From positions 3,487 to 67,486 of the forward strand of contig NMRA01000942.1 of NCBI GenBank assembly GCA_002633005.1: DNA of 64,000 bases, read 5' to 3'. Position numbers and translations under genes: made by a program. Below are positions 1 to 64,000 of the stretch, piece after piece. This DNA is from Phoronis australis (lineage: Eukaryota > Animalia > Phoronida). Each line of letters starts with the position of its first letter. Position 1 is the first letter of the stretch. The notes beneath the pieces were generated by a model. That model was not told the DNA's origin. It saw only the letters and a program-made list of their open reading frames with translations, and ran no database searches.

Positions 1-139
1 ATTAAGACTTATCAAAAACTTAACTCAAACTTAAGATCTTTTTCTTGAAACTATCTTGAGACAAATTTAAGTTTTCTGTTAAAATTTACTAAAAGTTAAG
101 ATTTATCTTAGCTAAGTCAGTTTTGTTGGAACGGACCAC

Positions 140-1357
140 AGGTCTAAAGAAAAATACCTCGTTGGTGAAATGAACACTGACTTGGACCAGGTCTAAAGTG
201 GAGTTAAACCAGGTTTTAATAGAACACTGGTCTAAAAGTTAAACCACCTTTATGAAATGCACATTATCTTTAAACCTGGTCTAAGTCCGATATAGGTGCT
301 AATGAGTGATGCCATGGTGTGCAGTTACGACGGACTATTTTGAATATTCAAGTTTAGGACGACACAAGATCAAACATAACAGGGGGCCGGGGATCAAGAA
401 TTTTTAAAGTGGGAGAGTCGGATCAAGGATGTTTAAAAGGATGGTCTGGGTCAACAATTTCAAAAGTATAGACTTAATATCACTCATATCAAGGAAAAAG
501 AGGGTCCGGGCCCCTTGAATCCCTGAATCACCTATACGTAGACGAGTACGTACTGAAATGTGTCCTTCGGGTTCCTAAGAATATGACGGGTCGAGCAGAG
601 CGTCATCGTCGAAAGCGCTACGGGTATGACTGAAAAAGGCATCTAATGATTCTTCTGACGCAGTTCCATATCAGTTGGTCCCTGATTTAAGGTTGCCAGG
701 CAGGGGTCCTCCCCCACCCCTTTGACGGCAAAAGAGAAGTAAAATGACACGGAAATGTGTGCATCTACTATGCTGCGGCTAATTTTGAGCAAGTACTTTA
801 ATGTGTGTCTGTGTGGTGGACACAGACAATACAAAATGAAAAATGTCTCCCCATCATATCTTATATCTGCCACTGGGTCCCTCACCGTTTTTCTGGGCAT
901 TTTTTCCACTGATGAAATTTTCTTTCTGGCCTTCATTCTGGAGCAACATCTCTCCAAGCCTGCTGCTTACGTTGACTTGATTTGGCATCAATTTTTTTGT
1001 TCTCTATGACATTGGCTTTTTCTCTGATAAGTTATGGGAGAAAAGCTTTTAGCCCTTTTTGGAAAACGTCTACACTGATTCTTCTGCTGTGCGCCATTGT
1101 GTATCCATGTGATCAAGGTTTCATTGAAGCACTTCAATAGTTTCTTTGTTGTGTTAATCCCTATCAGCACAGCAGGGTAGGTCGGATACATTAACCTGGT
1201 TTTACCAAACCCGCTATACTGTCTAACAAAAACCAGGCTTTCTGACTTTTAAACCACGTTGGTGAAAGGCAAGTTAGGCCTGAAATTAGACCAGGTTTAG
1301 GAAGGCTAGGTTTAAGTCTTATCCTGGTTTTGTAAAACCATCTTTATGGAATCGGGT
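140..1357 (-). mobile_element. PIF/Harbinger-like non-autonomous element with Myb/SANT-like DNA-binding remnant
   Basis: Many aaaccaggttt/tttatgaaa subterminal motifs at both ends. Minus ~875-1095 translates LIREKANVIENKKIDAKSSQRKQQAWRDVA...KARKKIS...RKT, resembling MSANTD3/Myb_DNA-bind_5. Confidence 0.65.
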
Positions 1358-1979
1358 GTTGGTGTCTTCATCACAAATGAGGAAGTGGTTAGAGTCTACT
1401 GAAATGGTGTGCTGGCCTTCGACAAGGATTATGTCTACAACAACAGGTTCCTACCCTAACATGTTTTCACAACGCAACGGTTATATCGCAAGCCGTACCG
1501 CTTTATCTACTTTGTTTATAATGGTGTTTGTTTTAATAAGACAGATGTTAAAACACATTTTGTCACCGCCGTGTTGAATGCGTTCAGTTTACAAATTCAG
1601 TTCTAAACACCAGTCACAATTTCGAAGTTCATTTTTAGTGGAATAAATCAACTTTGTTGAAGTTTCCATGTCATTATTTATCTCTTTAGAGTCAAACTAT
1701 TAGTTAGTTGTGTACATCACAATATTGAGTTGAAAGCAGACCTGTGCAATAATTGTTCTTCATTTAGCTCCCTGGCCTCATGACGACCAAGTCCAATTGA
1801 ATATTATTCTTGGGGTTGGAACAATTCCAGGGCTGTGCCACTTAAATACAACTTCGACCGCGGAGATCCTGAAGCAAGTACTGTAAACATGAAATCCGTG
1901 GTAAAAATTACACGCGTGTACCTCAAAACCTCACACCTGGGGATCAAACTTTGAACCTGAACTGCGGGTCAGGGTAAGG

Positions 1980-2902
1980 AATCTGTATCCTGTGTATGAA
2001 GTTTAGCCTCGAGATTGGCAGCGCCTATGTGCAGTTTTGGAGGTGCGATGGGATTGTGGCACTGGGTTGGTGTTTGATAGTCAAACATTGGGGTGCAGGG
2101 AATCGTAGCGAAAATTTAGGGGCACGAGCATGGACTTGTTTCAACACCCTGTTTAATGACACAGTATTTTTCCAAACTGTTGCCAAAGAAACTTAAAAGC
2201 TTTATATTCGTGGAAAGCCTTTGAACTGTGCCATAAAACATAACGATCTTAAAGGAGAATGCCACCCGATTTAATTAGTCTTCTTACCGTCTTAATCGGT
2301 CTATATCTACATCGCCTCGCATTCGGTCGACCTTACCTTGTCGAGAGGTGTCGCGTTAACCTGTGAGGAAGGTGAGAAACGACGTAACGACGTCAGTGGT
2401 TCATTTGCACAGTGCATGCCGTTGTGTTGCGGTGCATCGTTNAATCTGTATCCTGTGTATGAAGTTTAGCCTCGAGATTGGCAGCGCCTATGTGCAGTTT
2501 TGGAGGTGCGATGGGATTTGTGGCACTGGGTTGGAGTTTGATAGTCAAACATTGGGGTGCAGGGAATCGTAGCGAAAATTTAGGGGCACGAGCATGGACT
2601 TGTTTCAACACCCTGTTTAATGACACAGTATTTTTCCAAACTGTTGTCAAAGAAACTTAAAAGCTTTGTATTCGTGGAAAGCCTTTGAACTGTGCCATAA
2701 AACATAACGATCTTAAAGGAGAATGCCACCCGATTTAATTAGTCTTCTTACCGTCTTAATCGGTCTATATCTACATCGCCTCGCATACGGTCGACCTTAC
2801 CTTGTCGAGAGGTGTCGCGTTAACCTGTGAGGAAGGTGAGAAACGACGTAACGACGTCAGTGGTTCATTTGCAGAGTGCATGCCGTTGTGTTGCGGTGCA
2901 TC
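1980..2902 (+). other. Tandem near-identical duplication (~460 bp) joined at the single N at 2442; probable haplotype/assembly overlap
   Basis: 1980-2441 approximately equals 2443-2902 with few SNPs. Confidence 0.8.
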
Positions 2903-4379
2903 GGTCCCGCTTGTCTGAACTATGCAGCAATAAGGAAAGCGGGTTCATCGTTTTTACGGCTTCTTCAAAAGTCCGAAATGCTTAGGACGTGGCTGGCGGT
3001 AGTGAAGAATGAAAAGTACGCTTTTAATAGCAAGTACGAGGTCGTGAAACATCTCCGTGTCTGTGGCCGGCAGTCGTCTACAGTGAGTCTGACGAATGCC
3101 GGCTTACCAAAGAACTATCCAAGCGTTCCGTTGTGTGTGCAAGTTCACGGCACCTTTCTAGTATTTCTTGATCACTGTATTCCGGTTCGAACTGATAGCC
3201 TGTGAAACTTAACGACCCACCTCCGAAATCTTCGTCGGATGAACTCTCGTCTGGAAGTCAGGATTCTGTTGACGTTCTGCGTTCTGTTTCAAAATGAAAT
3301 ATTCTCGCCCTAACCGATGCTAATATAAAACTGAAACGAAGTCTGTCTAATTAGATACAATTTGTAATGCCTTTGGAATATTCGTGAGCGCAAATGTTTT
3401 GAGAAGCCAGCAATGGGTAAACCGCTGCGTTACCGGCCTTAGATTCAATAAAGGTAATTGACTGGGCACCGACCGAGGCCGTGTGAGCGCATGCTAATTC
3501 AGTGTTTACTGACAGAAACTGTTGTGAAACAATAACTCGATTTTCTATCCCACAGCCAGGTGTTAGGGGAATCTTTATTTACATATACAGTATTCAAATA
3601 ATGACTGTCAATGTACAACTTCTGCCCTGACGGTTCTGTGGCAAAAGGGGAACCTGAATTCGCGACCCCCGACGAGATAAGTAGATTTGCAGTTTCAACA
3701 TAATCACGCGCACATTACTTCTTTGGCTCACTATTATAGTACTTTCTTGATTGGAAATTTAGTTTCCAACTTTTGCTGGTTTATGTTCATGATGTCTTCA
3801 GTACGGCCACGACGGGCCTGATGGGGTTCCGAGCCACTGGCCGGGATAACGAGTCGGTCCGGCCGCGACGACTCTGATCGGGTTCCGAGCCACTGGCCGG
3901 GATGACAAGCGTTTTATGTGTTTAGAACTTAAAAATTACAAGTCTAAACAACACAAATCTCGGTTCTCCTGTCTGTATTTCACGGAAGAATACTTCGAAT
4001 TTATCTACGAAAAGACCCCAAACTCCTGCTACGGACCTTATTGGCCTGCCGAACTTTGTAGGCTACGGTGTGTCTAAATACCAATAAATCCGTAACAGCG
4101 AAACAAAACAACACGTTTTTATAAAACTTCGGTGTATTTTTACGGGTTCTACATCGAAGTTTGATGATTTATTGGTTTTAAACGATGAATTCAAGCGATA
4201 AGCTGACATTGACACTAGTAACCCGTGTTGTGAACTGCTAGTGAACAGACTGCGTGGATAATTTCGACACCTCCGTCTGCCGTCAGGTGTCAGGTAACGC
4301 AACCGAAGGTGCCGTTATGGAGTAGAACTACTCGATCTAAATTCATACAAAATAGGTTGTTTTTGAGTGGCATACTCCT
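2717..4379 (+). mobile_element. Kolobok-like non-autonomous DNA transposon (~1.66 kb) with decayed THAP domain
   Basis: TTAA on both sides (2713-16, 4380-83); TIR AGGAGAATGCCAC / GTGGCATACTCCT; THAP-like remnant SFLRL...WL...LRVCGRQ; a second full copy at 28210-29917. Confidence 0.8.
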
Positions 4380-7052
4380 TTAAGCCGTCTTAGACCGTTT
4401 TCTCAAGTGTATTCAGATTGTGAATTTTAAATTATACACAATGTATTTGTCAGTTTTTAAGTAATGGACTTCCAAGTGGCGAAATTTTGTATCGCTTCTT
4501 TTCTCACCACCTCACCTGTGACTTTCTCAAGTCATGTATCTCAAGTACTTATTTGCACTTTGTCCTGCGGCTAAGATAATTTAAATCATTTGTTTTTATC
4601 GTTACAGAACCTATGACCTAACTCAAACGAAGTGCTGTTTGTGTAGTCTGAGATTACTCTGTGAAACCTAAGTATGCACATATCCACCCTGACATGGCAA
4701 AGCGTTTTTATTATTTTTTTCTTTGTTGTAGCTAGGCCCGCGTTTACTGTCAGTAAGCTTATTGGAATGACTTTTCTTGTCAGCGTCAACAGAACGGACG
4801 ATCCCGATGGGTAAGTGGTTGAGGTTTTAACGGCTACCTTTGGACAGGGCAGCATGGCTGCCTCGTCTTTCCCTCCTGAATTCCGTGAAACAAGTGATGC
4901 CGAGTTCACTGTATTGTGGGGACCAAAGAAATTATTTTCGTTGATCAAGTAGAATTCGGCGTTCACTACCTGAAGTCTCCCAAATATTGTTATTTGAAAC
5001 ACTCACATGGGTTGGGCATTTTTTTATTTCGCTCTCTTACACAAAACATTTTACTCATCTGGGAGAGTTTTACAGAAGAAAGTCTAGCTTTTACCTTGCA
5101 GATTTCTGAAGTAGGCCCCTACCTGTAATATGATTCAAATTTTGTGTACCATCGGTGTTTTCCCGTAAAGGGAACCACCTCCACAGCCCTTGTATTTGGA
5201 ACTGGAATTTGCTCTTTTCTATTAATCCATGGACCCTTAGAAAACAACTACAGTTTGAAAAATTGGGAATTGCACGTGAAAATATTAGACCACTCGATCG
5301 ACAAAGTTGTCATAGGCTCTAGAACACATGTAGTTAGTAAGCTCTTATTCAAGATTTAATTTTTCACTTTTGACATTGCCAGTTATTCCCTTCCCATAGT
5401 TACGGCAAACAGGTGTTCGTGCGGTGCCGCGACATTAGGAGCCATTTGCTAGTGCCAACGTCTTTGTATGCTTATGACTGTGATCTGCTAGTGTATGGGG
5501 GCACGAGGCGAACAATGCAGGTATTCAATCTTTTTTGTGATAGTGTACGGATGTGCTCTCGTTTATCGCTGTCGCTTGAATTCAGACCGTTACGTCTAAG
5601 GAGCTGTCAAGAGTAGACGTGTTGGTGTGCCTCCGCTTATCCTTCGCACGAGGTTTTCTGAATCAGTAGTTGCCAGTATGCTATGTTGTCAACCCGATGC
5701 CATTCGTTTCTGCACACATTCGTTCCACTTTAAAGTTGGACGTTTGTCTGCCAGGCGGAAGGCGACAGAGAGCGGAAGTGGATTGTATTTGGATGCGCGT
5801 GAGCCAGCAACCTTGGATACAGTCTCTATGAACACCAATTCTCAGTTCTGAATGTACGTTGTATATCAGTATTTTGTTTTTATTTCAAATACACTCTTAT
5901 TGTTCCTTCAGTCCAGTTATGAGTTGCGTACCCACCAGACACTGTTTGTGGCTAAGGAGACACATTGTTGGTACAGCGGCTTTATTTTTGTTTTCTTCAG
6001 TTGCATGGCAACAGTTAAAACCAAGATGCTGAGACCAGACACGCCACGTAACGAATCGGTCAGAATCATGGTTGGACGTTGTGATTATGGGCCTCTAACG
6101 TTTCATGTCACACCTGAGATTCGACCAGAAAACGTGGTATGATTAGTGCAGTCGACCATTGCATGTAAATAATATTGCTCACATATGAAATCACCTTCGT
6201 TCAAACCTATGTAGATCAGCGACACTGCTTAATTTTATGTTCTATTTCAGTTCAGGGAAACTGCTTAATTTTTATGTAATACTTTATTGGTTGCCATTAG
6301 TTTTGCTGGTCACTTCGTGCTGTATGTAAGATTCCACAGTTTTAACCGAAATCTTATCTTAATTGACTTTGGTGGGTCTATCGGCTAAGACATTCAATTG
6401 GTTCGTAAGTCGTCATCGAGAGCCAATCCGATATCTTAGTCACCGGGTTGTACCAGGAACCCGCGGAGTCAAACTAACAGCAACTGTGTGTAAAGCACAG
6501 CTCATCAGCAGTTTATGTTTGTCTTCCAGAAGGTGTATCTTACCTTCTATTCGGCAGCCATTCTCGATGCTTCGCCACCCACCTGTTCAATAGCGTTCCC
6601 GGGTTTCTCGTACAAAATTCCTGCAACAACCAACATATCCGAGTCTCTTCTGCCAGGCTGTTTCACCATGGAGTCACGTGAGGGCTACCACATGACCTAC
6701 TATTGGTTTCATATTCTGGACTGGACGTTTGCCTGAATTATTGTGCTTATATTGACTTAACCGACATGCTTTATCTAAACCGAGTTCATTAGCGTCACTG
6801 TTTCTTGAAGTAGTGAGCGTTTACGTAGAGATGATCAATTCTTATTATTATATTTCGTTCAACATGTGTCCCGGCAACGTATCATTCGTTACTAGCGCTT
6901 TGAGACCAAAGTGAAAAGGTAGAAAATGATACGCTTACTGAATACTGCAGCATGGACTCAACCAGATTGGGTTAATGTTCACAAACTATTAAGGAAACAG
7001 TGTGGCACAGTGGGATAAGTGTCCTCTTCCTTTAACCAAGGTGATCGGTTCG

Positions 7053-8803
7053 TGTTCCACTGGGGCACACTGCTTGACACTTGAGTCAGGTCCTCTAGCT
7101 CTTTCAGCTCGGTTTCCGCCATACATTAACAAGAGCAACGCGGAGCGTTTATATGCGCCCACCTTGTGCGTCGCCTATTGCGCAGATAAAAAGGATGGCC
7201 GCCACTACAATAACTCTGACACTCAATTGCCATTGGTAGACATTACGTATATTTTCATACAGTTTCATGTGCCTCATGCAGGGCAGCAAATACAAACGAA
7301 AATCCAATGTACTGTGGGACCTGCAAGGTTACATTAGTCTTTTTTGTTTTTGGAATTTGGCGACACTAAAAGGACGTTTGTTCACGTACCGTCTTGCTGC
7401 AAATGTGTAGGTTGAACAAGCTGTACATTTTTATCATTCGTGTGTAAAGCTCAGAGCAATAAACTTTAAAAGAGGCCTGGAACGCGATAAATAGACAAAA
7501 CTGCAACATCGAAAGTGGTTCTCTGCCACTGAAACAGAACTCAACTTGCTCACCAGATAGTTTTTGGATTTGTTCCTAAAGGTTTTTAATTTCTTTTAAA
7601 GCATTTTCTTTTAGTTTCAGATCTCAAAAATATTATCTGTTAAACTGCTCGCCACTTCGTCGATTCTACTCCTACAAAGCAGACAATGTCTCCTTATTGC
7701 AAGACATAGACATACCACATTTCCCTAACATCGAAAATGTGACCTTTGACCTCAAGCGACTTGCAATTACTTGTGAGCGCATGCGCGCACTTATCATAAA
7801 TGGGAGGGAGATTAGAAACTCTGTTTAATGCTAATTTCTAGTTAACAGACGTGCAATGAATTTGATGAATTTTGATGAATATTCGTCGACGCTGACAAGC
7901 GTTCCCTGTTTGATGGAGAGCTTCACTGNGTTCCACTGGGGCACACTGCTTGACACTTGAGTCAGGTCCTCTAGCTCTTTCATCTCGGTTTCCGCCATAC
8001 ATTAACAAGAGCAACGCGGAGCGTTTATATGCGCCCACCTTGTGCGTCGCCTATTGCGCAGATAAAAAGGATGGCCGCCACTACAATAACTCTGACACTC
8101 AATTGCCATTGGTAGACATTGCGTATATTTTCGTACAGTTTCATGTGCCTCATGCAGGGCAGCAAATACAAACGAAAATCCAATGTACTGTGGGACCTGC
8201 AAGGTTACATTAGTCTTTTTTGTTTTTGGAATTTGGCGACACTAAAAGGAAGTTTGTTCACGTACCGTCTTGCTGCAAATGTGTAGGTTGAACAAGCTGT
8301 ACATTTTTATCATTCGTGTGTAAAGCTCAGAGCAATAAACTTTAAAAGAGGCCTGGAACGCGATAAATAGACAAAATTGCAACATCGAAAGTGGTTCTCT
8401 GCCACTGAAACAGAACTCAACTTGCTCACCAGATAGTTTTTGGATTTGTTCCTAAAGGTTTTTAATTTCTTTTAAAGCATTTTCTTTTAGTTTCAGATCT
8501 CAAAAATATTATCTGTTAAACTGCTCGCTACTTCGTCGATTCTACTCCTACAAAGCAGACAATGTCTCCTTATTGCAAGACATAGACGTAGCACATTTCC
8601 CTAACATCGAAAATGTGACCTTTGACCTCAAGCGACTTGCAATTAATTGTGAGCGCATGCGCGCACTTATCATAAATGGGAGGGAGATTAGAAACTCTGT
8701 TTAATGCTAATTTCTAGTTAACAGACGTGCAATGAATTTGATGAATTTTGATGAATATTCGTCGACGCTGACAAGCGTTCCCTGTTTGATGGAGAGCTTC
8801 ACT
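7053..8803 (+). other. Tandem near-identical duplication (~875 bp) joined at the single N at 7929
   Basis: 7053-7928 approximately equals 7930-8803. Confidence 0.8.
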
Positions 8804-11047
8804 GTACGAGTGATTTCCTGGTGTCAACACCGTACCTCGAAGAAAAGACGCTGTTATTTTCGCTGTTTAACTCACTTAAAATACTATTTATGAACGACAT
8901 ATGTCCCGAGTAAGATAGAAATGATACGTCCATCACAAGCTCGTTACAAGAGATGAACAGGAGACGGAGATAGGCTTATAAAGTCATTTTTATGATTAAT
9001 ACAATTACAAGAATACATAGTGAAAAAACATAATGAATAATCATAATCTCTGGCAAGATGAGCAGTAAAATATCGCCACGAGAGATGTTGTAAGACAGCT
9101 CATGCCCATTTCCGTTTCGTTTCAATCAAAAATCATAAAACGGATCACAAGGTTAGTTAAACCGAGTGCAATCGAACATGAAACTCAAATAATGTGCATT
9201 CAGCACAACTACAGATATTTCAAACATAAATGAATTTTCTATGAATCCTTGATTGTGCACCACCACCTAAAATGACCGCCGTAGTGAGTGACAGCTGACT
9301 GATGCATTATGGGTACTCACTCAACTGCTGCCCCATGTAATGAGGTTTCTGCGGAATCCCCGCCCACTTTAAAACTAATGGTAAAATATGGGAAACTCAA
9401 GCAGCGCTGAACGTTAGAAAACGTTTATGTTGTAGTGATACACGTATCTTTCGGCTTAGGAATATCATCCTTTGTTCAAAATTCATGAATGAAAAGGACA
9501 GAGTATTTTTAAAACAAGAAAAATTAATGTGATCAGGTACAAAAGCAGACACATATATGAAGGGTACCACGAACATTATTGAGGATTCACAGCTGGAAAA
9601 CTCCAGTCAATGAAAAAAATACCACACAGGAATCATTTTCAAGTACCAAGACAACAAAAAGGTGACTACTTAGAGTTCCTTGCTTGAATGAAAAGACGAT
9701 CATGTCAAGTTTACTTTCTCTCTGTCTCACCGGTGTATACTGTACACAATGTATGTGTGTATTTATGTCCCATTGCGTGTGAGATTAACGTTTTATATTG
9801 TCATTGATAGCAATGTACAAGTTCTGATGACGTAATGTGAGTAGCGCCGCAGCTCAAAAAACGTGGTCAAGTGTGCGGTTGGCAACCTTAGCATTTTTGT
9901 ATACTGAGCTCCGTTCTCTGTTTGAAAATGTGTTGCTGTTCTGTGTATACTAATTCAAACACTGGGGAAATTTGGTGACACATTAAAATTGCGTGACAAC
10001 TGAAAACAAATTATTATGCTTATTTGATACTAGTTCTGTATGTCTTTCCAATAAACAGCCGTTTATGCCTCATGTCTGGTGTCGTTTTCTTCACACATCG
10101 ACGATTATGTCATAACGACGGCACCTGTTTAACTTACAACCGTACACAGTTATTAGGGAATGGTGGAGCTTTGAAAAAAGTGTGTAATAGTTGATGCTTT
10201 GTTTTACTTTCAAAGCGTCTTAAATCCGCCAAACACTGCTCGATTGATTAGGCCATTTGTTGGAAAGTTGCTTTCAAGCTTCAAAACTACGAAGCGCCGG
10301 ACTTGTAAGGCTGCTTAGCAGCTGATCCCCAGCACCAGTTGCAGCACTTTCGACCTCAAGAGTTGCCATTTCAGAAAGTCCGTCTAACCAAAAAAAAACA
10401 GTTGGTGCGCTTTACAGAGTCATTAGCCTGCAGTCGCGTCCTTGTTCAGGGTAGTTTCCCGTCACCAACACCTGAATTGACATACGAGTTGCACTGACTC
10501 TCATTTGCACTCACGACTTCAATTATTGTTCGACTGTACCTGACACGACAGGAGAGCAGTATACACTGTAGTTTGTTCATGGGTTTCAGTCAGTGACTAC
10601 ACAAAAGCCAAACGACTTTGACCAGTCTTTTAAGATATAGGCATAGCCAGAAATAGTAAGTTACGTTGACGCCATCGTTTCATGCCCTCCACTCATTCAT
10701 ATGCTAACGCAACACCTCTTCTTTTGGTGCGGCGGAAAAAGCACGATGTGACGTACATGTAGAAACACAGAGATTAAAATGCTGAAAAACGAAATTAAGT
10801 CGGGTGGCACATACCTTTAATGATATACTGTGCAAATTTTTGACAGAGTCTGATACAAGTTACACATTAGAAACATACTTCTAAAATTCGACTGTACTCA
10901 CCAGAGAATATGTCGAAACAAACAAAATGGATATTTCTGTTTAAATGATGTATTTAACTGAACATATTTAATTGAAAACTCAATTATCATCACGCCAGGA
11001 AGGTCGTACAGTTGGTCAAGTCGAAACCATAGTCAGTTACAGTCACG

Positions 11048-11057
11048 TTAACAAAGT
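11048..11057 (-). CDS. Gene A exon 8, coding part (G-L-C-stop)
   Basis: Strong acceptor attcacttctatttcag|A CTT TGT TAA completes CAKTCGLC; the homologous site in B gives GVC*. Confidence 0.8.
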
Positions 11058-14000
11058 CTGAAATAGAAGTGAATACAGAGAACTGTAACAAAAATGTTGC
11101 ATTAAAAAGGAACAATAATCAAATAAACAACGGTAAAGTATATTAACATAAAAAACTTCGAAACCATTTAAAGTTTTAAGCATTCAACGACCTCTTTGCA
11201 ATTCTATAATTGATTTGGCAAAAAGATCAATTATCCTGCTTTTTCCGATGCCTAATCATCAAACAATATATTTAATCTTTGACACTTAATGCGTTTTGCA
11301 CTGCGGTAAAATCAATCGGGTAAAATAATATAAATATTGTTCTAAATGGTTAGGCACATCGCGAATCATTTCGGGCTTCCCATATACATGTACACCCTAA
11401 CACTGTAGCAATAAAGATTGCCAGTTATGACTTTGATTTATGATAATGACTATTTTGGGGGAAAACTTGCTCATTTCCTTCCATTTCTTCATTGAACACC
11501 GAGAAAAGTTTCATGTCCGTTGGATCTGAGCCGGATGGGAAGCCCGACAGTCGCGTGATGCGTGAGCAACACAACAGTTAGTCACACGATATCTGCGGAG
11601 TCGTGATTTCAGGAACATGGCATCAAAGCACTGATTGTTTACGTGTCAATATTTCATTAATTAGTTAAAATTTCTGGGTTTCAATATTTGGCCGCACAGA
11701 ATTAAGTTTTGTGGACAGTTGACGAAGTAGTAAACGTGACGTGAGCAGAAAATGTCTAACTATCATTAGACATTGCTAGTTTGTAAGTACGTGGGGATTT
11801 CAGGAAAATCTAGCATGATGGGAAAGATGATCAGATGAGTGAGAGCAGAAGCACACATTTCGCTGCTTGGCCTTATCGTCTCGTTTTCTAGTGGTCCAGA
11901 CGTTACTACCGTAACAATACCAACATAACGGGTAGAGGCTAGGTGAATAATGACGTAAGGGCTTGTGCGTACGCTCACAGATTTCGTCCATTGAAAGTAT
12001 ACGGAGTTGACGGTCCATGTACTATAGGCTATGGTGTAACGAAAGCTTGATTTATACCACAATCCATACCAAAGAAACATGGCACTGTATCCGACGTTTA
12101 GTTTTCACCAACTTATTTATTCACGAATTCTCTTAGCGAGAACCGTGTCATTCTTCCAGTACGTTTATAGCGAAACTAACGAAACGGAAACCTACAAGCG
12201 CAATTGGTTGGTTGTATCTCGTGAAAAGTCAAGGCGTGAACAGTTGTACGAATCAGCAGGGACTGAGTTCATTCTACACCGTGATCGTATTTTCACGTAT
12301 TCACCGGAGATATCAGTTCAGCTAACTACCATTTGAGGCAGCCAGCTGAGATTGAAGTCCCTCGTCTGCACAGGCGCTAGAAGAACTACAGGCAAAATTG
12401 TCAACAATGTACCAGTAGCATTTGATAATTTGTTTTCGGGTATTCAATACACGGAGGATTTTTAAAATCAATGTCATATTTGCCGAGTCATTAACGGTAT
12501 TGGTGTTTGACTGAAGTCAATAAGGAACTAAACGACAAACCATGCTTAAGATTTCAATGACGTTTCATTGTATTATGGGTAAATCATCGTCAACTTTTAT
12601 CATTCAGGGTAGAACTAAGCAGTTGGTTTCACCTAAAATATCTTCCACAAAAGAGACAGTACTGAATAATCACATATCGCGTCTTAAACAGCGCAGATAT
12701 GTACGATAAGTTCGGATTTTGTACTTTAACTTTCGATTTAAAATCTTACCGAACAATCCTTCTCATTTTAAATAGTCAAGAGACCTATTCTAGGTTTCAC
12801 AATGGAAACAGTAGCTCGGTGTGCAATATTGGACCGAGCGAAAATGTAGACAGTCAACAGGAGGCGCTGTTCAAGACTGATATTCAGACAATCCTTATAT
12901 TGGAGAGCCAGCGTCTGCCGGAGTAATTGCCTATTAAAAACGTGAACCGGATTATTCGGTATACGCTTCCAGACCGAAATGAAGCGTAGAAGAAAACTTG
13001 GCAATTCCAAACGTTTCGAAGTTGTTGCTTTCCAAGAAACAGGAGGATACACACAGTACAAACTTCCCCTTAAACATTCTCTCGGCGTGAAACCGGTATT
13101 AGAACTTCTAGTCAAATGCCTTCACTCCAGTTACCAGTGGGTAGGAAAACAGTGCGCTGTTGAAATTTGTAGCATGATTATCTAGTCTGCTTTGCAGTTG
13201 TCAAGATTGTAAAAGGCGTGATGGTAACAAGATGGTAAAAATTGATAATATTAACACAGATTTTTTGGGGATATAGTATCTTTGATATTAAGGAAATTTG
13301 ATAATTTGTAACAAAGTTAGGCAATTACTTTAATAAATGATTCATATCTTACCCGCAGGTCTTTGCACACACCTCCGTGGCGAGTTCACCCTCGAAGCTT
13401 TGTACGTTGCACAAGCTTGTCCACCGTGCACCACAAAATATACGGATATCTTTGCACTCATCTGTAGTGTAGTAATCAAAGTGAATATGATCAGCGAAGG
13501 GCAGATCTATTTTCTCGTAAGGGAGGAGGTGAATTAAAACCAATACGAAAGGAAAGCGTGGGGCAGTGGACGTAAGTTAAGTAGTAACCTTAGACAGAAA
13601 AAAACTCCCTAATATTTTTTTCTTTCAGAAAATAATTATAAGCTTTTAGCAGTTGACAAAACCGAATCTATAAATACGAGTTAGATCGGAGGCCACTGGT
13701 TTGGTATAACCCTAAAGGGTTTTCATGTCACTTTTAATTATTCGTGAGTTCAGTGAATGTAAACATTTGGCGTGACACTGATCATGGGAATTATCTTGTA
13801 AATAATCCATTCATTCAACTTTTAGATTTTTAAAACGTCTATGTTACGTATAAGATGCTACTAATAGATGCCTATATGCCAAATTTTATGAAAACACGTT
13901 AAGGACCTTTGAAGATATAGAGGTAAGCGTAAAAAATTTAAAATTGCCACTAGGGGGCACACCGGAAGTCGGATCCGTGCGAAACGTTGCTGATGTCGTC

Positions 14001-17000
14001 TCATCTATAATAGGAACATATTTGCAAAATTTCATGAATGTACGTCAAAGGCTTTTGGAGATAGAGCAGCGGACGCCGTACGCCGGACGCCGGACGCCGG
14101 ACGCCGGACGGACGGACGGATGGAGATGACGGCATAATGCGTCCACATATGTGGGCGCATAACAAGTCGAGAGCGGTCGGAAGACACCTGCCCCCACACA
14201 ACGCCTCATTCCCATTCGTTCCCACGACGAAAAAGCGCCGGGTTCAAAACCCCAGCGTGATTTTTGCTTGTCTTATCAAGTTGTGGCTTTTGTCTATCTG
14301 ACGAACTCGCTGCATTCTCGATCGAAGCCAAATTACTATTCGATCGGGGGTATTCGTCCGCAGTCTTCGTTTACAGTTTACGCCTACTAGGTTGCGTGCT
14401 CGACATGTGCACACCGAGTGGTAGGGGGGAGGGCTCGAGGGAGAGCTTGAGCGAGCCCCCCATTTGGCGAAGTGGGCAAAAAGGTCCGCCTCAGAGAAAC
14501 AAAAAATCCAAGAAAACGAGGCAAAAGTCCACAAAAAAGGCAGACACACAGTTTACAGTTTTGAAAGTAGTACACCGTCTTTTCTAGTCCTGCAAAAATT
14601 GGATGGCAATAGTAAATAATATTGAAAAGCATTGAAAACAGCACAGCAATTACGTGATATGGTTTCCTAACTCAAGCATGTATCGCCAGGGCAACTTAAT
14701 TCCCATGTGTAGTGTGAACAGATTCCCTTTCGCTAACTGGTACCGGTGCAAGGCGTCACCTTTCAATTTTGTTAGCTCACGTGACTTCTCAATTAAGAAG
14801 GTCAATACAGTCAGGAACTCGGCTGAATTTTCGTTTTGCATGCTGGAATGTGGAACAAGGCTTCACTGTAATTGGCACAACAGTAGCATTATTGGTTCTT
14901 AACACAACTTCTGCCTTGCAAATTTCAAAAGCAACACTTCATCCACACTTTGTCGGCCATCAACATTGAAAGCCATCGGAGTGTGGCGCAGTCAAAATTT
15001 AACAGCTTGTGACTCACTTTCAAACTCGCACCACTTGCCAAAGAAGCCAACATCGCAGATGCACTCGCACGTTTGGAAGTCATACGCGCCACGATAGTTG
15101 CAATATTTCTCACGTGTGGTCGTCAGGCAACCTATAAAGGAGTACTTATTTCACAAGACACTTCTGTGCGCGGTTGCATGAAACAGTCCCAAATAGGGAC
15201 TCAACTAAGTTCCCTAAATCTACTGCTTATTTTTAGACTTGTTAAAACACCGATTGTCCTTTCTGATGCTGTTTGAGTTTCATTACTAGTCAACTTTTGA
15301 TTTTGATACAAATCGGGAGTGATCTCAATGTTGAATTCTCAATATTATATAAAATGTGTAGGTGGGATCTTTTCATGCAACGCTCCTAACTTAAGGACTA
15401 GGTCCCTATTTGTTTTCATGGAATTTTTCCCTCCCCTACTCTATAGACCTTCCATGCTCGTATGTCATCGGCGGAATACTCAAAGTTTGTCAGCAAACTT
15501 ATCCCTGGGATACTGTGCTTGGGAAGGACCTTTGGGGCATTCACACTACAGGTCGACACNATTTTTTGGGGATATAGTATCTTTGATATTAATAAAATTT
15601 GATAATTTGTAACAAAGTTAGGCAATTACTTTAATAAATGATTCATATCTTACCCGCAGGTCTTTGCACACATCTCCGTGGCGAGTTCACCCTCGAGGCT
15701 TTGTACGTTGCACAAGCTTTTCCACCGTGCACCACAAAACATACGGATATCTTTGCACTCATCTGTAGTGTAGTAATCAAAGTGAATATGATCAGCGAAG
15801 GGCAGATCTACTTTTCTCGTAAGGGAGGAGGTGAATTAAAACCAATAAGAAAGGAAAGCGTGGGGCAGTGGACGTAAGTTAAGTAGTAACCTTAGACAGA
15901 AAAAACTCCCTAATATTTTTTCTTTCAGAAAATAATTATAAGCTTTTAGCAGTTGACAAAACCGAATCTATAAATACGAGTTAGATCGGAGGCCACAGGT
16001 TTGGGATAACCCTAAAGGGTTTTCATGTCACTTTTAATTATTCGTGAGTTCAGTGAATGTAAACATTTGGCGTGACACTGATCAAGGGAATTGTCTTGTA
16101 AATAATCCATTCATTCAACTTTTAGATTTTTAAAACGTCTATGTTACGTGTAAGATGCTACTAATAGATGCCTATTTGCCAAATTTTATGAAAACACGTT
16201 AAGGACCTTTGAAGATATAGAGGTAAGCGTAAAAATTTAAAATTGCCACTAGGGGGCACACCGGAAGTCGGATCCGTGCGAAACGTTGCTGATGTCGTCT
16301 CATCTATAATAGGAACATATTTGCAAAATTTCATGAATGTACGTCAAAGGCTTTTGGAGATAGAGCAGCGGACGCCGGACGGATGGAGATGACGGCATAA
16401 TGCGTCCACATATGTGGGCGCATAACAAGTCGAGAGCGGTCGGAAGACACCTGCCCCCACCCAACGCCTCATTCCCATTCGTTCCCACGACGAAAAAGCG
16501 CCGGGTTCAAAACCCAGCGGGATTTTTGCTTGTCTTACCAAGTTGTGGCTTTTGTCTATCTGACGAACTCGCTGCATTCTCGATCGAAGCCAAATTACTA
16601 TTCGGGGGTATTCGTCCGCAGTCTTCGTTTACAGTTTACGCCTACTAGGTTGCGTGCTCGACATGTGCACACCCAGTGGTAGGGGGAGGGCTCGAGGGAG
16701 AGCTTGAGCGAGCCCCCCATTTGGCGAAGTGGGCAAAAAGGTCCGCCTCAGAGAAACAAAAATTCCAAGAAAACGAGGCAAAAGTCCACAAAAAAGGCAG
16801 ACACACAGTTTACAATTTTGAAAGTAGTACACCGTATTTTCTAGTCCTGCAAAAATTGGATGGCACTAGTAAATAATATTTAAAAGCATTGAAAACAGCA
16901 CAGCAATTACGTGATATGGTTTCCTAACTCAAGCATGTATCGCCAGCGCAACTTAATTCCCATGTGTAGTGAGAACAGATTCCCTTTCGCTAACTGGTAC

Positions 17001-20000
17001 CCGTGCAAGGCGTCACCTTTCAATTTAGTTAGCTCACGTGACTTCTCAAATAAGAAGGTCAATACAGTCAGGAACTCGGCTGAATTTTCGTTTTGCATGC
17101 TGGAATGTGGAACAAGGCTTTACTGTAATTGGCACAACAGTAGCATTATTGGTTCTAAACACAACTTCTGCCTTGCAAATTTCAAAAGCAACACTTCATC
17201 CACTCTTTGTCGGCCATCAACATTGAAAGCCATCGGAGTGTGGCGCAAAGTCAAAATTTAACAGCTTGTGACTTACTTTCAAACTCGCACCACTTGCCAA
17301 AGAAGCCAACATCGCAGATGCACTCGCACGTTTGGAAGTCATACGCGCCACGATAGTTGCATGTTTCCTCTCGTGGGGTCGTCAGGCAACCTATAAAGGA
17401 GTACTTATTTCACAAGACACTTCTGTGCGCGGTTGCATGAAACAGTCCCAAATAGGGACTCAACTAAGTTCCCTAAATCTACTGCTTATTTTTGGACTTG
17501 TTAAAACACCGATTGTCCTTTCTGATGCTGTTTGAGTTCCATTACTAGTCAACTTTTGATTTTGATACAAATCGGGAGTGATCTCAATGTTGAATTCTCA
17601 ATATTATATAAAATGTGTAGGTGGGATCTTTTCATGCAACGCTCCTAACTTAAGGACTAGGTCCCTATTTGTTTTCATGGAATTTTTCCCTCCCCTACTC
17701 TATAGACCTTCCATGCTCGTATGTCATCGGCGGAATACTCAAAGTTTGTCAGCAAACTTATCCCTGGGATACTGTGCTTGGGAAGGACCTTTGGGGCATT
17801 CACACTACAGGTCGACACATAACAGCCTTTGACTCCTCCTCTAGACTCTAGCGCATGTCTCAGGTCGACTGCATTTTGAACGTTGTTGTCTTCATTGACG
17901 AAGTATTTGGCATGGGCCTTCAAGGGTGCGATTTTCCTGTCACAGATGTCTTTTCCCTTCTGACTTTCACTGAAGTCGTAGCACAGAATGGAGATGCCGG
18001 TGTTACCAGATATGTAGAACAAATGAATCAGAAGGGCTGCTGAATGGTAACAATTGGCATTGTCGGAAAACATCGGTTATTTGTGGATCCGTAGCTTTCA
18101 CCTGCATTAGCACGTCTAGCGTTAAACAGCAAACAGTGAAAAAGTCTTGCTTGCAGGCATCTAGAGTATGGATGTGAGTATGTACCTGAAATACAACATT
18201 TATGTAACTCAAATAAGTCAGCTAATCTAAAGAACTACCTTATTACATCTTGTTACCACCTAAACCGCAATCACACCACTCAACTTCAAACATGGTTCGT
18301 CTCGAGACGGTTGTTATATCAGTAGCTCCTTCAAAACATTACTAGGGAGGGAGGAAATTCCCCCTTCACAAAGGTATGAAAATCATCCATAAGTACAAAA
18401 AGGCTTCAGTTAAAATGAGGGTTTGTGTGCAAACTCTAGTAAGAAACAAAGAATGCATCACTGTCAAGCTTTTGTCAGGAAATGGCAAGAAAAAGACTAG
18501 ATATTAAGTGCACACTCCCTGTATCATGTACTGTTACACTAAATCAATGTACTAAAAAGAGGTAAAGGCAATTGTTCATCACTGGCTTTCTGTTAAATAT
18601 TGAGCACATCTGAGTATTACCTTGTAACACCTTGAATACTAATAGAGGATTTATTTTTACCTGATTGGTTTCACCTTTCTTTGAGATACAAGCCGCCACG
18701 TGCCATGAAATACCCTTTTTATATGGAATCGTTCTTAATTCCTTAGAATATGGCGTTGCATGAAAAGGTCCCTGATTATTCACATTACAAACACATCAAA
18801 AAGGAACGCGCTGGAAAGATTAACATTAGTGTGAGAAAAAGGTCTACAAATGCACTAAAATATTAGGGAAAAATTCAATTCGTGTTGCGACAGTTTCATG
18901 CAATGGACCACTGGCATCCGGGCACTCAACATGGCGCATTCACGGGTCATAAGGAAGATTCTTCGTAATTTTCGACTTCATGTATTGCTATGTGACTTCC
19001 AGGACTATCCTCAAGGTAATTCCTGTCTTTGAACTGCTATGGCACACACTGCACCGGAAATGGTCAGCTGGTGCAAGGGTCATCTATTTCTCAAAATGTA
19101 TTTTATCAGTTTCAAAGATGCATATCCTCATCTTCAGTGAACAGGTTTTAGGCCAGCTACACTCTTACTACAGGTATCATTGTTTGAACGACACAGTGGC
19201 CTAATAAGGTTAAATAGATCAAAGATTGCCTGGTGTAAACATAAAATTTGAAGTTAGGCTTTATGCCAAAGATTAGCACAAGAAAGCAACCTGGAATTCC
19301 ATATGTTAGGGTCATTAGGTGAGTTTATCGGTTCATCAAGTGCAAGTTTCGTCAGAATAGTCGATTCTTATGTATTGAAAGCCAGACTTCTGTGATTCCG
19401 AGTTTTATATAAAGCTTTTATGTACATGTAATTCACTTCTCTCTATGTTTCACATCACTTACACATTGCCTTATATACAAACCTGGGCCATATGGTCGGG
19501 AGTTATTGCGTTCCATTCTGGAATGGAAATAATTGTGCTGAAGACGTGTATTTGCCCATCGGAATTTTATGATAATCAAATATTATTCACAAAGCCATGT
19601 CGAAAGCCATACTTCAAAAATTACGAAATTAACAGGATTCGTAAGTTCTACAACGTCCACAATTTTCATGAAAAAACAAACGTGAATGGTTTTACATACC
19701 ATAGGTTTTCACTTAGGTTGCAGTGCAGGACTTTCCATAAAAGTTAAGAAATAAACGTTTTTCTTCAGAAATCAGAAGTTAGTGATACTTGCAGTGTATG
19801 TTACCGTAAACAAGAGACATTGTAACACAATTTTACGATCGTTACGTTACTAAAGACAGTGAAATCCGGACAACGACAGTATTCATAAAAAGAAACAATG
19901 CTGTTGCCCAGTTGCCACGGTCAACATCAAAGAACGAAAAAGGAACAACTGAATTGAAAATCAGCCCTTCAGGCTAAAAAGCGGGGACCTCTGGATCTAA

Positions 20001-23000
20001 GCCAAAACGAAAGTGTGAAATAGTCGCCGTAACACACAAACAAGCACCGAAAGCGGTTTGTGTCGAATGGGAGACAACAACCAAAAATGGCTGTCAGCTT
20101 TTTTGTTGCTGTTTTTTATACTTGAATGGGAAATTCCAGGTGCCGCAAGAACATGAAACGTCTATGTCGTTCGGGAAATTAGAATAATATAGTCCAATAT
20201 GTCAATTAATGCAAGAGATTTACATGATGGTGTGGCTGGATGGAGAAAAAATTCAGAAAAGTGGGACAGTCCGCCAAGAACGGGGCAATTGACAAATACG
20301 CTGGGCGCTGTCATCAACACAAAGTACTAGATTGTTTTTTTTTCAGAAGACTAACTTTTCATTTTTCAAAATATTGTTTCACAAGCCACTGATAACAGTA
20401 GGCTTGGATTAACAAAAAACGGCATCTGGGCATCAGATAAACGTTGCACAAATGAATTATTCAAGAAACAATTGAAAGTAGTTGTACACATACACACACA
20501 CGCACAAACACAAACACACTTGGCAAAGCTATTATGAGTGATTTTGCGAAAATTACGTTAACTCTCCTGTTTTGAGTCTACAAACTTTTCATTTAGGCCA
20601 AATGTAACGTATTTCTGTAAAATATTGTTACATGAGTTTACTAGTCAAAAATGTCTTGTTGAAGCACTCTTGGCATGTAATATGATAGGTTACCGTAAGT
20701 TGTTCTACGACTGGAGCTGAAAAGATAGCAGATGCTGTCGTCTGCATTCACCCAGGGCAACAGGTCGGTGCTGATCAAGAATGACCAGCGTCACGGTAAC
20801 TGTTGGGTTTGTTGACTAATTTTGCCGAGAAATCGCTCATTGTATGGAGCCGCTTGGTGAACAGTAAGAACAAAATGAAAATGAAGCAATGGAATTAGGC
20901 TTGATTTTATAACTGCAACTCAAGATCAAAACTCAGTCGAGCAGGTAGATGGAAATTCTCATTGCAAACTTTCGCGACTAGTTTCGGGTGGCAAACTGAA
21001 GTAATAGAAGACATAGGACACGTGACAGAGTTGATATTCCATGGGTAGAGTTCTACGATTTTTAAAAAGACTATTTTGGTGAGAACTGAGACAAATAATG
21101 CTGCCCAACTTTTCACTGTGCTTCAAAAATCTACTGTTTTGATATTCGCTAACAAAAATTGAAAAAATGTCACCAGCCCAAGCCTCAACAATTATTAAGG
21201 AAATGAATCCTCACACCACGTGTCATGTTCCTCGACATTTTTACCACTGCAACCGCCTATTACAAGCGTTTGATTTCTATTGAAATATTGAAAGCTTGAC
21301 AAGTTCGATGTAAAATATAACTTACTCCTCGGGATTAAGAAAAGCGGGGTAGTAGTTACACGAGAACATGAACTGTTTGTCAATTTTTCTTGTGAATGTT
21401 TTTGTTGCGCTGTCGTAACCTCCATCCATTTTTTCACAAAACTTAAAGCCGCAACCAACTTTGTATGTCTTCTGCCATGCCATCTACGAGGAGAGAAACG
21501 AAGTTTTCAGTCGAGAAAGAGCTCATTGTCATTGTTATATAAGCGTTTGGTTACAATGTTCCATAGCAACAGAGCGGATGATTGTCGTACTGCTACGGAC
21601 AATGTTGGAAATATACCATAGAAAAACGTTCATACTGTTATACCACAATGCAACTTGGTTAAATTTGGAATGAGTATGAGCCAAGTGAAAATTCAAACTG
21701 TCAATTTAGGATATCATTAAACTTGGTATAAATTCAATTATTTAGATGTTAATGCCGTCTCCAACTGAACAGTCAACTGGCAACAGAAAACCTATTTCGA
21801 TTTCGTAAATTTTAAAATCATCACGGTTGATTTTATCTCAGAATAGATTTACGGAACACATAGTTAAAGAACACTTTTGCAGATTGCGTGCAGCTTGCGC
21901 TAAAATGTGCATATCGAACAGAATGTCAAATACTTGGATCTATTTTGGATGTCGAACTGTTGAAAACTCTGCGCAACGGGGGAAAATTTGAAGAGATTGT
22001 TCGTCAACAACCTCCTTATTGCTTCTGTCCTCAATAGCTTCAGCGTACCAGTGTCTGAATCCGCCATTTACATTGTAACCTAGGGGCGAACTCGTGAACT
22101 AAATCACTCTACTGGTCACTACTACTATAATAATAAATGACGTCGTTTAGTCAACAGCTGAGAATGGAGACGATTTGATTCTTAAACAGAGGTGTTTTAT
22201 ATCCGGTTAAGATCGATTATGGTTCCCAAAATATCCTACAAAGTATTTCCCATTCCTCTGATTGATGTCCGCTTCACAAATTTGTGAACAAGTTTTCGAT
22301 GGCGGCCCTTCAGCTCTATTTTAGCTGAGCATTGGCTTGTCTAATGTGTGCTTCCCTGTGTTGCTATAACGTCAAACGATTTCCGGAATAGTCCGATGGA
22401 TGTACAATAACAAAAACACGTTCAAGGAAGTTTTTTTTAACTTAAATTTTTATTGCAATTATGACTGGTAATTTTATGCCCCACCCCTGGAATTTGTAAA
22501 AGATCCCCTTTGGATACTCTTTCGCATGTTTACGGCAACGTGTGTACTCAGCCATATGAATTCTCTGTAACAAAATAATTAGCATTCGCTAAGGTGTGCC
22601 AAGTAATCATACGCACCTGCAAGTAGTGCTCGCATACTCTACCAGGAGCACACGTGTCCGTAGTATAGTTGTAATGACTCTTCTGGTGCAGCCACCAATG
22701 GTGAACTAACATCCCTGCAAAGTCGATCTTGCGATTGGCGGTAGTGTAAGTATAGCGCCAGCCGACCTGCCCATTCGGAAACCATGACCTGGGTACCGGT
22801 CCTGGGCAGTAACTGAACAGAAATGATTCGTGAATTAGAAAATCATGATGCATAGTCCACCGTTTTCTTCACTTCTCTTCGATTAAGAATTTGCCAACTA
22901 AGACCTCCTCTGCGGAAGCCATAATACAGACTCTTATCTTGAAATGCCCTGCAACACTATCGAGATAGCTTTCAAAGATTAGACCCAAGGCCCAGAAATT

Positions 23001-26000
23001 CAGCAATGAATAAATCAAACTTCTGCTTATGTTGAAAAATGGTGGTATGTTGAGGAACGTAATTTTAGAGCATACTGTGATTGAACTATTTCGTGCTAAA
23101 CTTGATTTCACGAAGAAGTTTTGGAGGAATGAATCAGAAAGAACACCTTTAATTGTTGCGACTTGTAAGGTTACAATTACCAGTACTGTGATTTTGGTGT
23201 GAAATACTCTGAATAGCATATAGAATAATTCATTTTCTGTAACAGACGTCCATGCACATTGCAAACAGACACCTGACGCAATTTGTAACATGGGCCTTGG
23301 CAAATACATTGGCAAACAGACTTGTGTACGCATGTGACATTTCAGCAATTGGCAATTTCTATGATCGTGCATAAGTCAACATTAACGTTAAGGAAAACCT
23401 GAAGGAAAATCTAAAGGATAAGTATAATGACAGTGTTAGGGGAAAACTTAAGATAAGCTCAAAATATAGCATCAGTTCATTTTGATAACTATTATATCAG
23501 TGCAGTTTTGATACTTTTTAGTCTACATGTATTTCAACCTTATATTTCTTAAGTGACCAACCGAAAGTGCATGTGACCCCTCTGAGTCGTCTCATGGAAA
23601 GTGATTGGAGGTTTAAAGGTTCAAGACCAAACTTCAGTCAAATTTAAGACCTTAATTCGTGCTGTTGAGACAGAAGCCGAAACTTTGCAAAAAGTCCACG
23701 AAGACAGTGTTGACTTTCGGCCTTCGGCCAAGTTTGGTCATATTTAGGTCTGCTAACTAAGCGTTAGGCTTATGTTACCGATTCAACAGATTATAAGAGT
23801 TTTTCCTAGTTGATACAAACATTATCGGATTGACAAAGTCGTGATAGCATTATTTTGTTTCAACAATTAAATGTTGAATTGGCGTCAATATCCGTTGACA
23901 GTTGACAACCGGGTTTCAGATCACAATCTATGATAAAACGGTGAAATTTCCATGAAACCGTCTTCAGAACGTTTCTAATGTGACATTCGACATCAGTCTC
24001 GGTGGCATGAATGGCAAATCGTTATGGATTCACAAAACAGCATTGGACTACTTACTATTCATAATAGGCCTTTTCTGTTTGACACGAGTCCGCCATCAAT
24101 TGTGAGCGACCTGCTAACTTGTCGTCCCATTCCTACAAAAAAGCGAAAAGATCAGAACTGACATGCACAAGATGCAGGTTGCTCAAGTCGCCGACAATTT
24201 CGTAACAAGATGAAGTGATTTGGGAAAATTCAATGGGAATATAAAGTATAAACCTTCATTGAGTCCTACACGTATCACGCACATATAATGTTTATTTTTA
24301 AGATACACTTCGTCTTGTTTTTCGGGGTAAAACGAATCTTGAATTACGACTTTGACTCTAAAAATTGGTCTGATATTCCTTATAGCAATAGAATTCAATT
24401 TCGGTTACCAAATAGAACGATGAAACTATCATGGGCTCCAGAAAACGTTTCCGGGTTGGGTGATCAACCCCGTATTTGCAAATTATACTTGAATTCCAGG
24501 GTTTCTTTCTATGGTACGCCAGATGAGTTAGTCAGTGGCAATGGGTCACAGCGTGTTAGATCCAAACTTAAACTGTTTGCTCCATAGTATGGATTCACTC
24601 ATCACATGGGCAACTCCAACAGATACCCGCAAGGAAACGTGGAGGCGGAAACAGTAAAAAAACAAACAAAAACTGCCAAATGAGTTGGGAGGAGAGAAAG
24701 ATTGTTAATTCACTGTTCTTGCCTTCGACATCACTACGGATTGGATTCAGCTCAGCTGAGCTGTTGATGGTCTGAAATATTTTTTAAATGTTTGTCATGA
24801 GATCTTCTGTACAATAAATATACATGCCCAGATGGCCAGGAGGCTTTTGGTTTATTAATACGAAGACATCTATATACAATTATTATGCACAAATACATAA
24901 ATTAAAAAACAGATATTAAGATTACAATGGCATATGATTACGAATGTAAATAAATCATTTTTATACACAATAAGTTATTTCACATTATACAAAATTATTG
25001 GCGCACACAAAAGAAGCTGCGAGCGGCGTTTGTTCCCCGAAACACAGCCAAGTAAGTACCGCAGCTACGAAGGTTAACATTCATGAGAACGATAGGGAAG
25101 AGAAACGACAACGGAAATATTGACGTCGACAACTAGACATTTGTTATGTAGTTGAGGTCAAATGACACTGTCTTGGAGAAATGTTCACGTAAGGCATACC
25201 ACAATTACTGTATTTGTCACGAGACATCCCGAGCCTTTGTTGGACATGCATCTGTAGTATGATCGTGAGGGTCACACTAACAGTGATTGTACATGTACAG
25301 ATTACCGTAAAAATGTAGCGTGAGGGTCACACTAACGGTAATTGTACAAGTACAGATTATCGTAAAATTGTAGCGTGAGGGTCACACTAACGGTGATTGT
25401 GCATGTACAGATTACCGTAAAATTGTAGTGTGAGGGTCACACTAACGGTGATTGTGCATGTACAGATTACCGTAAAATTGTAGCGTGAGGGTCACACTAA
25501 CGGTGATTATACATGTACAGATTACCGTACAAATGTAGCAATTTCTGAGATCACTGATACGCCGTAAAGTGTAACAATTTTGTCAAATGTAACGACAGTT
25601 ACATTTACGTCCTTCTTACATTTTATGTTGGTAAGCCTCTCCTAAAATGTAAGAAAATGCGCTGGCGAGGAATGTATTATTGTAACATTTACGAAACCAA
25701 CGTCATACCACAAAAGAAATGACCAAAATCATGAGCAAGTGGTGTCTGACACGGCCGGGGATACTCTAAAATTTTTGGACGAGGGGTGCTTTTCGAAAAT
25801 TTGGACACCTAGCCTCAGACAAAAAGTTACGCACTTTGTTTTTTAAAACATTGTAATTTTTTAAAAAACATCCTCTATTTCGCGCATTTCGGTTCCAGAA
25901 ATTCAGAAAAGCCACCCTATAGATAAATAAGTGCATTTCGCTCCAATTGAGACAAATTAATTCACTTAGGAAGTAGCGGCGGTGGAATACCGTATCAATA

Positions 26001-29000
26001 GCAAACCTATCGTAATCATGTCGATCTATATAGCAAGTGCCTCATCAATCACTTATTGCGTATTTGTGGGCTACTTCAACCCCAAGCATATAACTTTAAC
26101 GCCGTGAAAGAATCGAATCTACATTGCATCTCGATAACGATACTGGTGAAGCCACTAACCAGCAGTGGACAGGCGCCAGCCGCCAACCGCCAATACCAGT
26201 GCTGGGAATTGGTACACTTCATATTTATCACACGTTCTCTAATCAACACAGTACACAAATGTGAGATACGGAGCGACTTCATGAGTGATCACGTACCGAT
26301 ACATCTCCAACTAAACCGTGCCAGAGCCCAGCTTGACTCCCATCCACGTATATACAAATGCTCAAGAGAATGGATTGGTAAAATTTCAACAGTGATGAGG
26401 AGGTAAATATCGAATCTACGGAGTGCCGTAGATTCGATATTTACACACAACCAAAATGTCGACCGAGCTTCTCGGGCAGTTAACAATCTTACAAACAATG
26501 CATTGGACAAAAACTGGACAATTGAAAAACTCCAAAAACTCAGAACTGGGCTTAAACAGTAGCTGTCAGAGCCCAGATGGGAGGCTGTGCGCATGCGTGA
26601 GAGTACAAGCTATGTCTGACACGGCCTCGTCTCCAAGTCTCAAGATGGCACTTATCGGTTTGGCCATTTGAGACTTGGTTATGGGAAATACCTTCTGCGC
26701 AACGATTGGCTGATGCTTCCACGTCATTAAAACAAAGGTATTCACGAAGCACAAGACATTGTATTTTTTTAGTTTTTTTCTTCATCATATTTTTATTTTG
26801 CTATAGCATGATAATTACAAGTCATATAAAACAATATACTATACATCCTTTAAATAACATTAAATCATTACTCAAAAAGTACCGTATTTCCTTCAGGATG
26901 TAATTTAATAAGGTTAATGAACAATTCGATATTAAGATTTTTTTAACAAAGTTTTGACTAAATATGTAATTTTTGCTAGCATGATCAACAAATTAATATT
27001 ACAATTTTCCGACTGAATGTTTGCCAAAAAAACAAAAAACACTGCTATCTTGTCCACATGAAAATTTACATGATATGTTTGTTTTAACCAATCAGCAAAC
27101 AAGAGCCAGAAACCGACGACAGATGTCCCGAGCGTTGACCGAGTAGAGAACAGTGATCTTGGATGGTGAGCACACGTGAATTGAATTCTCGGAACACCCT
27201 CGCCGACGAACTAAAAATCCCCGGTCAAACTCAAAACTGCCCCCTAGCGGGAATACATAACATACCATGTCCGAGAAACTTGAAGTAGAAAACTTTAAAA
27301 AATCTTGATTGAAAGAGCACACAGGCTACGTCATGGACTTGGGGTACAAAGGCCCACAATTGTTAAATTAAACAAATAAGGTTATAGATAGATGGTCCTG
27401 AGAAGCGCTCTTCAAGAACTTCGAATGGTGGGACATTATCCCAAGATTTCTCGCCAAAAATCACAGTAGGGACAGTAGAAAGAAACTCAGTAGTTCGAAT
27501 GGAATGGTCCTGTAATCCAAATTGTGGTGCCATACTATGCGGCGATTTTCAGTCAATGCTCGAACAGCCACACATGGGGATTTTGTAAACAATAAACGGC
27601 TGTGAAATTTCTTAAAAATGATCGAAGTGATATGGATATGAGTATGATACCCAGATACCATCCCGAGTGTCTCAGAATAACGAATGCAAATGTTTCGTAT
27701 ACATTAATTTTCACTCGAAATATGTCACCAAGGCAAATATTTGAAAACTTTCAATTGTGCTTGTGTTTATCTAACTTTACAACCAAACTTTTAAAGTCTT
27801 TTTTTCAAAATCGACGGGATATCCGGTGAAACCTTGTAACCTATGGAGCAGTTGTGTGAGTACCCATCATGCATACGAACTGTTCATATTTGGTGATATC
27901 GTTCAACTGGCAAAACTCATTATGCTCTAAATTGGTGAATGTAAAGGTGATGCTATTTTGAAAGGATCACAGGGTTTCATTGTGCAAAATATCTTCGCAG
28001 AAGGCGAACGTGTTTGTGCAGTTGTAAGGTGTTGAAGAGGAACTCATCAATGTTGCATTTATGTTTGTCATTCTTTATAGCACAAACATCTTCCACGGTC
28101 CCATAGTGCTTGTCGTATAGTTGCATCATTTAATGTTATCTGGGACTTTATCGACACGTCTGTGCCTTCAGTCTAACATCTACAGAACCATAAAATTTAA
28201 CTCGGTTAAAGGAGAATGCCACCCGATTAAATTAGTCTTTTTTACCGTCTTAATCGGTCAATATCCACATCGCCTCTTATACGGTCGACCTCATCTTGCC
28301 GAGAGGTGTCGCGTTAACCCGTATGGATGGTGAGAAACGACGCAGCGACGTCAGTGGTTCGTCTGCAGAGTGAATGCCGCTGTATTGCGAGCATCGTTCC
28401 CGCTTGCCCGAACTATGAAGCAGCGAAGAAAGCGGGTATATCGTTTTTTCGACTTACTCGAGAGCTCGAGATGATTAGGAAGTGGCTCGCGTTAGTGAAG
28501 AATGAAAGGTACGCTGTTCAAAGTAAATATGAGGCCGTGAAACATCTCCATGTCTGTGGCCGACAGTTCGTCGACAGTCGGATTTCCCTGACAAATTCCG
28601 GCTTACGGAAGCACTATCCATACGTTTCGTTCCCTGTGCATGTTCACGGCGCCCCTCTGGTATTTCTTGGTCAGTGTGTTCCGGTTCCAACTGATAGCCT
28701 TTGAAATCTAACGATCCGACCCGTGAAGTCTTCGTCAGATGAGCTCTTGACTAAGTCGGGATTGGCGCCGGACGAGTTGCCATGTAGACGTTTATTTTCT
28801 GCGCTCTGCTTCAAAATGAATTATTCTCATCCCATCCAAAACTGAAACAAATTCTGTCTCACTAGATACAAGTTGTAATGCCTTTGCAGTATTCATGAGT
28901 GCAAATGTTGAGAAGCCAGAAATCAATAAACCACTGCGTTACCGGCTTTTGATGCCGGCAATAAAGGTAATTAACCGGGCACCGAGGCCGTGTGAGCGCA

Positions 29001-31856
29001 TGCTAATTCAGTGTTTACTGACTGAAAACTGTTGTGAAACAATTACTCGATTTTATATGCTATGGTTACATGTTAGGGGGATCTTTATTTAGAAATACAA
29101 ATACATTATTCAAATCATTGTTACTGTACAACCTTTGCCCTGAAGGTCTGCGGAAGGGGAACCTGACTTTGCGGCCCCTACAAGTAAGCAGATTTTCAGT
29201 TTCGTGACTAATTCACATAAATAATTATGTGCACATTATTTCTTTGGGTCATTATTATTAGTCTTTTCGTGGCTTTAGGCTTAGTTTCCAACTCAAGCTG
29301 GTTTATGTTCGTGCCAGTCTCGGCGGCCGCGACGGGTCTGATCGGTTTCCAAGCCACTGGCCGGGATAACGAGTCAGTCCGGTCCGCGACGTGCCTGATT
29401 GGGTTCCGAGCCACTGGCCGGGATAACAAGAGCTTTGTGTGTTTAGAACTCAAAAAATCACAAGTGTAAACAACACAGATCTAGGTTATCCTGTCTGTAT
29501 TTCACGGGAGTATACTTCAAACTATCTCCGAACAGACCCCAAACTCCTGCTACGGACCTTGGAAAACTGACCTGCCGAACTTTGTAGGCTACGGTGTGTC
29601 CAAATAGCAATAAATCCGTAACAGCGAAATAAAACAACACGTTTGTAGAAGAACTCGGTGTATTTTTAAGGGTTTTACATCAAGGTTTGATGATATATTG
29701 GTGTTAAACGATGGATTAAAGCGATACGTTGACACCGGTAACCAGTGTTGTGATCTGCTGAAGAGACTGAGTGTTAAACCAATGACGTGTTTGGGTAATT
29801 TCAACACCTCCGTCTGCCGTCAGGTGTCAGGTAAAGCAACCTAACGTGCCTTTATCGAGTAGAACTACTGGATCTAAATTGATACAAAATAGGTTGTTTT
29901 TTGGGTGGCATGCTCCTTTAAGGTCTATATTTACTGAAAGTAAAAAGTGCAGAATTTGATTTTGATTTCATGCAAATCTGTCATGTTTTTGTTAAAAATT
30001 AGCAATACAGAGATCACAGGAAAACTACGACATCTGTAGCATATATAGGGAGGACAACGTTTATTTTTTTTAGCCCACGTTAATACATTTTTGAAAAGCC
30101 TTTCGTGAACGACATTGAATGGGCAAACATAAAAATTGGGTGAACAGTTACCAAGGAAATGGCCGTTGAAACGCGATGGTTATGAGTAAAATGTCTGCCT
30201 TTCTACATAATTTTGTAAAAAATGAACGAATGTATTCGAGTGCTGCACGTTAAAGATTTGTCTCATAACGACGAACATGAAAAGTGATATGCAAAGATAC
30301 TGCAGTTTAAGTGTGTTTTTAGCGTATGGAAAAGGAGCATCCACCCATGTTTAATGAAAACATATATTACACAGCTTAAAACAAAGGACAAAAGCAACAT
30401 ATCAGCTAAGAAATAAATACACCTGAGCCAGGATTAAGTTTCACATTATACCTTAAGATAATATTGGTGGACTTGGAGAGCAGAAAATCGGGGTTTAATC
30501 CCATATCTCTATCAACAGAACCAAATCCACAAGGCCGAAGGCAAGGCAAATAGCTGAGAAATTAACATTATAAAGGACATTAATTTATTATTATTCACTA
30601 ATTAGCAAAATGCCCATTTCTTCTCCTACCAACAAACCAGTACTACTACTAGATCGTATCATGGCAAAAACATCAGAAAGGACACAAAAAACCATTTGAG
30701 AAAACAACAAGTTCTTAAATTTTGTGATATGAAAGATTTAATCATTTAAGTAACAAAAGCTCTTTGAGACAACTTTATTTTGAACGGCAAAGTTGCGGTA
30801 AGATTGACTCCAACACGGGCTCTCGGTGTATGGGGCGACTTAGTGAGCAAACGACTGCTGTTTAAAAAGTGCCAATGCGCTGTAGTTTGACAGAATTTCT
30901 GGGAATGAAATAATCTCCTATTAAAAGAACGATAAATTCTTCATCTAAGAATCAGGAGAGCATATTGCGCAACTGCACGAACATCAGTCTCCCCACCGAT
31001 CAAAATCAGGCCTTTCGGACGATCGAAAAATCACGTTGACAACTTGACTTTCACGTGAAGAAAAGCAATGGGATAAATAAAGTTCATTAAAGAAAAGTAC
31101 GTAGGGAGGTGCTCGCGCATCTAAGCTACATCCTGTCCATATGACATGCTTGTAATCGAGAGTATAGTACTCTTCTGGATTGGAGGAACAAGAGACACTT
31201 TTTTGGAGGTTGATGGCATGGCAGAAAATCGTGCATACAAAAACAATTCATCAGCGATAATTCGTGAAAAAAGGTTACAAAGTTACAGGTAAAGACCTAA
31301 TTAACAATAATTTGTAACAAAAGGTTGTATTCTAGTTAACTTTGATGTCTGAAATCGGGTAATTTACCAATGTGGGTTTTAGATGGAGGCAGATGGAACT
31401 CCGCAACCTACACGTACTTTTTGTGTGTCCTCCCTAGCATACAGCTCATTACATTTGGCTCAAAAAGGAATTTCAAAAAAACGCTGAAGGTTTTTCAATG
31501 CAGTATTTAGAATCCAATCAGCCGTTTCTGATATTACTTTTCGAAGTTAGTCAAGTTTGGCCATTTTTCTAGGGTCATGAATGTCATTTTCAATTGGTAC
31601 AACTAAGTTGTTCTGTAGCAAATGAAAGTTAAAACATACTTACAATTTTTTTGAACTTCACCTTGTCTGTTTCTAAGGTTTGCCGCAATTGGTTGTGAGT
31701 ATCAACGATTATTTTCTTTTCTTCATCAGACAACATTACCGGTGCGGTCTTATTGCAATTTAAAAGAGTGTCATCTGGGAGCGGAGAAGCTCCGGAGATT
31801 GTCAGAAAGTTAAGAAAACACAAGACACAAATAAATATCGCAGCAATAACTTTCAT
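11048..31856 (-). CDS. Gene A: secreted CAP(SCP)-EGF-ShKT protein (CRISP-like), 8 coding exons, 318 aa. join(-): 31644-31856, 24056-24132, 22617-22812, 21326-21483, 19483-19517, EGF exon (17277-17390 or 15018-15131), ShKT exon (15654-15807 or 13353-13506), 11048-11057
   Basis: All introns are GT..AG with consistent phases (0,2,0,2,1,1,2). The 957 nt are open to a TAA. CAP motifs HNQLR, EWD..LA, HYLQMAW, VGCG, CNYYP are present, plus a 6-Cys EGF-like segment and ShKT CKD...C..W..C...CAKTCGLC. Exon structure is the same as paralog B. Confidence 0.9.
13353..13506 (-). CDS. Gene A exon 7, ShKT, copy 1 (...CKDIRIFCGARWTSLCNVQSFEGELATEVCAKTC-G)
   Basis: 154 nt, same boundaries as gene B exon 7; contains 5 of the 6 ShKT Cys. 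Confidence 0.85.
13830..14165 (+). mobile_element. Helitron-like (HINE/DINE-1/pearl type) non-autonomous repeat; duplicate at ~16130-16425
   Basis: Two ~160-bp core units (caaatttt/catgaa), (CGGACGC)n/(ACGG)n microsatellite, 3' stem-loop gcgtccacatatgtgggcgc. Confidence 0.6.
15018..15131 (-). CDS. Gene A exon 6, EGF-like, copy 1 (GCLTTTREKYCNYRGAYDFQTCECICDVGFFGKWCEFE)
   Basis: Duplicate copy across the single N at 15560; intact splice sites (gtgagt donor). Confidence 0.8.
15654..15807 (-). CDS. Gene A exon 7, ShKT, copy 2 (LPFADHIHFDYYTTDECKDIRMFCGARWKSLCNVQSLEGELATEMCAKTC-G)
   Basis: 154 nt, phase 1-2; ShKT cysteine spacing; gtaaga donor. Confidence 0.8.
17277..17390 (-). CDS. Gene A exon 6, EGF-like, copy 2 (GCLTTPREETCNYRGAYDFQTCECICDVGFFGKWCEFE)
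   Basis: 114 nt, phase 1-1, 6 Cys with CxC..GF.GKWCE; cctttatag acceptor and gtaagt donor. Confidence 0.85.
17675..18720 (-). mobile_element. Spliced DDD transposase fragment, Sola-like (probably Sola3), in gene A intron 5; partial duplicate at 15416-15559
   Basis: KKGISWHVAACISKKGETNQ | intron 18186-18660 (gt..ag, phase 0) | VHTHIHTLDACKQDFFTVC...ITDVF / frameshift / SDNANCYH...YDFSESQKGKDICDRKIAPLK. The family name is from motif recall, not a search. Confidence 0.65.
19483..19517 (-). CDS. Gene A exon 5: 35-nt microexon (EMERNNSRPYGPG)
   Basis: ttccattccag acceptor and gtttgt donor; bridges phase 2 to phase 1; RPY motif typical after CAP2; conserved in B ([13 protein letters not shown]). 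Confidence 0.85.
21326..21483 (-). CDS. Gene A exon 4 (MAWQKTYKVGCGFKFCEK...FMFSCNYYPAFLNPE)
   Basis: 158 nt with canonical splice sites; CAP motifs VGCG and CNYYP. The frame differs from the supplied ORF 21195..21458. Confidence 0.92.
22617..22812 (-). CDS. Gene A exon 3 (YCPGPVPRSWFPNGQVGW...WWLHQKSHYNYTTDTCAPGRVCEHYLQ)
   Basis: ttcag acceptor, gtgcgt donor; CAP1-like motif C-x-H-Y-L-Q. Confidence 0.92.
24056..24132 (-). CDS. Gene A exon 2 (EWDDKLAGRSQLMADSCQTEKAYYE)
   Basis: 77 nt, ttttgtag acceptor, gtaagt donor; CAP W-D-x-x-L-A motif; same length as gene B exon 2. Not in the ORF track. Confidence 0.9.
25265..25540 (+). repeat. Minisatellite, 5 x 55 bp
   Basis: Unit gtgagggtcacactaacggtgattgtacatgtacagattaccgtaaaattgtagc starts at 25265, 25320, 25375, 25430, 25485. 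Confidence 0.95.
26170..26460 (+). mobile_element. LINE apurinic endonuclease fragment
   Basis: FIFITRSLINTVHKCEIRSDFMSDHVPIHLQL (SDHxP motif). Confidence 0.6.
27480..27680 (+). mobile_element. Possible Gypsy integrase zinc-binding fragment
   Basis: Frameshifted QIVVP...HMGIL*TIN...RYHPECL, resembling the H2C2 motif; heavily decayed. Confidence 0.35.
28210..29917 (+). mobile_element. Kolobok-like element, copy in gene A intron 1
   Basis: TTAA TSD; TIR AGGAGAATGCCACCC / GGGTGGCATGCTCCT; ORF 28327..28704 reads C...PACPN...ISFFRL...RKWL...VCGRQF (THAP zinc finger-like). Confidence 0.82.
31644..31856 (-). CDS. Gene A exon 1: signal peptide + CAP helix 1 (MKVIAAIFICVLCFLNFLTISGA-SPLPDDTLLNC...IVDTHNQLRQTLETDKVKFKKI)
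   Basis: Hydrophobic N-terminus, HNxLR motif, gtaagt donor in phase 0; homologous to 62477-62692. Confidence 0.9.
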
Positions 31857-31970
31857 TTCTGACCGGTACAAATGCGTCGTGGACCACTGTGAAGTCACTC
31901 AACAAAGTACTAAAAAGTTCTGTTATTCGGTTGTTATACGTTGTTCATACAAGTACGGGAAGACACATGC

Positions 31971-31980
31971 GTTTATATAC
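31971..31980 (-). promoter_or_regulatory. Candidate TATA box of gene A (GTATATAAAC)
   Basis: TATATAAA about 115 nt upstream of the ATG; gene B has TATAAA near 62730-62735. Motif only. Confidence 0.4.
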
Positions 31981-32269
31981 ACCCAAGCCTTGGTCCCGAG
32001 ACTTTATTTTTACCAGCCTGGAGTGTCCAGTAACCTAGCCAATGGGCTTCGGAGAGTAGCTTTAAGCCACGAGACCAACTAGATACAGATCTAAGATATA
32101 AGCAGCTGAGATTCATGGGACAACTCTTATGCTAACATTTGAGGTTCTATTACTCTAACGCCTAAGCACGAGTTTACTGGGGTGCAAACCCGCCAATTCG
32201 TATTATCATCACGGTCAAACTCTCGAGATCTTTGACTCAGCTAAGTAAATCGAACTTAAATACTCATCT

Positions 32270-32545
32270 GAATTTTCATGGAACTCACATGTAAATGACA
32301 TCACCACAAAAGCGAAAGAAAATGCTCACAAATCTCTTGTAAGGTCCATCTAAGTGTACTGCTCTAGCGTCTGGGACCCACAGAACGAAATCTCTCGGGA
32401 GATGACGACATCGTAGCAGCAGAAAAGGTAATAGACAGAAAAAGCTCCACTGTGTCAGACACACTCCATCAGCTCTACTGGAGATCTTTGGAAAATAGAA
32501 GAGCTGACATGAAACTTGGTTTACTCTACAAAATTGTTAAGAGCC
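32270..32545 (+). mobile_element. LINE (CR1/L2-like) reverse transcriptase C-terminal fragment
   Basis: WNSHVNDITTKA...KSLVRS.*VYCSSVWDP...LYWRSLENRRADMKLGLLYKIV. Confidence 0.7.
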
Positions 32546-33572
32546 ATTCCACGAGAAAATCAAAAGAAACAAGAAATCAGGGGTCATCTTTCAGATTCAG
32601 ATTAAACTTTGTGCATGCGATCGTGTTGTGGTTCTGATAAAAATCACCAATTTTGCACATGTTGGCCTCTTAATTTTTTACTTATAAGCCTTCAAAGGTT
32701 CACAAAAAAATGACACGTTTTTGCATTCCGGAAACAGAAATTTTGCAATATAAAACAGTTTGATAGCATGTAATGAGATATAAGACATTAGAAAGAGGGA
32801 CATAAGAACTACCAAATAAAATTGATACTGAAGGTTTCGCTCCCTTCATCACTTGACAGGGGAGATAAATTGGGAGGCATGCTTCTACAAGCCAGTTGGC
32901 GGGGCTGTCGACATTGAAAGCTATGCTCATGGATAGATCTTAGAATTGTGAAAAAATAGAAATTTTCTTTCGAACGGGCTTTTTTAATATAAAAATGGCT
33001 CAATGTTGTGTATACTACAATGTTAAAACGAAAATTTTTTGTGACATTATTATACTTAAAATGGTTTCAAGAAGAGCTAATTAATAAGAATGAACATTTT
33101 AGAAACTATAATGCTGCCTGACATATCCATACACCGTTTGATCCATTAAGCGTTCATAACTGACCGTAGGTGAGAGGTCACACAGGCACAGGTGATGTCA
33201 TATTTAGCTTGAACCAATATCCAAAACGCTTGACGCCCTCGTAGACAATTTTTAGGTTGACATAAAAATTTCGTGTGATTTGTAATGAAATATTCCGATG
33301 TGTGCACCATTTCACGATGATTTAGCGTTACTGGTTTGAGACCACGAGAAGCGGACTGACCGAAAATATTTTTTTTTCACTTTGAAGACAAAAGCCTAGA
33401 TCACAGAAAAGACATCGATGTCTGAAACACAAAAATGAAAAAATCAAAAATAGTTTGGTGTGTTCAAAAGTTATCTCTATTTGTGTGCCAAATTTTGACT
33501 CGCCGTTTTGATCGATTCGGCCATATTGGATGGCAGCGGCAAAGGGCAGAAGTTTAAGTGCTCAAAAACTGA

Positions 33573-33801
33573 GGAGACAGTGTGGCTCAGGGGTTAAAGC
33601 TCCGGTCTCCCACATGAGATACCTGGCTTCAAATCCTGGCTTCACTGGCTGACACTCGAGCACTGAACAAAGATGTCTCCTATTCCTCTGAGCTCAGTCT
33701 TACTTGTGAATGTGTGTAAGGGAGTGAATCAGAACCTGTAGAGGAGGACCATGCTTTAGCCCTTGGGCTAAAGCATGTTCCCTTCTTAAATTAAAAAAAA
33801 A
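33573..33801 (+). mobile_element. tRNA-derived SINE; a related head lies at ~6993-7110
   Basis: A box TGGCTCAGGGG and B box GCTTCAAATCC; 3' hairpin catgctttagccc-tt-gggctaaagcatg and A-rich tail. Not a foldable full tRNA. Confidence 0.7.
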
Positions 33802-34349
33802 TGCAACTAATTATGCTAACACTGACTCATATCCGTACTTACCATTCAGTATGCACCAGAATTAATTCACCTAGATGTTACTTATTGAGTGTGTGAAGTA
33901 CTCACAATTCACGTTGGACAAGATGGCGACTTTTGCTGAACTGAAAGGCATGTTCAACTGGTTACATTGTCATCTGTGAAGATTCAACCATAATAAATGT
34001 GTAGACAAGTTGCTATCAAAGAGCTGTTTTGTACAATTTTCTGGTGTTTGTGTCATATCTATTATGAATATTCTATTTATTTCAATGTGGAGTGCCCATT
34101 CAACTGAGATTGCATTCCGCTAAAAATGTTGAAAATGTTTTGAAATCGTTTTTTGTTTGAAAGTCAACTTTTTTCGTGAGGCTAATACATTGCCCTGGTC
34201 ACTCCTAACTCAAAATCCTGGATCCTCCCCTGATAATTGACCAACAAAATTCCAATTAACAGATCTCACTAGAGTGTATGAACAAGCTTTTCTTTTCTAG
34301 ATCTGAGTCGGTGATCCTAGAGTGACCTTTCGTTGCTCTCGTGGAATGA

Positions 34350-34700
34350 CTATTTAACCACATTACCACATACTCGCTCTTCAAGGCACTGCCATCCACT
34401 CTCGTCATTTCTTATTCCATATAGTAGGTTTAATATCTATTTATATAATTTCTTCCCAACCACCATTAGATTGTGGAACAATCTTATCCTAGACATAGTG
34501 AGTGCTCCCGCTGTTGATGCCTTTCATCATAGGACTAGCGGCTCATTTCCAAAAGTAAGACAGTGTACACGTTGTTTTTAAACTGCAATACGCTTCTTCT
34601 CAACTGTAAATAAACTTAATTGCTTTTTTAATTTAATAACGATCATTGTCTCCGACTTGATGATCACCAGCGCCTTCAACATGTTGCATTGGGAAGAAGA
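34350..34700 (+). mobile_element. LINE 3' end (ORF2 terminus + 3' UTR)
   Basis: TRSSRHCHP..FLIPYSRFNIYLYNFFPTTIRLWNNL...IVSAPAVDAF matches the FFPxTIxxWNxL terminal motif. Confidence 0.7.
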
Positions 34701-37067
34701 CATGCCTGAGCCAGACTGTGACTAAAACAATAATTGCAGGCGGCGCACGTGGGGTCATTGCACTGATCTCCTGACTGTGACTAACCCGTGCAAATTAATC
34801 CGCGTGGCACTCGCTGAGGGCACGATGCTGGAGAAAACCCATCAGCTAGTTTCTCTTATAATACATTGGTTATGAAAATTCAAAGACGGATACTATTTAA
34901 TTTTGAATTTTAAAAACGGCACTCTTGATCCCAATTCAGTTTTTTACTGGAAAGTCTATGGTGGTTCACTGTTAATTAAATGTAAGTCAAAATAGCGAAT
35001 GAAAATTAATGAATAGAAGCGTTGAAAACCGTATGTGATGAAATGGTTGCAAAGGCCAGTCCCGCACTCGTTTGGATATGGTTGACAAATGAAACAAACA
35101 CTGTTCGAAACAATGCTAATTTGTAAAAAGTTATTAAATATACCATGACGTTAGAAACAGCAGTCAACAGCATGTTGTCACCGCGGGTCGACAAAACTAA
35201 CCCGGTTTGTTGTATACGCGCAGGGTTTGAAATAAATGCCGCTTTGGAATAGAGGCTGGGTCAAAAATGTCTTCGAAAATATAAGCACCCGCGCGATAAT
35301 ACGCGATTTCGTCTATCTGGCGAAGTCGCACAAAGGGTCGTGTAACTATATGTACTAGTATATGGTGATTCAAGGGGTTTTGGCGTGTTGTATCTATTGT
35401 CCCTAACAAGATACATGCATTAGATAATAAAGACTGTGATCAATTGATTTCTGCGGCGAGTTACAGTTTATTGAAACGCAGGGAGTGTGCGAAACCAACA
35501 GAATATTCGCGTAAGTGCGCGTCTTAAAAATAGTTCACCCGATATGTATGACCAATATGTTATACAACGCACGTGATGATAACTATGGATTATTGTATCG
35601 AGATACGTGATATGCAGACGGATTTAAACGACGACGAAATCTCCTAACGGGTATTCAATGTAAATGACAAATGCATGTCACACGCATATCTATTTTCACA
35701 AGGTTTTCGATCTCGTGAAAATAATTGATCTAGTATCGCCAGGATTACGACTGACAGCTTAACTGACCAATCAGAACGCAGCATTCTTTACACAACTTCG
35801 TCTGCGTTTCCAAGCCGCCATTTCACCCGACAAACAATACGTTGTCGTGTAAAACTTATTTTAGTCTATAGCTCAAGAAATTGCGTGATTAGAATGGTGA
35901 TACGGTGTTGAAATGGCATGTGTAATTTTGAAAGCCGTTATGCAGCTCAAGAAGAATATCTCGTCATTTTTAGGCATCTCGTAATCCGAAAAGTGATGTC
36001 GAAAGGTTTAAATTAGGTATCACACTGTGCGAACGGCAACGTACACGAGCAGCTGAACTAGGCAATGTTGCTCGATTACTCGAAGGCTAAACAAAAATAT
36101 ATTTGTTCCAAAATACAAACGTTTCAGTTCTGTGGCTATAGTGTAGGCATATCTGATTTTGACTCCGGAGTTTCACTCATCTGGCCGCCTTTGTCTCGGC
36201 TCTTGCTGGATCTCAACACTATAGCCTAGTGATAGTCCCTGGAAATTGTTCTTATATTTTTACTATTTTTGAGCTGTTTCGTTTTGTTTCGTAGAAGAGG
36301 TACATTTTTTGTCATTAATATACCCGTAAGCTGGCGTTCAACTGAGCTTTTTTCAAAATTGAGAGATTTGATCGGCACAGGGAGGGGCACTGGATTACTG
36401 AACTCAAACCCTTGTTCGAGCTGTTGTCACAAAAAAATAAACAGTTGACGTACTTTTTGATGAGAACCTCTTGTAAACACCACGCCTGTAGAGTTACAGA
36501 GAGCTCATTTTGAAGTTGTTAAAACATGATATTTAGATTTATGAAGCTTTAAAAAAGGAATTTGAGTTATTTTTGTAAATAGACATTTCTGCCACTACAC
36601 CAGACTTGTCATTTTTTGTAACCATACCAGAGTTAAATAATCATGCTACGTTTAAAAATAACTGCAAGCTACCTTTATGCAGTGAAACTACAAAAAATGC
36701 TAAGTTCGTCGGAGGGTAAGCCTAACTTAAATGTCTTAATGGTGCAATTACGTGCATTAATTTGACTTGGACACAGCCCTAGACCTACGGGAGCAAACTG
36801 CTTGCCTTGGACAAGATGAGTGTGTACTTCAGATTGAACTATAAACCTGTTTTTAGTCGAAATGTTTCTTTCGAAGATTAGAAAAGCGTAAGCAGTGCTA
36901 TCAACTCGACCTACTTTACTGGGGGAGTCCCACAGGCAGCTGTGACCTATTTTTCATTTGGCAGATTTTGGCAGACGACAGAATAAAATTATTCGGTGAA
37001 TCTTCACCGATTTTGCTCGAAAGATCCTAAAATCTGTGGCATCGTACAGATAATTCGACTTACATAC

Positions 37068-37330
37068 CCAGCTTTACATGAACATATCGCATCAGTGGCC
37101 TTGTCATTTGTCACGTGAAGGTGAACCCCGTGAGGAGTTCTTCGCATTTTCGCTGGGTCCGAAATACTTTTCCTCGAACACTTATTTTTTCATCGTCACC
37201 TTGGCAAATTACGACATCTTGAATGAAGGATTCTTTGCTGAAAGGCATCGCCTGTTGTCTTTGTCGAAGCGTTTTCGGATAGTGCAAAAAACACTCATGG
37301 ATTTCACCAATAACGTCGTTTAGCCAAAGT
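37068..37330 (-). mobile_element. SWIM-zinc-finger-type transposon ORF fragment (ISL2EU/YqaJ-associated type)
   Basis: FSKESFIQDV...VRGKVFRTQRKCEE / frameshift / DKATDAICSCKAG followed by a gtatgt donor. Confidence 0.5.
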
Positions 37331-37591
37331 GTATTTGCCTTTGACATCTTGTTTGTTTGTTTGTCGAGTGTCACATGACTTTTCGCAAGGGGGCGGAGCT
37401 TGCAACAGGTCAATTGTTAGGACACCAATCTCAGCTACTGATATCACTCATTTGGAAGCACGTATAGTTTTTAAACACATATTTTGCCTGTGTTAGCCAG
37501 GTAAAGCGGTTACATTTACATCAGGAGATATATGATTTCCTGTTGTAGACACGCAACAACACTGAAACACATTTATGCAACAGCAATCGCT

Positions 37592-38040
37592 CTGTGTGCT
37601 CGGTTGCATGAAAAGAGTCCCAAATGAGGAACTCAATTAAGTTCCCTCAATCTACTGCGTATTTGTGGGCTTGTTAAAACACTGATTATCTTTCATTATG
37701 GTGTTTGGGTCTCATTACTGAGTCGGTTTTTGGCTTTAGTACAAATCAGGAGTGAAATTTATGTTGAAATCTCAATATCTGCGAAAAGAAGTAGAGGTAT
37801 TTTCATGCAATGCCCCCAATTTAATGACTAAGTCCCTAGTTATCATAACTCAATTGGGGGCTAGTTTTTAGTTATATAATTAGAAATAATATTAGTTAAA
37901 GAGAAGCCATAATAAAAATAAAATAATAGAATAAAAATTACACATGTGAGTGAAGAATGAGGCAAATACGCAACAGATTCAGGGAACTTGGCCGAATCCC
38001 TACATGCGTATTTGGGACTGTTTCATGCATCCTAGCACAG
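37592..38040. mobile_element. Harbinger-like MITE; related left halves at ~15164-15420 and ~17423-17680
   Basis: TIR ctcggttgcatgaaaagagtcccaaat / atttgggactgtttcatgcatcctagcacag; the internal ~250 bp aligns with the gene A intron copies. Confidence 0.7.
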
Positions 38041-39334
38041 CACTCTATCAGTGAACATGATTAGCTCTTTTCGACATATCATGAGTAACCTAAAAAGCAA
38101 TTCTTGTCACTGATATTGGAGGCAGTCATAGGAGTAGACTCGTTGCACGGTGGTCCTCGTAGTCAGGGAGAGATAATTACCGACTCGATCAGGGAAGGTG
38201 ACACCTTTCACTGTTGTGACTCGACTATCTCGCTCATCAATAAGTGGGTTAAATTTGATTTCATCGTGTGAAGAGAAAATGTGAAAAAGAAAACTTCGTC
38301 TTTGTGCAGCCTTGTTTTAGGTCGGGGTTCGCATCTCAAAGGGTAAACTAGTTCAAAAACTTTAAATTAGTCACCACTAAGTAATATGTAGCGTGGCATA
38401 ATGTTTACCTCCTTTCTGTTATCGAACTAAAAAGCCTTTTTGAGCACAATTTTGAACCTCGGCCGAGAACACAAAATCATGGAATACTCTTGTGTTTCCG
38501 TGACCAGTGCTCTTGTGCATCGGATTAGGAACAAATCTGAGTGAATGACGGTCATGTCCTTGAAAGCGTATTGATACCACCGTGAGCGTCAATGCATTTT
38601 CGTTTGGTTATTTCAAATTTGATTATTTATTGTCCAAATTTTATCTGTTCTTCGCATAAGACGCATGAGATTCACTGCAACTTTGTGAATACGTCGCCTC
38701 CCTCGCAGCCAACACTCGGCTACCGAAACCAGCCATGACTGAACGCGAGGAACGTCAAATTTCTGCAACAGTACCCGTTCGGGTAATAACTGAGAGGAAT
38801 AATCTTCCTAGATCGATGCAAAGTAACAGCCTGAGCAATCGTCGTGTGACTACCCGCACGTGTGAGCGCATATCCCCGTACTTGGCAGTAAACAGGCCCC
38901 GACCTTACAGGCCGTTAAATACGTAATTTTGAAAATAGAAAAAATATACAAATGGCAATGTTTCAACAAAGAAAAACAAGTTTTGTTTCAAAACAGTGAG
39001 TGTGCTTGATTTTTGCTGCCTGGACACGACAACCGGCGTAGTAATTCCCCGGCAGTTGCCGTGTCACTTCTCCGGACATGCTAAATTGACTTTGGCTTTC
39101 AGGTTTTACGCAAAATGTACCTTAATACGTGACCAAAATTTACAATCTCTACCTCCGTTGTCGAAATGTAGAAGCAGTGATTGAAAACGCTTACTGGTTG
39201 AGGGCTGTAGTATGCTGTAGTCTATGAGCTGAATCTTGCCGATGGGAAAATATTTCAGTGTTAGGAACGCGACGCGGCATGTTTTAAGCTCTTTCTAACA
39301 TAAATTTTACCAATTCAAGGCCCGCGGAGCTAAT

Positions 39335-41180
39335 TAAACAACAATGCCACCCTATTTAATTAATCTTTTTTATTGTGTTGATCGGTCTATGTTCACAATA
39401 CCCCGTGTAGACCTAATTCACACAGCGGACATTAAAATCCAAAGCGAGGCTCACTGCGATAAACAAAGCGGAAGTTGACATTGTGCCAGTCAAATGGCCG
39501 GTCTTTCGAGTCCAACCTGGATATTAAATCTTAAAAGTGTGTCGATAATTAACCACAGAGACGTAGAAAATACGCTAGAGAACACTTCAATCCACCAAAT
39601 AGTTGTCTGACGAAAGGGTATAATTTTTTTTTCGGAAAACTAGGTTCGAAACATGAAAAGTAAATATGACCAAATTGTGGCGATCGTGGTGTTACGGATT
39701 AGGTCATACTGAATGCAGGGTTACGCTTATTCTTGTAAATTGTAGATAGAACGCTTCCTACACGAACCAGGTATTGTTGACAAGTTGAAGATATATTCGA
39801 CAGTGGTGGCTCGTCGCATTTTGTTGTCATGTGCAATTAGTCACATCTGGTTTAATTTGTTGATCAAGAATATCAACATCAAGCATAGCCTAGGTCCTGG
39901 GATTATCGGGACTAACAGTTGATTTGTCATTGATCTGAAAGAATAATTGATGCTGTTAAATATATTTTTATTCAAATAAAAAACAGGCTTCTAATTGAAA
40001 ATAATAATATTTGACCACGAATTCTGGTTTTTTGGTTTCAATAATTCATACGTCTATTTCATGTGTTAGGTTTCAAGTATCAATCATGGACCAAGTAGAA
40101 TTTTAAAATTAATTCGTTCGTCCAAATCATAACTTCGTTTTGAGCTCAATTTCAGTTTACTGGACAGAAAAAAGCATAGTTATCAAGTTTCTTCAGGGGC
40201 CTCATTCATCTGAGCGGAAATGTGCCTGTGTCTTCTGAGGAGAATTTTTCGCCGAATGAGGAGAAAAATCTACCTCCCGATCACCATCAATAGCACCGCG
40301 CCCTAGTGCAAGCTCTTATAGGCTCTGTCTCAAGTAGCATTTTGTGCTCTTTCAAATTGTCACCTGTGTGGTTACAGGTGACAGAAATTTTCAATAACTA
40401 GGACCGGGAATTTTTTCTGGCCTCGTGGGGGAATATCGCGTTATTTTTCAATATTTTGAAAAGGGAATGGGGTCGATATTCGGCCCCAAAATCGAGGGAT
40501 TGAGGGCCCTGTCTTTTATGGAAAGAAAGATGCATTACATTTCAACCCGTAGTCGTGAAAACACAGCCTGGCTGGCCGAAGATTGTCCGGTCGTTGTTCT
40601 GATGCTCGACAACCGAGATGCCACAAAATATGATCTAACTTGTCGATAACATTTATAAATTTCACGCGGTCATATTTTCTTTCGTCGCGGCGAATGGCTA
40701 CGACCCAACGCTTCCCAATCCCAACGTCCTTAGGGATTGTAAAACAGACAGTTGAGTGTCCGTATTTTTTCTAGCCAATCGTGCAACACGGAATACAACT
40801 GTTACAATAAGCCAACAAAGCTCTCGTAGCAAGCCTCGTTTTGGTACTCGCCTCCTGTCGGCGTGAATTAGGTCTATACGGTTTTAGCTCGTTGAGAGGT
40901 GTCGCGTTAACTAAACCTGTTAGGAAGGTGAGAAGCGACGCACCGACGTCAGTGGTTCTTCTGCAGAGTGAGTGCTGCTACAGTGTGGTGTATCGTTCCC
41001 GATTGTGCAAACTATTTTTGATTTCCTCGAGAGCGAATAATGCATCGGAAGTGGCTCGCGGTAGTGCAGGATGAAAAGTACAAGTATGAGGTCGTGAAGC
41101 TTCTCCGTGTCTTTCAGTGACCGCATTTCACCGACAGTGATTTCACTGACGATCGAAAGCCGGCTTACCAAACAGCTCAC
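39335..41180 (+). mobile_element. Older truncated Kolobok-like copy split by a nested insertion
   Basis: The 5' end (aatgccaccctatttaattaatc) at ~39340-39407 resumes at 40877 (gagaggtgtcgcgttaac...ggaaggtgagaagcgacg). Confidence 0.7.
39410..40874. mobile_element. TIR element (~1.47 kb) with TA target-site duplication, nested in the Kolobok-like copy
   Basis: TA|GACCTAATTCAC ... GTGAATTAGGTC|TA, plus a subterminal inverted match caaagcgaggc / gcctcgttttg. Confidence 0.75.
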
Positions 41181-41336
41181 CCAGGCGGAAAAAAGAGACA
41201 GGCTGATGTCATATGTTGTGCCTAGTGAGTTTGCGTTTGACAGGCAGGAGACAAAGAAACCCGGATCGGTTGTTGATTAGTTTCTGATTATGGAGAACTG
41301 TAGTAGGCCATGGCGTGAGAACATATAACGTTTTAA

Positions 41337-41450
41337 AGGAGAATGCCACCCGATTTAATTAGTCTTTTTACCGTCTTAATTGGTCTATATCCACATCGCC
41401 TCTGATATGGTCGACCTCACCTTGCCGAGAGGTGTCGCGTTGACCTATGA
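41337..41450 (+). mobile_element. 5' end fragment of the Kolobok-like family
   Basis: ttaa|aggagaatgccacccgatttaattagtc, near-identical to 2717 onward. Confidence 0.75.
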
Positions 41451-41719
41451 GTCCAGGGTGCATATTCAGAAAATTGATTTAGAGATCAAAAGCCAAATCA
41501 AAATAAAAATCTGGGCTTATATTTCTAAGTCATCAATTTAATATAGCCGACGTGCTACTGGAAAATTCCTGGGACATAATGGGGTATAGTTTCAGTTTTC
41601 AAGCACACAATTTTCCCAAGTAAACGCATTGGACGTATCTGCAGAAAATTTGCCTGGTGTACTCTTACTAGATGTGTTCAAAGACGGGAATTTTATGTTG
41701 AAAACAACTCGCATTCAAC

Positions 41720-42510
41720 TGGGTTCTGGGCCCTAGATCTCAAATACGTTTTCATGAGCTATATTTTTGAAAAACATCTTTCCAAAGATGAGGCCAAAGA
41801 TACACAAATTGATAGAAACAACTTTAAGCTACGAAGCTCCCATTCTAAAATGAACTTAATTACGTCCAGTGGAGTCCCATTCTTGGCATTCTCTTCTTGA
41901 ATTCTAGCCATGTTCAAGTGTCTTCTCAATCTCGGTACTTCGAATGCCAGTTCGGAAGAACAAATTTCGTCATAGAAATCAGCAATTTTTTATCACACTT
42001 GCCTTAGTTCAATCTTCGGCGGTGTTGACCAAATAAGTGGCTAAGATGGTTTCGAACAAATCAACGATTTGCAGCTTTGCTTTCGAATTCAACTGAATTG
42101 CAAATCTGTCCAAGCATTCTAACATTCCCCTTTATTTTGGTCCGTCAACGACAGATCGACATCTGGAAGACTGCACTCTGGTTTTCATGGTTGCCTGTTC
42201 AACGTCATTTTGAACAACATTGTTGGGGAATATTATCAAGGGGTCGATTTTTAACGACTTTGTCAAGTGTTAAGCTTTTGATTTAAATGTACTCTTGGGT
42301 ACCATTGACTTAGCGAAGTACCTCGCCCCAAGAGGTGGATTCCCTGATAGCTATGAGAATACATTAGAAGAACCTTTTGTCATCAGGATCACACAGGATT
42401 TCTAGGGCATCGAGAATCTCAGCATACAGTAATTGTCCATCGCCAGTATGACCAAAGAAAGGAGCGCTCCACCTTGTATTTACAAGTCTTTTTTAACAGT
42501 GGCTGACATA
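41720..42510 (-). mobile_element. hAT transposase fragment (decayed, with stops and frameshifts)
   Basis: Minus-strand translation gives KRLVNTRWSA, FYDEICSSELAFEVPRLRRHL and LKLFLSICVSLASSLERCFSKI*LMKTYLRS (hAT C-terminal dimerisation motif). Confidence 0.8.
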
Positions 42511-42669
42511 CATGTAGTGGTGAAATTGCACCTGTCAGTTTTTACGTATGTAAGATTTTCAGCATTTGGTCTACTTGGGATTCTTCTGTACTGTCAAACA
42601 TCATTCCTTAGTATTTGGCAGTGTTAATTTCGTTCAGCATTTTTCCTTACGTGATTCGCCATAAATTTA

Positions 42670-43460
42670 TTTTGTATCTGAGGAAATGTATGACGCATCT
42701 CCCCTTAAACTGCTCCAACCTCACCAAATACCGAGTTGCAAGAATCTTCTACCCATGCAGGGCATTTTCCCACATCTTCGCGCGCCTCTGATAAGAAAAC
42801 GGAATATGAACAGCAAATGGCAGGTCTATTTTGCAGTAATGGGGAGGTGCAACCAAGACGAAAGAAAAGCGTGGCTATTCAAGACGGCACAGCTACTATG
42901 GGGCAGCGGACATGAGTTAAGTAGTTATCTTCGACAGAGAAGAAACCCAAAAAGCTTGAAAGCATTACGTTAGCTGCGACAACGTCGTCGGAGTTGAATG
43001 TTAAGCAGCAGCTGCGTGTATTGATTAAGGACTACTTGTGTTCAATGTTATCAAGAAGAACAAATAGTGAATGCTAAAAGAAACGACAGCACTACAAACG
43101 TAACATCGCCAACTTTAAAATAGACAACGTCAAGTGTCCAGCAGAATTATGTGCAACAAGTTAACTTTATGAAGACCACGTTGCTGTCTTACAATACAAT
43201 TACACTGATTCCCAGAAGTAAAACTTCTTAAATGGTTTGCGAGTCCAGTGACCATAAACATTTAAGGTGACAGTGGTCATGGGAATTATATTGTAAGTAA
43301 TCCATTCATTCAACTTTATGTGGAGTGTTGTGGCGCTGCACAGATAATTAATCCAGTCATTTCCCTAAAATTGGTGATAATTGACCCATCTGAAATTGTC
43401 TCACAAGTGAATGAAAAATCAACCAGTAAGGGCGAAGGTGTTTGGTCGAATATGCGCGCA
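42670..43460 (-). pseudogene. Remnant of a third paralog: decayed ShKT exon (~42670-42825) plus homologous upstream intron
   Basis: tag|AC CTG CCA TTT GCT GTT CAT ATT = (D)LPFAVHI, then a frameshift, EAREDVGKCPAWVEDSCNS...stop. Flanking 42826-43460 aligns with gene B intron 48608-49280. Confidence 0.8.
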
Positions 43461-46400
43461 CCCAGCGTAAAAAATAGGGGCTCGAATTTTTCTAATGTGG
43501 GCCTTTTACTAAAAAAACGGGATACGTTCAGAGCTAAGAATTGTGCATTCGTCGAACTGTGGCAGTTCCTGCCTTTTTGGCAAATACAAACGAAAATTCA
43601 CTGTACTGTGGCATCTGAAAGGTTACGCCTTTCTGTTTTTATTTCTTGAATTTGGCGACACTAAAAATGAAATTCGTTTATGTACCGTCTTTCTGCAAAT
43701 GTGTAGGTTGAACACAAGCTGTACATTTTTCCTTTCGTGTGTAAAGCTTTGTGCAATAGTCTTTAAAACGGCGTGGGACGCGATAAACAAAATTGCAATG
43801 TCGAAAGTGGTTCTCTGCCACTGAAACAGAATTTAACTCGCCCACCAGGTATTTTTAGAGTTTTTTCATAACGATTTTTAATTTTTGTTGATATCAGAGC
43901 ATTTTATTTTAGTTTCAAGTTCAGAAAATGATCTGTCAAGTGCTCACCACTTCGTCAATTTTTCTCCCACAAGCCAAAGCATGGTTCCTGATTTGGTATG
44001 GCAAGACACACATGTAGCACATTTCTCTTGTTTAGAAAATGTGACCTTTGACATCAAGCGACTTTGAGCAAATGTCTGTGAGTGCATGTGTGCATTTATC
44101 GTAACTGGGATGGAAATTAGAAACTAAGTGGTAACGACAGAGTTTTGCCTTCGCGTGTATTTCAAAAATCCTGATGTGATTTTTTATCGAAAATTCCTTA
44201 AAGGCCTATGGTCCGAGTTATAGAAGAAAAAACCTCTTAACGCCGTTTAAGCCGGTTTTTTGATGTGACATGGAGTTCAAAAAGTTCTTAACTTTCAACT
44301 TGTGCAAAAAGTTTGAAAAAAATCGTTGTAAATACTACAAACGAATGAAATGTTTACAAAGAATTTAGTATCCCGACCGCTAAACAGATTATAAACATTA
44401 CAACAACGCATGCGCAGCCACAGATCTAGAGGTCAACAGAATTTATACAAATGGCGGGTAGAGGTAGGTCTATGAAGTATACGTCCGAAGGCGAAACGCA
44501 GTCGTCCTGCTCTACGAGATTCAGAAAAAGACGTGTTAGCCAGTACAAAAACGGCATTACCAACAAACCTTGTACCCTGTAATCGACTCGTTCGATAGGT
44601 GAGAAACAATGAGGACAAGACTGAATGTTCGAACTCGTGAAGGTTTTACATTACAACAAATGAACAATACCAGGCAGGCTTGGATGGACAAGTATAAGTC
44701 AGTAAGTGTGCTGTTTGTGGAATGTTCAATGACTCGTATACACGTTTAGAGCATTCACTGATGGGTGACTGATCTCAGTCAGCATACATCGGACCCGAAT
44801 CATTTTGAAGAGCCTCAATTCGATTAGCCTTGGTACAAAGCTGTATAATATACAGTCATCATACAGCTAGCTGGCTGGCTACAATTCGATCAGCTGTTCA
44901 GTTTTTGTTCTAATACTACTAGTACTAGTAGTAGTACTGATTCACGCTGACCCGGACTAGTTACACCATGTTAGTGTTTTAACATGTAGTTAAAACTGGT
45001 AAGGCCCTTTCATTCTAACGTCGACATGGCGATGTTTTGGGGAGTTGCAGTCAGTATGGATGGTTAACTACGGTCCTGAATCGAAGTTAACTGTGCCAGT
45101 TGACTTCACAGTAGACAAGCGGAGCGTCGATGCTGTGGTGTACGGTAGTATGAATGATTAACTTCGGTTACATCGAAGAAGTTATTGTCAGGGGCCACTG
45201 CTATCATCGACAATTACAGGGTAATGTCNNNNNNNNNNNNNNNNNNNNNNNNNNNNNNNNNNNNNNNNNNNNNNNNNNNNNNNNNNNNNNNNNNNNNNNN
45301 NNNNNNNNNNNNNNNNNNNNNNNNNNNNNNNNNNNNNNNNNNNNNNNNNNNNNNNNNNNNNNNNNNNNNNNNNNNNNNNNNNNNNNNNNNNNNNNNNNNN
45401 NNNNNNNNNNNNNNNNNNNNNNNNNNNNNNNNNNNNNNNNNNNNNNNNNNNNNNNNNNNNNNNNNNNNNNNNNNNNNNNNNNNNNNNNNNNNNNNNNNNN
45501 NNNNNNNNNNNNNNNNNNNNNNNNNNNNNNNNNNNNNNNNNNNNNNNNNNNNNNNNNNNNNNNNNNNNNNNNNNNNNNNNNNNNNNNNNNNNNNNNNNNN
45601 NNNNNNNNNNNNNNNNNNNNNNNNNNNNNNNNNNNNNNNNNNNNNNNNNNNNNNNNNNNNNNNNNNNNNNNNNNNNNNNNNNNNNNNNNNNNNNNNNNNN
45701 NNNNNNNNNNNNNNNNNNNNNNNNNNNNNNNNNNNNNNNNNNNNNNNNNNNNNNNNNNNNNNNNNNNNNNNNNNNNNNNNNNNNNNNNNNNNNNNNNNNN
45801 NNNNNNNNNNNNNNNNNNNNNNNNNNNNNNNNNNNNNNNNNNNNNNNNNNNNNNNNNNNNNNNNNNNNNNNNNNNNNNNNNNNNNNNNNNNNNNNNNNNN
45901 NNNNNNNNNNNNNNNNNNNNNNNNNNNNNNNNNNNNNNAGAACAAATAGTGAATGCTAAAAGAAACGATAGCACTACAAACGTAACATTGCCAACTTTAA
46001 AATAGACAACGTCAAGTGTCCAGCAGAATTATGTGCAACAAGTTAACTTTATGAAGACCACGTTGCTGTCGTACAATACAATTACACTGATTCCAAGAAG
46101 TAAAACATCTTAAATGGTTTGTGAGTCCAGTGACTATAAACATTTAAGGTGACAGTGATCATGGGAATTATATTGTAAGTAATCCATTCATTCAACTTTA
46201 TGTGGAGTGTTGTGGCGCTGCACAGAAAATTAATCCACTCATTTCCCTAAAATTGGTGATAATTGACCCATCTGAAATTGTCTCACATGTGAATGAAAAA
46301 TCAACCAGTAAGGGCGAAGGTGTTTGGTCGAATATGCGCGCACCCAGCCTAAAAAATAGGGGCTCGAATTTTTCTAATTTGGGCCTTTTACTAAAAAAAA

Positions 46401-47087
46401 CGGGATACGTTCAGAGCTATGAATTGTGCATTCGTCGAACTGTGGCAGTTCCCGCCTTTTTGGCAAATACAAACGAAAATTCACTGTATTGTGGCACCTG
46501 AAAGGTTACGTCTTTCTGTTTTTATTTCTTGAATTTGGCGACACTAAAAACGAAATTCGTTTATGTACCGTCTTTCTGCAAATGTGTCGGTTGAACACAA
46601 GCTGTACATTTTTTCTTTCGTGTGTAAAGCTCTGTGCAATAGTCTTTAAAACGGCGTGGGACGCTATAAACAAAATTGCAATGTCGAAAGTGGTTCTCTG
46701 CCACTGAAACAGAATTTAACTCGCCCACCAGGTATTTTTAGGGTTTGTTCGTAACGATTTTTAATTTCTGTTGATATCAGAGCATTTTATTTTTGTTTCA
46801 AGTTCAGAAAATGATCTGTCAAGTGCTCACCACTTCGTCAATTTTTCTCCCACAAGCCAAAGCATGGTTCCTGATTTGGTATGGCAAGACACACATGTAG
46901 CACATTTCTCTTGTTTAGAAAATGTGACCTTTGACATCAAGCGACTTTGAGCAAATGTCTGTGAGTGCATGTGTGCATTTATCGTTACTGGGAGGGAAAT
47001 TAGAAACTAAGTGGTAACGACATAGTTTTGCCTTCGCGTGAATTTCAAAAATCCCGATGTGATTTTTTATCGAAAATTCATTAAAGG
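43057..47087 (+). other. Duplicated ~1.15 kb block either side of N gap 45229-45938
   Basis: 43057-44203 approximately equals 45939-47087. Confidence 0.8.
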
Positions 47088-47819
47088 GGAAAGATAATCA
47101 CTCTGTACTAGACGTTACGAGCTGGTACTTTCGTTGGGAATTGTTTAAAAGATATTTTTGACGAGCTCTTGCGTTCCATGCCTCTATAATATTTGCTTAT
47201 TCAGTCTCATTACTTTGAACCCAAATTTGGCTAACGTTGAACCATTATGTCAGTTTTGCATGAAAGTCTGTAAAAATATGGCTTTCAAGATGTTTATGCA
47301 TAAAACTAAAACAAAATGATATTTTAGAAAACTGTTACAGCTTTTTTAAAATTTCTCCAAATTATCTGGTGCTATTTCCGGCAAGTACGTCGTCTACTAA
47401 TCATGGTCGGCTGTTGTGTCGTCACAACACACAAATCGGCAACTGAAACAAGATAATTTAGGAGAGTTGCGCCTCCTCTAGGATAATACGCATGAAAATG
47501 CCGTAGTTGCGAATCTGTTGTCTATAATCTCTGATGTGATATAGCCACAGACAAATCACATCGTTAAAACCGAAATTAAATTGGGTGTAAAATACCTTTA
47601 ATAAACCATGCGAAAATTAAAGACCGACTCTGATACAACCTTCATATTAGAAACGTCCTGCAAGAATTTGACTGTTCATACACGCGCATCTGTTGAAACA
47701 AACAAAACGGATATTGCTGTTTAAATGGTGTATTTGATTAAATATCTTTAATTGAACATCTCAATTCTAGTCATGCCAAGCTGGTCCTAGGTCAAGTCAA
47801 CAAGTCAATTCCAGTCACG

Positions 47820-47829
47820 TTAACAAACT
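47820..47829 (-). CDS. Gene B exon 8, coding part (G-V-C-stop)
   Basis: Polypyrimidine acceptor ttctcttctctttcag|A GTT TGT TAA. Confidence 0.82.
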
Positions 47830-50800
47830 CTGAAAGAGAAGAGAATACATCGCATAGTAACAAAAATGTTGAATTCAAAAAATAACAATATACAGTATAT
47901 TAACATAAAGTACTTCGAAACCATTTAAAGTTTTAAATATTTAATGACCTCTGTCCAATTTTTTAATTGATTTGGCAAAAAGATCAATGTTTCCTGTTGT
48001 TCCGATGCCTAAATAATCAAACAATGTTTAATCTTTGACAATTCAAGCGCTTTCCGTTGGGACAAAGTGATACTTCAATGCGCTTTACAGTGGAATAAAA
48101 GCAACCAGATTACTCGATATACGTTTCCAGACCGAAATGATCCGTAGAAAACAACTGGATTATTCAGAACGGTTCAAAGTTGGTTCTTTCCGAGCGACAG
48201 GGGAGTGCACATAATGTCAATTTTCCCTTAAATATTCGGTGGGCGTGAAACCGGTATTAGAACCTCCGTCAAGTATCTCCACTCCAGTTACCACTAGGTA
48301 AGAAAACAGGGCGCTGTTGCATAACTGACTCTGATTTGCAGTTGTCAACACAATGTAAAAGGCATGATTGTAAAGATGATAAATAGCATTAAGGAAATTT
48401 GACCCTTTGCAAAAAAGTTAGGCAATTACTTTAATAAATGATTCATATCTTACCCGCAGGTGTTTGGACACGTCTCCCGGGCGATCTCTCCAAAGAAGTC
48501 CTTGCTGTTGCAGTACACTGCTATCCATGAAGCACAACCATGACTGTCTTCGCAAGCCTCTGTATTGTAGTGAGAAGCAAAGTGAATATGAACAGCCAAG
48601 GGCAGATCTATTTTGCCGTAAGGGGTAGCGGGGTTGCAACCAAGACTAGAGTTAAAGCATGGCTATTCAAAACGGCACAAGGACTATGGGGAAGCGACAT
48701 GGGTTACTAAGCAACAACCTTGGACAGAAAAAAAAAACAAAAAAGTGTTATGGATAACTGTTACATTAACATTAGCAGATGTATTGGTTAGGAACTACTC
48801 GTGGCCAACGTCATCAAGAAGAGCAAATAGTGAATGTTAAAATAAACAATAGCACCACAAATCAAACGTCGACAATTTGAAATTAGACAAATTAGAGTTT
48901 AAAACAGAACAATGTAAAACAAGTTAACTCGATGCAGACGATATTGCGGTCGTGCAATACACGGAAACCAATTCACTGCAGCAAAAATCTCTTAAATGGT
49001 TTTCATGTCACTTTTCATTATTTGTGAGTCCAGTGAATGTACATATTTAACGTGACGCTGATCAGGGAAATTATATTGCAAATAGTCCATGCATTCAACT
49101 TCTAGATTTTAAAAAATCACTGTTACTTATGAAGTGCTGTGGCGCCTTGCTGAAAATGAATGAGAGATATTTCCCCTGTTGGCCGACAATTGACCCATCT
49201 GATTGTGCCTCACTGGACCACGTGAATGACGAATCAGCCAGTAATGGCGAAAACGTTTGGTTGAATATGTGCGGTACGTGGATGAAACAGTTGTGGTTTC
49301 GAAAGATCCCGACAACAGGATAAAGGTGAAAAACAAAGACTCGATTGACGGCACTAAGAGGAAGTCGACTGGTATATGTATATTGTTGAATTTTGGAGAC
49401 GTCTCGCGACAAATCTTCTGTTCGTTTGGGAAGTATATTTTAACCAGGGGCCTGTTCCATGAAACTTACTGAAGTTCATTTTTTACTTAAGTTTAAGATT
49501 TGTCTTAACTTCCACATTCGGTAAGTTAGTCAAAATTAAGAAAAAAATTATGTCAAACACTTAAGTAAACTTAAGATCTCTTTCTTGAATTGGTTTTGAC
49601 ATAAATTTAACTTTTATTTTAAAATTTACTGAAATTTAAGATTTGCCTTAGCTAAGTCAGTTTTGTTGGAACGGCTCCCTGAACTCCATTAAATATTAAA
49701 TATATGTTATATAACGTACATGATGAAAACTGTGAGTTATTATATCGAGATACGTGATATGCAAGCCGATTTCAACGAGGGCGACATGTAAACAGGTGCT
49801 GCCGTTCACCAATCTGGGCTGTGTTGCATAAAACTTTCAAAACTATCAGCTGGATAAGTTTTGATTGTTACATGACATCAGGTGCATTGTTCAACACTAA
49901 CAACGTGACGCGTGATAACGCGACGTCATTGTTGCCATACGGCGTATAACTTTTATGCCACTAGGCCTTGAAGTTTCGAGTTAATGCGCGTCTTAAAACA
50001 GTTCACGTGATATGCATGATAAATATGTTATACAACACAGGTGATGATAACGGTGGGCTGTTATACCTCGATACGTTATTTCACGGCCGTATCATTGTAT
50101 GATAAATATAGATTATTACATGGCGAAGTCGTTATCCCCCGTTATCTATAGCCCGAGTGGATTTTGGAGAATTATCGCCCGAGAGGCGTTAGCCCCGAGG
50201 GTGATAATTCTACAAAATCCACGAGGGCACTGAAAAAGGGAGATAACGACTGAGAACATGTAATAATCTATTTATACCACATACTGAACGAGAAACATTG
50301 CAATGAATCGATCTACCTTTCTCGACTCGCCTCGGCTTTGTAACTACTTTCTATGTCAAAGGCCCGGGGTCGGAGGTCGTGACCTTTTAAAAAAAGCCGA
50401 GCTATTTTTGTCAAATAATGCTTTCACTCAAAACCAATTGAAAAATAAAACACAATAGAAATAAAGTGAATCTATAAATTAAGGTTTCGCAACTATTATA
50501 GCTTACTACACATTTTGTCACGCTAAGCTTCGACCGGGAAAATATCGTCTGCTAAAGTAGGTTACCACTAGTAACTGATTGTAATGCTCAAGTCAAAGGA
50601 TCCCGACGACACGATACCCGCATTCAAATTGGAGATCGGTGATTTACAAGTGAGAGAACACGAGAGAAAAATTTCACTGAATTAAAATATCGTTTTTATG
50701 GAAATTATGCGTCTTATTTTTCATATCGTATAAATATCGGTGCTATGTCCTTTGCTGAACAGGCGATTGTTTTAAGTATTTTATTTTCACGTTCGATGAC

Positions 50801-53800
50801 GTCAGCCGCTGAGTGGTATAGTGGTAGTGTCGGCGACTCGAAACTCTTGAGGCCTCGGTTTCCCGCCAAAATGTTATCTCACTAGTGAGATAACTTTATG
50901 GGTTATTACACGGTTGTATTTGCCATTCGAGGCGATTATTGTGGTAAAATGCACAGTGTTTTAATATCAACATGACACAGCTGTCGTTGTTTAGACAAAT
51001 GGATAAATCAACCTGTATAGTTAGAATATTAAAAACACTGAGAGTTTATGAAAATAGAAGTCTTAACTAGATTTTCTTTTTTCGTCAGTTTAACAAGGAA
51101 ATACAACTTAAAACGCCAAAGCAGCAACACCTGTTAGGCTAGTTAATTCACGTGACTACTCAAATAAGAAGGCCAATTCAATCAGGATCTTGGCTGTATT
51201 TTCGAGTTGCACGCTGGAGAGTGGAACAATGCGATACTGTAATTGGCACATCAGTAACAGTATTGGTCTGAAATAAGACTCCTATCTCGCAACTTTCAAA
51301 AGCAACACCTCGACCACATTTTGTCGGTCAGCAACCTTGCAAGTTATTGGAACGTGGCGCAAAGCAAAAATTTAGCAACTTCTGACTCACCTTGAAACTC
51401 GCACCACTTGCCATAGAAGCCAACTTCGCACTTACACTCGCACGCTTGGAAGTCATACGTGCCATGATTGTTGCATTCTTCCTCACCCGGGGTCGTCATG
51501 CAGCCTGTAAATGAAGGCGTATAGGCTATTTCACAAGGCAACTCTGGGGTCCGCAAAATCACGGGAAATATCATTTCTCGCTCCGTTACGAGCCGTGCGG
51601 ATTCACGTGAAGTTCTTAATGCCAATCAATATGGTTTTCGTGACAGTAAATCTTAAGAAACACAGGTGTTTGAGTTTGCTACCGAACTTGACAACCTCCT
51701 GAGTTGAGCAGGCCTATGTGGAGAGTATCATTATCAAGGTGCATTAGACTTTAGCAGGACATACAACCATACCGCCGTATGATGTCCCGGTGTATTACAA
51801 TTGACAATATTGCGAAAAAAAAACAAGCCAGTCTTTTATCCTCTTAAGGAGGAGCCTGCCACTGAGCTCACTCACACTTGAAACTCTAACCTGCAACAGT
51901 AAGCCTGCCGCGGCCATTGTTGGAGTTTGTTACACCTATGTTAGTTGTATGCACTGAAGTTCCAATAGTGGCGCAACTAACACCGAGTGTCATGCTATTT
52001 TGTCTTAACTGCTACACCAAGTTTTATCTCTGAAAGTTGCTGAAATACATAGGATAGGGTGTTGCATGAAATGCCCCTAATTATTTACAATGCTAACACA
52101 ACGGAAAGAATGTGCTGAAAGGTTAACATTAGTTCGTGAACAAAGTCTACAAATGCACCAAATTTAAGTTCATTCGGTGAGTTTATCGGGTCATTGAGTG
52201 CGATTTTCGTCGAAGTTTTCGATTCCTCTGTATCGACAGCTAGACGTCAGTGATTCTGAGGTCCATGTAAAGCTTTTATGTAATTCACTTCCCTCGATGA
52301 CTCTTGCGATACTGGAAGGAGGAGGGCCAGAGACTATCCCGGTGCCTACCCTCTGACGTCACCACAGAAACAGAAACAGAAACAGAAACAGATGACTCGT
52401 AATATCGGAAACGGTCAGCTGGTAGAAGGGTTATCTGTTTTTTAAAACATCATTTCTCGCACACATTTGAACATACATTTTCAACTTCAGTGTACGGGCA
52501 TAAGGCAAAGTGCCAGTTTACACAATAAGGTGTCAGTTTTCTATTGCGAGATAAATTCATTCAATCAAATACTCTAACTCAGTGGATGTTAAGCTAAATG
52601 CATAATCGTGAACTTAACGATAAGTTCATATGATCACAATTCATTTCCTTTATTGAGGACATTTGGTGTACTAATCGGGTCATTAGTTGCACTTTTCCTT
52701 AACTGTTTCTTTTTCACTCAACTTGCAATAATGTTTGGCACGACTAAGATATTCGCCGCCCTCTTCTATTGATTTATCGTTAGTGTATACCTACGCTCTG
52801 TGATTCAGAAGAAGAGGTCAGTTTGGGCATGTTGATTGTTTTCTGTTGTCCCTAAAATTGGGAAGCTAGACCTTTTAAAATCTTTAAAAATATAAATAAG
52901 ATATAGATGTTGTGCACGTGGCTCACCATCACACCAAGAGCTTGTTGTTGCCAACCTAGATGAAATTGCTATTGCGCCTACAAAAGGATACAAACCTGGG
53001 CCATATGGTCGGGAGCTCATGCGTTGGTAACTGGAATGAAAATAATTATGCTGAAGTCGTGTATGTGCTGATCATTATTGTTATAATAATAAAACCTTAT
53101 TCACAGAGCCATGTCGAGATCCATGCTTCAAAAATTATGAAATTAACAGATTACGTAAGATCTACAACGTCCACAATTTTCATGAGAGAAACGAATAGCA
53201 TTACATACAGAAAAATTATATCGTAAAATAGCTACGCATGTTGATTCACTATGAACATAATGAATATCACTTCTTCGAAACATGATAAAGAAATGATCCT
53301 TTTAAAGTGAAGCAAGTTTCAGGGATTGATTGTGTCAGGTTCACTATGAATGGGTCGCGGGTATAACTTAAAATATTTTTCACTGCGAATAACCATAAAA
53401 ACAGAGAGTGAATTCAATTTTGGCATAGAACTCTAGCCCTGGAATGGCAACTCTGATCTCGCAGCCGCTGAGGTTGCGCCGCGCATGCGTGAGAGTTGTG
53501 AAATTTACTGTCAATAAAATTTTTCGCAACTCCGCCATTTTTGACCGAATTACATAAGAGTCATATCATTAGAAAGCCCTTTGGCAATTCTAGTGTGACA
53601 GGATGACGGAAGAAATTCAAAAAAGTGAGGCAGTCCGCCAAGAGCGGGGCAATTGGCAAGTACACTGTACGCTGTCAGCAACACGATCTGGATTGGGTTC
53701 TTTTAGAAGGCAAACTTTTCATTCGTTGATATTTTATTTAATGAGTATAGGTAAATACCAAACATAAAGTTGGCTTACTTCTAAGAAATCGACTTAACAA

Positions 53801-56800
53801 ACAAACTGCATCTGGGCGACAGATAAACATTGCAGAAATAAATTATTTTCAAAACAATTGAAAACAGTAACACACACACACACAGACACACACACACGCA
53901 CACACACACACACACACACACCCACACACACACNNNNNNNNNNNNNNNNNNNNNNNNNNNNNNNNNNNNNNNNNNNNNNNNNNNNNNNNNNNNNNNNNNN
54001 NNNNNNNNNNNNNNNNNNNNNNNNNNNNNNNNNNNNNNNNNNNNNNNNNNNNNNNNNNNNNNNNNNNNNNNNNNNNNNNNNNNNNNNNNNNNNNNNNNNN
54101 NNNNNNNNNNNNNNNNNNNNNNNNNNNNNNNNNNNNNNNNNNNNNNNNNNNNNNNNNNNNNNNNNNNNNNNNNNNNNNNNNNNNNNNNNNNNNNNNNNNN
54201 NNNNNNNNNNNNNNNNNNNNNNNNNNNNNNNNNNNNNNNNNNNNNNNNNNNNNNNNNNNNNNNNNNNNNNNNNNNNNNNNNNNNNNNNNNNNNNNNNNNN
54301 NNNNNNNNNNNNNNNNNNNNNNNNNNNNNNNNNNNNNNNNNNNNNNNNNNNNNNNNNNNNNNNNNNNNNNNNNNNNNNNNNNNNNNNNNNNNNNNNNNNN
54401 NNNNNNNNNNNNNNNNNNNNNNNNNNNNNNNNNNNNNNNNNNNNNNNNNNNNNNNNNNNNNNNNNNNNNNNNNNNNNNNNNNNNNNNNNNNNNNNNNNNN
54501 NNNNNNNNNNNNNNNNNNNNNNNNNNNNNNNNNNNNNNNNNNNNNNNNNNNNNNNNNNNNNNNNNNNNNNNNNNNNNNNNNNNNNNNNNNNNNNNNNNNN
54601 NNNNNNNNNNNNNNNNNNNNNNNNNNNNNNNNNNNNNNNNNNNNNNNNNNNNNNNNNNNNNNNNNNNNNNNNNNNNNNNNNNNNNNNNNNNNNNNNNNNN
54701 NNNNNNNNNNNNNNNNNNNNNNNNNNNNNNNNNNNNNNNNNNNNNNNNNNNNNNNNNNNNNNNNNNNNNNNNNNNNNNNNNNNNNNNNNNNNNNNNNNNN
54801 NNNNNNNNNNNNNNNNNNNNNNNNNNNNNNNNNNNNNNNNNNNNNNNNNNNNNNNNNNNNNNNNNNNNNNNNNNNNNNNNNNNNGTGCATTAGACTTTAG
54901 CAGGACATACAACCATACCGCCGTATGATGTCCCGGTGTATTACAATTGACAATATTGCGAAAAAAATTACAAGCCAGTCTTTTATCATCTTAAGGCGTA
55001 GCCTGCCACTGAGCTCACTCACACTTGAAACTCTAACCTGCAACAGTAAGCCTGCCGCGGCCATTGTTGGAGTTTGTTACACCTATGTTAGTTGTATGCA
55101 AAAGTTCCAATAGTGGCGCAACTAACACCGAGTGTCCTTATGCTATTTTCTCTTAACTGCTACACCAAGTTTTATCTCTGAAAGTTGCTGAAATACATAG
55201 GATAGGGTGTTGCATGAAAATGCCCCTAATTATTTACAATGCTAACACAACAGAAAGAATGTACTGAAAGGTTAACATTAGTTCGTGAACAAAGTCTACA
55301 AATGCACCAAATTTAAGTTCATTCGGTGAGTTTATCGGGTCATTGAGTGCGATTTTCGTCGAAGTTTTCGATTCCTCTGTATCGACAGCTAGACGTCAGT
55401 GATTCTGAGGTCCATGTAAAGCTTTTATGTAATTCACTTCTCTCGATGACTCGTGCGATACCGGAAGGAGGAGAGACAGAGACTATCCCGGTGCCTACCC
55501 TCTGACGTCACCACAGAAACAGAAACAGAAACAGATGACTCGTAATATCGGAAACGGTCAGCTGGTAGAAGGGTTATTTGTTTTTTAAAACATCATTTCT
55601 CGCAAACATTTGAACATACATTTTCAACTTCAGCGAACGGGCACAAGGCAAAGTGCCAGTTTACACAATAAGGTGTTAGTTTTGTATTGAGAGATAAATT
55701 CATTCAATCAAATATTCTAACTCAATGGATGTTAAGCTAGATGCGTAATCGTGAACTTAACGATAAGTTCATATGATCACAATTCATTTCTTTAAATGAG
55801 GACATTTGGTGTACTAATCGGGTTGCACTTTTCCTTAACTGTTTCTTTTTCACTCAACTTGCAATAATGTTTGCCACGATATTCGCCGACCTCTTCTATT
55901 GATTTATCGTTAGTGTATACCTACGCTCTGTGATTCAGAAGAAGAGGTCAGTTTGGGCATGTTGATTGTTTTCTGTTGTCCCTAAAATCAGGAAGCTAGA
56001 CCTTTTAAAATCCTTAGAAAGATAAATAAGATATAGATGTTGTGCACATGGCTCACCATCACACCAAGAACCTGTTGTTGCCAAGGTAATGGCTTAGATG
56101 AAATTGCTATTGCGCGTACAAAAGGATACAAACCTGGGCCATATGGTCGGGAGCTCGTGCGTTGGTAACTGGAATGAAAATAATTATGCTGAAGGCGTGT
56201 ATTTGCTGATCATTATTGTTATAATAATAAAACCTTATTCACAAAGCCATGTCGAGAGCCATGCTTCAAAAATTATGAAATTAACAGATTACGTAAGATC
56301 TACAACGTCCACAATTTTCCATGAGAGAAACGAATAGCATTACATACAGAAAAATTATATCGTAAAATAGCTACGAATGTTGGTTCACTATGAACATAAT
56401 GAATATCACTTCTTCGAAACATGATGAAGAAATGATTCTTTTAAAGTGAAGCAAGTTTCAGGGATTAATTGTGTCAGGTTCACTATGAATGGGTCGCGGG
56501 TATAACTTGACATATTTTTCACTGGGGATAACCTTAAAAACAGAGAGTGAAGTCAATTTTGGCATAGAACTCTAGCCCTGGAATGGCAACTCTAATCTCG
56601 CAGCCGCTGAGGTTGGGCTGCGCATGCGTGAGTGTTTGAACTTTACCGTCAATAAAACTTTTCGAAACTCCGCCATTTTTGACCGAATTACATAAGAGTC
56701 ATATCATTACAAAGCCCTTTGACAGTTCTTGATGATTATACCAGAAGCAAAAGATAAATGATTTCATTCTAAAAACCAATAGTGTTACCAAATTGCGAAA

Positions 56801-59800
56801 AATAACAGCGTGTAATAGTAAGTATAAGATAGAACCCGAGAGGTTATATAAATGACAAGTGAAGCTATAAGGGAAATGATTTGAATGATTCAAACAAAGG
56901 TTTTAGAAAATGAATACCTCACACTTGCTCTGGATAATTCAGTCGGTCATTCATCCAAAACTATACATGTACATCTTTATACATTATAATTAATTGGACC
57001 TTTGACACAATTACATTCTTCAGTAAAAACTCAGAATGCAGTGACATTTACAAAAAGTGCCATAAACTACTCCAAGTATCCATCTGAAATTTGCAGGTTT
57101 TCTGATACATAAACACGGAAAAAACATCTAACAGGTAGCATTGTAAATAACTGTGGATAGGTCTTCACATTGGTTGAAGTGTAGGACTTTTCGTAAAAGT
57201 TTAGAAATAAAATTTTTTTCTTCAGAAAATAAAAGTTAGTGTTCCTGATACATGCTGTGTATGATACTGCAAACAGAAGACATTGGAACACATTTTCTCG
57301 TTTGTTATGTTCGTAAAGAAAGTGGACTCCGGACAATAACAAAATTCATAAAAAGAGACAATGTTACTTTGAACACCTGTAGCCAAGTTGTCACGTTAAA
57401 CATTAAAGAACAAAAAATGGAATAACTGGATTGAAGATCAGGACTTCCTTATAAAAATGGGACATCTAGGTCTAAGCCAAAACGTAAAGTTGAAATTTCG
57501 CTGCAACACGCAAAGACGTACCGAGAGTTTTTTTGTCGAACTGGAGATGTACAACCCAAAAATTCTGGGCAGCTTTTAGCTGTTGTTATAGTTGAAATGA
57601 AAATTCCAAGTGTTGCAAAAAACCATGAAATGTCACGCTTTTTTTTTTCAGTCGAGTGGGAAAAAGCTGTGTGGAAACTTACAAAAATAATATGTCAATT
57701 TGGCCGTATGCCAAAAAGCGGGACATTTATAGTGTGACAGAATGGCGGAAAATTCAAAAAAGTGAGGCAGTTCGCCAAGAGCGGGGCAATTGGCAAATAC
57801 ACTGTACGCTGTCTTTTAAAAGGTAAACTTTTCATTTTTTGACATTTTTTTAATAAGTATAGGTAAATACCAAACATAAAGTTGGCCTACTTCTAAGAAA
57901 TCGAATTCACAAACAAACGGCATCTAGGCAACAGATAAACATTGCACAAATAAATTATTATCAAAACAATTGAAAACAGTAACACACACAAACACACGCA
58001 CACACACACACACACACGCACGCACGCACACACACACACGCACGCACACACACACACACAGCACACACACACAAGCACACACACAAGCACGCACGTACAC
58101 TGACATTTGGTTAAGCAATTGCTAGTAATTTTTCCAAAATTTTGTAAACACTCCAGTCTTCGGGCCTAAACTTTTCAATTAGACCAAATGTAACTTCTAT
58201 AACACGATTTTATCTCTCAAAAATAAGTTGTTCAAACAGTCTTGGCGTGCAGCATAAGATCTTGTCGTAAGTTGCTCTACGACTGGGGCTGAAAAGTTAT
58301 CAGAGGTTAATGGCGGCATCCACCCAGGGCCACAGGTCGGTTCTTATAAAGAATAGTGTCACGGTAACTGTCGGGTTTGTTGACTAACTTTGCCGAGAAA
58401 TCGCTGCTTGTATAGAACTGTACTTCAGAAGAATCTCGCGTGATGAACAATAATAATATAATGAAAATGAAGCAATGCATTTAGGCTTGATTTGATTACT
58501 GTAACTCTCAATCAAAATCAGTCGAGCAGGCAGCAAAAATTCTCATTGCAAACTCTTGCGGCTACTCTCGAGGTTGCAAGTTTTAGTAACAAAAGACATA
58601 GGTCACGTGCGGAAGTTGGCATTCCAGGGGTAGAGTTCTATGATTTTTACGAAGACTATTTTTGGTGAGAACTGATACAAATAACGCTGCCCAATTTTCC
58701 ACTGGATTTCAAATATTTACCGTTTTGATATTCGCTAACAAAATTTATACTTCCACCAACTCAAGCTTCAACATTAATGTTAAAGTAATGAATCCTCACA
58801 CTACGTGTCATTTCGTCTGCGTTTTTGCCACAGTTCGTCATTGCGATTGCGTGGTTCAATGCAACTGCCTATTACGAGCGTTTGATTTATCTTGACAACA
58901 TGACTAAACAACTTACCTGTCGGGATTAAGAAAAGAGGGGTAGTAATTACACACGAACACGAACTGGTTGTCAAGTTCTCTCGTGAATGTGTTTGTGGCG
59001 CTGTCGTAGCCTCCATAAGCTTTCTCGCAAAACTTATAACCACAGCCAACTTTATGCGTCTTCTGCCATGCCATCTATGGGGATAAAAGCAAAGTTTATA
59101 GTCTAGGAAGAGCTCATCGTCAAAGTCATATAAACATTTGGTTGTAGTGCCTCATAGCAACAGAGTGGGTTGGTGATTATAGCACTGCTATGTAAAGTGT
59201 AGGGTATTGTTGGGAATATAACGGAGAAAAATGTTCAAACTGTTCTACAACCACACAATTTAGCTGTTAACTTTGGAATTAGAGTGACTTTTGTATTAAC
59301 TTAAAATGGATTGCTGTGTTTCAACATGGCCGCTATCAGCGCCATCAACTTTCAATTTGGGTTATCATTTAACTTGGTAAAAAATTAATTAATAAAGTCT
59401 GCTACAGAACAGCCAACTGGGAGTTCGGCAACAAAAAGCCTATATGGATTTTCAAAATTTAGAAACCACCATTTTTGATTTTATCTCAGCATCGACTTAG
59501 GGAGCAGATAAAGAAAGAATACATTGTCTTTCGTCCTTAACACTTATTCAGATTGCGTGCAACTTACGCTAAGTTGGGCATGTCAAAAACAGAACTTCAA
59601 ACAATTGGACATACTGTAGAGGTCGAACTCCGCGCTACTGGGGAAATTTTTGAACAGATGTGAAATTGTCAGTCTCCTTCTGACGTGGATGCGCTAGCCT
59701 TGTAATCCGTGAAAGATCCCCTTTGGGTACTCTTTCCTATGTTTATGGTACATTGTGTACTCAGCCCTTTTAATTTTCCGTGACACAATAATCGAGCACG

Positions 59801-62692
59801 TGTGCCTAGTAACCATACGCACCTGCAAGTAGTGCCCGCATACTCTACCAGGATCACACGTGGCTGTGGTATAGTTGTACTGAAGTTTTTCTTGCCACCA
59901 ACCGAGAATATCTGCTGCAAAGTCGATCTCGTGATTGGCGGTATTGTAACCATACCGCAAGTAGTTCTGTCCATTCGTGTACCATGACCTGGACGGCAGT
60001 CCTGGACAGTAACTGAAAAGAAATAATTCGCAAGTCATCCTTATCAGAGTGATCCAAAAACCACCATTTTCTTCACTTCTCTTCGATTAAGTATTCGCTA
60101 ACTAGGAACTCGTCTGTGGAAGCAATACAGACACTTATCTTAAGATCCTATGAAAACAGCAATAATTTCAAGTTTGCTTTCAAAGATTAGACTCATGGCC
60201 CACAATAACGAGAATGTAAAAATCGAAATTCCGCTTACGTTGAAAACATGATGCTATTTTGAAAGAACATCACTTGAGAGCTTGCTGTGATTAAACTAGT
60301 TCGTGTTAAACTTGATTTTATGGAGAATTTTGGGGAAAATGAACCGGATAGGGTATCTTTTAATTGTTGCGAGCTGTAAAGTTACAATTACCTGTACTGT
60401 GATTTTGGTGTGAAACAATGGCATAAAAAATAGTTCATTTTACGTAACAAACGTCGGACACATTGCAAATCGAAACCTAATTCAATTTATAACATGGACC
60501 TTGCCAAATATATTGCCATACAGACTGGACGGGTCTCCGGCGTACACATGTGACATTTCTGCAATTGGCAATTGTTATGATCGTGCATAAGTCAACATTG
60601 ACGTTGAGGAAAACCTGAAGAAGAATTTTCAGGATAATGATAATGATAATAAAAACTTAAGATAAGCTCGAAATACGACACCAAATCATTTCTGCAACTA
60701 CTGTAACTGTATAATTTTGGTGATTTTTAACACATTTTACTCCTATTTTTGTAAAGTCACCAACCGAAGGTGCATGTGTCCCCACTGAATCGGTTTGTGG
60801 AAAGTGATTGAAGGTTAAAGTCATCAAGACCAAACATTTGTCTAAGTTAAGACCTTAATTCGTGCTGTTCATTCAGAAGGCAAAAATTCGGAGAAAAGCA
60901 AATCCATGAAGACAGCGTCAGCTTTCGGTCTTACGTAGCAGAGGTAACGAAATTAAGCCAAGTTTGGTCACATTGGACTCTGTTAACTACGCCTTAGCAG
61001 TATGTTACCGATTCATTAGATTTTGTGAGAAGTTATTCCGCAGTTAAAATAAACATTTGCGGATTGACTAAGTGGGAATAGCATTATTTTGTTTCAACGA
61101 TTAAGTACTAAATTGGTGTCAATATCCGTTGACAGTTGGCAACCGGGTTTCGGATCACAGTCTGAGATAAAACGGTGAAACTTCCATGAAACGGTCCTTA
61201 GAACGCTTCTGGTCAGACATTCGGCATTAGTCTGGGGACATCAAATGAATGGAAAATAGCCGGAGGAATCACAAAACAGCGTAGAACTACTTACTACCGA
61301 AAGTAGGAGTGTCTCAGTTGACACGTGTTCGCCATCATTTGTGCGCGACCTGCTAACATGTCGTCCCATTCCTACAAAGAACATTGATAACTGAAATGCA
61401 CAAGTTGCAGAGCGTCAAAGTCGCAGACAATTTCGAATCAGAAGGATGTGATTTGGGAAAATTTAACGGGAATAAAAAGTAAAACCTTTATTTGAATCCT
61501 TCATGTATCGCATCCATACAATGTTTCTGTATAAGATGCACTACAACTTGTTTTAGGGTTAAAAACAATAATGAATTGCGCCGTTTTCTCTCAATTTCCT
61601 TAGCGCGCCAAGATTCAATTTCCCTTACCAACTAGAACGACAAAACTATCAGCAGCTCAAGAAAACGGTTCCGAGTTAATTTGGTGGGTCAATCCTTAAT
61701 TTTCAAATTCGAAAATGGCGCTTGTACAAATTACCTGTGAGTTGCAGTCCAATTTGGCAACAATTCAAGATGAGATGAGCCTGGTAACGCTTGGTGTATA
61801 AGCTAACGCAACGTCTATATGTAGGTACTGCACAATTTTATACTTTTTCTGGTTGGGTTAGGGTCTCAAAACGTTGCACTACCCTGCACAATTCTATGGG
61901 GAACAAACGCTGCACATCACACACCGTGAAGATTGTTTAATGCAACTTGTCTACGTTTTTTCACAGTGTGTCTGATTTCGCGCTACATTAATGTATACCA
62001 AAGAGTAGCAGGTTTTACAATTTGGAGTTGCACATCGAGTTACGCTCAGATGTTGATAGGGGGCACTTTCAGCATCTACTGTGAAAGTGCTTGAATCCAC
62101 ACGTTGTAAGACCCTTCTTTCTGTTAGACTGGTTTTTGTCAACAGCTAGGTCACCGTTATGTACGTTATTTCGCGTCTTCTCGCGTTTAGGAAAAATTCA
62201 ACGAGCGTTGCGAAAACCAGTAGGACGCTGTCGAATACGCTTGAATAAAAAGAAATTTCAACTTCAGCAGGAGCTTAATACATAAAGTTGACAGTCCCCA
62301 AAATTTGATGATGCTCCTCCCTGTGTTTGAAAAAACACTTAATTTGGAGCCTGGTTCGAGAGAATCGCATCGTAAAAGCGAGCAGCCAAACTTTTAAGTT
62401 CAAACTTAACGCGGTTTGACAGTAAGCTATCGAGTTTAGGTCTCCGGGACAATGAATGATACTATCACTAACTCACCATTGTTTTAAATTTGATATCTTC
62501 CGTTTCCAGACTTCTTCTCAATTTGTTGTGCACATCAACAATGACCTGTTTATCAGTATCACTTATCGGTTTGTCTTCTGCAACGACGGCGCAGTTTTCA
62601 GGAGTGTCGTCCGGCAGGTCCGGATACGTGTCGTCGCTGACTGCATGAGCTGAGGCCAGAACGCATAGAAGGAAAAGAGCCAGGAACGCCAT
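47820..62692 (-). CDS. Gene B: secreted CAP(SCP)-EGF-ShKT protein, 8 coding exons, 317 aa. join(-): 62477-62692, 61295-61371, 59823-60012, 58917-59074, 56134-56168 (or 52996-53030), 51391-51504, 48454-48607, 47820-47829
   Basis: Canonical splice sites with the same phases as gene A; 954 nt open. Motifs HNKLR, EWDDMLA, CQLRHS, WWQEK, CGHYLQMAW, VGCG, VCNYYP; EGF; Sh[38 protein letters not shown]. Confidence 0.92.
48454..48607 (-). CDS. Gene B exon 7, ShKT ([52 protein letters not shown])
   Basis: 154 nt, phase 1-2; typical ShKT C-x-D...C-x-x-W...C...C-P-x-T-C. The frame differs from the supplied ORF. Confidence 0.88.
49445..49681. mobile_element. Harbinger-like MITE (~235 bp); a related right end lies at 1-141
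   Basis: TIR CAGGGGCCTGTTCCA / TGGAACGGCTCCCTG; internal sequence matches window start (gctaagtcagttttgttggaacgg). Confidence 0.7.
50102..50277. repeat. Imperfect ~175-bp palindrome/hairpin in gene B intron 6
   Basis: tagattattacatg...gtcgttatc...gtggattttggagaattatc mirrored by gataattctacaaaatccac...gataacgac...catgtaataatcta around a gcgttagc loop. Confidence 0.8.
51391..51504 (-). CDS. Gene B exon 6, EGF-like ([38 protein letters not shown])
   Basis: 114 nt, phase 1-1, tttacag acceptor and gtgagt donor; EGF-like CxNHG...CxC..GFYG..CE. Confidence 0.9.
56134..56168 (-). CDS. Gene B exon 5, 35-nt microexon ([13 protein letters not shown]); second copy at 52996-53030 ([13 protein letters not shown])
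   Basis: ttttcattccag acceptor, gtttgt donor; homologous to 19483-19517. Confidence 0.85.
57981..58098. repeat. (CA)n compound microsatellite; other copy at 53870-53933, paralogous short tract at ~20486-20520
   Basis: Direct observation. Confidence 0.95.
58917..59074 (-). CDS. Gene B exon 4 ([18 protein letters not shown]...[15 protein letters not shown])
   Basis: 158 nt with canonical splice sites; VGCG and VCNYYP. Confidence 0.93.
59823..60012 (-). CDS. Gene B exon 3 ([18 protein letters not shown]...[26 protein letters not shown])
   Basis: Canonical splice sites; CAP W-x-x-E and CGHY motifs. Confidence 0.93.
61295..61371 (-). CDS. Gene B exon 2 ([25 protein letters not shown])
   Basis: 77 nt, tctttgtag acceptor and gtaagt donor; C-x-x-x-H-S CAP motif. 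Confidence 0.92.
62477..62692 (-). CDS. Gene B exon 1 ([34 protein letters not shown]...[19 protein letters not shown])
   Basis: Kozak-like accATGG, signal peptide ending AHA, gtgagt donor. Confidence 0.92.
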
Positions 62693-64000
62693 GGTTTCAG
62701 GACTGGCTGTCACTAAAGCGAGCTGTCAATTTATACAATCTGGAGACAATTGCGCTTGATCTCACAGCAAACAGTGAACTGATTGATTGCAATTTACAAT
62801 CTCAATTTTCAACATTAACGAATATTCTAGCTTGTACAGCGGAAGAATTTAGGCGTCATTGCCGTTTCCGGGCTCATTCAGTATAATCGGATAATAGAAA
62901 GCAACTTCGCTTAAATTTTCCAAGTGAACTACTGTATCAGTTTAAGAGCAACCGCAGACGGAGATCAACATAGACACGCTCATATGTTAGCCTCAAGTGA
63001 ACTGCCAACTCACGTTGAGACGTGAAGATACCTGAATATACTAGCCGCATTTAGAACAGTTAATTAACTGCAATCATGAATTAACCTAGAGCGTTCATAG
63101 ATAAATAGTGGATTGATGCCGGCAACGTGTATTGTTCCAGCGTTCTTAATAAAGGAGGTACGAACGCTCTTGTGAACTTTTATCACCATCTTGCAAAAGT
63201 TTGATTTTTGATGGAAAACCTAACACATTCAAATTACACATATGAAAGAGATTTGTCATTGATTTATCAAGTTCACTTGCAACATTTTTAATAGGTAATA
63301 AATTTCTCTTTATGATAGTTCCAACTTTCACTACCACGTTATGGTCATTGAAAAGCTATCCCAAAATGTGTATTTTTATGTGAAAAACAAACAAAACCTA
63401 CGTAAACAATGTTTGTAGAATCAGACCGAAGGACATCTAATTTCATTATTTTCAAGTGTGCTTCATTTTATGTCTAACTTGCAGGATAAGCTCAATTTAA
63501 AAGTGAGCTTGAAATGTGAACATTTAAACAGACCACACCCCCGCACCCCAAAAAATCCAGAAGACAAGACGGTTCGAGGATAAAGTGTAAGACTGACGGT
63601 TTCTTCCACAGTGCCATCTGCCGGAGGCAAAGTGGTCACCGTGACTGTCTGACGTATTACGACAACCGACAACATCCGGGTCTACCGACAGAATCCAGAT
63701 CAAAATCACTAACAAGGAGATTCTACAGGTCTGCATTCGTTTGCAATCGAGTAAGGCGCTGAATCTACTCGACTGAATGATTCTCTAGTTGGATCAGAGG
63801 CTTTTTTGGCTTTGCTTGATTTTTTCAGAGAAGCCTCACTCAGTCATGATAAGCTTCAAATATTCCTGTAATTGAAGGAGCACGGTATTCTTGAATATGA
63901 AGTTTAGGCATCCACTATTTTGATCTCAAAAAGACTGAAAACATTACGTGATTTTTGACAAGTGGCAACAAAACTGTACCCTGCTTGTTATGCTAGACAT

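What the first reader, a model, noticed from the sequence alone, without database searches (positions are those of the whole stretch)
11048..62692. Tandem cluster of secreted CAP-EGF-ShKT genes: candidate invertebrate toxin/defence CRISP-like family
Seen: two intact 8-exon paralogs (318 and 317 aa) with identical intron phases, reconstructed from splice sites; most exons are absent from or mis-framed in the ORF track. Known: vertebrate and venom CRISPs join a CAP domain via a Cys-rich hinge to an ShK-like ion-channel-regulator domain, and sea-anemone ShK blocks Kv channels. Here the usual hinge is replaced by a Cys-free microexon plus an EGF-like exon before ShKT. Inference: a lineage-specific secreted family, possibly ion-channel-active, involved in defence, venom, mucus or gamete function.
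Basis: partly seen in the sequence, partly recalled or inferred. Interest (0 to 1): 0.8.

Follow-up and report, generated by a model that had tools for sequence, protein, structure and literature searches.

The report
Hinge-less CAP-EGF-ShKT secreted gene family
Two neighbouring genes of an invertebrate animal, one of them confirmed by RNA reads, encode likely secreted proteins of a known CAP-EGF-ShKT design that have lost the usual cysteine hinge and lack the classic channel-blocking residue pair, so they likely act as fast-evolving surface-binding defence proteins rather than as potassium-channel toxins.

Summary
The genes are real. Two minus-strand, 8-exon paralogs have GT-AG introns with identical phases (0,2,0,2,1,1,2). 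They encode 301 and 303 aa, not 318 and 317. RNA reads support 6 of 7 junctions of gene A, including the direct CAP-end to EGF to ShKT joins, so no hinge exon is hidden. Gene B is intact, but its own splicing was not shown. Reads reveal a third, strongly expressed paralog outside the window; it and gene A dominate in different samples. Pfam matches CAP, EGF-like and ShK. The domain order is not new: acorn-worm proteins in public databases read CAP-hinge-EGF-ShKT, and mollusc type II CAP-ShK proteins mix EGF and ShKT, also in non-venomous species. The distinctive point is the lost four-cysteine hinge. The micro-exon is the ordinary PYxxG end of CAP, not a hinge substitute. The ShKT domains have no Lys-Tyr pair and gene A's is acidic, which argues against ShK-type channel block. 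dN/dS between paralogs is near 0.8. The duplicated exons sit at assembly gaps and are probably haplotype copies. The scan's earlier findings hold no such locus. Verdict: new variant of a known family, function untested.

The parts
62477..62692 (-). Gene A exon 1: hydrophobic signal-like segment, acidic spacer, first CAP helix
   Evidence: its 3' end is the exact loose end of 411 X3 reads laid on an exon 2
61295..61371 (-). Gene A exon 2: CAP helix with conserved Trp, Cys and the first tetrad His
59823..60012 (-). Gene A exon 3: CAP core up to the GHY.Q motif
   Evidence: (E 3.7e-12)
58917..59074 (-). Gene A exon 4: CAP C-terminal strands with a 17-residue insertion
   Evidence: junction to exon 5 in 473 loose-end reads
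56134..56168 (-). Gene A exon 5, 35-nt micro-exon: PYxxG end of the CAP domain, no Cys, no hinge
   Evidence: 582 of 582 X3 reads carry this copy's base at the one differing position
52996..53030 (-). Second copy of gene A exon 5, inside a 1.85-kb block duplicated beside an N gap; probably a haplotype copy
51391..51504 (-). Gene A exon 6: six-Cys EGF-like module of the C-x-C-x-C type, phase 1-1
   Evidence: joints
48454..48559 (-). Gene A exon 7: ShKT domain, Cys 1-5, acidic, no Lys-Tyr pair
   Evidence: joints
47820..47829 (-). Gene A exon 8 coding part: sixth ShKT Cys and stop; 3' UTR follows
   Evidence: 291 junction reads
42705..42789 (-). Decayed orphan ShKT exon: first Cys absent and an in-frame stop; preceded by intron-6-like sequence
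   Evidence: no Pfam match at E 0.1
31644..31856 (-). Gene B exon 1: hydrophobic signal-like segment and first CAP helix
   Evidence: a 169-nt X4 contig is identical to 31754-31921
24056..24132 (-). Gene B exon 2 (first tetrad His absent)
22617..22812 (-). Gene B exon 3: CAP core
21326..21483 (-). Gene B exon 4: CAP C-terminal strands
19483..19517 (-). Gene B exon 5 micro-exon (PYxxG)
17277..17390 (-). Gene B exon 6, EGF-like, copy 1
15654..15762 (-). Gene B exon 7, ShKT, copy 1
15018..15131 (-). Gene B exon 6, copy 2, in a 2.3-kb block duplicated across a single N; probably a haplotype copy
13353..13461 (-). Gene B exon 7, copy 2, same duplicated block
11048..11057 (-). Gene B exon 8 coding part: sixth ShKT Cys and stop

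Best explanation
These are two tandem paralogs of a family of at least three genes that encode likely secreted CAP-EGF-ShKT proteins, likely derived from a CAP-hinge-EGF-ShKT ancestor by loss of the hinge, and likely working as surface-binding defence or recognition proteins rather than as potassium-channel pore blockers. Shown: exon structure, splicing of gene A, domain order, absence of the hinge, fast divergence, and different paralogs dominating different RNA samples. Inferred: the protein is exported; the CAP domain binds lipid or a cell or microbe surface; the EGF module acts as a short spacer that presents a variable ShKT tip to a partner; the paralogs are specialised by tissue or stage.
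For: Splicing. Domains. Hydrophobic N-terminus in both genes (9-residue hydropathy 3.4 and 3.5). Ancestor layout: 7 of 7 non-query hits have PYxxG-x2 then a four-Cys hinge then the EGF module, and 6 of 7 go on to a complete ShKT-like Cys array, of which 5 of 6 match Pfam ShK and 1 passes the cut-off. Their EGF profile ranks the window's three EGF exons 1st, 2nd and 4th, their ShKT profile ranks the three ShKT exons 1st to 3rd of 3824 segments, and their hinge profile finds nothing better than E 0.72. No Lys-Tyr, Lys-Phe, Arg-Tyr or Arg-Phe pair; A exon 7 has 2 K/R against 5 D/E. The only Foldseek match of the exon 7 model is aurelin, a dyad-less ShKT antimicrobial peptide (E 1.2, TM 0.58; PMC10608444). 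dN/dS for exons 2-7 is 0.81 (bootstrap 0.55-1.24). Exon 7 differs at 41 of 106 nt against 1320 of 6169 aligned non-coding nt. Lipid binding by CAP domains, also without the tetrad: PMC4921858. Oyster type II CAP-ShK genes are mantle-specific: PMC6409789.
Against: No function was tested, and the tissues of samples S1-S3 and the organism are unknown. The profile hits to EGF (E 0.01-0.04) and ShKT (E 0.2-1) are weak and rest on rank. The CAP domain is no closer to the acorn-worm proteins than to plant or sponge CAPs, so independent assembly by phase-1 exon shuffling is as possible as hinge loss. The aurelin match is not significant (VIA Z 2.2, rmsd 3.0, 30 aligned). The dN/dS interval includes 1, so relaxed constraint fits as well as positive selection, and 6 of 6 well-supported read variants checked in exons 6-7 are synonymous (5 in gene A reads, 1 mainly from the third paralog). 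An acidic ShKT tip also fits poorly with aurelin-like binding of anionic membranes.
Confidence: 0.5

Rival explanations
1. A venom or defensive-toxin CRISP-like family whose ShKT tip modulates ion channels of prey or predators.
For: Signal-like N-terminus, tandem duplication, high dN/dS and an ShKT exon that diverges faster than introns, strong sample-specific expression. CAP-ShKT transcripts are abundant in vampire-snail salivary glands (PMC6409789) and bloodworm venom glands (PMC4202326); dyad-less ShKT domains can still act on channels (same papers).
Against: No Lys-Tyr pair, and an acidic domain in the expressed gene A. The same module order is found in acorn worms, which I recall as non-venomous, and in non-predatory gastropods and bivalves (PMC6409789). 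A dyad-less anemone ShKT peptide was inactive on Kv channels (PMC5793123). No evidence that the animal has a venom organ.
Confidence: 0.15
2. Gamete-associated CAP proteins, like sperm CRISPs or ascidian Urabin, used in sperm-egg binding or gamete coating; the paralog switch between samples reflects sex or gonad.
For: Gene A junction reads number 291-456 in X3 against 0-9 in X1 and X2, while a third paralog has about 1000 reads in X1 and X2. Reproductive proteins often evolve fast (recalled). CiUrabin and HrUrabin are CRISP-family sperm proteins that bind the egg coat (PMC9265791).
Against: Urabins end in a GPI-anchor site (PMC9265791); these proteins end at the last ShKT Cys with no hydrophobic tail. 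Sample tissues are unknown.
Confidence: 0.2
3. Structural or regulatory extracellular-matrix proteins (mantle, tube, cuticle or larval matrix) with no defence role; one paralog is drifting.
For: Oyster type II CAP-ShK genes are mantle-specific (PMC6409789). Gene B keeps only 1 of 4 CAP tetrad residues, and its ShKT exon bin has depth under 1 in X1-X3. Read variants checked in exons 6-7 are synonymous.
Against: All 20 Cys of the mature region are kept in both genes while surface residues of exon 7 change at twice the non-coding rate, which suits a changing binding partner better than a scaffold.
Confidence: 0.15

Closest known systems
Acorn-worm CAP-hinge-EGF-ShKT proteins in public databases (P0032 Saccoglossus kowalevskii; P0033, P0034, P0036 Ptychodera flava; P0035, P0037 Glandiceps talaboti; auto-named CRISP-like, GLIPR1-like or cysteine-rich venom protein-like)
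   Same: CAP ending in PYxxG, then an EGF module with C-x-C-x-C-x8-C, then after 3 residues a six-Cys ShKT-like array ending C-x3-C-x2-C.
   Different: They keep a four-Cys hinge, an extra Cys in the EGF module and mostly a Cys-rich linker, and add a further Cys-rich module and tail. The window's proteins go from PYxxG straight into EGF and stop at the ShKT end. Sequence similarity is remote.
Molluscan type II CAP-ShK proteins (CreCAP-ShK 4-7 of Cumia reticulata; clade includes Conus Mr30 and Tex31) (PMC6409789)
   Same: Signal peptide, CAP, then EGF-like and non-canonical ShKT modules with an altered Cys3-Cys4 loop; tissue-specific high expression; duplicated family.
   Different: I could not see their figure or sequences, so whether one of them has exactly this hinge-less layout is open.
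Vertebrate and reptile-venom CRISPs
   Same: N-terminal CAP and C-terminal ShK-fold domain in one secreted protein.
   Different: CRISPs join CAP to the ion-channel-regulator domain through a hinge (PMC8857485). Here the hinge is absent and an EGF module lies between.
CLEC18 (CAP-EGF-EGF-like-CTLD) (PMC11103991)
   Same: CAP followed by EGF; an innate-immune, lipid- and glycan-binding role of the kind proposed here.
   Different: Ends in a C-type lectin domain, not ShKT; about 40 residues lie between CAP and EGF.
ShK and BgK anemone Kv toxins; aurelin
   Same: Six-Cys ShKT pattern (Pfam PF01549); two-helix model whose only match is aurelin (weak).
   Different: ShK is a free peptide with a Lys22-Tyr23 dyad (PMC6409789, PMC5793123). 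Here the domain is tethered, has a 13-residue Cys3-Cys4 loop, no such pair, and is acidic (A) or about neutral (B).

Membership tests
CAP superfamily | CAP domain (PF00188) with CAP1-4 motifs and core cysteines | tested here: met
   Exon 4 matches PF00188 (fragment, below cut-off); 17 of 18 scanned hits of exon 3 are CAP proteins; exons 1-4 of both genes align in order to a CAP profile.
CAP superfamily | Cavity tetrad His, Glu, Glu, His (PMC4921858); typical but not obligatory | tested here: not met
   Gene A keeps 3 of 4 (the Glu of the GEN-type motif is absent, as in the acorn-worm relatives); gene B keeps 1 of 4 (per-exon alignment).
CAP superfamily | Secretion signal | tested here: inconclusive
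   Hydrophobic N-terminal stretch in both genes; no signal-peptide predictor was available.
CRISP (vertebrate and venom type) | Cys-rich hinge between CAP and the C-terminal domain | tested here: not met
   Exon 5 has no Cys and splices directly to the EGF exon in 456 reads; hinge profile best E 0.72 in the window.
CRISP (vertebrate and venom type) | C-terminal ShK-fold domain | tested here: met
   PF01549 21.8 bits for A exon 7; sixth Cys in exon 8, junction in 291 reads.
Invertebrate CAP-ShK, type II-like (CAP with EGF-like and ShKT modules) | EGF-like plus ShKT modules after CAP | tested here: met
   same order as P0032-P0037.
Invertebrate CAP-ShK, type II-like (CAP with EGF-like and ShKT modules) | CAP domain falls in the type II clade of PMC6409789 | not testable with these tools
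ShK-type Kv channel toxins | ShKT six-Cys framework | tested here: met
   Spacing 5 or 6, 7, 13, 3, then 2 residues to the sixth Cys.
ShK-type Kv channel toxins | Lys-Tyr functional dyad on a basic surface | tested here: not met
   No KY, KF, RY or RF pair in 3 of 3 exon 7 copies; K+R against D+E is 2:5, 5:5 and 4:5. A dyad formed in space by non-adjacent residues was not tested.
ShK-type Kv channel toxins | ShK fold by structure | tested here: inconclusive
   Model of exon 7 alone, pLDDT 66, two helices; aurelin is the top match but weak.
ShK-type Kv channel toxins | Channel block | not testable with these tools
   Needs electrophysiology.
EGF-like domain | Six-Cys EGF pattern and fold | tested here: inconclusive
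   Six Cys are kept in 3 of 3 copies, and Pfam EGF-type families match at E about 2e-4 to 5e-4 but below cut-off; PDB sequence hits are EGF modules at E 0.25-0.6; the model was poor (pLDDT 59).

The most novel reading that the evidence does not exclude
A distinct hinge-less CAP-EGF-ShKT subfamily has expanded in this lineage into a mosaic, exon-swapping gene family whose acidic ShKT tips diversify under selection and whose members switch on by tissue or stage, forming an undescribed secreted recognition or toxin system that uses the ShK fold on targets other than Kv channels.
Probability: 0.2. Interest if true: 0.6.

Novelty: new variant of a known kind. Interest (0 to 1): 0.33.

Why it matters
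CAP-ShKT proteins are common in invertebrates and are often labelled venom proteins by similarity alone. This family is a natural test of what the CRISP hinge and the ShKT tip do: the hinge is gone, the dyad is absent, yet gene A is well expressed and all cysteines are kept. It also corrects annotation: no close relative of these genes is in the protein collections searched, and the apparent exon duplications are probably assembly copies. The gain is modest unless a target is found.

Tried and rejected
Word-based homologue searches with exon 4 (3 candidates, none at E 0.01) and with the EGF exon alignment (2 candidates, none) found nothing; these are weak searches. The full HMMER search with exon 3 gave 28 hits, best E 1.5e-9 and none at 1e-10, generic CAPs from plants, a sponge, a snail, an acorn worm, a frog and metagenomes. 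PDB sequence searches with the ShKT exon gave no ShK-family hit, and the structure searches listed no ShK, BgK or CRISP chain; with so short and weak a model this absence is inconclusive. The EGF exon model was too poor to use. The run search listed no RNA holder; the raw-read runs came by species label. No whole genome was held, so the third paralog could not be located. The Atlas search with the homologue P0007 returned only general CAP clusters below score 0.9. Rejected: an extra hinge exon (direct E5-E6 reads); lengths of 318 and 317 aa; tandem use of the duplicated B exons 6-7 (exon 7 ends in phase 2 and exon 6 starts in phase 1, so a run-on would shift frame); an EGF-like ORF at 9997-10191 (no Pfam match). 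Literature searches found no paper on a hinge-less CAP-EGF-ShKT family; the library lacks most subscription papers, and figures were not visible. The scan's own findings held nothing on this locus or look-alikes.
Full report
1. Observation. The window is animal DNA of about 39% G+C with five N runs. Two genes lie on the minus strand. Gene A exons: 62692-62477, 61371-61295, 60012-59823, 59074-58917, 56168-56134, 51504-51391, 48559-48454, 47829-47820. Gene B exons: 31856-31644, 24132-24056, 22812-22617, 21483-21326, 19517-19483, 17390-17277, 15762-15654, 11057-11048. All 14 introns are GT-AG, with phases 0,2,0,2,1,1,2 in both genes. Summed over exons, 170 of 297 aligned residues are identical (57%, where the exon 7-8 border was still one base off).

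2. RNA evidence. Three stranded raw-read runs with the same species label (X1-X3; about 18-19% of each read) and one contig set (X4, RNA only by guess) were laid on 15570-32100 and 47300-53300. In X3, gene A joints E5-E6, E6-E7 and E7-E8 have 456, 368 and 291 reads, all in the orientation expected for a minus-strand transcript; X1 has 4, 8, 0 and X2 has 0, 9, 2. E4-E5 is shown by 473 loose ends identical to the end of A exon 4, and E1-E2 by 411 loose ends identical to the end of A exon 1. E3-E4 has 103 X3 reads laid on gene B coordinates; I assign them to A because X3 reads on exon 3 carry A sequence (372 loose ends). E2-E3 was not among the rows shown (53 joints were not displayed). So 6 of 7 junctions of A are supported and no hinge exon is skipped over. 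Gene B has no junction support of its own: its ShKT exon bin has mean depth 0.32, 0.65 and 0.07, and the only exact B match shown is a 169-nt X4 contig at 31754-31921. X1 and X2 hold about 1000 reads each (1058, 941) of a third paralog that is not in the window: B-like at the 3' end of exon 1, identical to A over the first 30 nt of exon 2, with its own exon 5 and its own ShKT start, also joined CAP end to EGF to ShKT. Eight X2 reads show a further E4-E5 variant. The family therefore has at least three members with mosaic similarity, and different members dominate different samples.

3. Domains. Scanned exon by exon, exon 4 matches CAP, exon 6 EGF-type families (below cut-off) and exon 7 ShK (A above cut-off, both B copies just below); the sixth ShKT Cys is in exon 8. 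Exons 1-4 align in order to a CAP profile, with a 17-residue insertion in exon 4. The CAP region has 8 Cys outside the signal segment; two of them (exon 1 and the start of exon 3) are extra to the usual six and kept in both genes, so they may form a family-specific bond (inference). Of the CAP tetrad (PMC4921858, passages), A keeps 3 of 4 residues and B 1 of 4. Both N-termini are hydrophobic, and neither protein has a hydrophobic C-terminal tail. No whole-protein scan or model was made, so domain packing is open.

4. The hinge. Searching with the acorn-worm CAP protein P0007 gave 8 proteins of 119 candidates. All 7 besides the query read PYxxG-x2-hinge (C-x2-C-x5/6-C-x4-C) and then an EGF module with C-x-C-x-C-x8-C; 6 continue into a full six-Cys array, and P0038 ends at its first Cys. 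Of those 6 arrays, 5 match Pfam ShK and 1 passes the cut-off; whole-protein scans had missed them. Profiles of these modules pick out the window's EGF exons (ranks 1, 2, 4) and ShKT exons (ranks 1-3) among 3824 six-frame segments, weakly by E-value, while the hinge profile finds nothing. Among the 38 stored proteins, a small and biased set, 12 have the hinge start, 6 end near PY, and 0 have PYxxG followed directly by Cys as here. The window's exon 5 is thus the ordinary end of CAP, and EGF-ShKT is a shared downstream block. P0007 and P0032 differ by exactly that block, which suggests it is an exon-bounded unit there too (inference). The simplest history is loss of the hinge from a CAP-hinge-EGF-ShKT gene. 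Independent assembly is not excluded: exon 6 is a phase 1-1 module, and the CAP part is no closer to acorn-worm CAPs than to others.

5. Known context. PMC6409789 (passages, section 2.2, first part of the Discussion; figures not seen; supplement gave no text) describes mollusc type II CAP-ShK proteins with EGF-like and non-canonical ShKT modules, present in non-predatory gastropods and bivalves, mantle-specific in oyster and salivary in the vampire snail; it counts over 600 CAP-ShKT proteins in databases. PMC4202326 (passages) reports CAP+ShKT in bloodworm venom glands. PMC12964963 (passages) adds salivary CAP proteins of other snails. PMC8857485 (passages) defines CRISPs as CAP, hinge and ion-channel-regulator domain. 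PMC11103991 (passages) gives CLEC18 as CAP-EGF-EGF-like-CTLD. PMC9265791 (passages) gives the GPI-anchored ascidian Urabins. Searches found no description of the hinge-less layout; the unseen figure and supplement of PMC6409789 could hold such a case.

6. Toxin question. ShK needs a Lys22-Tyr23 dyad (PMC6409789, PMC5793123, passages). None of 3 exon 7 copies has a KY, KF, RY or RF pair; B has one RW; K+R against D+E is 2:5 in A and 5:5 and 4:5 in B; the Cys3-Cys4 loop is 13 residues. That Kv blockers are basic is recalled. A model of exon 7 (pLDDT 66, two helices) matched only aurelin in Foldseek (E 1.2, TM 0.58) and had aurelin at the top in VIA (Z 2.2, tied with two unrelated chains). Aurelin is a dyad-less ShKT antimicrobial peptide (PMC10608444, passages). 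This is a weak hint only. Against my reading, dyad-less ShKT domains can modulate channels (PMC6409789, PMC4202326).

7. Evolution. Between A and B, dN/dS over exons 2-7 (222 codons) is 0.81, bootstrap 0.55-1.24; exon 4 gives 0.25, exons 6 and 7 about 1.1; exon 1 is saturated. Exon 7 differs at 39% of bases against 21% in aligned non-coding DNA, while exons 2-6 differ at 16-23%. Between the two copies of B exons 6-7, 7 of 8 changed codons alter the residue, and exon bases differ at 10 of 223 against 29 of 2032 non-coding (Fisher p 0.006 for non-synonymous sites, post hoc; three of the changes fall in one codon; the non-synonymous share alone is not above neutral, p 0.65). Against this, 6 of 6 read variants checked in exons 6-7 are synonymous (only the best-supported rows were shown). 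The picture is constraint on the cysteine frame with a fast-changing ShKT surface between paralogs; positive selection is suggested, not shown.

8. Duplicated exons. All 5 N runs have a 94-99% direct duplication beside them, including the blocks that double A exon 5 and B exons 6-7. At the one position that separates the A exon 5 copies, 582 of 582 X3 reads carry the 56168-56134 base. These are most likely unmerged haplotypes. A decayed ShKT exon lies at 42789-42705 behind intron-6-like sequence; it is the closest window match to the third paralog's ShKT start (8 mismatches in 30).

9. Mechanism and verdict. Most likely (0.5) the proteins are secreted, use the CAP domain to bind lipid or a surface, and hold a variable ShKT tip on an EGF spacer for defence or recognition at a body surface, with paralogs divided by tissue or stage. 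Rivals: gamete protein (0.2), ion-channel toxin (0.15), matrix protein (0.15). They belong to the CAP superfamily and resemble type II CAP-ShK proteins, are not CRISPs in the strict sense (no hinge), and fail the dyad test for ShK-type toxins. New variant of a known kind; interest 0.33.

Noticed in passing
window 2852-3202 and 28318-28701 (+): THAP-domain fragments (Pfam E 0.012 and 1.2e-6) inside a dispersed repeat of about 1.7 kb (2695-4384 and 28188-29922, 80%) that draws many RNA reads from both strands; probably a transposon. One copy lies in intron 1 of gene B.
   Followed up: partly
window 42705-42789 (-), with 42789-46340: Decayed orphan ShKT exon downstream of gene A, most like the ShKT start of the third paralog seen in RNA; a remnant of a partial gene copy next to an N gap.
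   Followed up: partly
RNA reads laid at window 31643-31761, 51396-51502, 19502-21340: A third paralog, abundant in X1 and X2, with a B-like exon 1 end and an A-like exon 2 start, and a fourth exon 4-5 junction variant (8 reads in X2): signs of gene conversion or exon swapping in the family.
   Followed up: partly
window N runs at 2442, 7929, 15560, 45229-45938, 53934-54884: Every N run has a 94-99% direct duplication beside it; exon duplications in this assembly should be treated as possible haplotype copies.
   Followed up: yes
stored proteins P0007 and P0032: Two Saccoglossus records differ by one clean block holding EGF plus ShKT (residues 193-261 of P0032); their ShKT-like domains are missed by whole-protein Pfam scans.
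   Followed up: partly
window 25264-25539; 50092-50287; 14070-14124: A 55-bp tandem repeat in 5 copies in intron 1 of gene B, a roughly 200-bp imperfect palindrome in intron 6 of gene A, and a short GC-rich repeat inside a multi-copy element.
   Followed up: no
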